Position numbers and translations under genes: made by a program | Part shown: one piece after another, positions 1 to 44,043 of the stretch | Layout: each line of letters starts with the position of its first letter | How positions within the stretch are numbered: position 1 is the stretch's first letter | The notes under the pieces: generated by a model | Database searches by the model: none | The model's input: the letters and a program-made list of their open reading frames with translations, nothing else | What the model was told of the DNA's origin: nothing | Assembly (NCBI GenBank): GCA_039177155.1 | Contig: JBCDFX010000001.1 | Location: 1 to 44,043 of the forward strand | Origin: Cyanobacteria bacterium P01_H01_bin.119 | GTDB taxonomy: Bacteria; Cyanobacteriota; Cyanobacteriia; Phormidesmidales; Phormidesmidaceae | Reading direction: 5' to 3' | DNA: 44,043 bases

Positions 1-663
1 CAGCCAAAACGCGTGCAGCACATCCTGGGCATTGAGATTGAGCTTCACCTGCTGCCCAGAAGGCACATAGAGTTCACCCGCGACCACGCCGCTGTCTGGG
101 TAGGTAAACACAAAGGCATACTGCACCGCCGTAACATCAACTGTTAAGCTCGGACCCGCGTAACCCGGGCTGCTGCCAATGCCTACGTTGGCGGCCATAG
201 CGTTGGTGGACACAGCATCATTGCCGTACAGCAAGGGCAAACCACCCGCTTCAGTGGCATAGGCAATCTCCATCTTGGATTGAGAGGGCCGCATTGGCGC
301 CATCGGCTCTAGCCCTCCCATCTCTGTGTAGACCTCAAAGCTATAGACCGAAATGCCCAGAACAATTACGGCTGGTATCGCAGTCCACAGGATTTCTAAA
401 GGGATATTTCCCTCAATATGAGGCCCGTCCTCCTCATCTCCTGGGCGGCGGCGAAACCGTATTGCTGCAACAATTAATGCCCCCTCAACCAGCAAGAATA
501 GCCCGGTAGAAATCGTCATCATAGCGTTGAATAAATCATCCACCTGGCTCGCCTCTTCCGAAGCGGCAACGGGCAATAAGCCATGATTTTGGCCATACCA
601 CAGGCTGACTAAGGTGACGAAGATGCCAACCAGCATCGTAATAATTGAACTTGGAATATTCAC
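1..663 (-). CDS. ctaC: Cytochrome c oxidase subunit II (CoxB/CtaC), N-terminal part; the 3' end lies beyond the window edge
   Basis: The minus-strand frame is open from GTG at 663 (alternative ATG at 636) to position 1 (221 codons, no stop). My translation is VNIPSSIITMLVGIFVTLVSLWYGQNHG...LEILWTAIPAVIVLGISVYS...ELYVPSGQQVKLNLNAQDVLHAFWL. This gives two N-terminal TM helices and the start of the cupredoxin domain (DV[IL]H[SA]FW). It is absent from the ORF track because it has no stop codon inside the window. Confidence 0.8.
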   Translation of the reverse strand, partial: MNIPSSIITMLVGIFVTLVSLWYGQNHGLLPVAASEEASQVDDLFNAMMTISTGLFLLVEGALIVAAIRFRRRPGDEEDGPHIEGNIPLEILWTAIPAVIVLGISVYSFEVYTEMGGLEPMAPMRPSQSKMEIAYATEAGGLPLLYGNDAVSTNAMAANVGIGSSPGYAGPSLTVDVTAVQYAFVFTYPDSGVVAGELYVPSGQQVKLNLNAQDVLHAFWL

Positions 664-778
664 AGTGCGAAAGCTCCTGCCGGAGCAGCAAAATTTAACA
701 ATTGGGCCATACAGAACTGAAGCAATGCTCTGCTTAGAGTAAACGTTTAAAGCTGAACCTTCTGAATTGAACGCTAGA

Positions 779-840
779 CTCAAAAAACTTTAAACTCAAA
801 AAACTTTAAACTTAGAAGACTTAAACTCGGAAAACTTAAC
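779..840. repeat. Short tandem repeat, about 4 units of 15-16 bp (CTCAAAAAACTTTAAA x2, then CTTAGAAGACTTAAA and CTCGGAAAACTTAAC)
   Basis: Read directly from the sequence. It lies in the intergenic region upstream of ctaC and downstream of the ABC permease. Confidence 0.75.
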
Positions 841-1121
841 TAAATAATGTGAAGGCAGGCAAACCAGTTCATCAATTCGTATTCAGATGCCAAATGATCT
901 TAAACATTTATTCAGCTTTAGATTGCTTACTGACAACACTGAATATTTCTGGAATATAGCCCATCAATCTGCCCATGAGCAGCCTTTACCTAAGTAATCT
1001 TTGTGCAACCTTTGCCTAAGCAGCCTTTAAATCTAATTTGAATTAGTAGCCACCATAGCGTCAGCATAAAATGCTTCGGCCATCTACTAAGGTAGATCAG
1101 CAAATTAGATTTGACGGCAAA

Positions 1122-1152
1122 GAACCCAAAGATTTGCTTTTTCTTTGGGTTC
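1122..1152 (-). terminator. Candidate intrinsic terminator downstream of the ABC permease gene
   Basis: A 10-bp perfect stem pairs GAACCCAAAG (1122-1131) with CTTTGGGTTC (1143-1152) around an 11-nt loop. On the minus strand it is followed only by TTTG, a short U-tract. It lies about 125 nt after the stop at 1277. Confidence 0.45.
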
Positions 1153-1276
1153 GCTTTAGTTTGTGTCGAGAATTAACCCTGGCAAAGCTCAAAATGGGTA
1201 GCGCAAACTACCTTAATCAACTCAAGCAGGCCATAGTCTTAAAATTACTTATTGATTTACATCGTGCGCCGTCAAA

Positions 1277-2416
1277 TTACTGCTTTAGGCTGCGCGGGTC
1301 TAAGGCGTCTCGCAGGCCATCGCCCAGCAAATTAAACGACAGCACCGTCAGCACAATCAGCGCCGCAGGGGGCCAGATTAGCCAGGGCTGAAGCACCAGA
1401 ATTGAGGCGTTTGTGGCGGAGCTAAGCATATTTCCCCAGGACGGATCAGGTTGCTGAATGCCCAGCCCAATCAGGCTGAGAACGGCTTCGGCAATAATAA
1501 AGCCAGGCACAGCCAGGGTGGCTGAAATCACCACGTAGGTCGCTGTTTGGGGCAAGATATGGCGAATAATAATGTAGAGCGATCGCCCCCCCATCGCCCG
1601 GGATGCCTGCACAAACTCCCGCGCCTTTAAGGATAAAACCTGGCCTCGAATCACCCGCGCTAGGCCGGCCCAGCGCACAAATGAGGTGATCACAATAATC
1701 AGCAAAAACCGCTGGGCGCTGGTCAACGTAGGGGGCAGCAGCGCCGCTAGGGCCACCAGTAAATAAATCCCGGGGATCGTCATTAGCACTTCTACTAGGC
1801 GCATCAGCACTCCGTCTACAAGGCCGCCAAAGTAGCCAGAGATGCCGCCAATCAGCAGCCCCAACGGAAAGGAGATGGCAATCCCAATTAGCCCAATATT
1901 GAGGCTAATGCGGCTGCCGTAAATCAGTCGGCTCAGCTGATCCCGGGCTTGTTCATCGGTGCCGATCGGGTTCCACTTACCAGGGCCAGTGGTGCCCAGT
2001 AGATGCAGGCTTCCGGGAATGCCGCCAAAGACTACCACGTCCTGAAAATTGGGGTCGCTGAGGGAAAATCGCGTGGGCAGCGGCAGCTCAATGCGCAGCC
2101 ACCGGTACTCATCACCTAAGACAAATAGGCGGATGGGAGAGGGCTGCTCAAAATCCACAAACAGTTCGCGATCGCCCGTCTCCAAATCGACTGGCCCCTG
2201 GGTTGTGGGATACACATGGGGACCCAAAAACTGACCCGTTTCCGGATTGCGCCAGTAAATTTGAGTCGGCGGCAGCAGCGATCCATCCGGCTGGGTCAAA
2301 TAGGGATCGTAGGGAGCCACAAAATCTGCGCCAATCGCCATTAGGTACAGAATCAGCAGGGCGATCGCGCCGTAGCGGGCCAGGGAATTTTTTTTAAGCT
2401 TTTGCCACCAGGTCAT
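1277..2416 (-). CDS. ABC transporter permease, oligopeptide/dipeptide (OppC/DppC-like)
   Basis: 379 aa. It has an N-terminal TM helix, a periplasmic loop, and then a BPD-transporter-type core (LIYGSRISLNIGLIGIAISFPLGLLIGGISGYFGG ... SLKAREFVQASRAMGGRSLYIIIRHILPQ), which is typical of OppC/DppC permeases. Confidence 0.85.
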   Translation of the reverse strand: MTWWQKLKKNSLARYGAIALLILYLMAIGADFVAPYDPYLTQPDGSLLPPTQIYWRNPETGQFLGPHVYPTTQGPVDLETGDRELFVDFEQPSPIRLFVLGDEYRWLRIELPLPTRFSLSDPNFQDVVVFGGIPGSLHLLGTTGPGKWNPIGTDEQARDQLSRLIYGSRISLNIGLIGIAISFPLGLLIGGISGYFGGLVDGVLMRLVEVLMTIPGIYLLVALAALLPPTLTSAQRFLLIIVITSFVRWAGLARVIRGQVLSLKAREFVQASRAMGGRSLYIIIRHILPQTATYVVISATLAVPGFIIAEAVLSLIGLGIQQPDPSWGNMLSSATNASILVLQPWLIWPPAALIVLTVLSFNLLGDGLRDALDPRSLKQ

Positions 2417-2553
2417 GGGTATCGCAAGAACGGCAACTAATGAAAGCGACTATAGCGCAAAAGGCTCTATTGCAGTGATAGTGTAGGCAACCTCAAGCAG
2501 TGAGCTTTAGAAAAGGGCACACGGTCGGGCTGGCAGAAGGACTCACAGTGGAT

Positions 2554-3747
2554 TCATAGTGGATTCACTATGGATCCAGCGGCGGATGAGGACTCTTCAA
2601 CGGCAACAGGCGGGTTTTGTGGTGCGGTCTCTACGGCAGGGGCTCCGTAAGCCCCGTTTGAAACTTCAGGCAGCGATCGCTTTGCCAAAGGGTTGTAAAA
2701 AAATGGCCCAGTTTGCGGCGGCAGGGTGGGATCAAGCAAAACTTCCACAATACTCTTGCCTAGCCCCGTCAGCGGAATAGCCAAAATTACTCCCAGCAGC
2801 CCCCCGACCCGAGCGCCCAGCAGCAGCGACGAAAAAACAATCACCGGACTCAGTCCAGTTAGATTACCCATGATGCGGGGAGCTACCAGATTATCTTTGA
2901 CCTGTTGAATCGCGATCGCGACGCTCACCAGCTTTAACCCCATCCATAGATCTAAGGAAGAAACGATAATCGCTACCAGGGTAATGCCGATGGTGGCACC
3001 TACAAAGGGAATAATTTCCATCGCGCCGATAAACACCGCAAACAGCAAGAAAAACGGTACCCGCAGCAGCGAAAAGGCAACCGCCAAACACACCGCCATA
3101 AACAGCCCTAAAATCAGCTGCCCCGACACAAACCGCTGCAAATTTTTCTCTAGGGAGGTGGTTAAACGTCCCCGCACTGCAGGGGTAATAAACGCCGTTA
3201 ACCCGCGCCAGACCCGCTGCCCGTCAATCAGCATATAAAACGACAGCACCAGCACCAGCACTAAATCCAGCACGCCGTTAAAGGTGCCCAGCACCAGCCC
3301 CAGGCCGCCTGATGCGATCGCTTGGGCAGGATCTTTGAGCTGGCTTAGGAGCTGCTGCTCCACCAGCGGCATATCAAAAGGCAACCCCCGCGCCTCACTC
3401 CACAACTGAAACTCCTGAAGCTGCTGACGGGCCGAATCCAACACACTGGGAAAATTGTTGAGCAGCATTCGCCCCTGCTCTAGCACCAGGGGCAGCACCG
3501 TTAGCCCAGCAAAAATTACGGCAATCCCCGACAGCCCGTATACCGCCGCCGCCGCTACCGAGCGTCCAATAAGAGGTTCTAGCCGCTGCAGTGGATAGTT
3601 CAGCAAAAACGCAATTAGCCCTGCCGTGACCAAAATGCTTAGAATTTCACCGACAAAGCTAATGGCATTGAGGGTGAGAGAGCCCGTGATTAAAATAAGC
3701 AACCAGCTAATTAACACTCGCTGGAGCGGGGTAAACAGAGTATCCAT
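2554..3747 (-). CDS. AI-2E family transporter (PerM/UPF0118-like membrane protein)
   Basis: 397 aa and polytopic. The C-terminal core is typical of the family (QLILGLFMAV..., IPFVGATIGI..., GLSPVIVFSSLLLGARVGGLLGVILAIPL). Confidence 0.75.
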   Translation of the reverse strand: MDTLFTPLQRVLISWLLILITGSLTLNAISFVGEILSILVTAGLIAFLLNYPLQRLEPLIGRSVAAAAVYGLSGIAVIFAGLTVLPLVLEQGRMLLNNFPSVLDSARQQLQEFQLWSEARGLPFDMPLVEQQLLSQLKDPAQAIASGGLGLVLGTFNGVLDLVLVLVLSFYMLIDGQRVWRGLTAFITPAVRGRLTTSLEKNLQRFVSGQLILGLFMAVCLAVAFSLLRVPFFLLFAVFIGAMEIIPFVGATIGITLVAIIVSSLDLWMGLKLVSVAIAIQQVKDNLVAPRIMGNLTGLSPVIVFSSLLLGARVGGLLGVILAIPLTGLGKSIVEVLLDPTLPPQTGPFFYNPLAKRSLPEVSNGAYGAPAVETAPQNPPVAVEESSSAAGSIVNPL

Positions 3748-3766
3748 AGTGAACTGGCCCTAAATC

Positions 3767-4618
3767 CTAAACCGCTACTGCTGCTTCCTGCTCATTTTCC
3801 ACAACAAATACGTTGGAGTATAGATTGGCAATAATCTGCTTGCCTTCCTGGGTGAGAGAAAGATAGCGCAGTCCGTCTTCCACATAGGGATGAACCACAT
3901 TCCAGTAGAACTTGGGATAGTTTTTGCGCAAGTCCCCGGGATGGTTGTAGTTGAGAAACTTGGTTTGTCCGGTCTCCTCAAACTCATAGAACAGAGCGCT
4001 AATTTTCTTTAGGTAGCGGGGATCGCTCAGTTGACCAATTAAATCAGCCGCGCGCAGCAGTCCCGGAAACTTTTTGGTGTCTTGATGATCTTCTTCCTTG
4101 GGCACGGGAAAGCGGGTCAGCTCAATATTTTGCTTAATCAACTCGGCATCAATCAGACCATTCTTGCCAAAGCGCTCTTCGACAAAGAGCTTGCCGCGAT
4201 CGACGTGGTACGGCGTTAGCGAAGCATCCGTTGCGCCCTCGGGTAGGTGAACCATTTCACCGTTGGTGCCTGTTGCATATAAACTTTTACGATCGATATC
4301 CTGGCGGCAGACTCCCTTGACGTAGCCAATATCGTGGCACACCAGGGAAATAATAAAATGCAGCCAGCTCTCACCCGTGACCCCTCCTTCGCGGATATGT
4401 TTACCTCGCAAAATCTCTTGACCGACTAAAGTCACCAAAATGGTGTGCTCAACATTGTGATAAAGGGCATCGCTGTTGGCGATATTTTCTAAGGCCATGC
4501 TGCCTGCCCAAGCGATGATGTCCTCATACTCAGGGTTCTGGCCGCCATAGGTGCGATGATAGCCAGCCCGAATCTTATCTACAAAGTCAGCAATTAAAAT
4601 CTCAGTAGCGTTGAACAT
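3767..4618 (-). CDS. HD-domain metal-dependent phosphohydrolase
   Basis: 283 aa. It carries H...HD-type motifs (YHNVEHTILV and LVCHDIGYV). Confidence 0.65.
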   Translation of the reverse strand: MFNATEILIADFVDKIRAGYHRTYGGQNPEYEDIIAWAGSMALENIANSDALYHNVEHTILVTLVGQEILRGKHIREGGVTGESWLHFIISLVCHDIGYVKGVCRQDIDRKSLYATGTNGEMVHLPEGATDASLTPYHVDRGKLFVEERFGKNGLIDAELIKQNIELTRFPVPKEEDHQDTKKFPGLLRAADLIGQLSDPRYLKKISALFYEFEETGQTKFLNYNHPGDLRKNYPKFYWNVVHPYVEDGLRYLSLTQEGKQIIANLYSNVFVVENEQEAAVAV

Positions 4619-5175
4619 GGCGATGATTTACTTGCAGGCGTAAGATGCGGTGAGACAGGTAACGTTACCCGATTGATAATTTGACCCATTTTCTGGCGTA
4701 GCGTTAGAAACTGAGCGCCGATGCGACCCTTTGCCCTAGTTATCCCAGGTTGAAGCTAAAGTCAACAGCCAAATCACGGGTACCCTAACACAGGGCAGGC
4801 GTGATTTGCGGCCTTATCCATGTTTTGTTTCAGAGACATCTCTTTAGCCCGGTTTTATAAGGCTTAGGCAACATCCCCTTGCTTTCCCCAGAGTTTGGAG
4901 CGGTCCAAAACCGGGGGCTACTGCCTAAGCCCTGCTTTAAGGAGAATTGACCCTAAGTGTAGACCCTGCGAACAGGGATTGCAGATTATTTTCAGATTAA
5001 ATCCCATGCCTGCAAGAAAGGCTGCGAGCCTCCAAATATCGCATATCCCCCATAAAGAATATCTGGGCCACGACAAACGCAGCCCAGACGTAGCGTTGTT
5101 AGAAATTATACAGGTGCATGCAAATTCCACCCGAAATTGGAGAATACAGCGTGTTGCGTAAGTCCTAATCGATGC

Positions 5176-5209
5176 AAAAAATAAAACGTCCCCCAATTCT
5201 GGAGGACGT
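5176..5209 (-). terminator. Rho-independent terminator of the 5236-5972 gene pair
   Basis: The minus strand reads ACGTCCTCC-AGAATT-GGGGGACGT (stem 5186-5194 / 5201-5209, one mismatch), followed at once by TTTTATTTTTT (5176-5186). It lies 27 nt after the stop at 5236. Confidence 0.85.
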
Positions 5210-5235
5210 CAGGGCTAAGCGAAGGTAGATGTTCT

Positions 5236-5781
5236 CTAAATCACTGCGGTGTCAATTACCGTAACAATATCTTGAGTACCCCGACTCGGAACATTCAAAG
5301 CAACGGTGAAGTTCTTGGAAGAGTTGCCGAACAGCAGTTCTACGTTGTCAATGGTGCCATCTCTAGCACCCAGATAAATTTGCTCAAGCTCACTTTCCTT
5401 CAGCTTGCTGCCTGCCACAAGATTATCAAAATCCTGAGAGACAAGACCTTTTGCATTTGCTCCACCGCCCAAAAAGAAGTTCTCATCTATGTTATTTGAA
5501 GAGTCATACTGAAAGATGCCGAGCTGATTGTGAGCATCAGGAATATTGATGCCATCCTTGCTCAAACCAGTGATCGCATCTTTGGCCACCTGACCTTCAA
5601 TTAAAATAGTATCTTTGAAGCCCGTTGTGGTATTTAGCTGAATAGTAAAGCTGTCAGAAGACAGTGTTAATAGATCGACGTTTTCAATTCCATCGCCGAG
5701 CACTAATTCTTCGAGTAGTGCTCCCACTTTATTTCTGTGAAGCTTGCTGCCGTTAACAATTGTCTCAAATTCTTCGCTCAC
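5236..5781 (-). CDS. Hypothetical repeat-module protein (FFLGGGANA / VSQxF..V.GS.L / DG.I.NV.LL modules), C-terminal ORF of a split pair
   Basis: 181 aa with a GTG start that overlaps the upstream stop (GTGA). Modules seen in the upstream ORF recur internally. A strong terminator follows. I recognise no family. Confidence 0.55.
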   Translation of the reverse strand: MSEEFETIVNGSKLHRNKVGALLEELVLGDGIENVDLLTLSSDSFTIQLNTTTGFKDTILIEGQVAKDAITGLSKDGINIPDAHNQLGIFQYDSSNNIDENFFLGGGANAKGLVSQDFDNLVAGSKLKESELEQIYLGARDGTIDNVELLFGNSSKNFTVALNVPSRGTQDIVTVIDTAVI

Positions 5782-5972
5782 TTCAAAATTTCATCTAGCA
5801 ATGCTTCAATTTTGTCAGCGTTGAGTTGACTTCCACTAACAATATCGGAAAACTCTTGACTAACAATTTTCTCAGCATTTGCGCCACCGCCGAGAAAAAA
5901 GGAAGATTGAGCATCTGTGTCGAAAACCCCAGTCTGAGACACAGGATTTGTGATGTTAACTAAATTAGCCAT
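5778..5972 (-). CDS. Hypothetical 64-aa protein carrying the same FFLGGGANA-VSQEF-VSGSQL module; possibly the N-terminal part of a frameshifted single gene
   Basis: ATG start at 5972. Its C-terminal 26 aa (SQEFSDIVSGSQLNADKIEALLDEIL) are paralogous to the first 27 aa of the next ORF (SEEFETIVNGSKLHRNKVGALLEELVL). Confidence 0.5.
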   Translation of the reverse strand: MANLVNITNPVSQTGVFDTDAQSSFFLGGGANAEKIVSQEFSDIVSGSQLNADKIEALLDEILK

Positions 5973-6681
5973 TGAGACCTATCCTTTGTGATTTGTGTAG
6001 TTAGAATTACCTCTGAGAGGCATGTCAAATATACCAACAATTACGGATAAAAACTGATATTTATCGAAATTTTATACCCAGCTATTCTACAATTTTAACC
6101 ATAAGAATAACGGCAAAAAATAGTGAATTTTCTGCTAAAAATGGTCGTCTTAGACGACTAAAATTAGTGTCAACAATGCTTTTTGTTGATTGCCTTTTAG
6201 CGCAACTCTACAGGTACGATAAACAATTAGATTTGGATGCGTATAAAGTTGGAACTGCGCTTAGACAGCGGAACTCTTTATGCATGCAATAAGTGCCTTA
6301 AAGACGATAGAAGCTAAAAGCCTTATCTGAAATATTTGTCGTAAATCTGCTAATCAGTGGTCAACGAAAAGCTATATCCAAAAATCCAGATAGATTGGCA
6401 CATATCTCTACAGAGAAGCGATGCTAGTGAGACCTACGACTGAGATCTGCACTGGTAGAGGCTTGACAGCGTGAACCGTTAGCTGAGCTGATGGCATGAA
6501 CGAAAGTGTTCACGCTGAACAACACATCGATGGTACAGCAGCAGATGTGAGATTTGTGTGAAAAAGTCGCAAAGAACACGTAAATTCACTCATTCTTTAT
6601 GCGTAATAGTACGAACCGATTTGAACAGCTTCCGTGTAGCAAATGCTTCTATCCGGATGATTGATCATGGGCTATAGCACT

Positions 6682-6778
6682 GGACAGATTATTTGTCGCA
6701 TCGAGTATCGCTGGGGTAGCTGGCGGATAAGCAATCTGGGTAATCTGACGCGCAGTCTGCCGGCAGACTGCGCGTCAG
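6682..6778 (-). repeat. Intergenic hairpin repeat, copy 1 (minus orientation), with its terminal module duplicated in inverted form to give a 34-nt perfect palindrome (6745-6778)
   Basis: GGACAGATTATTTGTCGCATCGAGTATCGCTGGGGTAGCTGGCGGATAAGCAATCTGGGTAATCTGACGCGCAG aligns with copy 4 (17867-17937: GGTCAGATTGCTTATCGCACCGGGTATCGCTGAAGGGGCTGATATAACTCAACCTGACGCGCAA). Confidence 0.7.
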
Positions 6779-6884
6779 CGGAAAGTTGTCTTCAGTTTTT
6801 ATAGAACTGATGTATTGTTAGGAGTACAGGCGATCGCACTCTAAGTTCGACAGTCTATCTATCTGCACCTATGCCCCTACTGCT

Positions 6885-8603
6885 ATGGAAGATTTGCAAC
6901 ATCCCCTCGGATCTGTGATTCAGGGCTCTCTTAGCCAGGGTTTGGAAGCGCGGCTGCACGCTGATGTCTCTGTGGAAGAGATGCGAGTGGGCAAGTTTTT
7001 GGTGGTGCAGGGGCAGCGATCGCGGTTTTTCTGCATGTTGACCGATGTCACCCTGGGGACGGCTAGCCCGCGAATTTTGGCCAATCCGCCGGCCCCGTCC
7101 AATGTGTTTATGCAGCAGGTGCTGGCGGGGACGGGCACCTATGGCACCATTGCGCTGTCGCCTATGCTGATGTTTACGCCAACGGACGGTGGCAAAGCTG
7201 ACGATCGACCCAAAAAGGGTCAGTCAACGGCAGGGCTGGGCTCTTACTCAGCCCAAAGCAGCGCCAATATTGAACTGCTGCCGGTCAAAACCATTCCCAA
7301 TCACTTTAGCCAGGTGTATGACGCCAGCGATCGCGACTTTCGAGCTGTATTTGGCTGGGAAGATGACCCCCATCGGCGCAATTTTTCCATTGGTCAGCCA
7401 ATCGATATGGAGGTGCCCATTTGCCTAGATTTAGACCGTTTTGTAGAGCGCAGTAACGGCATTTTTGGCAAGTCGGGGACGGGCAAATCGTTTCTGACCC
7501 GGCTGCTGCTCTCAGGGATTATCCGCAAGCGGGCAGCGGTAAATTTGATCTTTGATATGCACTCGGAGTACGGCTGGGAGGCCGTCAGTGAAGGCAAACA
7601 CTTCAGCACCGTAAAAGGGCTGCGCCAACTGTTTCCCGGACAGGTGCAGATGTTTACCCTTGATCCGGAATCGACCCTGCGGCGCGGGGTGCGGGATGCT
7701 CAAGAGCTCTACATCAGTTTTGACCAAATCGACGTGGAAGATTTGACCCTGGTGCGGGAGGAGCTGAATCTGTCGGAGGCCAGCTTAGAGAATGCCATCA
7801 TTTTGCGCAATGAGTTTGGCAAGCACTGGATTAGTCGTCTATTGGCGATGACCAACGAAGAAATCCAGGAGTTTTGCGAAACCAAGATGGGCAGCAAGTC
7901 GTCCATTATGGCGCTGCAGCGCAAGCTAAATCGGCTGGCGGATTTGAAATATATTCGCGGCGCCTGTCCCCACAACTATGTGAGCCAAATTTTAGAGGCC
8001 ATCGACGCCGGGCAGCATGTCATTGTGGAGTTCGGCTCCCAGTCCAATATGCTCTCTTATATGCTGGCAACCAATGTGATTGCCCGCCGCATTCACGCCA
8101 GCTATGTGCGCAAGGCCGACCGGTTTTTGCAGTCCAAAAATCCCAGCGATCGCCCCCAGCCGCTGGTAATCACCATTGAAGAGGCTCACCGGTTTCTCGA
8201 TCCGGCCACGGCCCGCCAAACCATTTTTGGCACCATTGCTCGGGAAATGCGCAAATATTTTGTCACTCTGCTAGTGGTGGATCAGCGGCCTTCGGGTATT
8301 GATAACGAGGTGATGTCCCAAGTAGGCACGCGGATCACCGCCTTGCTTAATGACGAAAAAGATATTGACGCAATTTTTACAGGGGTTTCCGGTGCCCAAA
8401 GCCTGCGATCGGTGTTGGCCAAGCTAGATTCCAAGCAGCAGGCGCTGGTGTTGGGCCATGCCGTACCCATGCCCGTCGTTGTGCGGACTCGGCCCTATGA
8501 TGAGCAGTTTTATGCCGAAATTGGCGATACCGCCTGGGAAAACCTGCCTAACGCGGCGATATTTGAAGCAGCCGCGGCGGCAAAAGCCGATTTGGGGTTC
8601 TAA
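6885..8603 (+). CDS. HerA/FtsK-superfamily P-loop ATPase (DUF87/HerA-like)
   Basis: 572 aa. It has an N-terminal barrel-like region, a Walker A motif (GIFGKSGTGKSF), a Walker B motif (PLVITIEEAHRF), and VVDQRPS, which is characteristic of HerA-type ATPases. Confidence 0.7.
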   Translation: MEDLQHPLGSVIQGSLSQGLEARLHADVSVEEMRVGKFLVVQGQRSRFFCMLTDVTLGTASPRILANPPAPSNVFMQQVLAGTGTYGTIALSPMLMFTPTDGGKADDRPKKGQSTAGLGSYSAQSSANIELLPVKTIPNHFSQVYDASDRDFRAVFGWEDDPHRRNFSIGQPIDMEVPICLDLDRFVERSNGIFGKSGTGKSFLTRLLLSGIIRKRAAVNLIFDMHSEYGWEAVSEGKHFSTVKGLRQLFPGQVQMFTLDPESTLRRGVRDAQELYISFDQIDVEDLTLVREELNLSEASLENAIILRNEFGKHWISRLLAMTNEEIQEFCETKMGSKSSIMALQRKLNRLADLKYIRGACPHNYVSQILEAIDAGQHVIVEFGSQSNMLSYMLATNVIARRIHASYVRKADRFLQSKNPSDRPQPLVITIEEAHRFLDPATARQTIFGTIAREMRKYFVTLLVVDQRPSGIDNEVMSQVGTRITALLNDEKDIDAIFTGVSGAQSLRSVLAKLDSKQQALVLGHAVPMPVVVRTRPYDEQFYAEIGDTAWENLPNAAIFEAAAAAKADLGF

Positions 8604-9032
8604 GCTGCATTCTTCAGCGAGTTTCAGTAATTTTTTGGTTTCAGTAATTTTATAGATTGCTGCTTTAAGAAGTTGATCTTAAAGTAAAGACAGTTTAAGC
8701 CAAATCCGATTTGAACCCTGGAGTTTTAGCTGAGAAAGAACTGTAACTCTGGATATGGACGTGGTTTAAAGCGCTGGCCGGAATGTAGCAGGCGAACCTG
8801 CACCTGGCTTTGCTGATTTTAAATACGAGGCTTTTTCCAATGCAGTACCATCGTAAACACTGTCGGACTCGAATTATTTGCAACAGCCTGCTGCTGGTGA
8901 CGATCGCGATCGCTACCACCTATATACTGGACAGTGTCAGATTATCGACGACGGACGGCACGGCAAGGTATCAGAGACTCCAGCGTTTGGCCTGGTACGG
9001 CGTTGTGATCAACGGCAACCGATAGAGATGAG

Positions 9033-9464
9033 ATGACCTACGCCAATACCAAAACCCTACTCAAAATTTTGATCGGCACGGCTTGGATTGACGGAGAAAT
9101 TCAGCCCGAAGAACGACACCACCTAAACCGAATCGCTGCCGATGCCGAGCTAGCTGACGACGACGATATTAAAGCGCTGCTACAGGGCTCAGTAAAAGTG
9201 ACTCCCCAGCACTGCTATGGCTGGGTGCAAGCCTATCTCGGCTCCGACCCCACAGCTGATAACTGCCGTCAGCTTATGGAATCGATTAGTGCCTTGGTTT
9301 ATAGCGATGGCGTAGTGGATTTGGAAGAGGCCAAACTGCTGAATCACTTGCAAACGGTTAGCCTGGGCGGCAATACCCCGCAGTCTCAGAACTCAGAAGC
9401 CGTTGCCAAAGGTGTTATCAGCTCCTTAAGGCAGTTTTATCGCAGTTTAGTGACGCAGAAATAG
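9033..9464 (+). CDS. TerB-like (tellurite-resistance TerB fold) protein
   Basis: 143 aa. The pattern LKILIGTAWIDGEIQPEERHHLNRIA ... ALVYSDGVVDLEEAKLLNHL is the two-repeat [AD]DG.[IV]...E...L pattern of TerB-family proteins. Confidence 0.6.
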   Translation: MTYANTKTLLKILIGTAWIDGEIQPEERHHLNRIAADAELADDDDIKALLQGSVKVTPQHCYGWVQAYLGSDPTADNCRQLMESISALVYSDGVVDLEEAKLLNHLQTVSLGGNTPQSQNSEAVAKGVISSLRQFYRSLVTQK

Positions 9465-9471
9465 CCGCGCT

Positions 9472-10101
9472 TTAGCCAGCCGCCGTAGGGAAAGAGGAAT
9501 AGAGCGTAATAACATTGCGCGATCGCGTAATATTGCCCATCGACTCTAGCCGGCTTAAGGCGCGAGAGAGTGTTTCTGGCGTTAAGCCTAGATCTGCGGC
9601 GATGTCTTTGAAAGGATACTCTAGCTCAATCACCGTACTGCCCGTAATCTCTGGCGGGCTCAAATTGACCAGGTAATACCGCAAGCGGTCGTGGGCTGCC
9701 CGCACATCCCGCAGTCCGTGCTGAAAACTCAGCGTGTGCAGTTGGACCGCAAGCTGCTCCATTACGGCGATGGCCAAAGCACCGTGAGTCCGGAGCGTGG
9801 GCAAGAGAGAAAATTTGGGATAGACCTGCACCTGGGTGGGCTTAGTGGCGATCGCACTGCAGCGGTGCTGAGTTTCAAACAGCGCCCAGGGAGCAACCCA
9901 TTCGCCTGGTTTAACCATTCCCAGGGTAAAGCTATGATTCTCGTCAATGTAGCGAACGAGCTTAAGCCGCCCGCCCATCAGCAAGAACCCATCTGCGGTG
10001 GTACCGCCTTGATGAAATAGGGTTTGATCGACCATCAGCGATCGCGTGGTCACCATCGCGCCGAGTTCGGGCGGCAGCGTCCCAGGTTGAAAAATATTCA
10101 T
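9472..10101 (-). CDS. Crp/Fnr family transcriptional regulator
   Basis: It has a cNMP-binding-like beta-roll and a C-terminal HTH (IAADLGLTPETLSRALSRLE). I chose the ATG at 10101 (MNIFQPG...); the ORF track extends to 10146. Confidence 0.75.
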   Translation of the reverse strand: MNIFQPGTLPPELGAMVTTRSLMVDQTLFHQGGTTADGFLLMGGRLKLVRYIDENHSFTLGMVKPGEWVAPWALFETQHRCSAIATKPTQVQVYPKFSLLPTLRTHGALAIAVMEQLAVQLHTLSFQHGLRDVRAAHDRLRYYLVNLSPPEITGSTVIELEYPFKDIAADLGLTPETLSRALSRLESMGNITRSRNVITLYSSFPTAAG

Positions 10102-10235
10102 GGGTCTACTTAAAAATGAAACTGAAAAACTGGAAGGTTTGGCCACGTCAAAACAGCCATGCCGCGCTGTCCATTTTGGAACGATAGGTCAAAAATATGG
10201 CCTAACCAATCCCGCCCCATAGCCGTCGCCAGCCT

Positions 10236-10313
10236 GGTCGAGGCAATATAACGCGTCAGATTGCCAGTGAAATTAGCAGATTTCAAACGCTGGGTGCTCT
10301 CAGCAATCTGGCT
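10236..10313 (+). repeat. Intergenic hairpin repeat, copy 2 (plus orientation, divergent interior)
   Basis: GCGTCAGATTGCC...CGCTGGGTGCTCTCAGCAATCTGG keeps the TCAGATTGC / GCAATCTG arms and the CTGGGTGC core. Confidence 0.55.
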
Positions 10314-10398
10314 GGTGCTGCTGCGGGCGGGGAGATAGGGCAATCTGCTTAAAAGACGTTGCTATGGCAACATTTCGGTCTCTAACTGACGACAGCTC

Positions 10399-10746
10399 CT
10401 ATGCAGCGGCTTTGTCGAGCAGAGCGTTGAGCTTGGCCGCGATCGCCCCTTGAGACACGATGCCAGAAACGTGCTCTACAACTTGACCATCTTTGAAAAA
10501 GAGCAGGGTTGGAAGGGCTCTAATGTGATAGTCGAGCGCCAGCTGCTCTTGATCGTCAGCGTCTACTTTGCCGACTTTAGCCACGCCGTCAAACTCCGCC
10601 GCGATCGCGCTAATCACCGGATTCATAATCCGACAGGGACCGCACCAAGCCGCCCAAAAATCCACAATAATGGGGACTTTGCTGTGCAGCACTTCGGCTT
10701 CAAAATTATCGACCGTTAGGTGAATGGGTGGGATATCAGTATTCAT
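10399..10746 (-). CDS. Thioredoxin
   Basis: 115 aa with a WCGPC active site in the canonical context (DFWAAWCGPCRIMNP). Confidence 0.9.
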   Translation of the reverse strand: MNTDIPPIHLTVDNFEAEVLHSKVPIIVDFWAAWCGPCRIMNPVISAIAAEFDGVAKVGKVDADDQEQLALDYHIRALPTLLFFKDGQVVEHVSGIVSQGAIAAKLNALLDKAAA

Positions 10747-10787
10747 CAGAACCCTCCTTGTATTGGTTTGAACTGCATTAATTTGAA

Positions 10788-11444
10788 CTACGCTTTAACA
10801 GGAAGCTGCCTGAGCACGTCAACAACGGTTTTGGGCTCTTCTCGTTTGGTGTAGTCGGCGTTGACAAAGGCATGAACCACCGTCCCGTCGGTGTTCACAA
10901 CGTAGGTGGCTGGAACGGGCAGCTCAAAAGTTTGATCGCCATTATGCCTGGGCACGTCAATGCCAAAGTTTTCATAAATGGGCCGCAGACTTTCAGGCAG
11001 GGCAAAGACCAGGCCTAGCTCACGGGCAACCTGATTGCCTCGATCGCTCAATACCTCAAATTCCAGCTCGTTCTTTTCAGTGGTAGATAGAGAGCTGTCG
11101 GGCGTTTCCGGAGTAATGGCAACTAAAGTGGCACCTAGGGACTTAATCTCCGGCAGCGCCTGTTGATAAGCTCGCAGCTCTAAATTGCAGTAGGGGCACC
11201 ACCCGCCGCGGTAAAAGGTAATCACAATCGGTCCCTTAGCCAGCAGGGCCTGGAGATCAACGATCTTGCCGGTGGCGTTGGGCAACGCGATTGCCGGTAG
11301 GGTATCGCCCCTGTTCAGACTTCGATTGACGATGCCGGAATTTGCCAGATCTTCTGTGGCCTGGGCCATCGTGGCAGTGACCTCGCTGGGCAACTGGGCT
11401 CGATTCTCCTCTAGGCGCTGGGCTAGTTGTTCACTTAGGCTCAT
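10788..11444 (-). CDS. Peroxiredoxin-like (AhpC/TSA / redoxin family) protein
   Basis: 218 aa. It has a thioredoxin fold with FYRGGWCPYCNLELRAYQ. Confidence 0.75.
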   Translation of the reverse strand: MSLSEQLAQRLEENRAQLPSEVTATMAQATEDLANSGIVNRSLNRGDTLPAIALPNATGKIVDLQALLAKGPIVITFYRGGWCPYCNLELRAYQQALPEIKSLGATLVAITPETPDSSLSTTEKNELEFEVLSDRGNQVARELGLVFALPESLRPIYENFGIDVPRHNGDQTFELPVPATYVVNTDGTVVHAFVNADYTKREEPKTVVDVLRQLPVKA

Positions 11445-11466
11445 CGGTGTTTCTCAATTGCTACAG

Positions 11467-11484
11467 TTCTATTTTGGAATAGAA
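11467..11484. promoter_or_regulatory. Candidate operator: inverted repeat TTCTATT-TTGG-AATAGAA between the TetR gene and the peroxiredoxin-like gene
   Basis: A perfect 7-4-7 palindrome that starts 23 nt upstream of the prx-like ATG (11444). It is nested inside a longer imperfect stem (11453-11462 / 11502-11512). Confidence 0.3.
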
Positions 11485-11563
11485 ATTCTAAAATTTATGA
11501 GAGCAATCTGAGTGCACCGTCAAAATCGGATGTGATTCGCCAGAGTTAGCTTAATCAAACGCT

Positions 11564-12142
11564 TTACAGCACGCTTAAAATCACGGTGACGCTGTCTTGA
11601 ATAGCAATGGGATCAGGAGACAGTTTAGCCATTACCTGTAGCCCCTGCATGGCGGTTGTAAAGTAGCGCGCCAGGGCGCGGATGTCTTTGTCGGGGCTGA
11701 TTTCTTCACGATCTTGTGCCCGCAGCAGGGCGCAGAAAAAGGCGTCTTCAATCCGCTGTAAATTGGCCTTGGTTTGAGCGGCGATAGCATCGTCCTGGCT
11801 GCTGAGTTCAACGATAGTGTTGGTCATCAGGCAGCCCCGCCACCCCTCGGCGCTGGCAATTTGCTGGGCAATCCACCAGAAATGATCTTCAATCGCTTGG
11901 CGAGATGCTTCCGGGGTCTTTAGCCGCTCTAACATTGTTTTGCTTAGGGTTTGGCGGTAATGGGCGATCGCCTGGAGAAATAGCTGACGCTTGTCTTCAA
12001 AAGTGTCGTAGAGACTGCCCCGGTTGATGCCCATGGCCGTCACCAAGTCAGTCATCGAGGTAGCCTCATAGCCTTTTTGCCAAAAGACCTCCATTGCTTT
12101 TTCCAAAACCGCCGTCTGGTTAAAAGATTTCTGACGCGCCAT
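11564..12142 (-). CDS. TetR/AcrR family transcriptional regulator
   Basis: 192 aa with an N-terminal HTH (GYEATSMTDLVTAMGINRGSLYDTFEDK). Confidence 0.85.
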   Translation of the reverse strand: MARQKSFNQTAVLEKAMEVFWQKGYEATSMTDLVTAMGINRGSLYDTFEDKRQLFLQAIAHYRQTLSKTMLERLKTPEASRQAIEDHFWWIAQQIASAEGWRGCLMTNTIVELSSQDDAIAAQTKANLQRIEDAFFCALLRAQDREEISPDKDIRALARYFTTAMQGLQVMAKLSPDPIAIQDSVTVILSVL

Positions 12143-12219
12143 GGCAATCTACAGGCTTAACTTACGCTGCTTGTTCGATCCTCAATGTAGCAATTCTGGA
12201 ATGCTTATTTCGCTCTATA

Positions 12220-12648
12220 TCAGCCGCCCCCGTAAATCCACCAGCTTGTGCCCAGCCCCGCTAGGGGAATCCCGGCGAGGGCCAGAAACGATACGGCGCT
12301 CCCCAGCTCCATTGCTAGCAAATCAACTCGTACCAGCAGAGCGGCAGCCACCATGACCATCAGATAGGCAAATATCTGCACCCAGGCCAGCGCCGCCACC
12401 GCTAAGGAGGCCAGCGCCAGTACCATCACGAAGTAGCCCGTATCAGACTGGAACCCCAGCAGCACAAACGCCCGCGCCTGTCGCCACACCAGGCTCAGCA
12501 CGCCCGCTAGCCCCAGGGCAAACGCCACCGCTAGCCCCCAGCCGAGATGGGACGCACCATGGGAATTTAGAAACCAGCCAAAGGTGATATAAGCTATCCA
12601 AAGCAGCAAAAATGAAAGCCAGCGGCGCTGAATCATAGCAATTTGCAA
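12220..12648 (-). CDS. Hypothetical integral membrane protein (about 4 TM helices)
   Basis: 142 aa and strongly hydrophobic. Its start lies 7 nt after the end of the upstream NIL-ferredoxin ORF. Confidence 0.55.
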   Translation of the reverse strand: MQIAMIQRRWLSFLLLWIAYITFGWFLNSHGASHLGWGLAVAFALGLAGVLSLVWRQARAFVLLGFQSDTGYFVMVLALASLAVAALAWVQIFAYLMVMVAAALLVRVDLLAMELGSAVSFLALAGIPLAGLGTSWWIYGGG

Positions 12649-12654
12649 TGTTCC

Positions 12655-13059
12655 TCAAAGATTGGTTGAAATAGCCTGCACCGGGCAGGTCGGAATGCAC
12701 TGTTCGCATACGACGCAGCGCGATCGCGTAAACGTTAGCTTAAAACTGTCCGGTGCCAGGGTAAGCGCTTCTGTCGGACATACCCCGGTACAGAGCCCGC
12801 AGTGAACGCACAAATCCTCGTCAATCAAAATTTCTCGGCTGGCAACAGCAATACCGATGCCCTGATGCTGTAGCCAGTCGATTGAGGCATCCAGCTGGTC
12901 AATATCCCCCGACAGTTCTACCACCAGTTTGCCGATTTGGTTAGGTGCCACCTGGGCCCGAATAATATTTGCCGCGACGTTAAAGTCTTTTGCCAATCGG
13001 TAAGTGATGGGCATGTGCACCGATCGCTTGGGAAATGTCAAAGTAACCCGTTTCTTCAC
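12655..13059 (-). CDS. NIL-domain / 2x[4Fe-4S] ferredoxin-domain protein
   Basis: 134 aa. An N-terminal NIL-like domain (PITYRLAKDFNVAANIIRAQV) is followed by CVHCGLCTGVCP and CVVCEQCIPTCP cluster motifs. Confidence 0.8.
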   Translation of the reverse strand: MKKRVTLTFPKRSVHMPITYRLAKDFNVAANIIRAQVAPNQIGKLVVELSGDIDQLDASIDWLQHQGIGIAVASREILIDEDLCVHCGLCTGVCPTEALTLAPDSFKLTFTRSRCVVCEQCIPTCPVQAISTNL

Positions 13060-13298
13060 AATCTGTCCTCGAAGAAAGCATTTTTTAAGCGCTTATTTTC
13101 CATTTTCACCTTGATGAAATCCAATTCATTTTCATCTTGGCGAAGTCCAGGATGAAATCCGGGGGCGTCTGTGCAGTATCCCTTAAAATCGCTGATTCAG
13201 TTCCGCTACACTAAAAACAGCGCAGATTGGCCTGTAGCCCCTTAAGCTGCTCTGGTCAAAGCGTGTTCTTCTATTGTGAAACCATTTACTGTGAAACT

Positions 13299-13973
13299 AT
13301 GGCGCTAAAGACGCCTAACCCAAATGAGCCTGCTTCCCAAGACGAAGCGGCAAACTCCGTCCCCGCTCGGGCCAACCCTGCTGGTGAGCAGTCGCTGCGA
13401 TCGCCCTCAACCTCGCCTCCCTCAGTAGCGAACTGGGGGACTCAGCTTCGCAATTTGGTAATTGTGGCTGTGGCCACCGTGCTAACGGTGGCTGTGGTGC
13501 TGGGGTTTCAGACCCAGACGCCTTCAGCTTCCCTAGGCGAGCTAGCCGAGGCGGCGGTGCCTTTGGAAACGGCCCTAGCCAACGGCCAGCCCACGCTAAT
13601 GGAGTTTTACGCCAACTGGTGCACCAGCTGTCAGGCGATGGCACCCGATATGGCTGAGCTGCGATCGCGCTTTGGCGACCAGATTAACTTTGTCATGCTA
13701 AATGTAGACAACAGCAAATGGCTGCCCGAAATGCTCCACTACCGGGTAGATGGCATTCCTCATTTTGTCTATTTAGATGGCGACGGGGCCTCGGTGGCCT
13801 CAGTGATTGGCGAGCAGCCCAAAGTCGTTATTGCCGCCAATATTGCCGCCCTAATCGATCAGTCTCCCCTGCCCTACGCTCAAGTCATCGGACAGACCTC
13901 TGATATCGAGGCACCCCTAAATCCGACTCGATCGGACGATCCGCGCGGTCACAGCGCTCAGGTGGTCAACTAG
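13299..13973 (+). CDS. Membrane-anchored thioredoxin-like protein (TlpA/HCF164/TxlA-like)
   Basis: It has a TM anchor (LVIVAVATVLTVAVVLGF) and a thioredoxin fold with WCTSC (EFYANWCTSCQAMAP). I chose the ATG at 13299; the ORF track starts at 13227. Confidence 0.75.
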   Translation: MALKTPNPNEPASQDEAANSVPARANPAGEQSLRSPSTSPPSVANWGTQLRNLVIVAVATVLTVAVVLGFQTQTPSASLGELAEAAVPLETALANGQPTLMEFYANWCTSCQAMAPDMAELRSRFGDQINFVMLNVDNSKWLPEMLHYRVDGIPHFVYLDGDGASVASVIGEQPKVVIAANIAALIDQSPLPYAQVIGQTSDIEAPLNPTRSDDPRGHSAQVVN

Positions 13974-13979
13974 CGCAAA

Positions 13980-15134
13980 CTAAGTGTCCAAAGGCTTTGC
14001 GCGGGGCTCCACCGTACCCTGAATCAGACTCGCTAAGCGCTCAGCGCTATCGAGGATGGCCAGCGCCCCGGCAGCGTCCGCCATGGCCTGTCGCTTGGCG
14101 GAATCGCCCAATAGGTCCAGCACTTTTATCTGGAGCTGCTCGCCCTCCAAATCCGCTTGGGAGCAAACGCTGGCCGCTCCTGCAGCAGCAAATACCGCCG
14201 CATTATAAGACTGATGGTCTTCGGCGGCAAAAGGATAGGGAATCAAAATTGCGGGCGTGCGGGTCACAGCCAGTTCGGTTAGGGTTCCAGCACCGGCCCG
14301 GCTAATGGCTAAATCTGCCCGCTGTAGCAGGGGCGCGACGGCGTTAAAAAACGGCTGATGAATATAGTGGGGATGGCTGAAGCTATCGGCATTCGGGTCA
14401 TTTTCACCTGTTTGGTGAATAATCCACGCCCCCGCCGCTACCCATGCTGGCGCTGCCGCTCGCACTAATTTATTGACTGCTACAGCCCCCTGACTGCCGC
14501 CAATCACCAAAATCACCTTGGCATCAGCGGGAATCTTAGGTAGCTCAATGCTGCCTGCTGTTTCGGGGTCACCTGCTTTGTTGGAGTCACCCGCTTCACT
14601 GGGGACGGTTGGGATTGCGGGCGATAAAAACTGCGATCGCACCGGGGTTCCAACGCTGACGCGGCGATTGGCCTTGGGCAGACGTAAGGCAGCATCTTCA
14701 AAGCCCAGGGCTACCGTCGTACACCAGGGGCTTAGCCAGCGGGTCACTTTTCCGGGGAGCGCATTAGACTCGTGCAAAACCGTCGGCAGTCCCAAACTCC
14801 GGGCCGCCAAAATCGCAGGAGCCGCAATGTAGCCACCCGTGGTAAAAACGCCGTGAAACTGGTTTTGTTTCAGCAGTTGGCGAACCTGAAAAACCGCCTT
14901 CGTCAACTGCACCATCAGCCGAGCGCTGCCCAGGCCCATAGGCCCCTGAAACCCACCCAGACTGACAGTGTGCAAAGGATAGTCAGCAGGCACCAGCTGG
15001 GTTTCGAGACGGTTGGGCACTCCCAGCCACTCGATGGTATAGCCGGGGAGATGCTGGGCCGTCGCGATCGCCGGAAACAGATGGCCTCCGGTGCCGCTGG
15101 CTGCAATCAAAAGCTTAGGGATCTGTGCGCCCAA
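13980..15134 (-). CDS. murG: UDP-N-acetylglucosamine--N-acetylmuramyl-(pentapeptide) pyrophosphoryl-undecaprenol GlcNAc transferase
   Basis: 384 aa. It carries the N-terminal G-loop LLIAASGTGGHLFPAIA and the C-terminal motifs GGSQGA and SRAGAGTLTELA. Confidence 0.9.
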   Translation of the reverse strand: MGAQIPKLLIAASGTGGHLFPAIATAQHLPGYTIEWLGVPNRLETQLVPADYPLHTVSLGGFQGPMGLGSARLMVQLTKAVFQVRQLLKQNQFHGVFTTGGYIAAPAILAARSLGLPTVLHESNALPGKVTRWLSPWCTTVALGFEDAALRLPKANRRVSVGTPVRSQFLSPAIPTVPSEAGDSNKAGDPETAGSIELPKIPADAKVILVIGGSQGAVAVNKLVRAAAPAWVAAGAWIIHQTGENDPNADSFSHPHYIHQPFFNAVAPLLQRADLAISRAGAGTLTELAVTRTPAILIPYPFAAEDHQSYNAAVFAAAGAASVCSQADLEGEQLQIKVLDLLGDSAKRQAMADAAGALAILDSAERLASLIQGTVEPRAKPLDT

Positions 15135-15227
15135 TGTGTGACACTTCTCCGAATATTTTGCTAGAACCTTAACATCACATGGCCAACAACAGGTTACTTT
15201 TGTTCTTAGATCTTATAGAGGTTTTCT

Positions 15228-16004
15228 ATGGCGAGTTTGCGCCCGCTGCGACGTCCGATTTACGCCCTGCTGCTGAGTTTGGCCCTGGGCTGGGCTACAC
15301 CTCAAATGGCCAAAGCAGACTCGCCAGAGACGGCTCCGTCTGAGCTAACCACTGCCCTTAGCGCCATTACCGATGCTGCCGAAGCCGAAGACCTAGATGG
15401 GGTAATGGCATACTACAGCCCCAGTTTTGTCCACGCCGACGGCTTTGACCAAGCTAGCTACGCAGAAGCGTTAGAGCAATTTTGGTCTGCCTATGACGGC
15501 CTCTCCTACCGGGTAGAGATTCAGTCCTGGGAGCGGGATGGCAGCGCCATTGTGGCCGAAACTATCACCTACGTCAGCGGACAGCAAATCAGCGGTAATA
15601 TAGCGGCGTTAGAGTCTGTGGTGCGATCGCGCCAGCGCTTTGAAAACGGCCAGATTGTCTTTCAGGAAGTATTAGCCGAGCGAAACCAGCTTACTGCAGG
15701 CATTACTCCCCCTAATGTGACCATACAGCTGCCTGAAGAGGTCAGCCTTGGCGATGAATTTAACTTTGACGCCATTGTGGAAGAACCCCTGGGCAATCGC
15801 CTGCTAATTGGGGCCGCAATCGATGAAGGCGTTACCAGCGAGGACTTTTTTGAAGGCCGTCCCCTCGACCTAGACTTGCTCTCTGCCGGCGGGCTCTTTA
15901 AAGTTGGCAATGCTCCGGAGGCCGAAGACGACCGCTGGATATCTGCTCTGCTTATCCGTGAAGACGGGCTGATTGTGATCACCCGGCGACTGCGCGTGCG
16001 CTAG
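15228..16004 (+). CDS. Hypothetical exported protein with an NTF2/SnoaL-like N-terminal domain
   Basis: 258 aa. It has a signal peptide (LLLSLALGWATPQMAKA) and a DUF4440-like segment (LDGVMAYYSPSFVHADG...). Confidence 0.5.
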   Translation: MASLRPLRRPIYALLLSLALGWATPQMAKADSPETAPSELTTALSAITDAAEAEDLDGVMAYYSPSFVHADGFDQASYAEALEQFWSAYDGLSYRVEIQSWERDGSAIVAETITYVSGQQISGNIAALESVVRSRQRFENGQIVFQEVLAERNQLTAGITPPNVTIQLPEEVSLGDEFNFDAIVEEPLGNRLLIGAAIDEGVTSEDFFEGRPLDLDLLSAGGLFKVGNAPEAEDDRWISALLIREDGLIVITRRLRVR

Positions 16005-16021
16005 CCTGGCGGCGTCGACCT

Positions 16022-16822
16022 CTAGCGACGGGTAGCACCCGCGCCGCGATAAATTCGCTCAGACTGTTCACGAGAGAGCCGATTAAAGCCGGGCAGATGG
16101 GTCTGAGGAACCATTTTAGGCGTGTCTACTCGGCCTGCAGTTTGGCCCGCAGTTTGACCTGGGGATTGGTTCAGAGTCTGGCTGCCGGCTTCGGGGCTGA
16201 TTGGGCTCTGGGGCGGCACAAAAGCGTGATTTTCTGAATCATAGGCATACACACTGCCGGTTTCGATGTTGTAAATCCAGGCGTGAACGGTTAAATCGCC
16301 TCGATGCAGCTTGGAACGCACGGCTGGATAAGTGCGCAGATTGTCAATCTGAGTCAGCACGTTTTCAGCCACCAAAACTTCTAGGGTTTCCTGCTTCTCA
16401 AAGTGGCTGTAGTTGTCAAAAACCAGGCGACGGGTTCCCTCCGTATGGCGCAGCCAATTGTAGACCAGCGGCATTTCGTCTTCTAGCTTGCCCAGCTTTA
16501 GCAGCCCGTTCATTGCTCCGCAGCTCGTGTGACCGCAGACAATAATTTGCTGAATATCTAGCGCCTGCAGCGCATATTCAATCGTGGCCCCCTCACCCCC
16601 GTTGGTAGAACCATAGGGGGGCACGATATTGCCCGCATTGCGAATAACAAACAAGTCCCCCATATCGGCTTGGGTAATCAATGCCGGATCAACGCGAGAA
16701 TCGGAACAGGCGATAAACAGGACACGAGGATGCTGCCCGTGGGCTAGCTCAGAAAAAAGATTTTTATGGCTGGGAACATAGGTGCTTTGAAACTGCCGCA
16801 ACCCTTGAATTAGCTTTTGCAT
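16022..16822 (-). CDS. ccaA: Beta-class carbonic anhydrase with a C-terminal extension (carboxysomal CcaA/IcfA-like)
   Basis: 266 aa. It has the CSDSR and HTSCGA zinc-ligand motifs plus an extension of about 60 aa (with low-complexity GQTAGQTAG), as seen in CcaA. Confidence 0.75.
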   Translation of the reverse strand: MQKLIQGLRQFQSTYVPSHKNLFSELAHGQHPRVLFIACSDSRVDPALITQADMGDLFVIRNAGNIVPPYGSTNGGEGATIEYALQALDIQQIIVCGHTSCGAMNGLLKLGKLEDEMPLVYNWLRHTEGTRRLVFDNYSHFEKQETLEVLVAENVLTQIDNLRTYPAVRSKLHRGDLTVHAWIYNIETGSVYAYDSENHAFVPPQSPISPEAGSQTLNQSPGQTAGQTAGRVDTPKMVPQTHLPGFNRLSREQSERIYRGAGATRR

Positions 16823-16861
16823 TTAATCTGGCTCCCAAACAGCACTACAAGCTATAGCTTT

Positions 16862-16950
16862 GGTCAGATTGCGCTCTCCACCCAGTGTCGCTGGAGTTGT
16901 TGGCGCAGCAGCATCTGACTCGCAGCCTTGCCCTAATCGTCCCTTCGGCT
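16862..16950 (-). repeat. Intergenic hairpin repeat, copy 3 (minus orientation)
   Basis: The reverse complement reads CTGCGAGTCAGATGCTGCTGCGCCAACAACTCCAGCGACACTGGGTGGAGAGCGCAATCTGACCAAAGC. It ends 39 nt upstream of the ccaA ATG. Confidence 0.75.
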
Positions 16951-17014
16951 GCTATAACCTTACGCGAAAATTGAACCTGATGTCGCGCTGCAATGGCTTT
17001 TAATAACTGCTTTG

Positions 17015-17806
17015 TCAGTCCAGCAGGGCGATCGCGTCCCCGGCCTTAACAACACCCTCTATTAAAACTGCTCCATATACCCCGGCATAGCCTTCGTGAG
17101 CTTTAGCCACATGCTTAATGATCTCGGGACTTGCTTCTGAGGTGTCGGGGTCAAGGGTAATCATTTTGCAGCGGGGGTCGCGCTCTAGCACCGTTACTTC
17201 TAAGGTGTCGCCAATCTTCAACCGCTTGCCCACCAGCTCTTTCTCGTATAAAGGCGGTTTGTCCTCACTCCAAGTGACGTAAAAGTTGGAGCGGAAGCGC
17301 CGTTTATCGATTTCGGTGCCTAATTCTTGAGTCAACAGCTCACTGAGCTGGGTCGAAAATAGAGTCAAAGGGCGGCAGTCAAACTGGCCTCGCTGGGTAA
17401 AGTGCAGCTTGAGGGTGGGGTCTTTTGCCAGAGCCTTAAGATGCTCTAGAAAATCGGCATCATCAATGCTGTAGGTCTCACCGTTCGGGGTTTCTACTTC
17501 GACTGAGAACTGCTCTCCGTCTGGATAGAGCGGATTAATGCCGGGCGCTATTCTTTGGGCCGCTTCGAGATTGCCAGGCGTCACGGTGACAGCGGCTTCT
17601 TTGTAGCGAGGCTTGTAGAGCAGCAGAGATTCTTTGTCACGGCCCGTAAACCACGGAAACCCTGGATTGCCCTTTTCTGTAACCAGGCCATAGACGCGAT
17701 CGCCCATTACACCGGCAAAAGATACAAAGGCTTGCTCAAGGGTTTCCCCCATCATGCTTTTGACCGGATAGCGCCAAATACTCTCAATCGTGCCTACAAC
17801 CGCCAT
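17015..17806 (-). CDS. MOSC domain-containing protein
   Basis: It has an N-terminal beta-barrel (IESIWRYPVKSMMGE) and a MOSC core (RFRSNFYV...RDPRCKMITLDPDT). The ORF-track start at 17827 is a TTG, so I prefer the ATG at 17806. Confidence 0.8.
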   Translation of the reverse strand: MAVVGTIESIWRYPVKSMMGETLEQAFVSFAGVMGDRVYGLVTEKGNPGFPWFTGRDKESLLLYKPRYKEAAVTVTPGNLEAAQRIAPGINPLYPDGEQFSVEVETPNGETYSIDDADFLEHLKALAKDPTLKLHFTQRGQFDCRPLTLFSTQLSELLTQELGTEIDKRRFRSNFYVTWSEDKPPLYEKELVGKRLKIGDTLEVTVLERDPRCKMITLDPDTSEASPEIIKHVAKAHEGYAGVYGAVLIEGVVKAGDAIALLD

Positions 17807-17866
17807 AACAAAGATGCTCCAGTACAATGCTCAACTTACTAACGCCAGGTTTTAATCTATAACTCT

Positions 17867-17937
17867 GGTCAGATTGCTTATCGCACCGGGTATCGCTGAA
17901 GGGGCTGATATAACTCAACCTGACGCGCAACCCGTCC
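17867..17937 (-). repeat. Intergenic hairpin repeat, copy 4 (minus orientation)
   Basis: GGTCAGATTGCTTATCGCACCGGGTATCGCTGAAGGGGCTGATATAACTCAACCTGACGCGCAACCCGTCC, located upstream of the MOSC gene. Confidence 0.7.
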
Positions 17938-18104
17938 AAGCTTTACCTGCCTAAGCTTTATCTGCCCAAACCGACCTGCTCAAGCCTTTCAGCGGATTTT
18001 ATATAAACCTACGCTCTATGCTGCGTGCTCTTGAATTTCTTTGCTGTAGTGTTGCTAGCAAATCGCGATCGCCCCCCGCAGCAGTTTTGGTTTTACTGGC
18101 CTTT

Positions 18105-18719
18105 CTATTCCTGTTGTCTAAGCAAAAAGTGGACGGTGCCGTGGGGGATAAACCGGGTCTCTAGTGGAAGCTCGCTGCCGGGCTGGCAGTCTACCCGGGC
18201 ACCCATAGCCAGTAAATCTCTCAACGTTGTCTCCGGCTGATGGTGAATCTGGGCCAGGTGTTTATCTTTTAGATAGATCAGCGCAGCAATCTCATTCAGA
18301 GGCTTAGGCTGAGCAGCTAGTTGGGCATTAAATGCGACCAGATAATAGGCTTGATTAGACGCTGCCATGCTGCCGTGAGGGGAATGGCAATATTTGGCCC
18401 AAATTAGCTGAGGGTTGGGCAACTGATCGCTTAGCTCAATTGCCTTTAGCGTTCCATGTCCCTGCAGCAGATAGGTTTGGGCCGCGCTATCGATCTGGGC
18501 TATCACATCACCAATTTCTTCTTTCCCCTCCCGCCAAGCGCAATCCAAAAACGATTCTTGGCAATCGGCGCGTTTACCCCCTACGCCAAATAGCCGCACT
18601 GCTCCATTCCCTTCTTCGGATTCTCGTTTGGGCACAGCCAGCACGTGAAATCCTTGCCACATTAAAAACAGCGCTGCCCCGGCTGGGGTAGCAGGCCCAA
18701 TCAAATCGGATAAGCGCAT
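18105..18719 (-). CDS. Hypothetical protein, possibly a divergent Nudix-fold protein
   Basis: GGKRADCQESFLDCAWREGKEEIGD resembles the Nudix box G-x5-E-x7-REUxEExGU with one extra residue. I chose the ATG at 18719; the ORF track extends to 18761. Confidence 0.4.
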   Translation of the reverse strand: MRLSDLIGPATPAGAALFLMWQGFHVLAVPKRESEEGNGAVRLFGVGGKRADCQESFLDCAWREGKEEIGDVIAQIDSAAQTYLLQGHGTLKAIELSDQLPNPQLIWAKYCHSPHGSMAASNQAYYLVAFNAQLAAQPKPLNEIAALIYLKDKHLAQIHHQPETTLRDLLAMGARVDCQPGSELPLETRFIPHGTVHFLLRQQE

Positions 18720-18766
18720 CGCCTCAGGTTCAGGTGAGCTAGCCCTGCAGCCAGCGGCCAAAGTGG

Positions 18767-19837
18767 TTATAGGCTAACAGGCTGCGGGGAAACCATGGCG
18801 CGATCGCTGATCATGACGTCTTCAAAACTAATGCTTTGCTCACGCTCTCCATAGGTCTTCAACAGCGTCGCAATCCGCTTGCGAATCATAATGCCAGGGC
18901 GATCGGTAAACATATGCTCTTCCTTGCCCATCATCAAGGGAACATCCGGATCGGTAGACTCTAAAATCCGCTTATCCTCAAGGGTTACGGCCCGGTCAAA
19001 GGCCACTACGTCGGCGGCTTTAGTGTCTGCTTCAGTATCATTACGCACGCAGAACTGCACCATTTGAGAGGTGCCATCGTCAATAGGAGTCATGGTGTTG
19101 ACCACCACATGGGACAGGCCATTGGGGTAGTTAATTCGCAACCGAATGGTAAACGGCATAAACCAGTCCATATCCAGCGTGCGAACGGTTTGCGCATTAT
19201 CCATCTTTAAATTCTGCTGCTGCAGGTCAGGGTTGACCACCCCTAAAATTCCGGCTACGTGAATGCCTGTCTCAGTTCTGGTAATGTCCAGCGCGTCTGG
19301 GATAGGGTGCTCTTCGCTGCCGAAGGTTTCGGTGTGCACAAAGGTGGGATGGGCCAAATCTAGCTCGTTTTCCATTACCCGCAGCCCAGAGCAGCGCCAG
19401 GGTTCATAAAACTCGTGAATCACTCTAAACTCTGGGTTAACCGTCTCTGGGATATAGGGAATATCCATAATGGGCTCGTCTAGGCACACCCAGGCGTAGC
19501 CGTAGCGTTCCACACATTGAAAGGCGTCAACTCGGTAGGCGCGAGGAATAGCGGCATTGGGCTTAAGTTGGGGCACCCGAACACAGCCCCCGTGATTGTC
19601 GAACTCCCAGCCGTGATAGGGGCAGCACAGCCGCCCGTCCTCTACTCTTCCCAACGATAGTTTAGCGGTGCGGTGACAGCAGCGATCGCGCACTGCCGCT
19701 GGAGCCCCGTCTTGGTCAAGCCAAATTACAATTGGCTCTCCCAAAAGCTGAAATCCTTTTGGCCCCTCAGCTAAGTTTGCAATGGGCACAACAGGATACC
19801 AAAATCGCCGAAAAACAGGCTGTTGGGTCACTAGCAT
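18767..19837 (-). CDS. Rieske [2Fe-2S] non-heme iron oxygenase (PaO/Tic55-like family)
   Basis: 356 aa with the Rieske motif CCHRTAKLS...CCPYHGWEF and a C-terminal catalytic domain. Confidence 0.8.
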   Translation of the reverse strand: MLVTQQPVFRRFWYPVVPIANLAEGPKGFQLLGEPIVIWLDQDGAPAAVRDRCCHRTAKLSLGRVEDGRLCCPYHGWEFDNHGGCVRVPQLKPNAAIPRAYRVDAFQCVERYGYAWVCLDEPIMDIPYIPETVNPEFRVIHEFYEPWRCSGLRVMENELDLAHPTFVHTETFGSEEHPIPDALDITRTETGIHVAGILGVVNPDLQQQNLKMDNAQTVRTLDMDWFMPFTIRLRINYPNGLSHVVVNTMTPIDDGTSQMVQFCVRNDTEADTKAADVVAFDRAVTLEDKRILESTDPDVPLMMGKEEHMFTDRPGIMIRKRIATLLKTYGEREQSISFEDVMISDRAMVSPQPVSL

Positions 19838-19961
19838 AGGTCGTCAAGTCTCCAGAGCAAAGTTTGTCTCAGCTGTAGGGGGGCAGTACAGGCAAGAGCC
19901 AAGCACCAATTTAAGAAATCTGCGAATCACCCACTAACAGGGCGACGAGCTATGGCAACCG

Positions 19962-20050
19962 GCCGAAACGTTCGGGCGAGTTGCGAGTCAGATTGCTTCT
20001 GTACCAGCAGCTCCAGCAATACTGGGTGCGGTAAGCAATCTAATCGAAGC
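19962..20050 (+). repeat. Intergenic hairpin repeat, copy 5 (plus orientation; closest to the consensus)
   Basis: GCCGAAACGTTCGGGCGAGTTGCGAGTCAGATTGCTTCTGTACCAGCAGCTCCAGCAATACTGGGTGCGGTAAGCAATCTAATCGAAGC. Confidence 0.8.
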
Positions 20051-20222
20051 TGCAGGTTTATCCCAAATTAGGTAGCAGGCGCAAGTGAGCGGAATGCCTA
20101 AAGCTGTTTGCCTAGACTACTGAATGAAGGATTTTTGCTGTTGTTAACTTAACTACGATTTGATTTTTGGCGGGCGGCATGGGTCAGCAAAGAGGCTGCC
20201 GTCACTATCATGCTGCTCTCAG

Positions 20223-23200
20223 TCATTCTGCTCTCGACTCAGCATGGGGTATTGAGGCAGCAGGGAGCGGATAGGTCGTTACCGTACCGTCTGGCCCAAT
20301 CCAGACGATGGCAGCAACGGGCTGTTGGGTGGCAAAGGCAGTCTCCTGATGAGCTTCTATGGCAATCCTGAGAGACTCGGGTAGGGCAACCTCATTCCAG
20401 CCGTTACCGACGCTCTGGGCAGGTAGGATAGATGCGATCCCATTGCCCCCACCCGCCGGTTTAAATTCGGTTGATATAGATTGGGCGAAGGGAACATTAG
20501 CCAGCGGCTGGGCAGCCCATGATCGTAGGGAAGTGCCGATGGTGTTGTGCCAGGGTCGAGCGGTGGTTTGCGTTGACCGATTGAGCGGTATCTGCAAAGC
20601 CGCTTCGATAGACGCTGCCCCCTGGGCAGGTATGTCCCAATGTCCTAAGACTTGCTGCACCCGTTCGGCCCCCCAGTTAGACAAAGTAGAGAGTTGCTGT
20701 GGAAATGATCGCACCTGTTGGGCGATAGTCTGAGCAATTTCTGTAGTTCGATCTTCAGATTGATTGGTTGCCGCAGCCATACCGCAAATCAGCGCGCCGG
20801 GCACTACCAGAGCCAGCGTCCGAGCTTTGAAACGATGACGACGATAGAGCTTACGGCTAGCGATAATGTAGCGCTCTGCTAATCCTGAGAGATCTTCTCG
20901 GTGCTGTCGCCAAAACACTTCCGCTTCTGACAGCCGCCGTCCCGACAGTAAATAATCAGTGTGACGCGGACAGCCGTGCTGCTGCCAGTCTTTAGCTGCG
21001 CCCTCCAGCTTGCGCTGGTGGCGCAGCGTATCCCGTTTTTCGCTAAGCCACTGCCGCATGGGTCCCCAACTGCGGATTAGAGATTCGTGGACAATATCAA
21101 TGGTTTCAGCAGATGAGCCGGGCTGATTCACTTTGAAAGCTGGCTGTAAGGACTTGCCCGCGCGCCAACTTAAAGATCGCTGACTATTGAAAGAGGGGAC
21201 ATCAGGACGGGGAGAGGCTAGCTTACGAGCCAGCTTAGTTTGCAGTGAGTCGGTGCTGCCAAGCCCCGGCCACTGTCCCTCTGGTAAAGCAAGTCCTGTG
21301 GCTGCTGCAGGAGTTGGCAGGGATTCTCGGTGAATAACAATCAGTTGCTCACGGGCCAAGCGATTGAGGATGCGAGTGACTAAATCTACTGGAAATCTGC
21401 AATTGATCAGTTCTGAGATGTGGGCCCGGCGCTGGCTATCGACGGCTCCTTCTCCCAGCTCACACAGGGTTAGAAAAATCCGCTGGGCAACCTGTTTTTC
21501 CCGGGCGTCAAGCTGCTCAAAAATGTGGGTTGCTCGCTGCCCCAGTAGGTTGCGAATGCCGCCTAGCTTTGTGTAAGCCGCCATGGTCAGGCGGGGGCGA
21601 TCGCGCTCTTGATCGATTTCTCGCTGCCGCCACAGTTCCACTAGGGTCTGCTGCAGCAGGGCCAACTCGCCAGGGGCACCCGCAACGTCTAACAAAATTG
21701 AATACAGCAAGTTGGGCTCTAGGGTGAGGCCCGCCTGCTGGGCGGGCTTGGTGATGGCCCCTTTGATTTGGTCATAGGTCATTGGGCCGAGCCAGAGAGA
21801 CTGACGAGCTAAGGCATCAGCCAAAGCTGGATAGGGCTTTAGATGGGCCTGGCAGGCTGTTTGCGAGACAATCACTAAGCTCAAGGCAGGCGTCGGATGG
21901 GCGATCGCCTGATCTAAGCACTGCAAAACGCGATCGCGCTGATTGCAAACTGCGTCAGACAGTCCTGGTGCAAATAGCGATTCAAACTGATCGAGAATCA
22001 GCACAAATCGGGCCGGTGCACATCGATGTGACGGAGAGGGCTGTAGCTGGGTTACCGTCTGTAGGGTCGTTGTTGAATCAGTACTGCTCTGAGTTTCCCC
22101 TAAGGCCGGCGGTAGGCTGGCCTGGGCTAATCGACTCAGGCTGTCTTTTCCCTGCCGTAGAAACTGCTCGGCTCGCTGGAGCTGTTCAGCCTGGGTAATA
22201 CTGTCTGCGCCTGAATCGACAAAGGCAGCGGCCAACTGCTGCAGGGGAGCATGGGCCAAGGCGAGATATCGAGTAGGCCAACGATCGCTGCCGGGAATGC
22301 ACTGCCCCTGGCGCAGTTGATAGATTAGCCCCGCCTGTACCAGAGACGTTTTACCAATGCCGGAGGCCCCGATAATGGCACTCAACGGCTGGCTATTAAC
22401 CCGCTCCAACAGTTGCCGGGTCAATTCCTCGCGACCGAAGAATTGGTCTCCCTGCCCTTCGGAAAAGGGAACCAGTCCTGGGTAGGGGCACTGAATGGAA
22501 GACGCTTCATTTAAATCTGATGGCCCGTAAGTCGGGAGAGTGTCCGTAAAAGCAGCTAGCTTACTTTGAGCGCGGGTCAGGATAATATCGCTGCCAGAAC
22601 TTTCAAACAAAGGCTGCTGAAGTTCTCCTTTAAGCCGCTGGCTGACCTGGCTAATTAACCCGTGACTGCCTACTACACCGCGATCGCCGTGGGGATCAAG
22701 CCCTTTTAGCACCGCCTGTGTAAATACGCTAAATGGTGATTCTAGTGATTCGTAGGCGGCCTCAAATTCGCGCGAGGCGGCCATAAACAATCGGTCTGTG
22801 CCGCTGCAAGCTCCCGGATCGGCCTCTAAAAAATTGAGAATTTCTCCACTATGGCAGCAGTCCAAAATAACGATACGCTGCCGAATCGGGCTTTCCTGCA
22901 GCAGTCGCCGCAGCCAAAAGAGAGAAAGCCCAAAATTGCCTTGCTCTGGATTAGTGTCGCTGGTCGCAAGATAGCCTTCGCGGATGCCTGCGTTGCGCTG
23001 AAATCCATGGCCTGAAAAATAAAATAGGGCCGTTTGAGGGATATTTCGACCGCTTGGTTTGAATAATTGAACAAGAGCATTTTCAAGGGTGCGGGCTGTT
23101 ACTGCGGTTCGCTGGCCTACCACAGGGCGATGAGCTTGAATAATTTCTGGCACTCGTTGTACCCGAAATTCTCCATGGGTTTGGAGCAGATCAGCGATCG

Positions 23201-23282
23201 CGCCTGCATCGTTAGCAGGAGCTTTTAGACTGGGTAAACCCTGATATTTATTAATTCCGACAACGAGTGCATCCCTTGACAT
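20223..23282 (-). CDS. Orthocaspase (peptidase C14) fused to a STAND-type P-loop NTPase, a TM helix and an uncharacterised C-terminal domain
   Basis: 1019 aa. The caspase dyad is YFSGH(92)GF and ILDCC(143)HSGE. The linker PYPGLVPFSEGQGDQFFGREE is typical of STAND NTPases. The Walker A motif is GASGIGKTS (305-313) and the Walker B motif is FVLILDQFE. HESLIRSWGPMRQWL...LSGRRLSEAEVFW follows, then a TM helix (LALVVPGALICGMAAA) and a tail of about 190 aa. Confidence 0.8.
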   Translation of the reverse strand: MSRDALVVGINKYQGLPSLKAPANDAGAIADLLQTHGEFRVQRVPEIIQAHRPVVGQRTAVTARTLENALVQLFKPSGRNIPQTALFYFSGHGFQRNAGIREGYLATSDTNPEQGNFGLSLFWLRRLLQESPIRQRIVILDCCHSGEILNFLEADPGACSGTDRLFMAASREFEAAYESLESPFSVFTQAVLKGLDPHGDRGVVGSHGLISQVSQRLKGELQQPLFESSGSDIILTRAQSKLAAFTDTLPTYGPSDLNEASSIQCPYPGLVPFSEGQGDQFFGREELTRQLLERVNSQPLSAIIGASGIGKTSLVQAGLIYQLRQGQCIPGSDRWPTRYLALAHAPLQQLAAAFVDSGADSITQAEQLQRAEQFLRQGKDSLSRLAQASLPPALGETQSSTDSTTTLQTVTQLQPSPSHRCAPARFVLILDQFESLFAPGLSDAVCNQRDRVLQCLDQAIAHPTPALSLVIVSQTACQAHLKPYPALADALARQSLWLGPMTYDQIKGAITKPAQQAGLTLEPNLLYSILLDVAGAPGELALLQQTLVELWRQREIDQERDRPRLTMAAYTKLGGIRNLLGQRATHIFEQLDAREKQVAQRIFLTLCELGEGAVDSQRRAHISELINCRFPVDLVTRILNRLAREQLIVIHRESLPTPAAATGLALPEGQWPGLGSTDSLQTKLARKLASPRPDVPSFNSQRSLSWRAGKSLQPAFKVNQPGSSAETIDIVHESLIRSWGPMRQWLSEKRDTLRHQRKLEGAAKDWQQHGCPRHTDYLLSGRRLSEAEVFWRQHREDLSGLAERYIIASRKLYRRHRFKARTLALVVPGALICGMAAATNQSEDRTTEIAQTIAQQVRSFPQQLSTLSNWGAERVQQVLGHWDIPAQGAASIEAALQIPLNRSTQTTARPWHNTIGTSLRSWAAQPLANVPFAQSISTEFKPAGGGNGIASILPAQSVGNGWNEVALPESLRIAIEAHQETAFATQQPVAAIVWIGPDGTVTTYPLPAASIPHAESRAE

Positions 23283-23984
23283 TGATCGATTCCAGTAGAC
23301 AAAAAAATTAAATATGATTTGAGTACCGCAAAGCTCATATTCACTTTTGAAGCTTAGGAAAAGGCAATTTATTCAAAACACTCAAAAAGAATGATGGCCT
23401 TCAGGAATTTTGAAAAAACTGAATAAACTAAACTTAGATGGATTATTGAGGAACAATTAGAGCCTGTTTAACGACGTCTAGTTTCGCCAATCCTTTAGCG
23501 GGATCAACATATTTCCTTGCTGATAGCTCCACGATAGTCAAGCTTTTATCTGGTGTTAAAGGGGGTCTAGACCCCTATCAAAACGTCAATATGTTTTCCA
23601 ATAAATGCAATTCTTAAGAAGTCAGTTTTGATGTACAAAAACATGCGTAAACTTTATCATTTGCAAAAACAAAATCTGGAAATTTCCCGATCCGCAGTTG
23701 TACGGATAGACGACGGGCAATGCTTTGATTGCGGGCATAGGGTCAGTGATACTACGTGGTTTTAGCCTATGCATAAAGCTAATATCCGCCATGTGGCTGA
23801 TTTTGGCTTGAGGTTGCCTTATTTTCCGGAAAGTTTTGGTCTGCTATTGGGTTACCGGACCAAATGACCCAGAACACGGGGGCTGCTGACGTAAAGACTC
23901 TTCAACAACTCTGCCCATCCTCTTGGAAAGTAAGGCACCATTAAGGCACCTCTATAAGTGCAATGCAAACCAGGAGAATCTCAG

Positions 23985-24434
23985 ATGGGCCTGTTCGATG
24001 GCGTCTTCGAAGCTCAAAAAAATGTTTCAGAGTCTATGCTCAACCCGGCTGAGGCGTTTGCTGCAATCGCGCTGGTGGCGATCGCGGCCGATGGCTATCT
24101 GTCTGAGCAGGAAGGGCGAGAGATGACTATGGTGCTCTCCCGGATGCAGCTTTTTCGCAGCTACTCTAGCGATGTGCTCCATCGCATGTTGGATAAGCTA
24201 TTGGGCATGCTAAAACAGCAGGGGCCGGGCAGTTTGGTCGCGATGGCCAAAGCCTCGCTACCGGAAGATCTTAAGCCGACGGCGTTTGCGATCGCCACGG
24301 ATTTGGTGCTGGCGGATGGGACGGTGACCCCGCAAGAGCAGGCATTTTTAGACGATCTGTACCGAATTTTGGATATTCCTGGCGATACGGCGCTTCAGAT
24401 TGTTCAGGTAATGACGATTAAAAACCGAGGCTAG
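23985..24434 (+). CDS. TerB-like protein
   Basis: 149 aa starting from the ATG at 23985, which is preceded by AGGAGA. The pattern is AFAAIALVAIAADGYLSEQEGREM ... AFAIATDLVLADGTVTPQEQAFLDDL. The ORF track starts at 23958. Confidence 0.65.
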   Translation: MGLFDGVFEAQKNVSESMLNPAEAFAAIALVAIAADGYLSEQEGREMTMVLSRMQLFRSYSSDVLHRMLDKLLGMLKQQGPGSLVAMAKASLPEDLKPTAFAIATDLVLADGTVTPQEQAFLDDLYRILDIPGDTALQIVQVMTIKNRG

Positions 24435-27388
24435 TGGGCCTGTCCAATTAAGGTAAAAGCGGCCCAGTTTTGAGGGGATGGATAAACCGCCATCGTCTGC
24501 AGCATCGCCTGACGCAGCGCCTGGGCTTGATCGGGGTTGGACTGTCGCTGACGGTAAAACTCACTCATAAGCGCAGCAGTGGGCGCATCGGGAATAGCCC
24601 ATAGGGAAACAACAAGGCTAGAAGCACCCGCCGCGATCCAGGCGCGGGATAAGCCAACTACTCCATCGCCAGTGATGCTACCTCGCCCCGTGTCGCAGGC
24701 ACTCAGGACAATCAGTTGAGCTTGAGTCGATAGGCTGAGAATCTCTCGGGTGGTGAGCAAGCCGTCCTCTGCGCCATCGGGCGTCAGCGCGATCGCCCCT
24801 GGAATATCCGCTGCCCCAGGCCCAAGCCCATAGTCCAGCAGTCCGTGGGTCGCTAGATGGATAATAGGAGCCGTGGTTATGTGATGCTTAACCGCAGATT
24901 CGGTGGCCTGCGCCCCAATTAGAGCGTCAGCGTTGAGCAGGGCAGCAATGTCTTGAGCCTCTGTTTCTGCTCCGGGTAAAGGCGCTAGGGACTCATTTTC
25001 CCCAAGCTGCGGCGACCAAAGGCTGGGCATCACTGGATTGCCAACAATTAACGGTGCGGTGCTACTGGGCGCGATCGCCTCGCGTCTCCGCCGGGTTAGG
25101 TCCATCACTTGAATCGACGGCGAGGTAATCAGGGTGTGATTTTCAATCAGATAGCGTCCTTCCGGACTTTTAAGCGCCGCAAAGGGCACCAAAAACAGCT
25201 CCTGGTGAGGCACAATCACCACATGGGCGGTGGGGTCGGTTGGCATCAAATCAGCAATAGGGGCAATCAAAATGTCATAGAGCGAGGCTAGAGCCGCGTC
25301 GTCAGCATTTTCCAGGCCACCGGCAGCTACCACGCCCACGCCCCGACGCGGACAGTTTCCTCGGTCGCTATCCGCTGCGCTCAGCGAGGCAGCGGGCTGA
25401 CTAAATGGCGGCAGCGTCACTCCACTGGTTTGACGAAATTCAACGATGCCATCGGGCTGCACAACCCAAATGTAGAGGGTGCAGGCATCTACCCAGGAGT
25501 ATTCCACTAGGGTGGCCTGATGCTGGGCTGCAATTCGTTGAATATCTGCTAACTGAATATCTGCTAAATGAGGCGCTTCTACAGGGCTAATCGTGTCCAA
25601 ATCCCCTAGCGCCAGTTCGCTTTGCTCTGAAGCGGGGAGCACCGCTACGCTGCCCAAACGAATCGTCAATAAATCGACTAGGGCACGAGTGCGGCTATTT
25701 TCAGAAATTTCCAGCGCTTTTTCGGGCTGGTTTTGGCGCACATAAAGCTGCTGGAGCGCCTGGTAGGTTTGAACCTGGGTATCGAATAGGCTAATTTTTG
25801 CCTCGTCGCTAAGGGAGCCAGAGCGGAGCTGGGTCAGCAGGGCGATCGCTTCTAGTAAATCTGCCTCTGCCGCCGGGAGATTATTTTGTCGCAGGCGGGC
25901 AATGCCCAAATTACTTAGGGTGGTCGCAGTGCCGCTGCGATCGCCAATGCCCTGGGCGATCTCTATGGCTGAGTTATAGGCTGCAATCGCCTCACCGTAG
26001 CGTCCCTGCTGACTGTAAACGTAGCCAATATTATTTAGGACTGTGCTTTCGCGATCTGGAATTTCCAGGGCTTGAAAAATTTCCAGGGCGTCTTTGTAGT
26101 GGGTTAGGGATTGCTCAAAATCCCCCAAATCGTCATAAACTGCGCCAATATTAATCTGCAGTGCGCCAAGCTTAGCGGGCATATCTAGGTCTTGGATAAT
26201 CGCTAGGCTTTGCTCATACTGGGCAAGGGCCTCGTCGTAGCGTCCCTGGCTGTAATAGGCTTGGCCTATATTGTTGTAGCTGGTGGCCATGCCCACAGTG
26301 TCATCTAGACGAATGCGGATCTCTAGCGCCTGCTGGTAGTACTCTAGCGCCTGCTGTAGCTGCCCCAAATCCAGGGCAAAACTCCCTAAGTTACTGAGCA
26401 CCACTGCTTCTCCAGCAGGGTCGCCGAGATCTTGCATAATCTCTAAGCTTTGTTGATAGCTCCCTAACGCCTCGCCATAATTGCCCTGGGCGCGGTGGTG
26501 CTCGGCAATATTATTAAGGGTGCTGGCCTCCCCGGCCCGATCGCCTAGCCCCTGCCGCAGGGTTAGGGCTTGGGCGTAAACGGCTGATGCGGCATCAAAA
26601 TCCCCCTGTTCGACATAGGCTGCGCCCAAGCTGTTGAGGGTGCTGGCTTCTCCAGGGCGATCGCCAATTCGCTGCTGAATGGCCAGCGCCTGCTGGTATA
26701 GCGCGATCGCATCGGTATAGGTGCCTCGGTTATAGTGAGCCACGCCCATGCTTTTCAGCGTGTCGGCTTCCCCACGAGGGCGATTGAGCCGCCGGTAGAG
26801 GACTAGGGCCTGGGCATAGGTCTCCAACGCCAGGTCAGTCTGGCCGCGAAAGTCGTAAATGCTGGCGATATTGTTAAGGGCTGTCGCCTCACCTTCCGGC
26901 TCTGAGGTGTCTTGAAAGATGCTTAGAGCTTGCTGGTAGTACTCTAGGGCAGCGGTTGAGTCGCCAAGACGCTGCTGAATCAGTCCAATTTGGTTGAGCG
27001 CTGTTCCCTCTCCCACGCGATCGCCTACTTCTTGGCTAATAGTCAACGCTTGGTTGAGGGCCGCGATCGCGTCATCATAGCGCCCCATACTGTCATAGGT
27101 TGAGCCAATCCAACTGTAGACAATGCCCTCGTAAAAGCGATCGCCGGCCTGTTGATATAGCTGTAGAGAGAGCTGAAGTCGCTGAAGCGCTAAGGGAAAA
27201 GCGCCTTGACGCAGCGCTTCAATGCCTTGGTGCAGGAGCTGGTGGGGATCGGTGCTGAGTTGAGTAAGGGAAAGGGGTTCGTTGGCGATCGCCGGAATGG
27301 ACAAAAAAGTGACCCAAAACAGAGGAGTCACCAAGCTCCACAGCAAGAGCCCGGCACGACCTGCAAATCGGTTGAAATAAGCATTCAT
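24431..27388 (-). CDS. TPR-repeat protein with a C-terminal CHAT (caspase-HetF-like) protease domain and an N-terminal signal/anchor
   Basis: 985 aa. It has an N-terminal hydrophobic segment ending AIA-NE, then about 12 TPR units of about 40 aa (GD..GEA..LNN[IL]G.[AV]Y...G.Y..A...Y.Q.L.I). The CHAT domain carries HLATHG and LSACDTG. Confidence 0.85.
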   Translation of the reverse strand: MNAYFNRFAGRAGLLLWSLVTPLFWVTFLSIPAIANEPLSLTQLSTDPHQLLHQGIEALRQGAFPLALQRLQLSLQLYQQAGDRFYEGIVYSWIGSTYDSMGRYDDAIAALNQALTISQEVGDRVGEGTALNQIGLIQQRLGDSTAALEYYQQALSIFQDTSEPEGEATALNNIASIYDFRGQTDLALETYAQALVLYRRLNRPRGEADTLKSMGVAHYNRGTYTDAIALYQQALAIQQRIGDRPGEASTLNSLGAAYVEQGDFDAASAVYAQALTLRQGLGDRAGEASTLNNIAEHHRAQGNYGEALGSYQQSLEIMQDLGDPAGEAVVLSNLGSFALDLGQLQQALEYYQQALEIRIRLDDTVGMATSYNNIGQAYYSQGRYDEALAQYEQSLAIIQDLDMPAKLGALQINIGAVYDDLGDFEQSLTHYKDALEIFQALEIPDRESTVLNNIGYVYSQQGRYGEAIAAYNSAIEIAQGIGDRSGTATTLSNLGIARLRQNNLPAAEADLLEAIALLTQLRSGSLSDEAKISLFDTQVQTYQALQQLYVRQNQPEKALEISENSRTRALVDLLTIRLGSVAVLPASEQSELALGDLDTISPVEAPHLADIQLADIQRIAAQHQATLVEYSWVDACTLYIWVVQPDGIVEFRQTSGVTLPPFSQPAASLSAADSDRGNCPRRGVGVVAAGGLENADDAALASLYDILIAPIADLMPTDPTAHVVIVPHQELFLVPFAALKSPEGRYLIENHTLITSPSIQVMDLTRRRREAIAPSSTAPLIVGNPVMPSLWSPQLGENESLAPLPGAETEAQDIAALLNADALIGAQATESAVKHHITTAPIIHLATHGLLDYGLGPGAADIPGAIALTPDGAEDGLLTTREILSLSTQAQLIVLSACDTGRGSITGDGVVGLSRAWIAAGASSLVVSLWAIPDAPTAALMSEFYRQRQSNPDQAQALRQAMLQTMAVYPSPQNWAAFTLIGQAH

Positions 27389-27424
27389 GGCTAGCGACCG
27401 ATGACTTCAGCAGCAGACCGCGAC

Positions 27425-27509
27425 AAGGGTTGATCTAGGCTGCAAGTCAGATTGATTTGAAAGACAACCCCTCCATCGATACTGGGTGGAGCGCGCAATC
27501 CGACCAAAG
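27425..27509 (+). repeat. Intergenic hairpin repeat, copy 6 (plus orientation), first of a tandem pair
   Basis: GGCTGCAAGTCAGATTGATTTGAAAGACAACCCCTCCATCGATACTGGGTGGAGCGCGCAATCCGACCAAAG. It starts about 40 nt from the CHAT gene ATG (27388). Confidence 0.7.
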
Positions 27510-27591
27510 TTACAGTTCCAACGTAAGAGCGACCTTGGGATTTTCGGAAGATCTGATGTTGAATATTCACATTGCCTTGCTCCAGCAATTT

Positions 27592-27681
27592 GCCGATAGG
27601 TCTGGGCAGGGTTGCAAGTTAAATTGCTTCTACGCCAGCCCCTCCAGCGATACCTGGTGCGACAAGCAATCTGATCAAAGG
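27592..27681 (+). repeat. Intergenic hairpin repeat, copy 7 (plus orientation), second of the tandem pair
   Basis: GCCGATAGGTCTGGGCAGGGTTGCAAGTTAAATTGCTTCTACGCCAGCCCCTCCAGCGATACCTGGTGCGACAAGCAATCTGATCAAAGG. It is preceded by a partial module, CTCCAGCAATTTG. Confidence 0.75.
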
Positions 27682-27791
27682 TATAGAGCGCGTCATTAGT
27701 TTTAGCCAGCTTTTTAGGGTAGGCTCAGTCCGCTCTCAGCTTGGCCCATTGAAATAAAGACAGTTTCAATCCATTCCATTAGGTTATTCCT

Positions 27792-28646
27792 ATGCGTTAT
27801 CGAGCCCTATATTTATCCCTACTGCCCGTCGCTGCCCTAATCACCGGATGCGTCGCCACGGCAAATTCTCCGCAATCCTCCCAAGAGAGCGTAGCTGAAA
27901 GCGCCAGCCCCAGCGAAGTTGCAGCCGTACCCGAAAGCTATGACACCTATACAGCAGTGCTCGAAACCTATGTGGATGAAAATGGCCTGGTCGACTATGA
28001 GCAGCTTCAGCGCGATCGCGAACCTCTAGATGCCTTCGTTGCCTCTTTGTCCGCTGTGAGTCCAGAAACCTTTGAGACCTGGAGCGAAGCCGAACAAATT
28101 GCCTATTGGGTCAATGCTTACAACGCCATTACCCTACAGTCCATCATTAACCAGGAGCCTATTCGCGCCAGTATCAGAGAGATTTTTGGCGTTTGGCGAA
28201 TCACGACTCACCCCGTGCTCGACCAAAACAAAACGTTAGACGAGATTGAGCACAGCACCCTACGGACTAACTACAACGAACCTCGCATTCATGCCGCTCT
28301 GGTCTGTGCCGCAATTAGCTGTCCCAAGCTGCGGATTGAACCTTTCCGCGGCGACGATTTAGATGCCCAGCTTGACGATCAGTCTCGCCAGTTTATTAAT
28401 AGCGCCAACGGTCTAGAGATTGACCGAGAGAATAATCGGGTACTGCTTTCTGCCATCTTTAACTGGTTTGGCCAGGACTGGATACCCACCTATGGCACCG
28501 ATGAGGGGTTTGCCGGCAGTGAAGCGGAACGGGCCGTGTTGAACTTTATTAGCGGCTATCTCAGCGAGGAGGATTCGGCATATCTGCAGGCAGGCGACTA
28601 TAGCGTTGGCTATTTAGACTACGACTGGTCTCTTAATGAGCAGTAG
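27792..28646 (+). CDS. DUF547 domain-containing lipoprotein
   Basis: 284 aa. It has a lipobox-like LITGC and DUF547-type motifs (QIAYWVNAYNAITLQSI and RIHAALVCAAISCPKL). Confidence 0.75.
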   Translation: MRYRALYLSLLPVAALITGCVATANSPQSSQESVAESASPSEVAAVPESYDTYTAVLETYVDENGLVDYEQLQRDREPLDAFVASLSAVSPETFETWSEAEQIAYWVNAYNAITLQSIINQEPIRASIREIFGVWRITTHPVLDQNKTLDEIEHSTLRTNYNEPRIHAALVCAAISCPKLRIEPFRGDDLDAQLDDQSRQFINSANGLEIDRENNRVLLSAIFNWFGQDWIPTYGTDEGFAGSEAERAVLNFISGYLSEEDSAYLQAGDYSVGYLDYDWSLNEQ

Positions 28647-28675
28647 TCAACTGATAACATGCCCTACAGCCGCAT

Positions 28676-29596
28676 TTAAAGTCGGTGGGCGGCAAATACC
28701 GCTGCCGCTGCCCGATGTAGCAAAGCATGGCGGGCCACCAGCTCGTTCATAGCGTCGCCGTAGCCACCGCCAATCACGCAGCCCACCGCATAGCCGGCTG
28801 CGGCACAGGTGTTTAACACGTAAAAATCGCGTTGATAGATGCCGTCGTTAGAGAGGGCCAGTTTGCCGAGGCGATCGCATTTATGAACATCCACCCCGGC
28901 GTCATAGAGCACTAAATCGGGCTTTACCTGCTGAAGCAGGCCAGGCAAGATCGTTTGCAGTTTGTAGAGATACGCTGAGTCTTCAGTTCCTTCCCTAAGC
29001 GCAATATCTAAATCGCTGCGCTGTTTTCGCAGGGGGAAATTGACGCCGCAGTGCATAGAAAAGGTAAACACGCTGGGATCGCTTTGAAAAATCCAGGCGG
29101 TGCCATCTCCCTGGTGGACATCCAAATCAATAATCAAAATTTGGTCAACAAGCCCCTGAGACTTGAGCACTCGGGCGGCGATCGCCAAATCATTGAAAAT
29201 ACAAAACCCCGAGCCGTAGTTGGGAAAGGCATGATGGGTTCCCCCAGCGGTATTGCAGGCGAGTCCTCGCTGCAGCGCCAGCTTAGCGGTCAAAATAGTA
29301 CCCCCTACTGCGGTGCAGGTGCGTTTAACCAAATTGGGGCTCCAGGGCAAACCAATCCGGCGCTGGGCTTTAGGATCTAGGGTGCCGTTGCAGTAGGCGC
29401 TGACATAGTCGGGGTCGTGCACCTGCTCAATCCAGGCGGTGGCCGGAGCACCGGGGTGATAAATATCGTTTGCGCCGACGACGCCCTCAGCCAGCAGCAA
29501 ATCTCGAATCAGGCCAAATTTTGCCATGGGAAAACGATGTTCCGGCGGCAGCGGCGACACGTAATCGGGATGAAAAACAATGGGAATAGGCACCAA
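28676..29596 (-). CDS. Histone deacetylase-family (arginase/deacetylase fold) protein
   Basis: 306 aa with GGTHHAFPNYGSGFCIFND and DLDVHQGDGT. Confidence 0.85.
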   Translation of the reverse strand: MVPIPIVFHPDYVSPLPPEHRFPMAKFGLIRDLLLAEGVVGANDIYHPGAPATAWIEQVHDPDYVSAYCNGTLDPKAQRRIGLPWSPNLVKRTCTAVGGTILTAKLALQRGLACNTAGGTHHAFPNYGSGFCIFNDLAIAARVLKSQGLVDQILIIDLDVHQGDGTAWIFQSDPSVFTFSMHCGVNFPLRKQRSDLDIALREGTEDSAYLYKLQTILPGLLQQVKPDLVLYDAGVDVHKCDRLGKLALSNDGIYQRDFYVLNTCAAAGYAVGCVIGGGYGDAMNELVARHALLHRAAAAVFAAHRL

Positions 29597-29615
29597 CGCG
29601 CAACCGAATATAGCA

Positions 29616-29706
29616 GCCGAAAGGACGATTAGGAGGAGGCTGCGAAGCAGATTGCTTTGATGTCAACCACTCCAGCAATACTGGGTGCGCTAAGCAATCT
29701 AACCAA
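29616..29706 (+). repeat. Intergenic hairpin repeat, copy 8 (plus orientation)
   Basis: GCCGAAAGGACG...GCTGCGAAGCAGATTGCTTTGATGTCAACCACTCCAGCAATACTGGGTGCGCTAAGCAATCTAACCAA. Confidence 0.75.
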
Positions 29707-29728
29707 CGCTCTAGCTCTTAGATAATCA

Positions 29729-30751
29729 TTACAGAAAAGACGAGAGCGATCGCCGCTGTCGCAAGTCCATATTGTGGGCAACGCTGCCCTCAGGCCAGTC
29801 CAAAGCATGGGTTTGCTGAGGGGACACGACCTGGGCAGCAACTTGAGCCGCAGCGGGATTTGGCTCAGGATCTGGGGACTGACGCTCAGCCGTTTGGCGG
29901 GCCAGAGTCTGATGGGCCAGAGTCTGATGGGCCGGAGCTTGATGGGCCGGAGCTTGATGGGCAGAAGTTTGATCTGCAGAAGTCTGATAAGTCGGGTCAG
30001 GGGCCGGCTCGCGATCGCTGTCATATAGGCTCTCAGCTAGATCAAGTTGAAAAGGCTTAAGCCGCTTGATCGCTGAGGAACTGGCGGCCCCTGGCTTAGC
30101 CGCAGTCGAAGAAGCCTCTATGGGGCTGGCGGGCTGAGTCACCGCTGGAGTTTGGCCATTTTTGCTACGGCTGGCAGAATTACGGCTGGCAGCATAGGGA
30201 CGACGGGGTCTTTGAAAATACCGAGACAGCAGCCAGCAACCGCCGCTGCAGCCAGCAACCAGCGCTAATATATTGCCGAAGCCTAGGCGAGCATCGACCT
30301 CAGGATGCAATGCCGTAGTCTGAACGTCGGTGTTATCCTCACGGGTGACCGAGCCTGTTTCGATCTGGGTTGCGGTTTGGGTTGGGGCAGCAGCGGGCGG
30401 CGGCGGTTGTACCTCCACGCCAGGGTCGAGTAAGCCTACGACGGCCCCCATAGATATCAGCACACAGACGCTCCAGAGCCCTCCTAGTAGCCACAGAGGG
30501 CGATCGCGCAGCAAATAATGCCAAAACGCTGGCTTTAAAGCCCGATTGGGCCCGGCAATAAACTGACCGCCTGAAAACAGCTTCTTGGGCAGCGCCTTAG
30601 TGCCGGATAAAGAGACCGCCTTGGGCGATTGAAAACTCGATGGCGCACCTTTTGAGCCAACTTTGGGCCGACGAAAAGGCGGCATCTGAGGTGATGGGCG
30701 ATGACTTGGAGCGTTAGGCATACACCTGAACCATAGGTCAGCTATCCGCAA
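29729..30751 (-). CDS. Hypothetical membrane protein, Pro/Ala-rich and low-complexity, with a pentapeptide tandem repeat
   Basis: 340 aa with two predicted TM helices (LWLLGGLWSVCVLISMGAVVGLL and ILALVAGCSGGCWLL). The start codon is uncertain. I recognise no family. Confidence 0.45.
   Translation of the reverse strand: MRIADLWFRCMPNAPSHRPSPQMPPFRRPKVGSKGAPSSFQSPKAVSLSGTKALPKKLFSGGQFIAGPNRALKPAFWHYLLRDRPLWLLGGLWSVCVLISMGAVVGLLDPGVEVQPPPPAAAPTQTATQIETGSVTREDNTDVQTTALHPEVDARLGFGNILALVAGCSGGCWLLSRYFQRPRRPYAASRNSASRSKNGQTPAVTQPASPIEASSTAAKPGAASSSAIKRLKPFQLDLAESLYDSDREPAPDPTYQTSADQTSAHQAPAHQAPAHQTLAHQTLARQTAERQSPDPEPNPAAAQVAAQVVSPQQTHALDWPEGSVAHNMDLRQRRSLSSFL
29899..29988. repeat. Six tandem 15-bp units inside the CDS (GGGCCAGAGTCTGAT x2, GGGCCGGAGCTTGAT x2, and 2 degenerate units)
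   Basis: Read directly from the sequence. On the minus strand it encodes ...SADQTSAHQAPAHQAPAHQTLAHQTLARQT.... Confidence 0.85.
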
Positions 30752-30788
30752 TTTTAGGCGGATGCGGCTAATAATGCTACAGATTCCC

Positions 30789-31763
30789 TTAACGCAGCCC
30801 TAACTCAGGAATATACTGCTGGGGATTCTGGGCCACCCAGCCCAGCTCTGAGTTAAGCCGGACTTCAAAGTACAGTGCAGCCTGGGGCTCGGTCGATGCA
30901 TCGCGGGTAGCGTCGTGATCGGCAGCAAGGTATCCCAGGATTGCGGTTTGGTTTACCCGCTGGCCCACCCGTACCAACAGCCGGTCTAGGTTAGCGTAGC
31001 GGGTTTGTAGCCCCTGGGCATGATTAATCACCACTAGGTTGCCCCCGGCCTCTTCTGGGGCCGAGCCAGCGTAGGCGACTGTCCCCTCTCCGACAGCTAA
31101 CACCGGAGACTCTGCGATCGCGGCCAGGGCCACACCACCGCTAAAAATAGGCCCTCCCCCGGCCGGATCGGGCTGCCAACCAAAGGGCAAAATAATTTGA
31201 GCCCGCTGGGACAGCGGATAGCCCTGGAGGGGATGGTTGGCGGGCACCGTTGGCTGTCCTGTAGCGTTAATACCGGGGAACCAATTGATGCCAGGCACAA
31301 AAATTGCCTCTGGTACTGCTGCCGCACAGCCATTGATTTCAAACAGTACATCGGCCCCAATACCGTAGGCTGCGGCTAGATCGCTCCAGGTTTGGCCACT
31401 GGGCACCTGCACCTGGATGCCGTTAAATGGGGGAATCGTTAGGCGATCACCCCTCTGTAGAGCGCGCTGCCTTAGCGCCGGATTAAAACCGATCAGCGTA
31501 GCCGGAATCAGTCGATATTGCTCGGCAATCCCATCTAGGGTTTCACCACTGGCAACGGTATGCTGCTGCAGCCGTGTTAGAGCAGGGGCTGGGCAAAGGT
31601 TACTTTGGGCCACCAGGGTTCGCTGAGCCAAATCATGCCGAGCTGGCCTCGTTGACTTCGTTTGGGCGGCAAGCCCTGGCAGCGATAGGACAGTCGCACT
31701 AGAGATGACAACAGCAGTCATTATTCTCGGCCATTTTTGATGGGCAAGCCGATAAAACTTCAT
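30789..31763 (-). CDS. NlpD-like protein: signal peptide, LysM domain and a degenerate LytM (M23) domain
   Basis: 324 aa. It has a LysM-like segment (HTVASGETLDGIAEQYRL...NP) and an M23 fold (GEGTVAYAG...VVINHAQGLQTRYANL...GQRVNQTAILGYL). The zinc-ligand motifs are not conserved: SGGVALAA replaces H.G.D, YANL replaces Y.HL, and ALYFEVR replaces HLHFE. Confidence 0.7.
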   Translation of the reverse strand: MKFYRLAHQKWPRIMTAVVISSATVLSLPGLAAQTKSTRPARHDLAQRTLVAQSNLCPAPALTRLQQHTVASGETLDGIAEQYRLIPATLIGFNPALRQRALQRGDRLTIPPFNGIQVQVPSGQTWSDLAAAYGIGADVLFEINGCAAAVPEAIFVPGINWFPGINATGQPTVPANHPLQGYPLSQRAQIILPFGWQPDPAGGGPIFSGGVALAAIAESPVLAVGEGTVAYAGSAPEEAGGNLVVINHAQGLQTRYANLDRLLVRVGQRVNQTAILGYLAADHDATRDASTEPQAALYFEVRLNSELGWVAQNPQQYIPELGLR

Positions 31764-31837
31764 TAATCCTCAACTGCCTCTAAACGCTCGCTATTCCTAC
31801 AGTAGCGACCTAACCAACAGCTCAAAGTTCCTGGGCG

Positions 31838-31938
31838 GCTCCAGCAATCTGCCGAACGGTTCAAGCTGGATTTCCAGTCAGATTACTTCTGCACCTATAA
31901 CTTCCGCGATACTTGGCCTGATGAGTAATTTGACCAAA
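31838..31938 (+). repeat. Intergenic hairpin repeat, copy 9 (plus orientation) with a compensated stem change
   Basis: CTCCAGCAATCTGCCGAACGGTTCAAGCTGGATTTCCAGTCAGATTACTTCTGCACCTATAACTTCCGCGATACTTGGCCTGATGAGTAATTTGACCAAA. The arms ATTACTT / GAGTAAT replace the usual ATTGCTT / AAGCAAT. Confidence 0.7.
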
Positions 31939-32120
31939 ACTACAGAGGAAGGAAGCCCTAGGTTTGGCAAAGTGAGCCTACGCTGATTCAGGAAATTCCA
32001 ATCGCAGCTCATTTGAGGTTTAGATCGGCCTTACAGTATTTTCAGCTCTCCCTTCCATAGTGGTTTATAGCGCTGGCCTACCCGCCAAATGCTACCGACA
32101 ATCACTTAGGAGTTGAAATC

Positions 32121-32453
32121 ATGAAACGATTAACCATTATTGCGCTGGCCTCACTGGGGCTCTCATCGGGGCTCTCACTGGGGCTAGCCCTATCCCCTGC
32201 TACAGCTAGGGCCAACGCAGCGACCGGGCATCAGCTTACCCCGGCTCAACTCGTCAATTTGGCCTATCGAGGAGAAATCGAGGGCATTCCGGGATACCAG
32301 CGGTTTGTCAACAACCGCTACCGGGCCTCGGAAGTAGTGGAGCTGGCGATCGCCGCCGGCAATATCCCGGCAGAAACTCTAGAGAATGAACGATACCTTA
32401 ACGCAGTCCGGTCCCAGCTACGGGGATTTCGCCCGCACCGCTTTAACGATTAG
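32121..32453 (+). CDS. Hypothetical small exported protein
   Basis: 110 aa with a signal peptide (LTIIALASLGLSSGLSLGLALSPATARA). I recognise no family. Confidence 0.5.
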   Translation: MKRLTIIALASLGLSSGLSLGLALSPATARANAATGHQLTPAQLVNLAYRGEIEGIPGYQRFVNNRYRASEVVELAIAAGNIPAETLENERYLNAVRSQLRGFRPHRFND

Positions 32454-32492
32454 TGTCAATCGTTTATTAATCGCTCCTTACAAGCCATCTGT

Positions 32493-33080
32493 CTAATCGC
32501 GCCGAGTGATTTCCTGGCAGATGGCTTTCATATTTTCTTTGACGCTGCCCTCAAAAATTTTGAAGAAGACGCCATCGAAGACGCCCATCCCAGCCTGAGC
32601 CGACACCTTTTGGGTCACTAAAACCTGCTCTGAGGCGTCGTTTTCTGAGTCGGCTGCGATCGCATCAATACGCCAAAAGCCTTCCATCTGCCGAAGGTCG
32701 CCTTCAATCATATGGAAATCAATTTGCTGGTCGTGGCGAATATTTTCGGTGCGAACGGTAGAGTTAATTTCCTGAAAAAAGACTTTGCGCTGATCTACCT
32801 GTTCAACAACGCTGCGATCGCCATTAGATTCCACTACTCGGCTACTGACCACCGTGGGCAAAAATTGGGCAAACCCAGAAAAATCATTTAGTACCGACCA
32901 CGCCGTTTCGGGGGCAGCAGAGACTAAACCGTGAATGGTGTACGTCCCCGACTGACCGGTGACGACGATTTGCCCCTGCTGTAAACGACGGCGATCGCGT
33001 TTAGAAAGCGAGGGCAAAGCCTCACTTAAAGGATGCTGGGAGAGTCGGAGATCTTGGACCTGGAGGGAAGTCATAAGCAA
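32493..33080 (-). CDS. SRPBCC (START/cyclase-dehydrase-like) family protein
   Basis: 195 aa. The motifs AWSVLNDFSGFAQFLP...W and the overall pattern are typical of polyketide-cyclase/SRPBCC-fold proteins. Confidence 0.6.
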   Translation of the reverse strand: MLMTSLQVQDLRLSQHPLSEALPSLSKRDRRRLQQGQIVVTGQSGTYTIHGLVSAAPETAWSVLNDFSGFAQFLPTVVSSRVVESNGDRSVVEQVDQRKVFFQEINSTVRTENIRHDQQIDFHMIEGDLRQMEGFWRIDAIAADSENDASEQVLVTQKVSAQAGMGVFDGVFFKIFEGSVKENMKAICQEITRRD

Positions 33081-33398
33081 AATTGTAAAGTACCCGCCCG
33101 CTACAGAGGCTCAAAGCTTGTAGAACCACTACCGCTCAGCTCAAGGAATAAGTTAGCAGTAGCTGATTTGCAACTTGAACATTGCTGGAATTATATAGTC
33201 AGATTGTAACGAAAAATTAAGCTTATTCAATCTGTCTTAAGAGGCGGGTCGAAGATTTAGGTCACGAGTCGATAACGCTCTGAGAGTCAAAGCTTGGCAC
33301 CAAATCTAAAGTCAGGCTCAAGATTCTGCCTCCCGTTGTCAGGGTGAGGGACACTAAGGCCGAACAAACTGCATCTGTTTTAACAGTAAGAGGAGAAC

Positions 33399-33737
33399 AT
33401 GAGCGAGTTTTCTGATTTTCTCAAGCATAAAGTGGCCTATGTTGCTATCGGCGAGTTTAAGCCGGGCACTTTTGCCGAAGCGCGCCAGCTTTACGAGCGG
33501 GCAGTCTCTACCTATTCTCAAGGCTTTAAGGGAGCCTATCTGCTGCAAGAGCCCAACAGCGATCGCGGCATTGCCGTTATTCTCTGGGAAAACGCAAGCG
33601 ATATGGACACTCAGGCATCCGGCGAAGTGTATCAGGCCGCACTGAGCAAAATCTCTCATTTGTTTGTGGCCCCGCCAGTCACCAAGTTTTACGACGTCTG
33701 TAGCGAGATTGGCCTGGCGGAACTGCTGGCCCAATAG
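33399..33737 (+). CDS. ABM-like (dimeric alpha/beta barrel) small protein
   Basis: 112 aa, preceded by a good RBS (AAGAGGAGAAC). The pattern is VAIGEFKPGTFAEA...GIAVILWENASDMD. Confidence 0.5.
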   Translation: MSEFSDFLKHKVAYVAIGEFKPGTFAEARQLYERAVSTYSQGFKGAYLLQEPNSDRGIAVILWENASDMDTQASGEVYQAALSKISHLFVAPPVTKFYDVCSEIGLAELLAQ

Positions 33738-33886
33738 ATAAAGAATTGGGGCGTCGATTCAAGGCAGTCTGAAATCGGGCCGGGTTGCCCAAAACTGGCT
33801 GCTCACTGGCTGCTTTAAAAGTTGTCTTAAAATAAAGCAGCCCAACAAGTAAAGCAGCCCGCTCCTACCAAAACCGTTCAATTTCT

Positions 33887-34144
33887 ATGGCAAAGCACAC
33901 TCAGGCACACATGTCCCGTACCCTGCCCAAAGCGCAGTCAGAGTTTTTTAAGCAGCGGACGCGTAACCAGATGGAATATTATATGGGCGCCAAGCTAATT
34001 GAGGTGGGTGTGAATCCCAAAATTGCTACCTATCGCTGGGCGGTTACGGAAAAGGGCAGCCAGGAAGAGTGGACCTATAGCGCATACTGGGGAGACTCTC
34101 GCAAACAGCTCGAGCAGGAAGAAGCCCAGGCTGAAGGCGAATAA
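33887..34144 (+). CDS. Hypothetical protein
   Basis: An 85-aa ORF. I recognise no family, and only its length and context support it. Confidence 0.4.
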   Translation: MAKHTQAHMSRTLPKAQSEFFKQRTRNQMEYYMGAKLIEVGVNPKIATYRWAVTEKGSQEEWTYSAYWGDSRKQLEQEEAQAEGE

Positions 34145-34171
34145 TGTCTCTCCGGCTGGCAACCCCTACAG

Positions 34172-35554
34172 CTAGTTCAGATGACGGAGCCGCACGATAA
34201 AAAAACCGTCACTGTCGCTGCGGTGAGGCCAGCGCTTAATCCACCCTGGGGACTCTGCCAGGGATACCCAAGGCGCTGGAGGCGGCTCGATTTGCCACTG
34301 GGGGTAGGCCGATAAAAAACGGCGCACGATCTGTTCGTTTTCCGCTGGGTGCAGGGTGCAGGTGGCATAGACCAAAAGCCCGCCCGGTTTAACCCAGGTT
34401 GCCGTATGGGCCAGCAGTGCCTGCTGCAGTTGGGTTAGTTCTGTAACTTTAGCTGGCGATTGCCGCCAGCGGGCATCGGCGTGGCGGTGCAGGGTGCCTA
34501 GCCCAGAGCAGGGGGCATCGATTAAAACGCGATCGCCCAGCGCCTCAAACGCGGGGTAGTGGGTGCTGTCTACGGCGTGGGCTTCAATAGCATTGAGCTT
34601 AAGTCGGTAGCTATTTTGGGCAATTTTTTTAACACGACTGGAGGCGCGATCGCAGGCCAAAATTCGTCCGCGATCGCCCATTAGCTCCGCCATATGCAGG
34701 GCTTTACCACCGGGAGCCGCGCAGGCATCAATCACCGTTTCTCCCGGTTGAGGATCGACTAGGTGGGCCACCAGTTGAGCGCTGCCGTCCTGCACGCTCC
34801 ACCAGCCCTCGCCATAGCCAGGGACCTGCTCAATCGCGCCGACATGTTCACTCAGCCGCAGCGCCTGGGGCAAATCAGGCAGGCGCTCTACTGGAATCTG
34901 CTGCGCCTGAAAAGCTGCTTCTACCGCTTCCAGCGTCGTAACCTGGGTATTGATGCGTAAATCAATCGTCGGCGGTCGGTTTAACCAGTCGCATAGGGCA
35001 GCCACTTCTTCCATGGGCAGCATCTGAGCAAAGTTCTCCACCATCCAATCTGGAAAGCTGTGCTGAATGCCCAGCCGCTGCACAGGATGATTGGGGAGTT
35101 GCAGTACCGCTCCTTGGGCTGCTAGCCGTCCATACTGACGCAAAATCCCATTAACCACGGGAGCCAGTCGGCTGAGCCCGACCCGCTTGGCCAAATCCAC
35201 CGTGGTGTCTACCGCTGCCGAGGCCGGAATTTGATCCAGATAGCGCAGTTGATACAGCCCCAAATGCAAAATGGTTCGCAAATCGGGAGGCTGCTGTTGA
35301 GCGGTTTTTTTGCCCAGCTGAGTCATCAGCGTATCTAGGGTGCGCTGACGCCGTAGGCTGCCATAAATCAGCTCAGTGGCCAGGGCGCGATCGCGCCCTG
35401 AGGCCGCAGCCTTGGCAAATTCTCGCGACAGGGCCACATCAGCAAATGCGCCTCGCCGCACCCGCTGCAAAACGGCAAAGGCCAGTTGGCGGGCATCTTG
35501 GGGCAGAGGTTTGGAAGAGGGCACAGATTCTGAGGAATAGCGTTTAGGCCACAC
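34172..35554 (-). CDS. rsmB: 16S rRNA (cytosine-C5)-methyltransferase RsmB/Sun
   Basis: 460 aa. It has a NusB-like N-terminal domain, the SAM motif DACAAPGGKALHMAE, and the catalytic motifs DAPCSGLGTL and YATCTLHPAENE. Confidence 0.85.
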   Translation of the reverse strand: MWPKRYSSESVPSSKPLPQDARQLAFAVLQRVRRGAFADVALSREFAKAAASGRDRALATELIYGSLRRQRTLDTLMTQLGKKTAQQQPPDLRTILHLGLYQLRYLDQIPASAAVDTTVDLAKRVGLSRLAPVVNGILRQYGRLAAQGAVLQLPNHPVQRLGIQHSFPDWMVENFAQMLPMEEVAALCDWLNRPPTIDLRINTQVTTLEAVEAAFQAQQIPVERLPDLPQALRLSEHVGAIEQVPGYGEGWWSVQDGSAQLVAHLVDPQPGETVIDACAAPGGKALHMAELMGDRGRILACDRASSRVKKIAQNSYRLKLNAIEAHAVDSTHYPAFEALGDRVLIDAPCSGLGTLHRHADARWRQSPAKVTELTQLQQALLAHTATWVKPGGLLVYATCTLHPAENEQIVRRFLSAYPQWQIEPPPAPWVSLAESPGWIKRWPHRSDSDGFFIVRLRHLN

Positions 35555-35621
35555 ACAAAAGGGCGCGTCGGCAATGCCTCACGCCCTGATAAGACTGTAA
35601 AAATGGCAATAAAAAGGGGGA

Positions 35622-35795
35622 TTAAGATTTCTTTTTTCGCTTTGTTCGGGTGGGCGACCCGGTTGCATCCTGGTTACGGCGGCGGCGATCGCGCCATTCT
35701 GCAAAGGTCAGATATGCAATGCCCCCAGTCACAATTACCGTCAATGCAAAAGCCGAAATTGCCAGGATTGCGTAAATTTTGCTTTCAGCCAGCAT
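35622..35795 (-). CDS. Unlisted 57-aa single-TM protein immediately downstream of petN
   Basis: My translation is MLAESKIYAILAISAFALTVIVTGGIAYLTFAEWRDRRRRNQDATGSPTRTKRKKKS. It has one TM helix and a basic tail. Its ATG lies 8 nt after the petN stop. It is below the ORF-track size cutoff. Confidence 0.45.
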   Translation of the reverse strand: MLAESKIYAILAISAFALTVIVTGGIAYLTFAEWRDRRRRNQDATGSPTRTKRKKKS

Positions 35796-35803
35796 AGCGA
35801 CCC

Positions 35804-35893
35804 CTAAAGTCCGTTACGGGCCCAAACCACTAGCGAGATAGAAAAGGTAAAAACAACCAGCAGCGAAACCCAACCTAATGTCAAAATATCCAT
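35804..35893 (-). CDS. petN: Cytochrome b6f complex subunit 8 (PetN)
   Basis: My translation is [29 protein letters not shown] (29 aa), which is near-identical in pattern to cyanobacterial and plastid PetN. It is below the ORF-track size cutoff. Confidence 0.9.
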
Positions 35894-35993
35894 TGGTTTT
35901 ATTATTAAACACAGCATCTATCATCATACGGTAAAGTTTGGGGGAAGGTGGCTCTCTGATCAAGCAGTCGCCAAAGCTTTAGAAACCCTTCCA

Positions 35994-36452
35994 ATGGCCT
36001 CCTCAGACGCTTTCACTAACGAAGAACGGCTTGAATCTGCCAAAGTTGCACTGACGGGCGGCGGGGCGGCTGGCCTAATCGGCACGCTGTTTTTACTGCT
36101 GCATCGCATTGATGCAGTAGGGCTAAATGCTGCTCTGGCAATGGCTATGAAAGGCTTCGGGGCACAAACGTTTTGGATTAGCAGCGCGATCGCGGCCCTC
36201 TCAGGGACACTGTTTGGCCTAACCTATCGCTACGCCCTGCGGCAAGATACCAATTCCCAGCTTAAAGGCGGTGTGGTACTTGCATTTGGCTTAGTGCGAG
36301 GACTGGCCCTAGTGGATGTGGCCTCAGCGCTCTACCAGCGACTTTGGCCGTTTTTGACGGCAATTGGCGAAAGCTTACTGCTGTTTGCCGTTGTAGCCGC
36401 GCTTATCGACTGGGGCTTTAGTCAGGGATGGCTAAAACGCTTTGCCGGATAA
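35994..36452 (+). CDS. Hypothetical integral membrane protein (about 4 TM helices)
   Basis: 152 aa and hydrophobic. I recognise no family. Confidence 0.5.
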   Translation: MASSDAFTNEERLESAKVALTGGGAAGLIGTLFLLLHRIDAVGLNAALAMAMKGFGAQTFWISSAIAALSGTLFGLTYRYALRQDTNSQLKGGVVLAFGLVRGLALVDVASALYQRLWPFLTAIGESLLLFAVVAALIDWGFSQGWLKRFAG

Positions 36453-36809
36453 TCGGCAATTGTGAACCCATCACAGCAGACAAGTTTATTCAAAATACAA
36501 AGCTAATAAGCAGGTGCTCTGAATCATCCAACGTCTCGACAACGGCATTGTAAGTCTTCCGACAGCTCAGGGTTACGTTTAATTATGCTCACCTACTTAC
36601 CTGACGGCAGCAATATGCTCACCATTCAGCATACTGAGAAGACTGATCTGCTTTAGTTTTGAATTCGCAATTTTGCACTTTGAATTCCGCATGGCGGTAC
36701 TAGCTATTCAATCTTAGTCAGGGAGCTGTTGATAAACATGGCCCAAGCGATCGCTGTTGTGATGGGTGACAGCACTAACAGTAATCGTAAATCAATCAAA
36801 TCTGAGATC

Positions 36810-37508
36810 TCAAACATTGCTGCCTCCAGCATTTTGCTGTGGAACTTTCTTTAAGTGACCTAAGACAATCATTCGATTGAGCTGCGCACTTTTGTAATCG
36901 GCGTTAACCGCTAATGCCCGCTCAAACGAGCGAAGAGATTCTGGATACAGTTCTAGATTAAATAAAACATCGCCTCGATTATTCCAGGCTAGCTCTGGGC
37001 CTTCCATCCCCCAGCGTTCATCGCCCATAAGCGCCAAATCACAGGAGGCAAGTGCTTTCACGTATTGACCCAGCTTACTCAACACGCCGCATCGATTCGC
37101 TAACCCTAAAGAATATCTGGGACTAAGCATTAGCACATGGTCGTACACCTCCAACGACTCTTGATAGAGACTCAACCTAAACAGCTCGTAGCCCAAATTA
37201 TTCCAGGCCGCAATATTAAAAGGATTAGCGGATACCGACTGTTTTAGCGAGTCTAATCTGCGCTGTCTAATTAGCTTTACTCTATCTTTTATATTAGAAA
37301 AATGAGAATCATAGCTAGCGCTGATAAACTCAAGTTTTAGTGCCTCAATCTGATCTTTTGATAGACAAAAGTCCATCTCTATATGACTTAAATCATAAGA
37401 ACTAAACTGATGACAGTCTTGAACATTAGATGCATCAGCAGGGTAAGAGATTAAGCAACTAAACCCCATCAAAAGACAGGCTAAGCAGAATACCGCAACA
37501 GCTTTCAT
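36810..37508 (-). CDS. Exported TPR-repeat protein
   Basis: 232 aa. It has a signal peptide (AVFCLACLLMGFSCLISYPADA) and TPR-like units (AAWNNLGYELFRLSLYQESLEVYDHVLMLSP...). Confidence 0.6.
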   Translation of the reverse strand: MKAVAVFCLACLLMGFSCLISYPADASNVQDCHQFSSYDLSHIEMDFCLSKDQIEALKLEFISASYDSHFSNIKDRVKLIRQRRLDSLKQSVSANPFNIAAWNNLGYELFRLSLYQESLEVYDHVLMLSPRYSLGLANRCGVLSKLGQYVKALASCDLALMGDERWGMEGPELAWNNRGDVLFNLELYPESLRSFERALAVNADYKSAQLNRMIVLGHLKKVPQQNAGGSNV

Positions 37509-37553
37509 AGCCTTCTCCCAATACTTTAGCCAGAGACAAGGAATCAGAGAAAA

Positions 37554-38156
37554 TTATGGTTCAAAGGCAAATTTAATTGTCTGAATATTTTTATAGAGCA
37601 TGTTTCCCATAACATCCTTGTCAAACACGCTCAATTTCCCAAACAGCGAATCAACTGTGCTAAAGGCTACCCTAGGATCAAAATCGGAAACTTGGGAAGA
37701 AACGCTGCCAGATTGCCCAACACACGAATTAAAATCAATAAACTCAGGTATGCCGCCGTTTGATAACACCAAGACGGGCTCGGCCCCACCCGCCAGCGGT
37801 CTATCCTCGAATCCGTTGATATCAAAAACCTCTTTTCCACACAAGGTTTCTTCAGTATGTTTAGCGCCCGAATAGGGTGAAATATACTCCATCGTAAATT
37901 CAGCCCCTTCAATTTTACTTAATGGAATTGGCGCAGTTGCCCCCTGTTGACTAGGCGTATTGCGAATGGCCTGCTGTAGTGCAGAATCATCAAATACCAG
38001 CTGTCCAGTAAGGATTCCATCTTTACTGGGGTTGCCCGTCGTCTTAAATGAAAAAGTCTCTGCAAAGCTAGGCGCAGCTCCCACTGCTTGACTCAATATC
38101 AGGGCTAAAGCCAAAACAGCCAGGCACCTAACGCATCGATTAAACATATCCTTCAA
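37554..38156 (-). CDS. Hypothetical exported protein
   Basis: 200 aa with a signal peptide (CLAVLALALILSQAVGAAPSFA). Its start lies 20 nt downstream of the ho1 stop. I recognise no family. Confidence 0.55.
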   Translation of the reverse strand: MKDMFNRCVRCLAVLALALILSQAVGAAPSFAETFSFKTTGNPSKDGILTGQLVFDDSALQQAIRNTPSQQGATAPIPLSKIEGAEFTMEYISPYSGAKHTEETLCGKEVFDINGFEDRPLAGGAEPVLVLSNGGIPEFIDFNSCVGQSGSVSSQVSDFDPRVAFSTVDSLFGKLSVFDKDVMGNMLYKNIQTIKFAFEP

Positions 38157-38176
38157 TTCCTATAGTTTTGCTGATT

Positions 38177-38893
38177 CTACTCAGCCAAAGCCAGTTCTGT
38201 ACTGCCGCGAGTACGACGGCGAGTCAATGTGTTAAATAGAAGCTGTCCAACTGCTTTGATAACACTACCCTCAAGCTCTTGAAATAATTTCATATTCATT
38301 TCAAAGGCAAGATTAGCTTCATCGACGATTTTATCTATCCTATCTTCGTCAAGGGGAAGCTCATCTAAGCGCTGCCGATATAGCGTCTTAAACTCCTTTT
38401 CGTTAGCAATATCTTTAAACTCGTAGAAGGCTGTTCCGTCTCCATTAGTAAGGTTCATAGCCCGTTGAGCAATGCCCTTAAGTATTTGCCCACCCGACAG
38501 ATCTCCCATATACCGAGTGTACAAATGGGCAATCAGTAGCTCAGGTTCGGTGTCAGATAGGGTTCTAATTCGTTCAACATAAGTTTGTGTCGCTGGAGAC
38601 GCCGAAATCAGCTTTTGCCAGTCAGCGCCGTAGTAAAAATCTAGATCCTGCTCCAGACTCTCCTGCCGATTAATTAAAGGAAAGTAAATCTGGCCGAGCA
38701 CTGAATGATTTTGATGTCGATCCATCTGAGCTTCCATCTCTGAATATACAAAATAGAGATTGGAAATCAGAGTGCGGTAGGATTTCTTCTCCACAACTCC
38801 TTTAAGAAAACATCTTACAAAGCCAACGTTCTCGGCCATAGTATGCGCTTTTTTTGTTCCTTCACGCAGCTTTTTTGATAAATCAGACCCCAT
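38177..38893 (-). CDS. ho1: Heme oxygenase 1
   Basis: 238 aa. LREGTKKAHTMAENVGFVRCFLKGVVEKKSY ... YTRYMGDLSGGQILKGIAQ ... TAFYEF ... LTRRRTRGSTE closely follows cyanobacterial HO-1 as I recall it. Confidence 0.9.
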   Translation of the reverse strand: MGSDLSKKLREGTKKAHTMAENVGFVRCFLKGVVEKKSYRTLISNLYFVYSEMEAQMDRHQNHSVLGQIYFPLINRQESLEQDLDFYYGADWQKLISASPATQTYVERIRTLSDTEPELLIAHLYTRYMGDLSGGQILKGIAQRAMNLTNGDGTAFYEFKDIANEKEFKTLYRQRLDELPLDEDRIDKIVDEANLAFEMNMKLFQELEGSVIKAVGQLLFNTLTRRRTRGSTELALAE

Positions 38894-38950
38894 TAACCTG
38901 CCTCTAATCTTTAACTAAACTAATCTGAAACTCTTCGAGACTACAGCAGC

Positions 38951-39040
38951 CCGTCGAAAGGTTTGGACAAACTACAAGTCAGACTGCTTTGACACCAATT
39001 GCTCCAGCGATACCAGGTTCAGCAATCAATCTGACCGAAA
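38951..39040 (+). repeat. Intergenic hairpin repeat, copy 10 (plus orientation)
   Basis: CCGTCGAAAGGTTTGGACAAACTACAAGTCAGACTGCTTTGACACCAATTGCTCCAGCGATACCAGGTTCAGCAATCAATCTGACCGAAA. Confidence 0.7.
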
Positions 39041-39175
39041 CCATAGCTTCTTAATCTTTCGAAATCCAATTCCAATAAGAATTGAAAGGAAGCTCTTTAG
39101 ACCCTCTTAAAAAGAAGATGCAGCCCTGACGGTAGCGATATTTATCTCATAATCTATTGACTTATCAGCCACCGT

Positions 39176-39202
39176 AAAAACTAACGCTTCTTCCACAAAG
39201 CG
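39176..39202 (-). terminator. Weak candidate terminator after the psbF-like gene
   Basis: The minus strand reads CGCTT-TGTGGAAG-AAGCG followed by TTAGTTTTT. The stem is only 5 bp. An alternative 8-bp stem, TAACGCTT / AAGCGTTA, spans the stop codon. Confidence 0.3.
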
Positions 39203-39233
39203 GATATCACTCACCGGCCCTAATGTAAAAGCG

Positions 39234-39536
39234 TTAAGCCCTTATTCGCCCCAAAACCTTTTTAATTTCTTGAAACGTTGGCTTGCCAAAGTTAATAACA
39301 TTCCAAAGTATTGATATGGCCAGCGGGAGCAGCACTAATGCTACGCGTGAATCAATGCCGAACAGCTCAACACTATCAGCTAGCTGATTATCGCGCCGAA
39401 TAAATTGCATCGAGGCGATCGCGCCCAAAAACCAAACCGTTGGTACGCCCAGGGCATGAATCGATAGCCATCTAACGGTATAGATAGGATACTCAATTTC
39501 AAATTTATTGGGTTGAGTTGGTGTATCTGATGTCAT
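39234..39536 (-). CDS. psbF: Cytochrome b559 beta subunit (PsbF)-like protein with a C-terminal extension of about 55 aa that contains a second predicted TM helix
   Basis: [33 protein letters not shown] matches the whole of canonical PsbF, including the heme-ligand His. The ORF then continues: [52 protein letters not shown]. Confidence 0.75.
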
Positions 39537-39566
39537 TATTTCAATCTCTTATTAATTGCTCAAACG

Positions 39567-39848
39567 TTACTTAATAGATGGCGCCATCTGTTCAGAGCGC
39601 TGCTGAAAATAGCTGTCAAGCTGTAGCTTTGCTTCACCTCGATCAGTCACAATTGGGGCTCCCATTCGGCCAGGTAACGCATAGTACTCGTTGGGATGAG
39701 GCGTGCCAAAGGCGTCGTAGGCAAGTCCAGTACTTACAAACAGCCATCCTGATATAAACACCGCTGGGAAATTGATGATGTGCAATAACCAAAACTGTGG
39801 ATCGGTCACAATATCCGACAAAGGACGCTCTCCAGTATTACCAGCCAC
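39567..39848 (-). CDS. psbE: Cytochrome b559 alpha subunit (PsbE)-like protein, divergent C-terminus
   Basis: GTG start preceded by [61 protein letters not shown] matches PsbE, including the His ligand. The last roughly 35 aa diverge. The protein is 93 aa, against about 81-83 aa for canonical PsbE. Confidence 0.8.
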
Positions 39849-40307
39849 TTTATTTCTCCCATCAAAATTTTTTACACCTCGTATTGCTGTGGCGTTTCAC
39901 ATCACCTTGCCGCTGTTAGTAATTCCAGGCAGGCGCTTACAGAACGCAGCGATACGATGACACCAGCTTGATTTAATTGAAATTAATTGTCAACAAGTGC
40001 GAAATTAAGATATGTTAACAAGCCTGTCTTTGGCTTCCGCTCTAGCGCCTGTAATCAATGATGTGTATAGACTATACGGATTGGCTTATGGTTAACCTGC
40101 TGAGGTGCTTTAGAATTCATCAAAATTAATCGATTTATATTGAGAACTAATATCAACTAGTAATGGCAGCAGTTGATAGTGTGATCTATCTATATCTTTG
40201 TTGCAGCCTAAATCTTCGTTCTTAAAAGAACGACAGTAAAGCTAGATGGCTTGCTGAATCAGAGTTAGCGCATGCAAGCTGCGCTGGAAAAAGCGGTGCC
40301 CACAGCA

Positions 40308-40395
40308 ACCCGCTGAAAGGTTCGGGCAGCTTGCGAGTTAGATTGCTTTTGCGCCAGCAACTCCAGCGATACCGGGTAATGAAGCCTGATTAGAC
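40308..40395 (+). repeat. Intergenic hairpin repeat, copy 11 (plus orientation), abutting the stop codon of the 840-aa gene
   Basis: CCCGCTGAAAGGTTCGGGCAGCTTGCGAGTTAGATTGCTTTTGCGCCAGCAACTCCAGCGATACCGGGTAATGAAGCCTGATTAGACG. Confidence 0.75.
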
Positions 40396-40396
40396 G

Positions 40397-42919
40397 TTAA
40401 ACGATTACAAAATCAGCCGCGGAAGCATCTATCACAGCGTTCAAGATAGCCAAAATCTCATCTCCAACCCGGATGCTGTTGCCCACAAAATTGAGGCTAT
40501 CGATCTCAATATCTGAAAGTCCTATCACATCAACACCTATTTCAAAGTCTGTGATAGTGTCTGTGCCTTCACCCGAAGTCAGCACAAAAATATCCCGACC
40601 AGAGCTAGCGTTATTATCGCCTGTTAGGGTGTCATTACCCAGACCTCCTCGCAGAATATCATCACCCGCATCGCCCCAAATCCAATCATCGCCGTCTTCG
40701 CCAAACAGTTTATCATTGCCAGCTTTACCGCCTATTCGGTCATTGCCAAAGCCGCCAAAGATAACATCATTACCGCTGATGCCATCTGGGAGCAGTTCGT
40801 TAGTATCTTCGCCACGAAGAATGTCGTTGCCATCGCTACCCCAGATTTGGTCATCCCCAAGACCGCCTGTAATAATGTCATCGCCTTCTCCCCCGATAAT
40901 TTTATCGCTGCCATTTTTCCCAAATATTTGATCATCACCGGCTAGCCCATCAATAAAGTCTTCACCGGGGGTTCCCTGCAAGACATCAGCCTGTACTGAA
41001 CCAACTAAAGTCGGTACAGGTGATGGCGAATCTTGGTCGGGGGCAGGTGTTTGTGTATTCAGCAAAGCTTGCAGTGCCGCATCTGCCTGAATGAGACCAA
41101 ATCCACTGGCTGAGTCAAAACCAATATCAAAACCGGGGGTGCTGGGATCATCTAAGTCAAGCGCAGAAGATTGCAATGCCTCATAGATTTCTGTAGGCGA
41201 AGCGTCTGGTACGGCTTCCAACAGCAGTGCTGCTACGGCAGCAGCATTAGGTGCTGCAGCAGATGTTCCAAAAAAGTTAGGAAATGGATCTGGATCAGCT
41301 GCAATATCTTGACCAAAGAAAGTTGTATTTCCGCCATCTGGGGCAACGATTTCAGGTTTTTGGCGATTTTCGGGCTCAGCTAAAGCATTCCCCTCACCAT
41401 CAAATAAGATAGGGGTACCTCCGACTGCAGAAAAAGGTTCTACGCTAGGAGCCGATTGCCCAAACGCAGGAGACTCCTCAAAAAAAGCCGCTCCCACTGC
41501 TTGAGCGCCTTTAGCATTGGCTTGGCCGAACAATGTACCGCTGCTGGTATCGTATTCATCGATCGATAAATCGCCAAAGCCAACGTATTTAATCAGGGCT
41601 GGATCGTCCCCTGCAAACTTCCCGATAACGACGTTGTACTCAGTCTCAAAGAAGCTATTGTTTGTAAACTCAAGCACCTCAACAGGATCACCGTTGAGAT
41701 TGCCATCAAAGCTGGCTGCGACAACGCGATTGTTGCTATCTACTAAAAAGATATCGAGATCGCTAGTCGAACCCTGTACACCAGAAGCCGAAAAATAGGG
41801 TGATGCCCACTGAAAAGAAAGACTAATTTCAGCACCTGATTCAACCGTGATGGATTGAAAAATATCAACTTCCAATCCTGGATCAAAATCATGGGCTTCT
41901 ACTTGAAAACTACCAAAGTCCAAGAAAACACCGCTGCCTCTAAAAGCGCTTTCATATGCTGTATCGGCATTGTTGCCAGCCGCAGAAAAATAGGCCACTC
42001 CATCGGCAACAACTTGATCGACCGCTTGAGCCACAATGCCATCTTGAAAGAAAGATTCCGTGAGATAAATAACATCATCGACAATCACGTCTGCATCTGC
42101 CTGCTCAGCCAGATTTACAATCCCCTGAGCGAATCCAGCTCGCCCCAGAAAGGCCGTCTGAAAGGCCAGATCAGCGCCAGGAGCAATATCGTTGATCAGC
42201 TGAAGCATGGCTCGCCCTTCGTCCGAGCCACCACCGGGTAAATCTTGCAGTACAGTGACTTCCGGCAAATCACCGCTAATTTGGTCAAAGGCTGCTCCAC
42301 CCAGATTGTTAAAGCTATCGGAGAGGACACCAACTGTTACCCCTTCGCCGGTGACGCCAAACTCAGAACTGGCTATATCAGCTTTTAAGGCAATCTTTGC
42401 CTGATTAGTAACGGTTCCTTGCTGAACAATTGGCCTGTAGGCGGGACGCATAAACTGCATCGCATCAGATGTCGCCATTGCCATCATGGTGTCTATTGGG
42501 ATGTACCCTGACACAACGCCGCCGTACTCTCCCGTGGCCACAAAACCATGGCCATCTAACTGGCCCATGAGAGCGTCCATCTGATGGGCGGCTACAACAT
42601 CCACCATGACCATGCCATCTTCGATCTGAAAAGTGGAATTGGCGCTTTGGAAAAAATCCACAGCGGCTTCGCCAAAAATGGTTTTGTATAGAGCGTATTG
42701 CGCTGATAGAGTGCTTAAATCACCGCCCATTTTGCTCAAACTAGCTGCCTTAGAGCCATTATTTAATGTTGAGCTAGTTGTTTGAGGCGTCCTTTGATTT
42801 ATTTGCCCTAAGGTAAATCTGTTTTCTACTCGATCGGTAAGCGCTTCAGTAGCTTTTTCTAATTCTGATTCTATATGTTTTCCAATATTAAGCAGTTTTT
42901 GAATTTTATTATTAATCAC
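40397..42919 (-). CDS. Subtilase-like (S8/S53-type) peptidase with C-terminal RTX (hemolysin-type Ca-binding) repeats; probable type I secretion substrate
   Basis: 840 aa with no N-terminal signal peptide. It has [27 protein letters not shown] and the serine motif [18 protein letters not shown]. About 8 GGxGxD nonapeptides follow ([28 protein letters not shown]...). The C-terminus ends ...AADFVIV. Confidence 0.75.
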
Positions 42920-43297
42920 TTGAAATAACCTCCTATTGTTAAATCGGCTAATCCAATAAATACTCCAAATGCTTGTACTATTGCTTCAGGTATTCAGAGC
43001 AACAGTACAGGCTGGAACTCGCCACTAAGCAGTTTACGGAGCCCATCCATTATTGGATTTACTTTTTGAGAAAAAATCTGGGAGTTTGTCTGGCTCAGCC
43101 TAAAATGACTAGCAAATTTTCGTTTCTGCCAAGCGTTAAGCCAAAGTAAGTGAGAGGAAGATTGAGTTGGGAGGGTTTCTGGAAGTAACTAAATATGTTG
43201 GCGAATATAGGACTGATCTGTAACACAAGTTTTGGTGGGCAGTGCCCACCCTACCTAGCTATAAGGAAAAAAGCGACTATTCCATTTCTGAAAGCTT

Positions 43298-44043
43298 TTA
43301 GCCAGCTTTTTTCGCCGTCAACACTAGGTAGCCTAAATCCTGACCGTGACGGATAAAGGTTTGGCGCATCGCCAGAATACGCTGCCGTAATACCGGGCGG
43401 GTCAGCATATTCCAGCCCATGGTCAGCAGGGTAGATACCCCTTCCTCTTGGGCAATACGGGCGGGATTTAACAGGGTCATAGGGCCAGTATCGGAGCGTT
43501 CTACCGTAAGGCCGGCCTGCTGGCAGGCGGCAATCCAGCCGTCGGTGGGTAAAGGAGACGCATTGACCCGAATGGTTGCAGAAAGATCGCGGTGAACGGC
43601 GTTAGCGTTGGCACCTTCAACCCGCAGTTCATGGCTAAGAAACTGACCATCAGGCTTGAGGCGATCGCAAATTCCGGCCAAAATTTTAGCTTTTCCTGCC
43701 TTAGACTGCATGGTCAAAATGGCTTCTGCCAAGACATAATCAAACTGCTCTGCAATGGTGTCGAGCTGAAAGATATCGCCTTCAACGATCTGCACCTGAT
43801 CGGTTAGTCCAACGCGGGCGATATTCGCCTGGGCACGAATAACGCTCTCAGGGTTTTTCTCGACCCCGACTACCTTTACCCCGTAGCGCTGAGCCAGAGC
43901 GATCGCGCTGTAGCCAAAGCTGGCGGCTAGTTCTAGTACGGTTTCGCCGGGCTGAAAATTGGCCCAGGCAAAGAGCTGTTCTGAAGCGGTATAACCGCCT
44001 GGACGTAAGGCTTGCTTACCTGCTGCTGCCAATACTTGATGTC
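43298..44043 (-). CDS. Class I SAM-dependent methyltransferase (5' end probably beyond the window)
   Basis: It carries a motif I-like VLELAASFGYSAIALA and VGVEKNPES. The ORF-track start at 44032 is a TTG, and the frame stays open to the window edge. Confidence 0.7.
   Translation of the reverse strand, partial: HQVLAAAGKQALRPGGYTASEQLFAWANFQPGETVLELAASFGYSAIALAQRYGVKVVGVEKNPESVIRAQANIARVGLTDQVQIVEGDIFQLDTIAEQFDYVLAEAILTMQSKAGKAKILAGICDRLKPDGQFLSHELRVEGANANAVHRDLSATIRVNASPLPTDGWIAACQQAGLTVERSDTGPMTLLNPARIAQEEGVSTLLTMGWNMLTRPVLRQRILAMRQTFIRHGQDLGYLVLTAKKAG

Follow-up and report, generated by a model that had tools for sequence, protein, structure and literature searches.

The described repeats closest in design to the family reported here appear, by analogy, to be the BOX elements of Streptococcus pneumoniae and S. 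suis, which are composite repeats of the form boxA-boxB(n)-boxC (Croucher et al. 2011, PMC3049150). Like the element found in our cyanobacterial window (the whole analysed stretch of 44,043 nucleotides), BOX elements are small, intergenic, modular composites with predicted stem-loops and one module in variable tandem number, have their module sets swapped between lineages, seem dormant, and come with no demonstrated transposase or clear target duplication (PMC3049150). However, the two belong to different phyla and share no sequence relationship, and the middle module is the repeated one in BOX, whereas the 3′ hairpin (H2) is repeated in the cyanobacterial element.

Classical MITEs such as Correia/NEMIS of Neisseria, RUP of pneumococcus and Nezha of the Nostocales, the last reportedly mobilised by ISNpu3-like elements (PMC3049150, PMC10969869), are also short, non-coding, multi-copy, intergenic and lineage-restricted, with sharp inverted ends and strong secondary structure, and a TA-type insertion is plausible for the cyanobacterial element too. 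Its copies (102–106 nt) are non-coding, numerous and far shorter than the roughly 500 bp allowed for MITEs, and they differ in presence at orthologous sites, three of which lack the element in relatives. The inverted termini of Correia or RUP, however, measure about 20–30 bp, compared with 6 bp (TATAGC/GCTATA) here; a terminal inverted repeat of 6 bp is short for a classical MITE and counts against reading the element as mobile.

The hairpin-centred REP/BIME/REPIN-RAYT repeats and IS200/IS605 PATEs resemble our family in their intergenic location, high copy number, local hairpin clusters and compensated stems, and in having neither long inverted termini nor an evident duplication. In contrast to a REP, H2 is much larger (about 59 nt against a palindrome of 20–40 nt), and no GTAG or CGTC tag is conserved at it in the 48-copy alignment. 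Within an element, one hairpin is not related to the other, unlike in REPIN/PATE, which argues against a PATE, although TATA at both ends without flanking duplication would be compatible with one. Among cyanobacterial repeats, the SDR units of Nostoc/Anabaena are about 21–27 nt long and insert into one another, and HIP1 is the 8-mer GCGATCGC. These too are intergenic, very abundant, lineage-specific short repeats, but the unit found here measures 105 nt and has two hairpins, and the HIP1 octamer is absent from the element consensus.

The initial annotation of the window proposed a family of hairpin repeats with at least 11 copies, and the family proved to be real. A repeat search of the window grouped the listed positions into families of direct and inverted repeats, and the arm motif TCAGATTGCTT (at most one mismatch) was found 15 times against 1.09 expected, a number reached by 0 of 100 shuffles. 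Of the eleven listed copies, ten match the profile strongly (nhmmer E 4e-13 to 1e-28; covariance model, CM, 45–112 bits); the copy listed as 10236 is decayed and a possible twelfth, also decayed, was added, giving 10–12 copies in the window by nhmmer and covariance model, of which the weakest two are decayed (Table 1). Three minus and eight plus orientations among the eleven were confirmed, and the order of all twelve is -,-,+,-,-,+,+,+,+,+,+,+.

Table 1. Repeat copies in the window, with strand and profile support.
Positions	Strand	Feature	Support
919..1000 (about)	-	decayed possible twelfth copy, H2 remnants; COX2/OppC intergenic region	nhmmer E=0.03
6673..6776 (match 6673-6775)	-	copy, H2 and 3′ end GCTATA normal	nhmmer 3.5e-20 and 3.9e-13; CM 45.2 bits
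10218..10322	+	decayed copy (listed as 10236)	nhmmer E=3.8e-4, model positions 2-99; CM E=0.042
16853..16956	-	full copy, subfamily A; folds as H1 + H2	nhmmer 1.2e-28; CM 111.6 bits
17858..18005 (match 17858-17960)	-	copy with ~40-nt insertion inside H1	nhmmer 1.1e-19; CM 71.4 bits
19951..20054	+	full copy, subfamily B; fold z-score -2.9	nhmmer 5.1e-27; CM 99.9 bits
27409..27514	+	full copy, somewhat decayed; CHAT/DUF547 divergent region	nhmmer 7.5e-22; CM 80.8 bits
27581..27685	+	full copy, CHAT/DUF547 divergent region	nhmmer 2.6e-25; CM 93.2 bits
29609..29713	+	full copy, subfamily A	nhmmer 1.6e-26; CM 100 bits
31840..31944	+	full copy with G-C to A-T compensated H2 pair	nhmmer 2.6e-19; CM 84.7 bits
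38942..39045	+	full copy, psbF-like gene/heme oxygenase gene spacer	nhmmer 1.1e-21; CM 83.6 bits
40301..40378	+	copy, 3′ part lost or decayed	nhmmer 1.8e-18, model positions 2-79; CM 61.6 bits, forced end-to-end

Several copies have features of their own. The letters kept at 919..1000 are AAGGCTGC..GGGCAGATTGAT..AAGCAATCTAAAGCTG and also AGGCTGC..CAGATTG..AAGCAATCT, while the 10218..10322 copy retains CATAGC, GCGTCAGATTGCC, CTGGGTGC and CAGCAATCTGGC. The 6673..6776 copy, situated between divergently oriented genes and some 110 nt upstream of a DUF87/HAS-barrel gene, carries a 15-bp perfect palindrome (6747-6776) in place of H1, and the interrupted copy at 17858..18005 has its true 5′ end, TATATAAAATCCGCTGAAAGG, at 18005. 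The copy at 16853..16956 lies in sense orientation between the MOSC stop and the ccaA start, that at 19951..20054 is antisense to the genes on both sides, and that at 29609..29713 occupies the spacer between a 325-aa gene and the deacetylase gene. Lying 66 nt past its neighbour at 27409..27514, the 27581..27685 copy has a mismatched H2 stem and a fold z-score of 0.04. The gene distances first given were roughly right (30–42 nt to the ccaA start and about 21–27 nt to the CHAT start by our measure), and the reported copy next to the 840-aa S8/RTX gene is the decayed one at 40301..40378, which adjoins the stop codon (40397-40399).

From the alignment of 48 full copies, it is clear that the unit is about 105 bp long, rather than the 70–100 nt first estimated, and that it has sharp ends, 5′-TATAGC...GCTATA-3′, which had gone unrecognised and immediately outside which the information content drops to background. 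A 5′ hairpin of variable sequence (H1) is followed by the conserved hairpin H2, made up of GTCAGATTGC, about 38 nt including the near-invariant CCAGCRAYACNNGGTG, and then GCAATCTGAC; the GTCAGATTGC/GCAATCTGAC stem has 10–12 bp and a loop of about 38 nt, and nearly all copies have their right end exactly 10 nt downstream of the foot of this stem. Only TATAGC/GCTATA is inverted at the termini, end-to-end pairing (74.7%) being no better than in shuffles (73.7%), and the stem of H1 bears no relation to that of H2. An interior CCAG/CTGG mini-hairpin, as first proposed, was not borne out, since columns 75-76 vary without compensation and 14–16 of the 48 copies are unpaired there; the CCGAA-NNN-TTCGG mini-hairpin does exist, but is confined to subfamily type B. 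No T-run follows H1 or H2, and no reading frame is conserved, none being open in more than 17 of the 48 copies. Columns 48-63 and 81-86 are variable, in a pattern that follows subfamily and is not locus-specific.

Modularity is also seen in a solo H2 unit (in L045) and in independent local tandem H2 duplications, which give H1-H2 or H1-H2-H2 with at most two tandem H2 units. Adjacent elements share the terminal TA (2 nt) at one junction and TCTA (4 nt) at another. Among the 48 copies, no target-site duplication can be distinguished outside the conserved terminal TATA, and the left and right variants of this tetranucleotide mismatch within single copies; the target duplication might be TA or TATA itself.

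Further copies were found outside the window, with 60-odd on 49 contigs of one metagenome assembly, which includes the window species (L028 matches the window at 98.5% identity). The repeat is predominantly intergenic, 72 of 78 copies (about 92%) lying outside ORFs of at least 120 aa, and these intergenic regions comprise 13 divergent, 9 convergent, 7 tandem sense and 12 tandem antisense cases, with both orientations in every class and no preference in orientation or position relative to genes. The flanking genes are ordinary in the window and on the contigs. The 44-kb window contains neither a transposase gene nor an associated nuclease or recombinase gene, and the 141 flanking ORFs on the 49 contigs include no multi-copy transposase, only multi-copy families being visible by that check. 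Nor did the sequences covered yield a full-length parent element sharing these ends, which, like the lack of a transposase, counts against the mobile reading. Rfam gave zero gathering-threshold matches for the whole window and, for three copies, no overlapping match even with E relaxed to 5, and the plasmid and literature comparisons gave no match to the repeat.

Empty sites, a check suggested at the outset, were found in related cyanobacteria at three orthologous positions, in relatives 76–89% identical in protein, a distance at which exact insertion junctions are unreadable. Before the deacetylase gene (29609 site), L065 has a spacer of 8 nt where the window has 130 nt; at the 17858..18005 site, where three relatives lack about 145–155 nt, the conserved motif upstream of MOSC is 56–73 nt away from the gene in these relatives and 209–217 nt away in the window; and the psbF-like to HO spacer (38942 site) measures 95–123 nt in relatives and 340 nt in the window. 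Two other marine lineages, L068/L069 and L070, have diverged copies at non-orthologous sites, which keep the ends and H2 and have a different, unrelated hairpin as H1 in each. Among strains about 1% apart no insertion polymorphism was seen, and the ten window copies checked are all present in every strain compared (98.5–99.75% identity); since none of the copies are identical either, there is no direct evidence of recent movement.

Taken together, the sharp ends, the dozens of dispersed intergenic copies, the three sites without the element, the diverged non-orthologous copies in two other lineages and the lack of any Rfam, plasmid or literature match indicate that the repeat is probably a MITE-like composite, a mobile element that is non-coding, non-autonomous and about 105 bp long. 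Of the interpretations first offered, that of an unnamed REP- or MITE-type mobile element is supported by these results. We infer that it spread by transposition and that the family is old and now largely dormant. The family is real and has no existing name, yet as a bacterial genome parasite it is of an ordinary kind. In the proposed mechanism, the element ends and H2 would be recognised by a transposase whose gene lies elsewhere in the genome, and copies would have moved into AT-rich intergenic sites containing TA/TATA, often directly past stop codons; H1 retains its hairpin structure with an exchangeable sequence, and the H2 module can also duplicate locally in tandem. The enzyme responsible may well be a TA/TATA-targeting DDE enzyme, even if this falls short of an even chance, and a hairpin-reading HUH/Y1 enzyme is a weaker candidate.

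The stems are conserved in some respects and decayed in others. H1 pair 8-32 is G-C in 25 and A-U in 16 of the 48 copies, and GCAATCC/GGATTGC, GCAGTC/GACTGC and GCCGTAGC/GCTACGGC are further H1 stems. H2 pair 39-95 is U-A in the window species, U.G in L068 and C-G in L070, and the H2 core stays near-invariant despite a mean pairwise identity of 70% (maximum 96%, no identical pair) within the family. The G-C to A-T compensation first noticed at 31838 was confirmed but occurs only once, pair 46-88 being AU in 1 of 48 copies. The fold z-score is about -4 in consensus-like copies and about 0 in decayed copies, in which folding is lost, and RNAalifold found no consensus structure in the 48 copies. 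Stem mismatches of the G.U and A.C types are balanced (18 versus 14), meaning that no RNA strand is favoured. Between strains, substitutions amount to 0.97% in copies and 1.25% in other intergenic DNA, and the core columns hold 3 of 13 substitutions against 35% expected, from only 13 events. Judged from these sequences, individual inserted copies decay neutrally, and the best explanation would be that selection held the hairpins and the H2 core in source-copy lineages, which maintain the structure.

A more specific alternative, which we regard as rather unlikely, is single-stranded DNA transposition by an HUH (Y1) transposase, with the repeat derived from IS200/IS605 as a PATE or being REP/REPIN-RAYT-like; TATA would then be the target and cleavage tetranucleotide rather than a duplication, and H2 the subterminal recognition hairpin. 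The anatomy of hairpins over long inverted termini, with compensated stems and free H1 sequence, agrees with this, as do the absence of a flanking duplication beyond TATA and the junction at which two elements share the entire tetranucleotide TCTA, and the solo and tandem H2 units recall REP/BIME clusters. The right end of IS608 has been described with the end 10 nt 3′ of the hairpin foot, and the same spacing at H2 is a lead rather than a test. However, the ends of IS200/IS605 have similar hairpins, whereas H1 and H2 have stems that are not related; H2, with its long loop and without either tag, is unlike REPs; the copies in the window point both ways and show no strand uniformity; and no TnpA/RAYT gene occurs in the window or as a multi-copy gene among the flanking genes of the 49 contigs.

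Alternatively, though we consider this improbable, each copy might be kept because it has a host function where it sits. It could form an RNA structure through which transcripts are stabilised, processed or attenuated, which REP/BIME, ERIC and Correia elements are capable of, or a DNA cruciform to which a nucleoid or topology protein binds. Two sense copies do lie between co-directional genes (218-aa gene, MOSC, ccaA), 30–51 nt before start codons, and the MOSC-site element is probably transcribed, since it has the conserved upstream motif on one side and the start codon on the other; the near-invariant core and the covariation of the H2 stem between lineages also point this way. Yet the lack of any preference relative to genes, the missing T-runs, the symmetric mismatches and the many unfolded or truncated copies all argue against it, as do the lack of an RNAalifold consensus structure and of any Rfam match, and copies substitute like other intergenic DNA without clear depletion in the core. 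Termination or transcript stabilisation, raised initially, is thus unsupported as the main purpose. It is more doubtful still, to the point of being very improbable, that the copies are independently transcribed small RNA genes or guide-RNA scaffolds (omega-RNA, bridge-RNA-like): their compact structured size, the conserved H2 scaffold beside variable columns and the different sequence past the 3′ end at each locus would suit such RNAs, but the variable segments track subfamilies, no promoter or terminator signature is found at the copies, which decay, and neither a nuclease or recombinase gene in the window nor an Rfam family accompanies them. As for the protein-binding cruciform also raised initially, the idea is compatible with the mobile element, in which H2 is the predicted transposase-recognition hairpin.

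With at most one mismatch allowed, the window has 15 occurrences of the arm motif TCAGATTGCTT, where 1.09 would be expected, and a search for direct and inverted repeats links the positions listed in the initial annotation to one another. The window copies were then aligned, a profile was built from them and the window was rescanned, which returned ten strong copies and two weak ones; a covariance model found the same ten copies at 45–112 bits, with the weak copy at 10218 scoring E = 0.042. The repeat family is therefore well founded at the positions first proposed for it, although not every member is equally intact: ten of the eleven listed copies are strong, and the one placed at 10236 is the decayed member just mentioned. 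The family fills roughly 2.5% of the window.

From an alignment of 48 full-length copies, it is clear that the unit is a discrete element, since the information content falls to background directly outside 5′-TATAGC and GCTATA-3′. The element is 102–106 nt long and comprises a 5′ hairpin (H1), with the stem GCARCC/GGYTGC, and a conserved 3′ hairpin (H2), whose stem GTCAGATTGC(TT)/(AA)GCAATCTGAC encloses ~38 nt with a near-invariant CCAGCRAYACNNGGTG. Because CCAAAGCTATA comes directly 3′ of the H2 stem, the element ends 10 nt past it. Subfamily A has the H1 interior GAAGGGACGATTAGGACA, subfamily B has a lengthened H1 stem, GCCGAA-AGG-TTCGGC, and single copies bear quite different H1 hairpins. 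The CCGAA-NNN-TTCGG mini-hairpin noticed earlier at the 5′ side of many copies is thus present as the extended H1 stem of subfamily B, but the other H1 types differ from it.

Each H1 type is found with each H2 subtype, four pairings in all, and therefore the modules reassort. H2 also occurs on its own (at L045, a metagenome contig), and at four loci a second H2 unit stands in tandem. The tandem units are near-identical within each locus and different from those of other loci, a relationship that speaks for local duplication or conversion. The sequence GCTG/TTCAGATT is found at four junctions, and the pattern points to repeated events of local duplication or gene conversion at a favoured junction. 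In one window copy, H1 is replaced by a perfect loopless 15-bp palindrome (GACGCGCAGTCTGCC/GGCAGACTGCGCGTC), after which a partial duplicate of the H2 left arm follows (CAGATTAC CCAGATTGC).

Consensus-like copies fold into both hairpins with a z-score of about −4, and decayed copies have a z-score of about 0. Since RNAalifold found essentially no consensus structure on the 48 copies (−0.75 kcal/mol), hand-defined helices were tested instead. The H1 stem is paired in 88% of cells, with one pair split between G-C (25) and A-U (16) in step with the subfamilies; the H2 stem is paired in 87% and is almost invariant, its changes mostly breaking the pairing. The interior CCAG/CTGG hairpin proposed at the outset was not maintained across copies, and a closing helix joining both ends was rejected, as the ends pair in 74.7% versus 73.7% in shuffles. 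G·U and A·C mismatches are balanced (18 versus 14 in H2, 18 versus 13 in H1), so neither RNA strand is favoured. Copies in two other cyanobacteria still begin with TATAGC, end with GCTATA and contain H2, in which pair 39–95 is U-A in the window family, U·G in the relative L068 and C-G in the relative L070, and the H1 of the other lineages is a different hairpin in each case (GCAGTC/GACTGC, GCCGTAGC/GCTACGGC and CACAAAG/CTTTGTG). This cross-lineage covariation of H2, together with the changing H1 hairpins, argues that hairpin formation is selected in the lineages that produce copies; at each inserted copy, the hairpins are not visibly under selection. A coding repeat or peptide family was also considered and rejected: one frame gives Cys-rich peptides, but at most 17 of the 48 copies are open in any one frame, and the length differences are not multiples of 3. 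Searches for tRNA and tmRNA genes found none.

The window matches contigs of two MAGs (GCA_039025935.1 and GCA_039024935.1), one Logan assembly and one metagenome contig at 98.5–99.75% identity, and its nearest named relatives by protein identity are Halomicronema sp. CCY15110 (89%) and Nodosilinea and Leptolyngbya-like marine MAGs. A strict core pattern run across the GTDB species genomes gave 6 chance matches, all non-cyanobacterial; this is no proof of absence, because the pattern was too strict for the diverged copies later seen in relatives. A related pattern matched 51 metagenome contigs, 49 of them from the low-coverage assembly ERZ1740058, which contains the species of the window since one contig, L028, matches window positions 16149–18113 at 98.5%. 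Those contigs gave 77 profile matches to the repeat. The metagenome search pattern sits in the 3′ half of the element, so that 5′-truncated and H2-only copies are over-sampled, and the 5′-truncation bias was accordingly rejected, as ascertainment, as a sign of retro-type copying.

The copies are mostly intergenic: 72 of 78 lie outside ORFs of at least 120 aa, and the six inside ORFs seem to reflect ORFs that are spurious or whose starts were extended too far. They occupy divergent (13), convergent (9), tandem-sense (7) and tandem-antisense (12) spacers beside ordinary chromosomal genes. Several begin 0–1 nt past a stop codon (for example, TGA/TATAGC and TAG/TATAGC), and at one stop-adjacent copy the stop codon lies within the element end; because the element ends contain TAG in both orientations, an element that inserted into the final codons of a gene would bring a stop of its own. 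No transposase was found in the window, nor any multi-copy transposase among 141 flanking ORFs.

Pairwise identity of the copies averages 70%, with a maximum of 96% and no identical pairs, and no insertion polymorphism was seen, all ten window copies checked being present in the four to five available sources. Between strains, substitutions amount to 0.97% in the copies, 1.25% in other intergenic DNA and 0.92% in genes. Core columns received 3 of 13 between-strain changes versus 35% expected; a depletion of core-column differences among close pairs was given no weight, as that test is circular and the independent between-strain test has these 13 events only. A replication-strand signal was likewise rejected, since the apparent switch of orientation vanishes when both decayed copies are counted and GC skew is uninformative.

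Empty sites, which the initial annotation had suggested looking for, were found at three orthologous positions, in relatives too distant to give exact insertion junctions. In L065 (MAG J06635_15), the gene order M23 peptidase, 297-aa gene, deacetylase is kept, with 8 nt separating the second gene from the third (...CTGCTATAG CCAGTAAG TTG...); between the corresponding genes of the window the spacer measures 130 nt, of which the element makes up 105 nt. The element-free site reads GCTATAGC, the terminal motif of the element, and this single case hints at a TATA-type target. A ~30-nt motif (GCGATTTGCYAGCAACRCTACAGCAAAGAA) upstream of the MOSC gene, which may be a promoter or a regulator site, is conserved across four genomes within intergenic DNA that is otherwise unalignable. 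The distance from this motif to the coding-region alignment is 56–73 nt in three relatives and 209–217 nt in the window, the excess being the element including its enlarged H1; in the window the repeat has been inserted between the motif and the gene. The third site is the spacer from the psbF-like gene to the heme oxygenase gene, which measures 95–123 nt in relatives and 340 nt, element included, in the window. The region upstream of the M23 peptidase gene has no alignable sequence and so gave no fourth orthologous site to compare. The copies in L068/L069 and L070 lie at sites not common to the window, and ~46 kb of sequence from L009, L010, L062 and L065, four further relatives, contains no copies.

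Gene order around MOSC differs among three of these relatives (L009, L010 and L062) at 86–89% protein identity, and the ccaA–MOSC–218-aa arrangement was seen only in the species of the window, a sign that local rearrangement is frequent in this clade.

Coordinates of features in the window, in metagenome contigs (L013 to L059) and in relatives (L009, L010, L062, L068 to L071)
Feature	Sequence	Position (nt)	Strand
Weak copy	window	~919-1000	
Weak copy	window	10218-10322	
Copy with H1 replaced	window	6673-6776	
Palindrome in this copy	window	6747-6776	
Copy upstream of MOSC	window	17858-18005	
Copy in the spacer before the deacetylase gene	window	29609-29713	
Copy between psbF-like and heme oxygenase genes	window	38942-39045	
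Tandem H2 duplication	L013	1644-1803	
Tandem H2 duplication	L018	167-338	
Tandem H2 duplication	L029	1659-1783	
Tandem H2 duplication	L055	227-387	
Copy abutting stop codon	L015	559-564	
Copy abutting stop codon	L023	2922-2927	
Copy abutting stop codon	L034	2786-2787	
Copy abutting stop codon	L054	62-66	
Copy abutting stop codon	L059	181-185	
MOSC upstream motif	window	18037-18079	-
MOSC upstream motif	L009	429-471	
MOSC upstream motif	L010	~7916-7967	
MOSC upstream motif	L062	~1182-1218	
MOSC region compared	window	16022-18761	
b559-like pair and heme oxygenase	window	38177-39848	-
b559-like pair and heme oxygenase	L068	5302-6717	
b559-like pair and heme oxygenase	L070	9289-10717	
b559-like pair and heme oxygenase	L071	6480-7908	
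Conflict-system-like genes	window	20223-27388	
80-aa ORF	window	27457-27699	+

Taken together, the most economical reading of the repeat is a non-autonomous mobile element that was amplified in the lineage of the window and in relatives and is now largely quiet, because its copies have discrete ends, are dispersed, are biased towards intergenic DNA, are missing at orthologous sites in relatives, fall into lineage-specific subfamilies and decay neutrally. These six features support the mobile-element suggestion of the initial annotation; as to the mechanism, we infer two candidate movers. A TA/TATA-targeting DDE enzyme would fit the palindromic TATA ends, one junction where neighbouring elements share TA, and the GCTATAGC at the element-free L065 site. 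A hairpin-reading HUH enzyme would fit the very short inverted termini, the lack of a separable target duplication, the fixed 10 nt from the foot of H2 to the element end, a junction at which both elements have all four terminal bases in common, and the REP-like local multiplication of H2, but H1 and H2 are unrelated and the orientation is mixed. We consider it rather unlikely that H2 and its 10-nt tail ending in TATA form the recognition hairpin of a putative single-strand-DNA (HUH/Y1-type) transposase or domesticated RAYT-like enzyme; if true, this would be the first described REPIN/RAYT-like or PATE-like hairpin-guided system in one clade of marine Leptolyngbya-like cyanobacteria, with the second hairpin, H1, exchangeable. 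For a subset of the mobile-element copies, a candidate role as co-opted 5′-UTR or intercistronic RNA structures is possible, as is a putative host function at some loci, for example for two sense copies in the leaders and intercistronic spacers of the 218-aa gene, MOSC and ccaA.

The closest known design is the pneumococcal BOX element, which is modular with a variable tandem module, forms stem-loops and is dormant, its transposase being unproven (PMC3049150). Classical MITEs and REP/BIME elements each have some of these properties. Rfam gave no match to the repeat at gathering thresholds or permissive E-values, and the plasmid collection, IMG/VR and the literature, searched by sequence string, gave no relevant match.

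The family is chiefly useful for annotation and as a lead to its transposase. Its copies in promoters, 5′ leaders and intercistronic spacers matter for annotating and reading regulatory regions in poorly studied marine filamentous cyanobacteria, and the repeat breaks short-read assemblies, the same-species contigs that carry it being only 1–6 kb long. A profile of the repeat would also mask recurrent false small ORFs; an 80-aa ORF that spans two adjacent copies is almost certainly spurious. The conceptual value is modest, one hairpin keeping its sequence across lineages and the other its structure only, and this modular contrast is a handle for finding the moving enzyme.

Two other loci in the window were noted. 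A divergent cytochrome b559-like gene pair, encoding a 92–93-aa PsbE-like protein and a 95–100-aa PsbF-like protein whose C-terminal extension scores as PsbY-like, lies directly upstream of a heme oxygenase paralog. This trio is kept in several marine relatives, where it adjoins TonB-dependent receptor, periplasmic binding protein, Suc_Fer-like and AraC genes, a neighbourhood that suggests a heme/iron-related cluster rather than the canonical psbEFLJ operon. Elsewhere, two large conflict-system-like genes stand side by side with a small TerB-like gene between them, one encoding a caspase-like Peptidase_C14 plus nSTAND1 NTPase protein (1019 aa) and the other a TPR plus CHAT protein (985 aa); the CHAT/DUF547 divergent promoter region holds two repeat copies.

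Follow-up and report, generated by a model that had tools for sequence, protein, structure and literature searches.

The nSTAND1 clade of STAND NTPases was defined by Kaur, Iyer, Burroughs and Aravind in 2021 (PMC8195603), who inferred a role in conflict for it. In an in silico study Bhattacharjee and Mishra (2020; PMC7475262) described the orthocaspases Ava_0039, Ava_3079 and GEI7407_1667 with an AAA_16/NACHT domain, a transmembrane (TM) helix and extracellular WD40 repeats. A two-gene, membrane-associated conflict system, EACC1-caspase, was reported by Kaur et al. in 2020 (PMC7159879). More recently, a survey from 2026 (PMC13581612) presented cyanobacterial caspase-STAND-WD40 proteins as Apaf-1-like sensors; the membrane helix is not discussed there.

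We analysed a stretch of 44,043 nucleotides from Cyanobacteria bacterium P01_H01_bin.119, here called the window. On its minus strand one ORF runs from ATG to stop at 20223..23282 and encodes 1019 aa plus the stop codon, with an orthocaspase, an nSTAND1 NTPase, a predicted TM helix and a tail in this order. An earlier sequence-only reading had given the extent and the length of the ORF exactly but had not stated the strand. The family comprises 1503 homologues in two classes, a short one (about 900-1030 aa) and one with WD40 repeats (about 1700 aa). Short-class relatives are annotated as 'caspase family protein', and the caspase-nSTAND1(-TM)-WD40 relatives carry the NCBI/UniRef name 'nSTAND1 domain-containing NTPase'.

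Protease and NTPase modules

The N-terminal part of the protein (residues 1-230; 22593..23282, minus strand) is a Peptidase_C14 domain with a p20-like caspase/metacaspase fold. The Pfam profile PF00656 spans residues 5-228 (E 4.8e-16, 59.6 bits with a cut-off of 21.4) and the generic PADLOC caspase model PDLC02987 matches the protein with an E-value of 2.7e-18. The codon of the catalytic H92, in the context SGHG, lies at 23007-23009 and that of C143, in the context DCCHSG, at 22854-22856 (both minus strand). In an alignment of 73 relatives we found M1, D25, S90, H92, D141, C142 and C143 to be invariant. D25, S90 and D141 are presumably the residues of the metacaspase S1 pocket. The AF2 model of the protease domain has a pLDDT of about 85-94 and its best Foldseek matches were the MALT1 paracaspase, Yca1 of yeast and the metacaspase of C. 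glabrata (E 3e-8 to 1e-5), so that the predicted structure places the domain in the caspase-haemoglobinase fold. Non-caspase C14 proteases have a basic P1 specificity, and the orthocaspase MaOC1 requires autoprocessing (PMC5756287). A candidate region for autoprocessing is the linker between protease and NTPase (residues 231-265; 22488..22592, minus strand), in which residues 240-261 are predicted to be disordered with a pLDDT below 50. Its conservation is lower, at 0.62.

The nSTAND1 module with its P-loop, helical and winged-helix parts covers residues 266-771 (20970..22487, minus strand). The profile PF20703 matched with an E-value of 1.3e-92 (311.9 bits, cut-off 27.1) and positions 1-376 of its 379 positions were covered. 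Walker A (GASGIGKT, residues 305-312) is encoded at 22347-22370 and Walker B (FVLILDQFE, residues 426-434, with LILDQFE at 428-434) at 21981-22007, both on the minus strand. The NTP-binding residues G305, G310, K311, D431 and E434 are invariant in the 73 relatives. For this module the AF2 pLDDT is about 85-95, and Foldseek aligned it with Orc1/Cdc6 proteins (AAA+ plus winged helix) over about 415-420 alignment columns. No solved structural relative could be detected by sequence. Among the PADLOC models no Avs/NLR or defence-system NTPase/sensor model matched, the generic caspase model being the only hit.

Behind the P-loop domain the AF2 secondary structure (residues 593-652 and 726-730) displays the winged-helix/helical module that is a hallmark of STAND proteins. 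The wing of the winged-helix domain contains a poorly conserved insertion that is predicted to be disordered (residues 655-723; 21114..21320, minus strand) with a pLDDT of about 32, an occupancy of 0.37-0.83 and a conservation of 0.25-0.49. It is followed by a conserved helical module (residues 724-819; 20826..21113, minus strand; conservation 0.65-0.78), which has HESLIRSW at residue 732 and ends in the K/R-rich juxtamembrane stretch YRRHRFKAR. The stalk helices at 740-768, 781-793 and 800-839 reach pLDDT values of 82-95. The sequence-only reading had described this whole order, namely a C14 domain with an intact His92/Cys143 dyad, a STAND-type P-loop NTPase with both Walker motifs and a helical/wHTH-like module followed by one TM helix. 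Profile searches, with both C14 and nSTAND1 above the Pfam cut-offs, the AF2 model and the conservation across the family all agree with it.

Hydrophobic helix and C-terminal tail

Directly after YRRHRFKAR, residues 820-840 (20763..20825, minus strand) are predicted to form a single TM helix in N-in/C-out orientation. The assignment was made with simple hydrophobicity scales (KD and Hessa) and a positive-inside count of flanking charges. By KD no other 19-mer of the protein is as hydrophobic as the one in this segment (KD 1.68). On the Hessa scale the segment sums to 1.68, where the family has a median of 1.43 and the best 19-mers elsewhere have one of 7.9. A homologous hydrophobic segment occurs in all 121 family members (mean KD 1.86), is the most hydrophobic segment of each and exceeds a KD of 1.6 in 98 of the 121. 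P828 is invariant and G834 near-invariant in the 73 aligned relatives. Across the family the 15-aa flanks of the helix contain 4.7 K+R on the N side versus 1.2 on the C side. The tails of the short class are rich in Pro, Ser, Thr and Ala. In 75 of 78 cases their cysteine count is either 0 or 2, as would suit disulfide pairing in an oxidising compartment. Because the conserved helix has a strong positive-inside bias, these sequence features make a topology with the N-terminal part in the cytoplasm and the tail outside likely. The tail would then sit in the periplasm or the thylakoid lumen. The WD40-bearing relatives of about 1700 aa carry the same hydrophobic helix; it is ancestral to the family and common to the short and the WD40 forms.

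The tail after the helix has 179 aa (residues 841-1019). Its larger part (residues 841-960; 20403..20762, minus strand) is a variable low-complexity segment that is rich in A, Q, S, T and P and mostly predicted to be disordered, with a column conservation of 0.10-0.28 versus 0.6-0.9 upstream. The AF2 model draws a few helices at 846-896. Its pLDDT is below 50 for residues 863-988 and slightly higher for 841-862, with 10-residue block means of 54 and 62. Searched with phmmer in 1.84e9 representatives, the tail had no homologues other than a 98 % identical strain variant (P0001); the one further hit was a tandem-repeat artefact (P0121). When the tail was compared by BLASTP to the 120 retrieved relatives, only the 18-26 C-terminal residues aligned, in orthologues at 54-58 % identity. 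No sensor-type Pfam family (WD40, TPR, FGE) was found in residues 841-1019 at E-values up to 10. A hidden known domain was rejected as well: a Pfam scan of this tail and five others, again up to an E-value of 10, yielded nothing but DASH_Dad2, a chance match below the threshold. Between the window and a 98.7 % identical strain (one strain pair) we counted 10 synonymous and no non-synonymous changes in residues 1-654, compared with 3 synonymous and 4 non-synonymous ones in the tail. By this sequence comparison purifying selection on the enzymatic core is strong. The tail, as modelled, is a fast-evolving and mostly disordered spacer with a small hairpin at its end, and not a ligand-binding domain.

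These results bear on the proposal of the sequence-only reading that residues of about 830-1019 form a folded novel sensor domain outside the cytoplasm, which replaces the WD40/TPR array, senses an envelope or extracellular signal and relays it via the TM helix to the NTPase. The predicted location of the tail, the AF2 helices and the conservation of the final roughly 40 residues would suit such a domain, but the strain variant is the sole genuine match to an essentially orphan sequence, no relevant Pfam family was hit, and the short BLASTP alignments, the low pLDDT and column conservation and a number of non-synonymous changes at least equal to that of synonymous ones all speak against it. 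We regard the chance of such a sensor as very slim. An uncharacterised tail is indeed present, with 179 aa in place of the expected 190 or so, but it contains no conserved or confidently folded domain, and structure prediction, which gave disorder and no conserved fold, ran against the claim. As the TM helix is common to the WD40-bearing relatives, nothing was replaced by it; with a tail that is not a domain, the notion of a substituted repeat array had to be given up.

The only conserved part of the tail is the island LRIAIEAH...QQPVAAIVWIGPDGTVTTY (residues 961-1006; 20265..20402, minus strand) with a conservation of 0.43-0.52. Its family consensus is DYVMVPAGKMxSPxNPxExVEVWxIQP, an alpha plus beta-hairpin mini-motif of roughly 40 aa. 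The copy in the window is degenerate: it lacks VPAGK and has AIVWIGPDG in place of VEVWWIQP, and its hairpin (991-995/1001-1005) reaches a pLDDT of 56-58 versus 76-82 in the canonical member P0017. A comparison of the family island with single WD40 units by hhalign gave a score of 13.9 (P 0.004) at a probability of only 7.8 %, and none of 200 column shuffles reached this score; the window copy is more degenerate still. The island is in register with one WD40 repeat of the long class (VPAGKM with SPDGQx, D with D and VEVW with VRLW). Going by this alignment, the hairpin may be what is left of a single WD40 blade. A profile search with the 48-aa island in a collection of 5.8e9 proteins gave 9 candidates, which came down to three short pieces of family members and were uninformative on other contexts. 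One relative was annotated as 'sulfatase-modifying factor', which prompted the idea that the island is the vestigial N-terminal strand of an FGE-sulfatase/C-type-lectin domain. We dropped it, as Pfam was silent and the best 120 of the 1503 homologues included no FGE-bearing relative.

In a midpoint-rooted NJ tree of the best 120 of the 1503 homologues the WD40 class branches from within a paraphyletic short class. Some short proteins are in turn placed among the WD40 proteins, which shows that truncation happens; with midpoint rooting and the top 120 hits only, the tree does not settle whether WD40 repeats were lost or amplified. Truncation is part of a further explanation, in which the helix does not span a membrane and the protein is cytosolic: a shortened derivative of an Apaf-1-like caspase-nSTAND1-WD40 protein, with the tail as the decayed remnant of the propeller, that acts without its own sensor, e.g. 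as a helper, a decoy or a constitutively poised paralogue. The register and shuffle result of the island and the nested short proteins are in line with this, the helix of our protein is itself marginal (KD 1.68, with a Pro and two Gly inside) and related proteins were described as intracellular sensors (PMC13581612). Yet the helix lies about 6 Hessa units apart from every other segment, and an exported tail would agree with the positive-inside bias, with cysteines in even numbers and with tails rich in Pro, Ser and Thr. Moreover, the hhalign probability is low and the branching order of the tree allows both loss and amplification. We consider a cytosolic remnant unlikely.

Gene neighbourhood

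The gene contains 5 HIP1 sites (1.63 per kb versus 1.52 per kb for the window) and has a native GC content. A TerB-like ORF of 158 aa lies in divergent orientation at 23958..24434 on the plus strand (Pfam TerB, E 2.9e-5, 24.8 bits with a cut-off of 24.4). It also adjoins the gene at three related loci (L001, L002 and L009) and this adjacency is limited to the closest relatives. The order TerB-like, gene, Rieske oxygenase, hypothetical is kept in relatives down to 58 % identity. Because of the HIP1 density and the synteny, the sequence supports a resident gene, as the sequence-only reading had concluded from the HIP1 sites.

The flanking genes are housekeeping genes (MurG, carbonic anhydrase, thioredoxin and RsmB). 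We found no defence island at the locus, all neighbours being housekeeping except for one TPR-CHAT protein. The latter is missing from the orthologous locus L001; we took it as a mere neighbour and dropped it as a functional partner. Directly 3' of most other short-class genes lies a Rad50/SMC-like gene. No such gene was found anywhere within the window and it was rejected as a partner here. The comparison of orthologue neighbourhoods, which the sequence-only reading had proposed, revealed no conserved partner gene at the locus. Upstream of the gene the region 23283-23957 (676 nt) contains short non-hydrophobic ORFs only and no small single-TM ORF of the EACC1 type. The long AT-rich upstream region gave no Rfam match to a structured RNA at E-values up to 0.1 (19800-24500 searched).

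The protein might also be a resident regulatory protease, acting in stress-induced cell death, differentiation or membrane protein quality control, and not an anti-phage or conflict system. Such a role would agree with the housekeeping flanks, the native HIP1 density and GC content, the conserved synteny, the strong purifying selection on the enzymatic core and a PADLOC result without any defence system save the generic caspase model. It is at odds with the statistical link of nSTAND1 and caspase fusions to the conflict systems of multicellular bacteria (PMC8195603, PMC7159879), and both a fast-evolving tail and the presence of several paralogues in a genome (one MAG has three) are common traits of conflict genes. 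Both views draw on indirect evidence; a regulatory protease of this kind seems quite unlikely to us.

Proposed mechanism and comparison with known systems

By analogy to characterised STAND/NLR proteins and metacaspases we favour, as the probable reading, a cell-fate switch that is NLR-like and anchored in the membrane, a short form of the orthocaspase-nSTAND1 family without a repeat sensor. With the topology given above, protease and NTPase would face the cytoplasm and the 179-aa tail would lie beyond the membrane. The NTPase would keep the protein inactive and monomeric until a trigger leads to nucleotide exchange and oligomerisation at the membrane. This would bring the caspase domains together and activate them, possibly with autocleavage in the disordered linker 231-265. 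The active protease would then cut cellular targets after Arg or Lys, which we propose because the acidic residues D25 and D141 of the putative S1 pocket are conserved, and growth arrest or death of the cell would follow. The activation step is left unexplained, because there is no recognisable sensor. The hairpin of the tail would be at most a short docking or oligomerisation element.

A bolder version would see the island of the short class, located beyond the membrane, as a single blade with a function, either left over from the WD40 propeller of the sister class or a forerunner of it. The hairpins of several protomers would form an intermolecular beta-sheet or propeller-like ring upon STAND oligomerisation, or an external ligand would drive their assembly and thereby the oligomerisation. 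We think this highly improbable; if true, the protein would be a transmembrane NLR that has an ectodomain in its oligomeric state only. For the switch itself, a helix that spans the membrane would mean NLR-like switches with the sensor side outside the cytoplasm, a layout that is not considered in current surveys of bacterial STAND proteins. In the short forms one would see what is left without a propeller, namely a disordered spacer and a hairpin of some 40 aa. These points of interest apply to the whole family and are not particular to the window, and the architecture and putative topology have already been discussed in silico.

Among the known systems, Apaf-1, Avs and bNACHT have the same order of effector, STAND NTPase and C-terminal region, and by analogy would share NTP-dependent oligomerisation. 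The protein differs from them in its NTPase clade, which is nSTAND1 and not NB-ARC, NACHT or Avs, in its membrane helix and in having no repeat sensor. The EACC1-caspase system uses a related caspase clade: the NCBIfam model caspase_w_EACC1 (NF047832) matched with E 2.9e-27, but its 95.6 bits are below the cut-off of 140. Common to both are a membrane helix with small residues that is coupled to a caspase, and nSTAND1 sometimes occurs in EACC1 systems. Here, in contrast, the TM helix is in cis and there is no small EACC1-like TM ORF on the 5' side; with the caspase score under the cut-off and the 5' EACC1 gene missing, the two-gene system was rejected for this locus. The orthocaspases of PMC7475262 share the proposed topology with p20 and NTPase in the cytoplasm and a single TM helix, beyond which the C-terminal part lies outside, as far as can be judged from sequence, but they bear a WD40 ectodomain and our protein has none.

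The closest comparison is within the family. The WD40-bearing relatives (such as P0030, P0059 and P0108) are 45-49 % identical over residues 1-840 and have the same caspase, nSTAND1, stalk and helix with a preceding K/R cluster. After the helix they continue with a WD40 array of 900-1000 aa, whereas the protein of the window has 179 non-conserved and mostly disordered residues. The short class of Leptolyngbya, Phormidesmis and marine MAGs (P0004-P0120) shows the same architecture and length, with a disordered spacer and a C-terminal hairpin island; compared to these, our protein has a degenerate island, a longer tail and a locus without the Rad50/SMC-like gene. We see in it an ordinary further member of a known family, the cyanobacterial orthocaspase-nSTAND1 proteins, with a function that we infer from these relatives and analogues.

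Domain assignments and family

The gene occupies 20223-23282, exactly where the sequence-only reading had placed it; it lies on the minus strand and runs from ATG to stop over 1019 codons. Translated from the plus strand, the interval is interrupted by many stops. All of the motifs listed in that reading were present: H92 lies within FYFSGHG and C143 within ILDCCHSG, the NTPase motifs GASGIGKT and FVLILDQFE span residues 305-312 and 426-434, HESLIRSW is found at 732, and the hydrophobic stretch ARTLALVVPGALICGMAAATN covers residues 820-840, directly after YRRHRFKAR. Pfam searches matched Peptidase_C14 to residues 5-228 (E 4.8e-16) and nSTAND1 (PF20703) to residues 266-771 (E 1.3e-92), the latter covering profile positions 1-376 of 379; AAA_16 scored slightly under its threshold.

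We aligned 73 relatives from the short class (those without a WD40 array) and used this alignment for conservation and as AlphaFold2 (AF2) input. None of the catalytic residues (H92, C142, C143) varies in it; D25, S90 and D141, which we take to be the S1-pocket residues, and the NTP-binding residues G305, G310, K311, D431 and E434 are likewise invariant. Protease and NTPase were modelled at pLDDT values of about 85-95. In Foldseek searches of the PDB the N-terminal protease part matched MALT1 paracaspase and fungal metacaspases, and the NTPase part matched Orc1/Cdc6-type AAA+ plus winged-helix proteins. By sequence no PDB entry was detectable, either with the single protein or with the family profile. 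Since profile matches, invariant residues, AF2 model and structural matches all agree, the caspase C14 and STAND assignments are solid, and the protein belongs to both Peptidase C14 and nSTAND1.

The search returned 1503 homologues at E-values up to 1e-5, named in their sources 'caspase family protein', 'nSTAND1 domain-containing NTPase' or 'WD40 repeat protein'. The best 120 of these come nearly all from filamentous cyanobacteria and MAGs (Leptolyngbya, Phormidesmis, Oculatella, Pantanalinema and others). There are two length classes, a short one of about 850-1030 aa and a long one of about 1600-1800 aa with a large WD40 array; the short membrane-anchored form is common, accounting for over 60% of those 120 hits. 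In a rough neighbour-joining tree the WD40 class groups as a single clade, nested among those of the short class; adjoining it is the query clade, and a few independent truncations sit inside it. Two of the short proteins within the WD40 clade, P0078 and P0083, carry a different post-helix segment, small, beta-rich and with two flanking cysteines (C..LRI.IEG....V.EV.I.PNQ.Y.V......G.I.L.SL....C), which suggests that their propeller was independently replaced by another exported mini-domain.

The hydrophobic helix and the tail

Each of the 121 sequences examined, the WD40-bearing ones without exception, has a segment homologous to residues 820-840. The Kyte-Doolittle value of this segment averages 1.86 (above 1.6 in 98 of the 121), and Lys and Arg average 4.7 in the 15 residues before the helix compared to 1.2 in the 15 after. 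On the Hessa scale the segment sums to 1.68 in the window protein and to a median of 1.43 in the family; for the best other 19-mer of these proteins the median is 7.9. Within the helix P828 is invariant and G834 nearly invariant across the 73 aligned relatives. Short-class tails are rich in Pro, Ser, Thr and Ala and poor in Lys and Arg, and 75 of 78 contain either no or two cysteines, a composition that would fit an exported, disulfide-forming segment. Given the conserved hydrophobicity, the charge bias and these tail properties, a single-pass N-in/C-out topology is likely, with the query helix at the weak end of the family. A topology of cytoplasmic p20 plus AAA_16/NACHT, TM and extracellular WD40 was previously proposed for Ava_0039, Ava_3079 and GEI7407_1667 (PMC7475262). 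The helix had been read as standing in place of the repeat array. As both coexist in the long-class proteins, it is no substitute for it.

The tail had been described as an uncharacterised extracytoplasmic domain of about 190 aa. It is 179 aa long, and its external location is likely. Column conservation is 0.6-0.9 for residues 1-840 and 0.10-0.28 for 841-960, and reaches 0.43-0.52 only in 961-1000. In a BLASTP comparison of the tail with the 120 retrieved relatives, the 99% identical strain variant P0001 matched; for the orthologues P0002 (58% identical) and P0003 (54%) only the last 18-26 residues matched. A phmmer search of 1.84 billion representatives found nothing beyond P0001 and one repeat artefact, and Pfam gave no relevant family. 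The AF2 pLDDT is below 50 for residues 863-988, and only a short hairpin is drawn (991-995/1001-1005, pLDDT 56-58). We also compared the allele of L009, a contig from the MAG of the marine filamentous Cyanobacteria bacterium P01_D01_bin.128 (GCA_039024935.1) to which the window DNA is 98.7% identical over 22 kb, an identity that marks the window's source as closely related to this cyanobacterium. Residues 1-654 showed 10 synonymous and no non-synonymous codon changes, the tail 3 and 4, respectively. Low conservation, orphan sequence, low pLDDT and this ratio identify the tail as a fast-evolving, low-complexity, largely disordered spacer rather than an uncharacterised domain. The sequence-only reading had itself named a disordered C-terminal segment with no conserved fold as refuting its interpretation, and a largely disordered tail is what we found. 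Its claim of a new extracytoplasmic sensor domain in place of the repeats is not supported. Overall, its observation was partly confirmed and its interpretation partly supported.

The majority of short-class tails terminate in [DE]DY-VMVPAGKM-xSPxNPxE-xVEVW(W/L)IQP, and an HMM of this motif matched 63 of the 78 proteins in the class. In P0017, a canonical member, the mini-motif DYVMVPAGKMxSPxNPxExVEVWWIQP (residues 855-895) follows a disordered spacer (802-854, pLDDT about 30) and is modelled as a helix (857-865) and a long beta-hairpin (868-877/885-893) at pLDDT 76-82. The window protein (residues 961-1006, 20265-20402 on the minus strand) and the two orthologues nearest to it have the motif in degenerate form, ...QQPVAAIVWIGPDGTV... 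The short-class island is in register with single WD40 repeats of long-class relatives at P-x-G-K, the Asp of the B-C turn and V-x-V-W, with identical spacing. The hhalign score was 13.9 (P 0.004, probability 7.8%), a value reached by none of 200 column-shuffled controls (mean 7.4, maximum 12.9). The alignment suggests that the island may be a one-blade WD40 relic or precursor. Many tails also have a mid-tail (G)LWQ(K/R)R motif and a terminal EPAxxGxR.

Genomic context

The gene had been judged resident, and the context bears this out. Its HIP1 density is 1.63 per kb compared to 1.52 for the window, which holds 67 HIP1 (GCGATCGC) sites against 0.9 expected by chance, and its GC is 0.549 compared to 0.515. 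The neighbours are housekeeping genes (MurG, beta-carbonic anhydrase, thioredoxins, RsmB, an HDAC-like protein, M23 peptidase, a MOSC protein and a Rieske oxygenase). The order TerB-like ORF, caspase gene, Rieske/VanA_C, hypothetical protein is kept at the P0001 and P0002 loci, and its downstream part at the P0003 locus. Together these features support a resident, vertically inherited gene. The flanks of more distant short-class members are unrelated, with the exception of a Rad50/SbcC/LmuB-like SMC ATPase.

This ATPase (919-921 aa) lies directly 3' of the short-class gene on the same strand in 15 of the 16 loci outside the query clade with downstream DNA (L006-L008, L010-L012, L014-L020 and L022-L023; for example L012:7840-10599 and L010:5012-7774). 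Its E-values with the PADLOC LmuB model range from 1e-34 to 1e-41, copies from different loci share 70-78% identity, and the ATPase and caspase genes may form a conserved pair. Neither the window nor the query clade contains the ATPase gene.

Immediately upstream of the caspase gene is a TPR-CHAT protein (24431-27388, minus strand, 985 aa) with about 9 TPR repeats and a C-terminal caspase-like CHAT protease domain, present in L009 and absent from the orthologous P0002 locus (L001). The TerB-like ORF (23958-24434, plus strand, 158 aa), whose Pfam TerB score narrowly clears the threshold, is transcribed divergently from the caspase gene, has a 4-nt overlap with the stop of the TPR-CHAT gene and occurs at the same position in L001, L002 and L009. 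The intergenic region upstream of the caspase-nSTAND1 gene is unusually long, 0.7-2 kb, in every locus inspected (window 23283-23957; L001 9073-10001; L004 5927-8001; L006 7097-8001). In the window it is AT-rich, with a GC of 0.40 compared to 0.515 overall; in these 676 nt we found no convincing small ORF, no EACC1-like ORF and no Rfam element. The window also encodes an 840-aa subtilase (Peptidase_S8) with RTX calcium-binding nonapeptide repeats (40397-42919, minus strand), probably a secreted protease.

Proposed mechanism and known systems

By analogy with characterised STAND/NLR switches, metacaspases and orthocaspases, we consider the protein most likely to be a membrane-tethered protease that would be switched on by NTP-dependent oligomerisation of its nSTAND1 module. 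Basic P1 specificity is a property of metacaspases and orthocaspases, and MaOC1, an orthocaspase, requires autoprocessing for activity (PMC5756287); autocleavage could occur here in the disordered linker 231-265. Candidates for sensing the trigger would be the hairpin at the C-terminal end, the disordered winged-helix insertion (655-723) and the conserved helix with its Pro and Gly residues. The output might be abortive-infection-type death or other regulated proteolysis.

Kaur et al. 2021 (PMC8195603) defined nSTAND1, a STAND clade belonging to predicted counter-invader systems. Typical STAND conflict proteins bear a repeat sensor, whereas the window protein has none and no other recognisable sensor domain. 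It falls outside the EACC1-caspase system, as it scores 95.6 bits with the NCBIfam model 'caspase, EACC1-associated type' (cut-off 140) and lacks an EACC1-like upstream ORF. It also falls outside the PADLOC STAND defence families, its sole PADLOC match being the generic caspase model. The protein is a fresh addition to a known, abundant and already annotated family.

Follow-up and report, generated by a model that had tools for sequence, protein, structure and literature searches.

A putative second cytochrome b559 module with a PsbF–PsbY fusion in cyanobacteria, preceded by a predicted Fur-type operator

Gene content and composition of the locus

The window (the whole stretch of DNA that was analysed, 44 kb in length) carries one psbE-like and one psbF-like gene, which form a minus-strand pair in an AT-rich, HIP1-poor island adjoining a heme oxygenase gene. 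Both ORFs and their setting had been described in the original prediction, and all were recovered here. The GC content of the module formed by these genes and their partners is 43%, compared to 51.5% for the window; the module contains 2 HIP1 sites in 3.7 kb, and the window contains 67 in 44 kb. The features of the locus are as follows.

40139..40157, strand not assigned: distal Fur-type palindrome, ATTGAGAACTAATATCAAC, in the intergenic region upstream of psbE2 (15.3 bits)
39976..39994, minus strand: proximal Fur-type palindrome, 19 bp, GTTGACAATTAATTTCAAT, overlapping the predicted −35 element (23.6 bits)
39567..39848, minus strand: psbE2, variant cytochrome b559 alpha subunit, 93 aa, GTG start (TIGR01332, PF00284)
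39234..39536, minus strand: psbF-like fusion ORF, 100 aa (from the ORF list)
39393..39536, minus strand: PsbF (b559 beta) domain, fusion residues 1–48 (TIGR01333, PF00283)
39234..39392, minus strand: predicted lumenal linker (residues 49–60), PsbY-like helix and basic tail (residues 61–100) and stop codon of the same ORF (PF06298)
39185..39202, minus strand: terminator-like hairpin, ∼30 nt past the fusion gene (consensus scan only)
38177..38893, minus strand: heme oxygenase, HO-1 type, 238 aa (PF01126)
37554..38156, minus strand: unk200, orphan secreted protein, 200 aa (synteny; signal-peptide-like N-terminus)
36810..37508, minus strand: secreted TPR protein, 232 aa (TPR_1)
36704..36832, minus strand: psbY2, free-standing PsbY-like gene, 42 aa (PF06298)

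The original prediction had missed the remaining genes of the operon, psbY2 among them, as well as the Fur-type operator. psbY2 and the end of the TPR gene overlap by 23 nt. The hairpin at 39185..39202 is a weak candidate, because such sites are no commoner than the shuffled expectation. The window was also scanned for Rfam families and tRNAs, with no matches.

In line with the original prediction, tblastn searches with canonical PsbL and PsbJ queries found neither psbL nor psbJ in the window (best E 0.27). As canonical controls, we used 80 psbE loci of other cyanobacteria, which were collected by a metagenome scan with the canonical psbE of Acaryochloris marina and are at most 81% identical. 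All 64 control loci with enough flanking sequence contain a short psbF, psbL and psbJ; psbE2 therefore lies outside a psbE-psbF-psbL-psbJ operon within the window. The module was probably acquired horizontally, as suggested by its low GC content, its few HIP1 sites and the mobile-element genes that adjoin the copy in Pelatocladus.

The PsbF–PsbY fusion and the variant PsbE

The PsbF core of the fusion protein comprises residues 1–48 and ends with ...MQFIRR. It scores 71.2 bits against TIGR01333 (cut-off 61.15) and 49.7 bits against PF00283 (cut-off 30). The ligand His is invariant in 77 family sequences and the propionate-binding Arg is present in 76 of them; F16Y, V23I, A27G and F32W are the signatures of the family in this domain. 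Canonical PsbF proteins are 38–45 aa in length and have no extension (50 distinct sequences from the 64 control loci), whereas the window protein is 100 aa long and falls outside the single-helix form of ∼38–46 aa that ends with ...MQFIQR. The reading through FIRR into another helix with a basic tail, noted originally, was confirmed; the extension is 52 residues in length, not 55.

The extension resembles PsbY. Residues 61–93 score 24.0 bits against PF06298, which equals the gathering cut-off (E 3.6e-5); the fused domain scores 21.4 bits against the NCBIfam PsbY model NF009711, whose cut-off is 48 (E 1.3e-4). PsbY chains in the PDB are matched at E 1e-4 to 3e-4 (9t5u_R and 7n8o_R both at E 3e-4), and precomputed PF06298 matches exist for many homologues of the fusion. 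Seven residues of the extension do not vary among 31 homologues: P71, S75, W78, F83, G84, T87 and E90. Because it matches PsbY and not PsbL, the extension is identified, at the sequence level, as a probable PsbY domain, and the protein as a PsbF–PsbY fusion.

The original prediction had called a PsbF–PsbL-type fusion conceivable, on weak similarity, which was not borne out: no PF02419 match was obtained at E <= 0.01, and tblastn with canonical PsbL gave no match within 39234–39392. A sequencing or assembly artefact (lost stop or frameshift) was also rejected. The same in-frame fusion, with its invariant extension residues, was found in 77 protein clusters and in 38 independent species-representative genomes; the read-through is therefore real and is neither a chance event nor a sequencing error. 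The only point in favour of an artefact or a PsbL fusion is the faint PsbL-like start of the extension noticed earlier; against this recurrence, and against the matches to PsbY models and to the PsbY chains of solved structures, the chance that either applies is practically nil.

In the AlphaFold model, the fusion forms helices at residues 18–43 and 63–99. The C-terminal tail is basic (net charge +4) and the linker is acidic. Two predicted helices, a basic tail and an acidic linker fit a two-helix hairpin, in which PsbF would run from an inside N-terminus to a lumenal C-terminus, and PsbY from a lumenal N-terminus to a basic C-terminus inside. With its acidic N-terminal side and basic tail, the fused domain, covalently joined to PsbF, has an orientation compatible with the PsbY topology.

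The original prediction had named already-annotated extended PsbF proteins as grounds for refutation. Such proteins are present in the databases; each name in use covers only one half of the fusion, 'cytochrome b559 subunit beta' at NCBI and 'Photosystem II protein Y' in UniProt and the PDB. Searches of the literature turned up no account of a PsbF–PsbY fusion or of a second b559. The NCBIfam families 'cytochrome b559 subunit beta, long form' (NF002717 and NF002720) contain PsbF proteins of ∼97 aa; their extension is N-terminal, since the PsbF core matches profile positions 57–95. The window protein does not belong to them: it scores 48.9 bits (cut-off 153) and 41.6 bits (cut-off 127), respectively, and aligns only with the C-terminal PsbF core.

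PsbE2 scores 103.4 bits against TIGR01332 (cut-off 93.95), covering profile positions 1–78 of 80 and including the lumenal domain, and 52.4 bits against PF00284 (cut-off 25; E 4.4e-14; positions 1–38 of 39). Against PF00283, which describes the heme-binding membrane helix, it reaches 16.9 bits, below the gathering cut-off of 30. The original prediction had placed the divergence of this protein after GTPHPNEY. The match up to that motif holds, but canonical similarity runs on to residue 80 and is followed by a C-terminal extension of ∼10 aa with an A-P motif; the true divergence lies in the membrane helix, in the half on the heme side. The ligand His23 is retained, and Arg18 and Tyr19 are replaced by Gln and Phe, respectively, in the window protein. 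Family-wide, the substitutions are F10L, S16D, R18Q/E, Y19F, I22L, T26N, I27F and A33S. Arg18 occurs in none of 62 PsbE2 sequences and Phe19 in all 62, whereas all 61 canonical PsbE sequences have Arg18 and Tyr19. The alignments of the PsbE2 and PsbF families agree with the earlier statement that both heme-ligand His residues are kept, and they point to a systematic change of the residues around the heme.

Mutation of alpha Arg18 alters the redox forms of b559, and mutation of Tyr18/19 yields mainly low-potential b559 (PMC4709441, PMC9214863). PsbY also influences the redox form (PMC9214863); in Arabidopsis, the high-potential form requires PsbY (PMC4709441, PMC9214863). In its lumenal domain and N-terminal tail, PsbE2 is nearly identical to canonical PsbE, and for this reason docking into PSII suits it better than a free-standing role.

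Distribution of the module and the Acaryochloris marina counterpart

A survey of other cyanobacteria for extended PsbF, as proposed originally, recovered the clusters and genomes described above together with a shared set of neighbours. The recurring gene order is psbE2, psbF::psbY, in some loci heme oxygenase, unk200, TPR and psbY2. The carriers are diverse, mostly marine cyanobacteria, with homologues also in Leptolyngbya sp. Heron Island J and Oscillatoria sp. CS-180, and the distribution of the family is patchy.

The heme oxygenase (PF01126, E 1.2e-85) scores 333 bits to Synechocystis HO-1 (1WE1) and 256 bits to HO-2; it is of HO-1 type, and a micro-oxic HO-2 identity is ruled out. Of 40 non-redundant related loci, 6 have it at this position and the other 34 lack it; it is part of the module in this sub-clade only. 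unk200 lies beside the module in 24 of the 40 loci. Its signal-peptide-like N-terminal segment ends with A-x-A, and His100, Cys106 and Cys145 are invariant. It has no Pfam or NCBIfam match, and a profile search of 1.84 billion protein representatives returned four full-length representatives and a few spurious repeat proteins. The AlphaFold model of unk200 is β-rich (pLDDT 76). Foldseek found no PDB fold below E 0.05, with TM-scores under 0.2; the weak, non-significant neighbours are barrels that bind ligands, among them the heme-binding nitrobindin. A profile search of PDB sequences gave a fatty-acid-binding protein as its best match, at only E 0.19. The TPR protein (TPR_1, E 6e-16) also has a signal-peptide-like N-terminus, and its gene accompanies the module in 21 of the 40 loci. 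psbY2 scores 28.5 bits against PF06298 (cut-off 24; E 1.4e-6); homologues with the motif DLRLLLVLSPITTAIAWAM are found in at least 22 of the 40 loci, where they follow the TPR gene or stand immediately behind the fusion gene.

In A. marina, AM1_1130 and AM1_1129 belong to the same family, a 90-aa PsbE2 beside a 99-aa PsbF–PsbY fusion (UniProt B0C2V2). Like the window, this locus has unk200 and TPR genes nearby and Fur-type boxes; Fur and IsiA/Pcb-like genes are also close. Different from the window, it has no heme oxygenase gene, and unk200 and TPR are divergently transcribed. Published reads are 47/21/33 for AM1_1130 and 20/20/20 for AM1_1129, compared to 34,459 for the canonical psbE, AM1_2630, which ends at 2,668,656 (PMC5295598). 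The annotated canonical psbE, psbL (AM1_6425) and psbJ were highly expressed, and AM1_1130/AM1_1129 were silent, under the oxygen conditions tested, none of which was low iron (PMC5295598).

Judging from its sequence and these comparisons, we take the module in the window to be a conserved, divergent second b559 copy and not the canonical psbEFLJ locus. The window covers only 44 kb of the source genome, so the pair could in principle be the sole b559 locus of that genome, rearranged, with psbL and psbJ elsewhere. We consider this highly improbable. The variant pair is accompanied by a canonical psbE-F-L-J operon in two other assemblies, GCA_050043425.1 and GCA_039025635.1, and in A. marina the canonical psbE, psbL and psbJ are separate from the silent pair. 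The patchiness of the family over its 38 species representatives, the foreign composition of the island and the repressor-type box, which canonical promoters lack, also speak against it. The earlier proposal of a second b559-like module apart from the canonical operon thus gains support.

The A. marina genes have a history of their own. We take AM1_1130/AM1_1129 to be the 'psbE1'/'psbF' of Kiss et al. 2012, and low 'psbF' transcript levels were reportedly the ground on which an alpha-alpha b559 homodimer was proposed for A. marina. The sequence given for chain F in PDB 7YMI/7YMM is that of the A. marina fusion protein. Since no PsbY density was reported in the 7YMI paper and the gene was off in the RNA-seq data, this entry is more likely a mis-assigned sequence than support for the fusion in PSII. 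Both the homodimer proposal and the chain F sequence seem to take a silent fusion gene for an ordinary psbF. In the papers found, the gene is treated as such, and the A. marina fusion, its operon and an iron link are not described.

Predicted regulation and possible function

The Fur-type box at the module promoter can also be written ATTGACAATnAATnTCAAT. Its proximal copy overlaps a predicted −35 element, TTGACA (39993..39988), which is followed by a 17-nt spacer and the −10-like CAAGCT (39970..39965). In a matrix scan for the palindrome, only two sites in the 44-kb window reached 11 bits or more, 39976–39994 and 40139–40157; an exact match to TGACAATNNATNTCA occurs once, compared to 0.16 expected. 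The block CTTATTGACAATnAATnTCATTTAAATCAAGCT hardly varies among loci with proteins of only 55–75% identity, and is absent from 73 canonical psbE promoters. With a position-weight matrix trained on the same module promoters it scores, the 19-bp palindrome ATTGAnAATnATTnTCAAT was found at 14 bits or more in 34 of 43 module promoters and in none of the 73 canonical psbE promoters.

The right half of the box resembles the Anabaena FurA consensus AAATAAATTCTCAATAAAT, and Anabaena ho1 is a predicted FurA target (PMC4005646). As in a Fur regulon, a putative AT-rich inverted-repeat operator (7-1-7 / 19 bp) lies over the promoter and is common to iron-acquisition genes; a Fur-type box alone does not tell Fur from Zur or PerR. 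The same box is found upstream of NRPS, Peripla_BP_2 binding protein and class I aldolase genes, and in Acaryochloris also upstream of the separately transcribed unk200/TPR pair. Across loci, the neighbours of the module include genes for a TonB-dependent receptor, FecCD, ferritin, flavodoxin, Fur and an IsiA/Pcb-like protein. Given the predicted Fur-type site ahead of it, we regard the module as the probable low-iron version of the b559/PsbY corner of PSII. The original prediction had suggested a stress- or light-quality-specific PSII variant; the second b559 module is indeed probably condition-specific, but the operator points to iron, not to light quality or low O2.

The trigger could instead be another signal of the Fur family, such as zinc limitation (Zur) or peroxide stress (PerR), acting on the same variant b559 module of PSII. 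Boxes of the 7-1-7 TGATAAT-n-ATTATCA type are common to Fur, Zur and PerR regulators. In Pelatocladus, the copy lies behind a superoxide dismutase gene and adjoins Zur-type genes (cobW, the GTP cyclohydrolase I gene folE and DUF1636) and a ThrRS paralogue, and superoxide dismutase and DUF2753 genes recur near the module. However, most of the recurrent neighbours and box-bearing genes are iron-specific (siderophore NRPS, FecCD, TonB-dependent receptor, ferritin, flavodoxin, IsiA-like and class I aldolase), and a zinc or peroxide trigger appears quite unlikely to us.

The reading we put forward, to which we give about an even chance, is that the module is an accessory operon, induced by iron limitation, for a redox-retuned replacement of b559 and PsbY in PSII. 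Its components would be PsbE2, the PsbF–PsbY hairpin, the second PsbY-like helix, the two signal-peptide-bearing partners and, in this sub-clade only, HO-1. Iron scarcity would release a Fur-family repressor from the operator, and the variant subunits would then be made and replace PsbE, PsbF and PsbY in newly assembled PSII. Because alpha Arg18/Tyr19 are lost and beta Tyr16/Trp32 are gained, the heme pocket of the resulting b559 would be shifted to a lower-potential form, a direction extrapolated from point mutants. PsbY would be permanently tethered via the fusion. Such a b559 may favour protective side electron flow when the iron-rich PSI and cytochrome b6f are depleted, and the co-encoded HO-1 would recycle heme iron. 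Observations that run counter to an iron-induced replacement in PSII are the presence of heme oxygenase in only 6 of 40 loci, the Zur-type and superoxide dismutase genes at the Pelatocladus copy, and the silence of the A. marina pair in all reported conditions, which did not include low iron.

The module may also act outside PSII, as a membrane complex that handles heme under iron stress: a heme-bridged four-helix bundle of PsbE2, the PsbF–PsbY fusion and PsbY2 would, with the secreted proteins and heme oxygenase, hold, pass on or salvage heme. HO-1 within the operon of this sub-clade, the TonB-dependent receptor, FecCD and Peripla_BP_2 genes nearby, and the silence of the A. marina pair when PSII is abundant are all consistent with this, as are the invariant His and Cys residues of unk200 and its weak resemblance to ligand-binding barrels, including nitrobindin. 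Those fold matches are, however, non-significant (E > 0.05, TM < 0.2), heme oxygenase is missing from 34 of the 40 loci, and the near-unchanged lumenal domain and N-terminal tail of PsbE2 and the two PsbY-type helices make sense only beside PSII. We know of no heme transporter of such build, and regard a heme-handling complex as unlikely.

Replacement of the b559/PsbY corner of PSII can be extended, more tentatively and with doubt outweighing confidence, to a horizontally mobile 'iron-limitation PSII' cassette, similar in logic to the far-red-light gene cluster. Upon Fur derepression, b559 and PsbY would be exchanged for a heme-retuned version with a tethered PsbY and a second PsbY-like helix, and the two orphan lumenal proteins would join.

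Common to the module and canonical b559 with PsbY are both ligand His residues, alpha Arg8, beta Arg19, the whole PsbE lumenal domain and the PsbF helix. In solved PSII structures, PsbY lies beside b559, an arrangement that the predicted fusion topology fits. Different from canonical b559, PsbF and PsbY form one polypeptide, an extra PsbY-like gene is present and psbL and psbJ are absent; alpha Arg18/Tyr19 are replaced in every member, the beta subunit has Tyr16/Trp32, and PsbE has a C-terminal extension. The Fur-type operator, found at none of the 73 canonical promoters, and the location in putative low-iron islands with two orphan secreted proteins are further differences.

Like the fusion gene, psbF2 of Synechococcus sp. 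PCC 7335 is a second psbF outside psbEFLJ, and its product is present in purified PSII (PMC8689208). PsbF2 stems, however, from a recent plain duplication, shares 75% identity with PsbF1 and is encoded in a psbO–nblA–psbV operon with no partner psbE (PMC8689208). It is of normal length and has no PsbY domain (PMC8689208), and we rejected the window protein as its equivalent. Two other systems offer partial parallels to the module. The plant PsbY polyprotein yields two PsbY helices from one precursor, and the module likewise supplies two PsbY-type helices. FaRLiP and the isiA family exchange paralogous subunits of a photosystem in response to one environmental signal, as proposed here. Compared to these, PsbY is fused to PsbF and not to PsbY, the signal is apparently a metal and not light, and only the b559/PsbY corner would be exchanged.

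What cytochrome b559 and its high- and low-potential forms do physiologically is a long-standing question in photosynthesis. The module appears to be a natural, conserved variant at alpha Arg18/Tyr19, the redox determinants of site-directed work, with PsbY welded on and under apparent iron control. If this is true, nature has already made the alpha-Arg18/Tyr19 'mutants' that have been used to probe b559 function; the carriers include culturable strains such as A. marina, so that specific experiments are possible. The module would add a PSII component to the low-iron substitutions of marine cyanobacteria.

Gene pair and fused subunit

The window carries two minus-strand genes for variant cytochrome b559 subunits, psbE2 and the psbF::psbY fusion, and a free-standing PsbY-like gene, psbY2.

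39567..39848, minus strand, psbE2 ORF (93 aa, GTG start), cytochrome b559 alpha match
39234..39536, minus strand, PsbF–PsbY fusion ORF (100 aa), b559 beta match plus an extension
36704..36832, psbY2 ORF, free-standing, PsbY-like (42 aa), PF06298 28.5 bits, above cut-off

The fusion ORF lies downstream of psbE2 after a gap of 30 bases. PsbE2 scores 103.4 bits against TIGR01332, the b559 alpha equivalog (cut-off 93.95); its lumenal domain matches PF00284 (E 4.4e-14), and its membrane/heme part reaches 16.9 bits with PF00283, under the Pfam cut-off of 30. In the fusion protein (PsbF–Y), residues 13-48 match TIGR01333 (71.2 bits, cut-off 61.15) and the b559 beta part matches PF00283 above cut-off (49.7 bits); 52 residues lie beyond the PsbF core. 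Searching the window by tblastn with canonical PsbL and PsbJ gave no psbL or psbJ (best E 0.27). The divergent psbE/psbF-like pair of the original prediction, with a long PsbF and without psbL/psbJ, is therefore real; it is also conserved. PsbE2 was also thought to diverge after GTPHPNEY; however, its alignment to canonical PsbE runs through residue 80 and is followed by a ∼10-residue extension, and the real divergence is located around the heme.

The extension of the fusion protein had been considered a conceivable PsbL. Residues 61-93 match Pfam PsbY (PF06298) with 24.0 bits, exactly the gathering score (E 3.6e-5), and the extension matches NCBIfam PsbY with an E of 1.3e-4. The PsbY chains of solved PSII structures (9t5u_R and 7n8o_R) were recovered with both the family profile and the isolated extension (E 1e-4 to 3e-4), following the pattern DxR(V/L)xxVLxPxxxxxxWxxxN(I/F)G...L. 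Neither the Pfam search nor tblastn with canonical PsbL detected any PsbL similarity. As judged from these matches, the extension is most probably PsbY, and it is not PsbL; seven of its residues are invariant among 31 aligned members, and we see practically no chance that it is an artefact or a PsbL fusion.

The AlphaFold model of the fusion protein contains two helices (18-43 and 63-99) joined by an acidic linker; the C-tail carries four net positive charges (+4). PsbF has its N-terminus in the cytoplasm and its C-terminus in the lumen, and PsbY has the opposite orientation; the predicted hairpin, with its acidic linker and basic tail, therefore fits both. In PSII, PsbY adjoins b559 (PMC10889353).

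The region 36704-40396 is 43% GC, against 51.5% for the window, and holds two HIP1 sites in 3.7 kb versus 67 in 44 kb. Directly upstream in the same low-GC island is an 840-aa subtilase (S8) with RTX calcium-binding repeats (40397-42919, minus strand). In at least six other loci of the family (L013, L019, L028, L030, L031 and L039), psbE2 likewise has an RTX-repeat protein upstream, a likeness that may reflect the repeats alone. At the island edge, between the module and rsmB, a hydrophobic 152-aa protein (35994-36452, plus strand) gave no Pfam match, and its co-occurrence with the module elsewhere was not found.

Distribution, operon content and the A. marina pair

Relatives of the fusion protein form 77 clusters at 90% identity (94-107 aa), from Okeania, Leptolyngbya, Pelatocladus, Acaryochloris, Cyanothece and many marine MAGs. 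When each species was represented by one genome, 38 fusion loci were recovered, among them those of A. marina MBIC11017, Trichodesmium and Richelia MAGs, Oscillatoria CS-180 and Leptolyngbya Heron Island J. We mapped the window's proteins onto related loci (non-redundant set, n=40). The psbE2 and fusion genes are each present in 38/40 and are adjacent in every locus except Pelatocladus and three that miss one gene at a contig end. The orphan secreted protein unk200 (24/40), a secreted TPR protein (21/40) and heme oxygenase (HO; 6/40, the loci closest to the window) are patchier, and psbY2 has homologues in 22 or more loci, located either behind the TPR gene or immediately behind the fusion gene. 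PsbE2, PsbF–Y and PsbY2 thus make up the minimal core, with four membrane helices. Unk200 is specific to the module: a search of 1.84 billion proteins returned only four full-length representatives. Its N-terminus is signal-peptide-like, ending in A-x-A; His100, Cys106 and Cys145 are invariant, and its model has no significant fold neighbours.

In Pelatocladus maniniholoensis (locus L001:1576-8405, 16487-17831), the fusion gene lacks an adjacent psbE2 and is preceded by a DUF2753/TPR gene and a superoxide dismutase gene. This copy adjoins Zur-type genes (cobW, folE, DUF1636 and a ThrRS paralogue), a setting in which cross-talk with zinc or oxidative-stress regulons is possible; the flanking Tn3-family transposase, integrase, other transposase fragments and relaxase are evidence of module mobility. 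In Acaryochloris, a 367-aa IsiA/Pcb-type gene (PF00421) lies immediately past the TPR gene (L003/L037:5213-6316) and a PsaK paralogue a few kb from the module (L003:13243-13503); further variant photosystem parts may reside in the same stress island.

Among 80 canonical psbE loci from metagenomes, used as controls, 64 had enough flank, and in 64/64 psbE is followed by a short psbF (38-45 aa), psbL and psbJ. In two assemblies other than the window's, GCA_050043425.1 and GCA_039025635.1, the canonical psbE (84 aa), psbF (46 aa), psbL and psbJ operon is present together with the variant pair, on a different contig. The family members of A. marina are AM1_1130 and AM1_1129. In RNA-seq under control/micro-oxic/hyperoxic conditions, AM1_1130 gave 47/21/33 reads and AM1_1129 20/20/20, compared to 34,459 for the canonical psbE AM1_2630 and thousands for psbL and psbJ (PMC5295598). 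Judging by these two assemblies and A. marina, the module is most probably an extra copy and not the canonical locus; that it is the only b559 locus in the window's own genome is very unlikely.

The A. marina pair is itself the closest described object, cited as psbE1/psbF in psbE-expression work (PMC5438491, PMC4302295). The fused protein is named 'cytochrome b559 subunit beta' at NCBI and 'Photosystem II (reaction center) protein Y' in UniProt/PDB, each name covering one half. Kiss et al. 2012 reportedly observed low levels of the pair under every tested condition and proposed an alpha-alpha homodimer. The literature searched yielded no description of the PsbF–PsbY fusion, the operon or the iron link. 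Unlike the fusion, the PsbF2 copy in Synechococcus 7335 is a simple duplicate; in the NCBIfam 'long form' PsbF the extension is N-terminal, and the window protein falls under its cut-offs.

In the A. marina PSII-Pcb cryo-EM structures 7YMI/7YMM, chain F, deposited as PsbF, is 100% identical to the 99-aa AM1_1129 (L037:10001-10300), and chain E is the canonical 83-aa PsbE, not AM1_1130. PsbY was not visible in the map (PMC10889353). A covalently attached PsbY cannot be lost in purification, yet it has no density; the fusion gene is also transcriptionally silent in the RNA-seq. Most likely, annotation of the A. marina genome missed the short canonical psbF, and the fusion sequence stood in for it in chain F. 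If chain F is mis-assigned, the homodimer inference of Kiss et al. 2012 would be undercut.

A predicted Fur-type operator on the psbE2 promoter

Upstream of psbE2 the block CTTATTGACAATnAATnTCATTTAAATCAAGCT is near-invariant, even among loci whose proteins are just 55-75% identical. It contains a −35 box TTGACA (39993..39988), a 17-nt spacer and CAAGCT; a 19-bp palindrome, ATTGAnAATnATTnTCAAT, covers the −35 box and spacer. The 44-kb window holds two palindrome sites and no third.

39976-39994, palindrome, 23.6 bits
40139-40157, palindrome, 15.3 bits

At 14 bits or more, the palindrome occurs in 34/43 module promoters versus 0/73 canonical psbE promoters (maximum 9.1 bits); as the matrix was trained on module promoters, this contrast and the independent sites outweigh the raw scores. 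Independent sites lie 5' of a non-ribosomal peptide synthetase (L041), a Peripla_BP_2 binding protein (L023), a phycobilisome-linker paralogue and a DUF2753/TPR gene, and in the divergent class I aldolase/unk145 promoter (four loci). Acaryochloris has sites in the unk200/TPR divergent promoter and between psbE2 and a divergent Fur-family gene. The module's neighbourhoods are of low-iron type, with a TonB-dependent receptor, an AraC-type regulator, ABC/FecCD permeases, ferritin, flavodoxin, an EntS-type exporter with PKS/NRPS genes and an IsiA/Pcb-like gene.

The palindrome has the 7-1-7 layout of Fur boxes, with a right half similar to the Anabaena FurA consensus AAATAAATTCTCAATAAAT; in Anabaena, ho1 is among the predicted FurA targets (PMC4005646). 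Synechocystis, too, has a Fur box that is AT-rich and palindromic around one central base (PMC8634477). Very probably, the operon is repressed by a Fur-family protein, and the repressor is most likely an iron sensor. Zur or PerR, responding to a different metal or a redox signal, would agree with the Zur-type and superoxide dismutase genes beside the Pelatocladus copy, but is unlikely as the trigger.

The class I fructose-bisphosphate aldolase and the ∼145-aa uncharacterised protein form a divergent pair near the module in 10 loci (for example L013:8029-9667, L016, L019:14869-16578 and L028), which looks like another member of its low-metal regulon. In the predicted psbE2 5' UTR (39880-39900, minus strand GTGAAACGCCACAGCAATACG), several loci, including L005, L008, L009 and L010, conserve a short stretch similar to AACGCTACAGnGAG(T/C)TTAAA; Rfam gave no match, and the stretch might serve as an additional regulatory site or as an RNA element. 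Another conserved motif, ATTGAGAnnnTTTCCTAATAA, lies ∼150-200 nt 5' of the main box (L005:∼9290-9325, L017, L025, L046, L010, L031), where AraC-type (HTH_18) or FecCD genes diverge from the module; an AraC-type siderophore-responsive regulator might bind it as its operator, or it might be another Fur site.

Heme pocket and possible role in PSII

Comparison of 62 PsbE2-type with 61 canonical sequences showed that the heme pocket is remodelled and the PsbE lumenal domain intact. The two groups hardly differ in the N-terminal tail and the entire lumenal half, and 11 positions are systematically replaced in the cytoplasmic helix half, around the ligand His23. Alpha Arg18 is Gln or Glu (Arg in 0/62 versus 61/61 canonical) and Tyr19 is Phe (62/62 versus 0/61); other changes are F10L, S16D, I22L, S24I/V, T26N, I27F and A33S, and the C-terminal extension has a conserved Ala-Pro. 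In the PsbF part (77 family versus 50 canonical sequences), His24 is invariant and Arg19 present in 76/77; F16Y, A27G and F32W are fixed, with V23I in most members.

Reviews of site-directed mutagenesis place alpha Arg8, alpha Arg18 and beta Arg19 in contact with the heme propionates; in T. elongatus, R18S-alpha altered the b559 redox forms and Y18S-alpha (Tyr19 in T. elongatus numbering) made low-potential b559 predominant, and both, like Synechocystis R17E-alpha, raised photoinhibition sensitivity (PMC4709441). Arabidopsis without PsbY has solely low-potential b559 (PMC9214863). In the variant, therefore, two established redox determinants are altered and a third, PsbY, is tethered; by analogy with the point mutants, its heme potential would be lower.

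We give an even chance to a replacement of b559/PsbY in PSII, derepressed at low iron. Iron limitation would derepress the operon, and PsbE2, PsbF–Y and PsbY2 would take the place of the standard subunits in new PSII complexes, b559 being an early component in PSII assembly. PSII would gain a b559 fit for scarce iron-rich PSI and cytochrome b6f and an over-reduced plastoquinone pool; unk200 and the TPR protein would act on the lumenal side, and HO-1 would recycle heme iron. The main rival is a heme-handling complex outside PSII, which the HO and uptake genes favour; it is unlikely, since the PsbE lumenal domain is strictly conserved, PsbY-type helices are present and most loci have no HO.

The original prediction of a second b559 module with its own specialised role was right in outline and can be sharpened: a conserved accessory operon encodes a variant b559, stands under a Fur box, carries a PsbF–PsbY fusion and is associated with low-iron islands. 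It does not amount to a new kind of system. Such an operon would surprise PSII specialists and would offer a direct experimental handle on b559 function.
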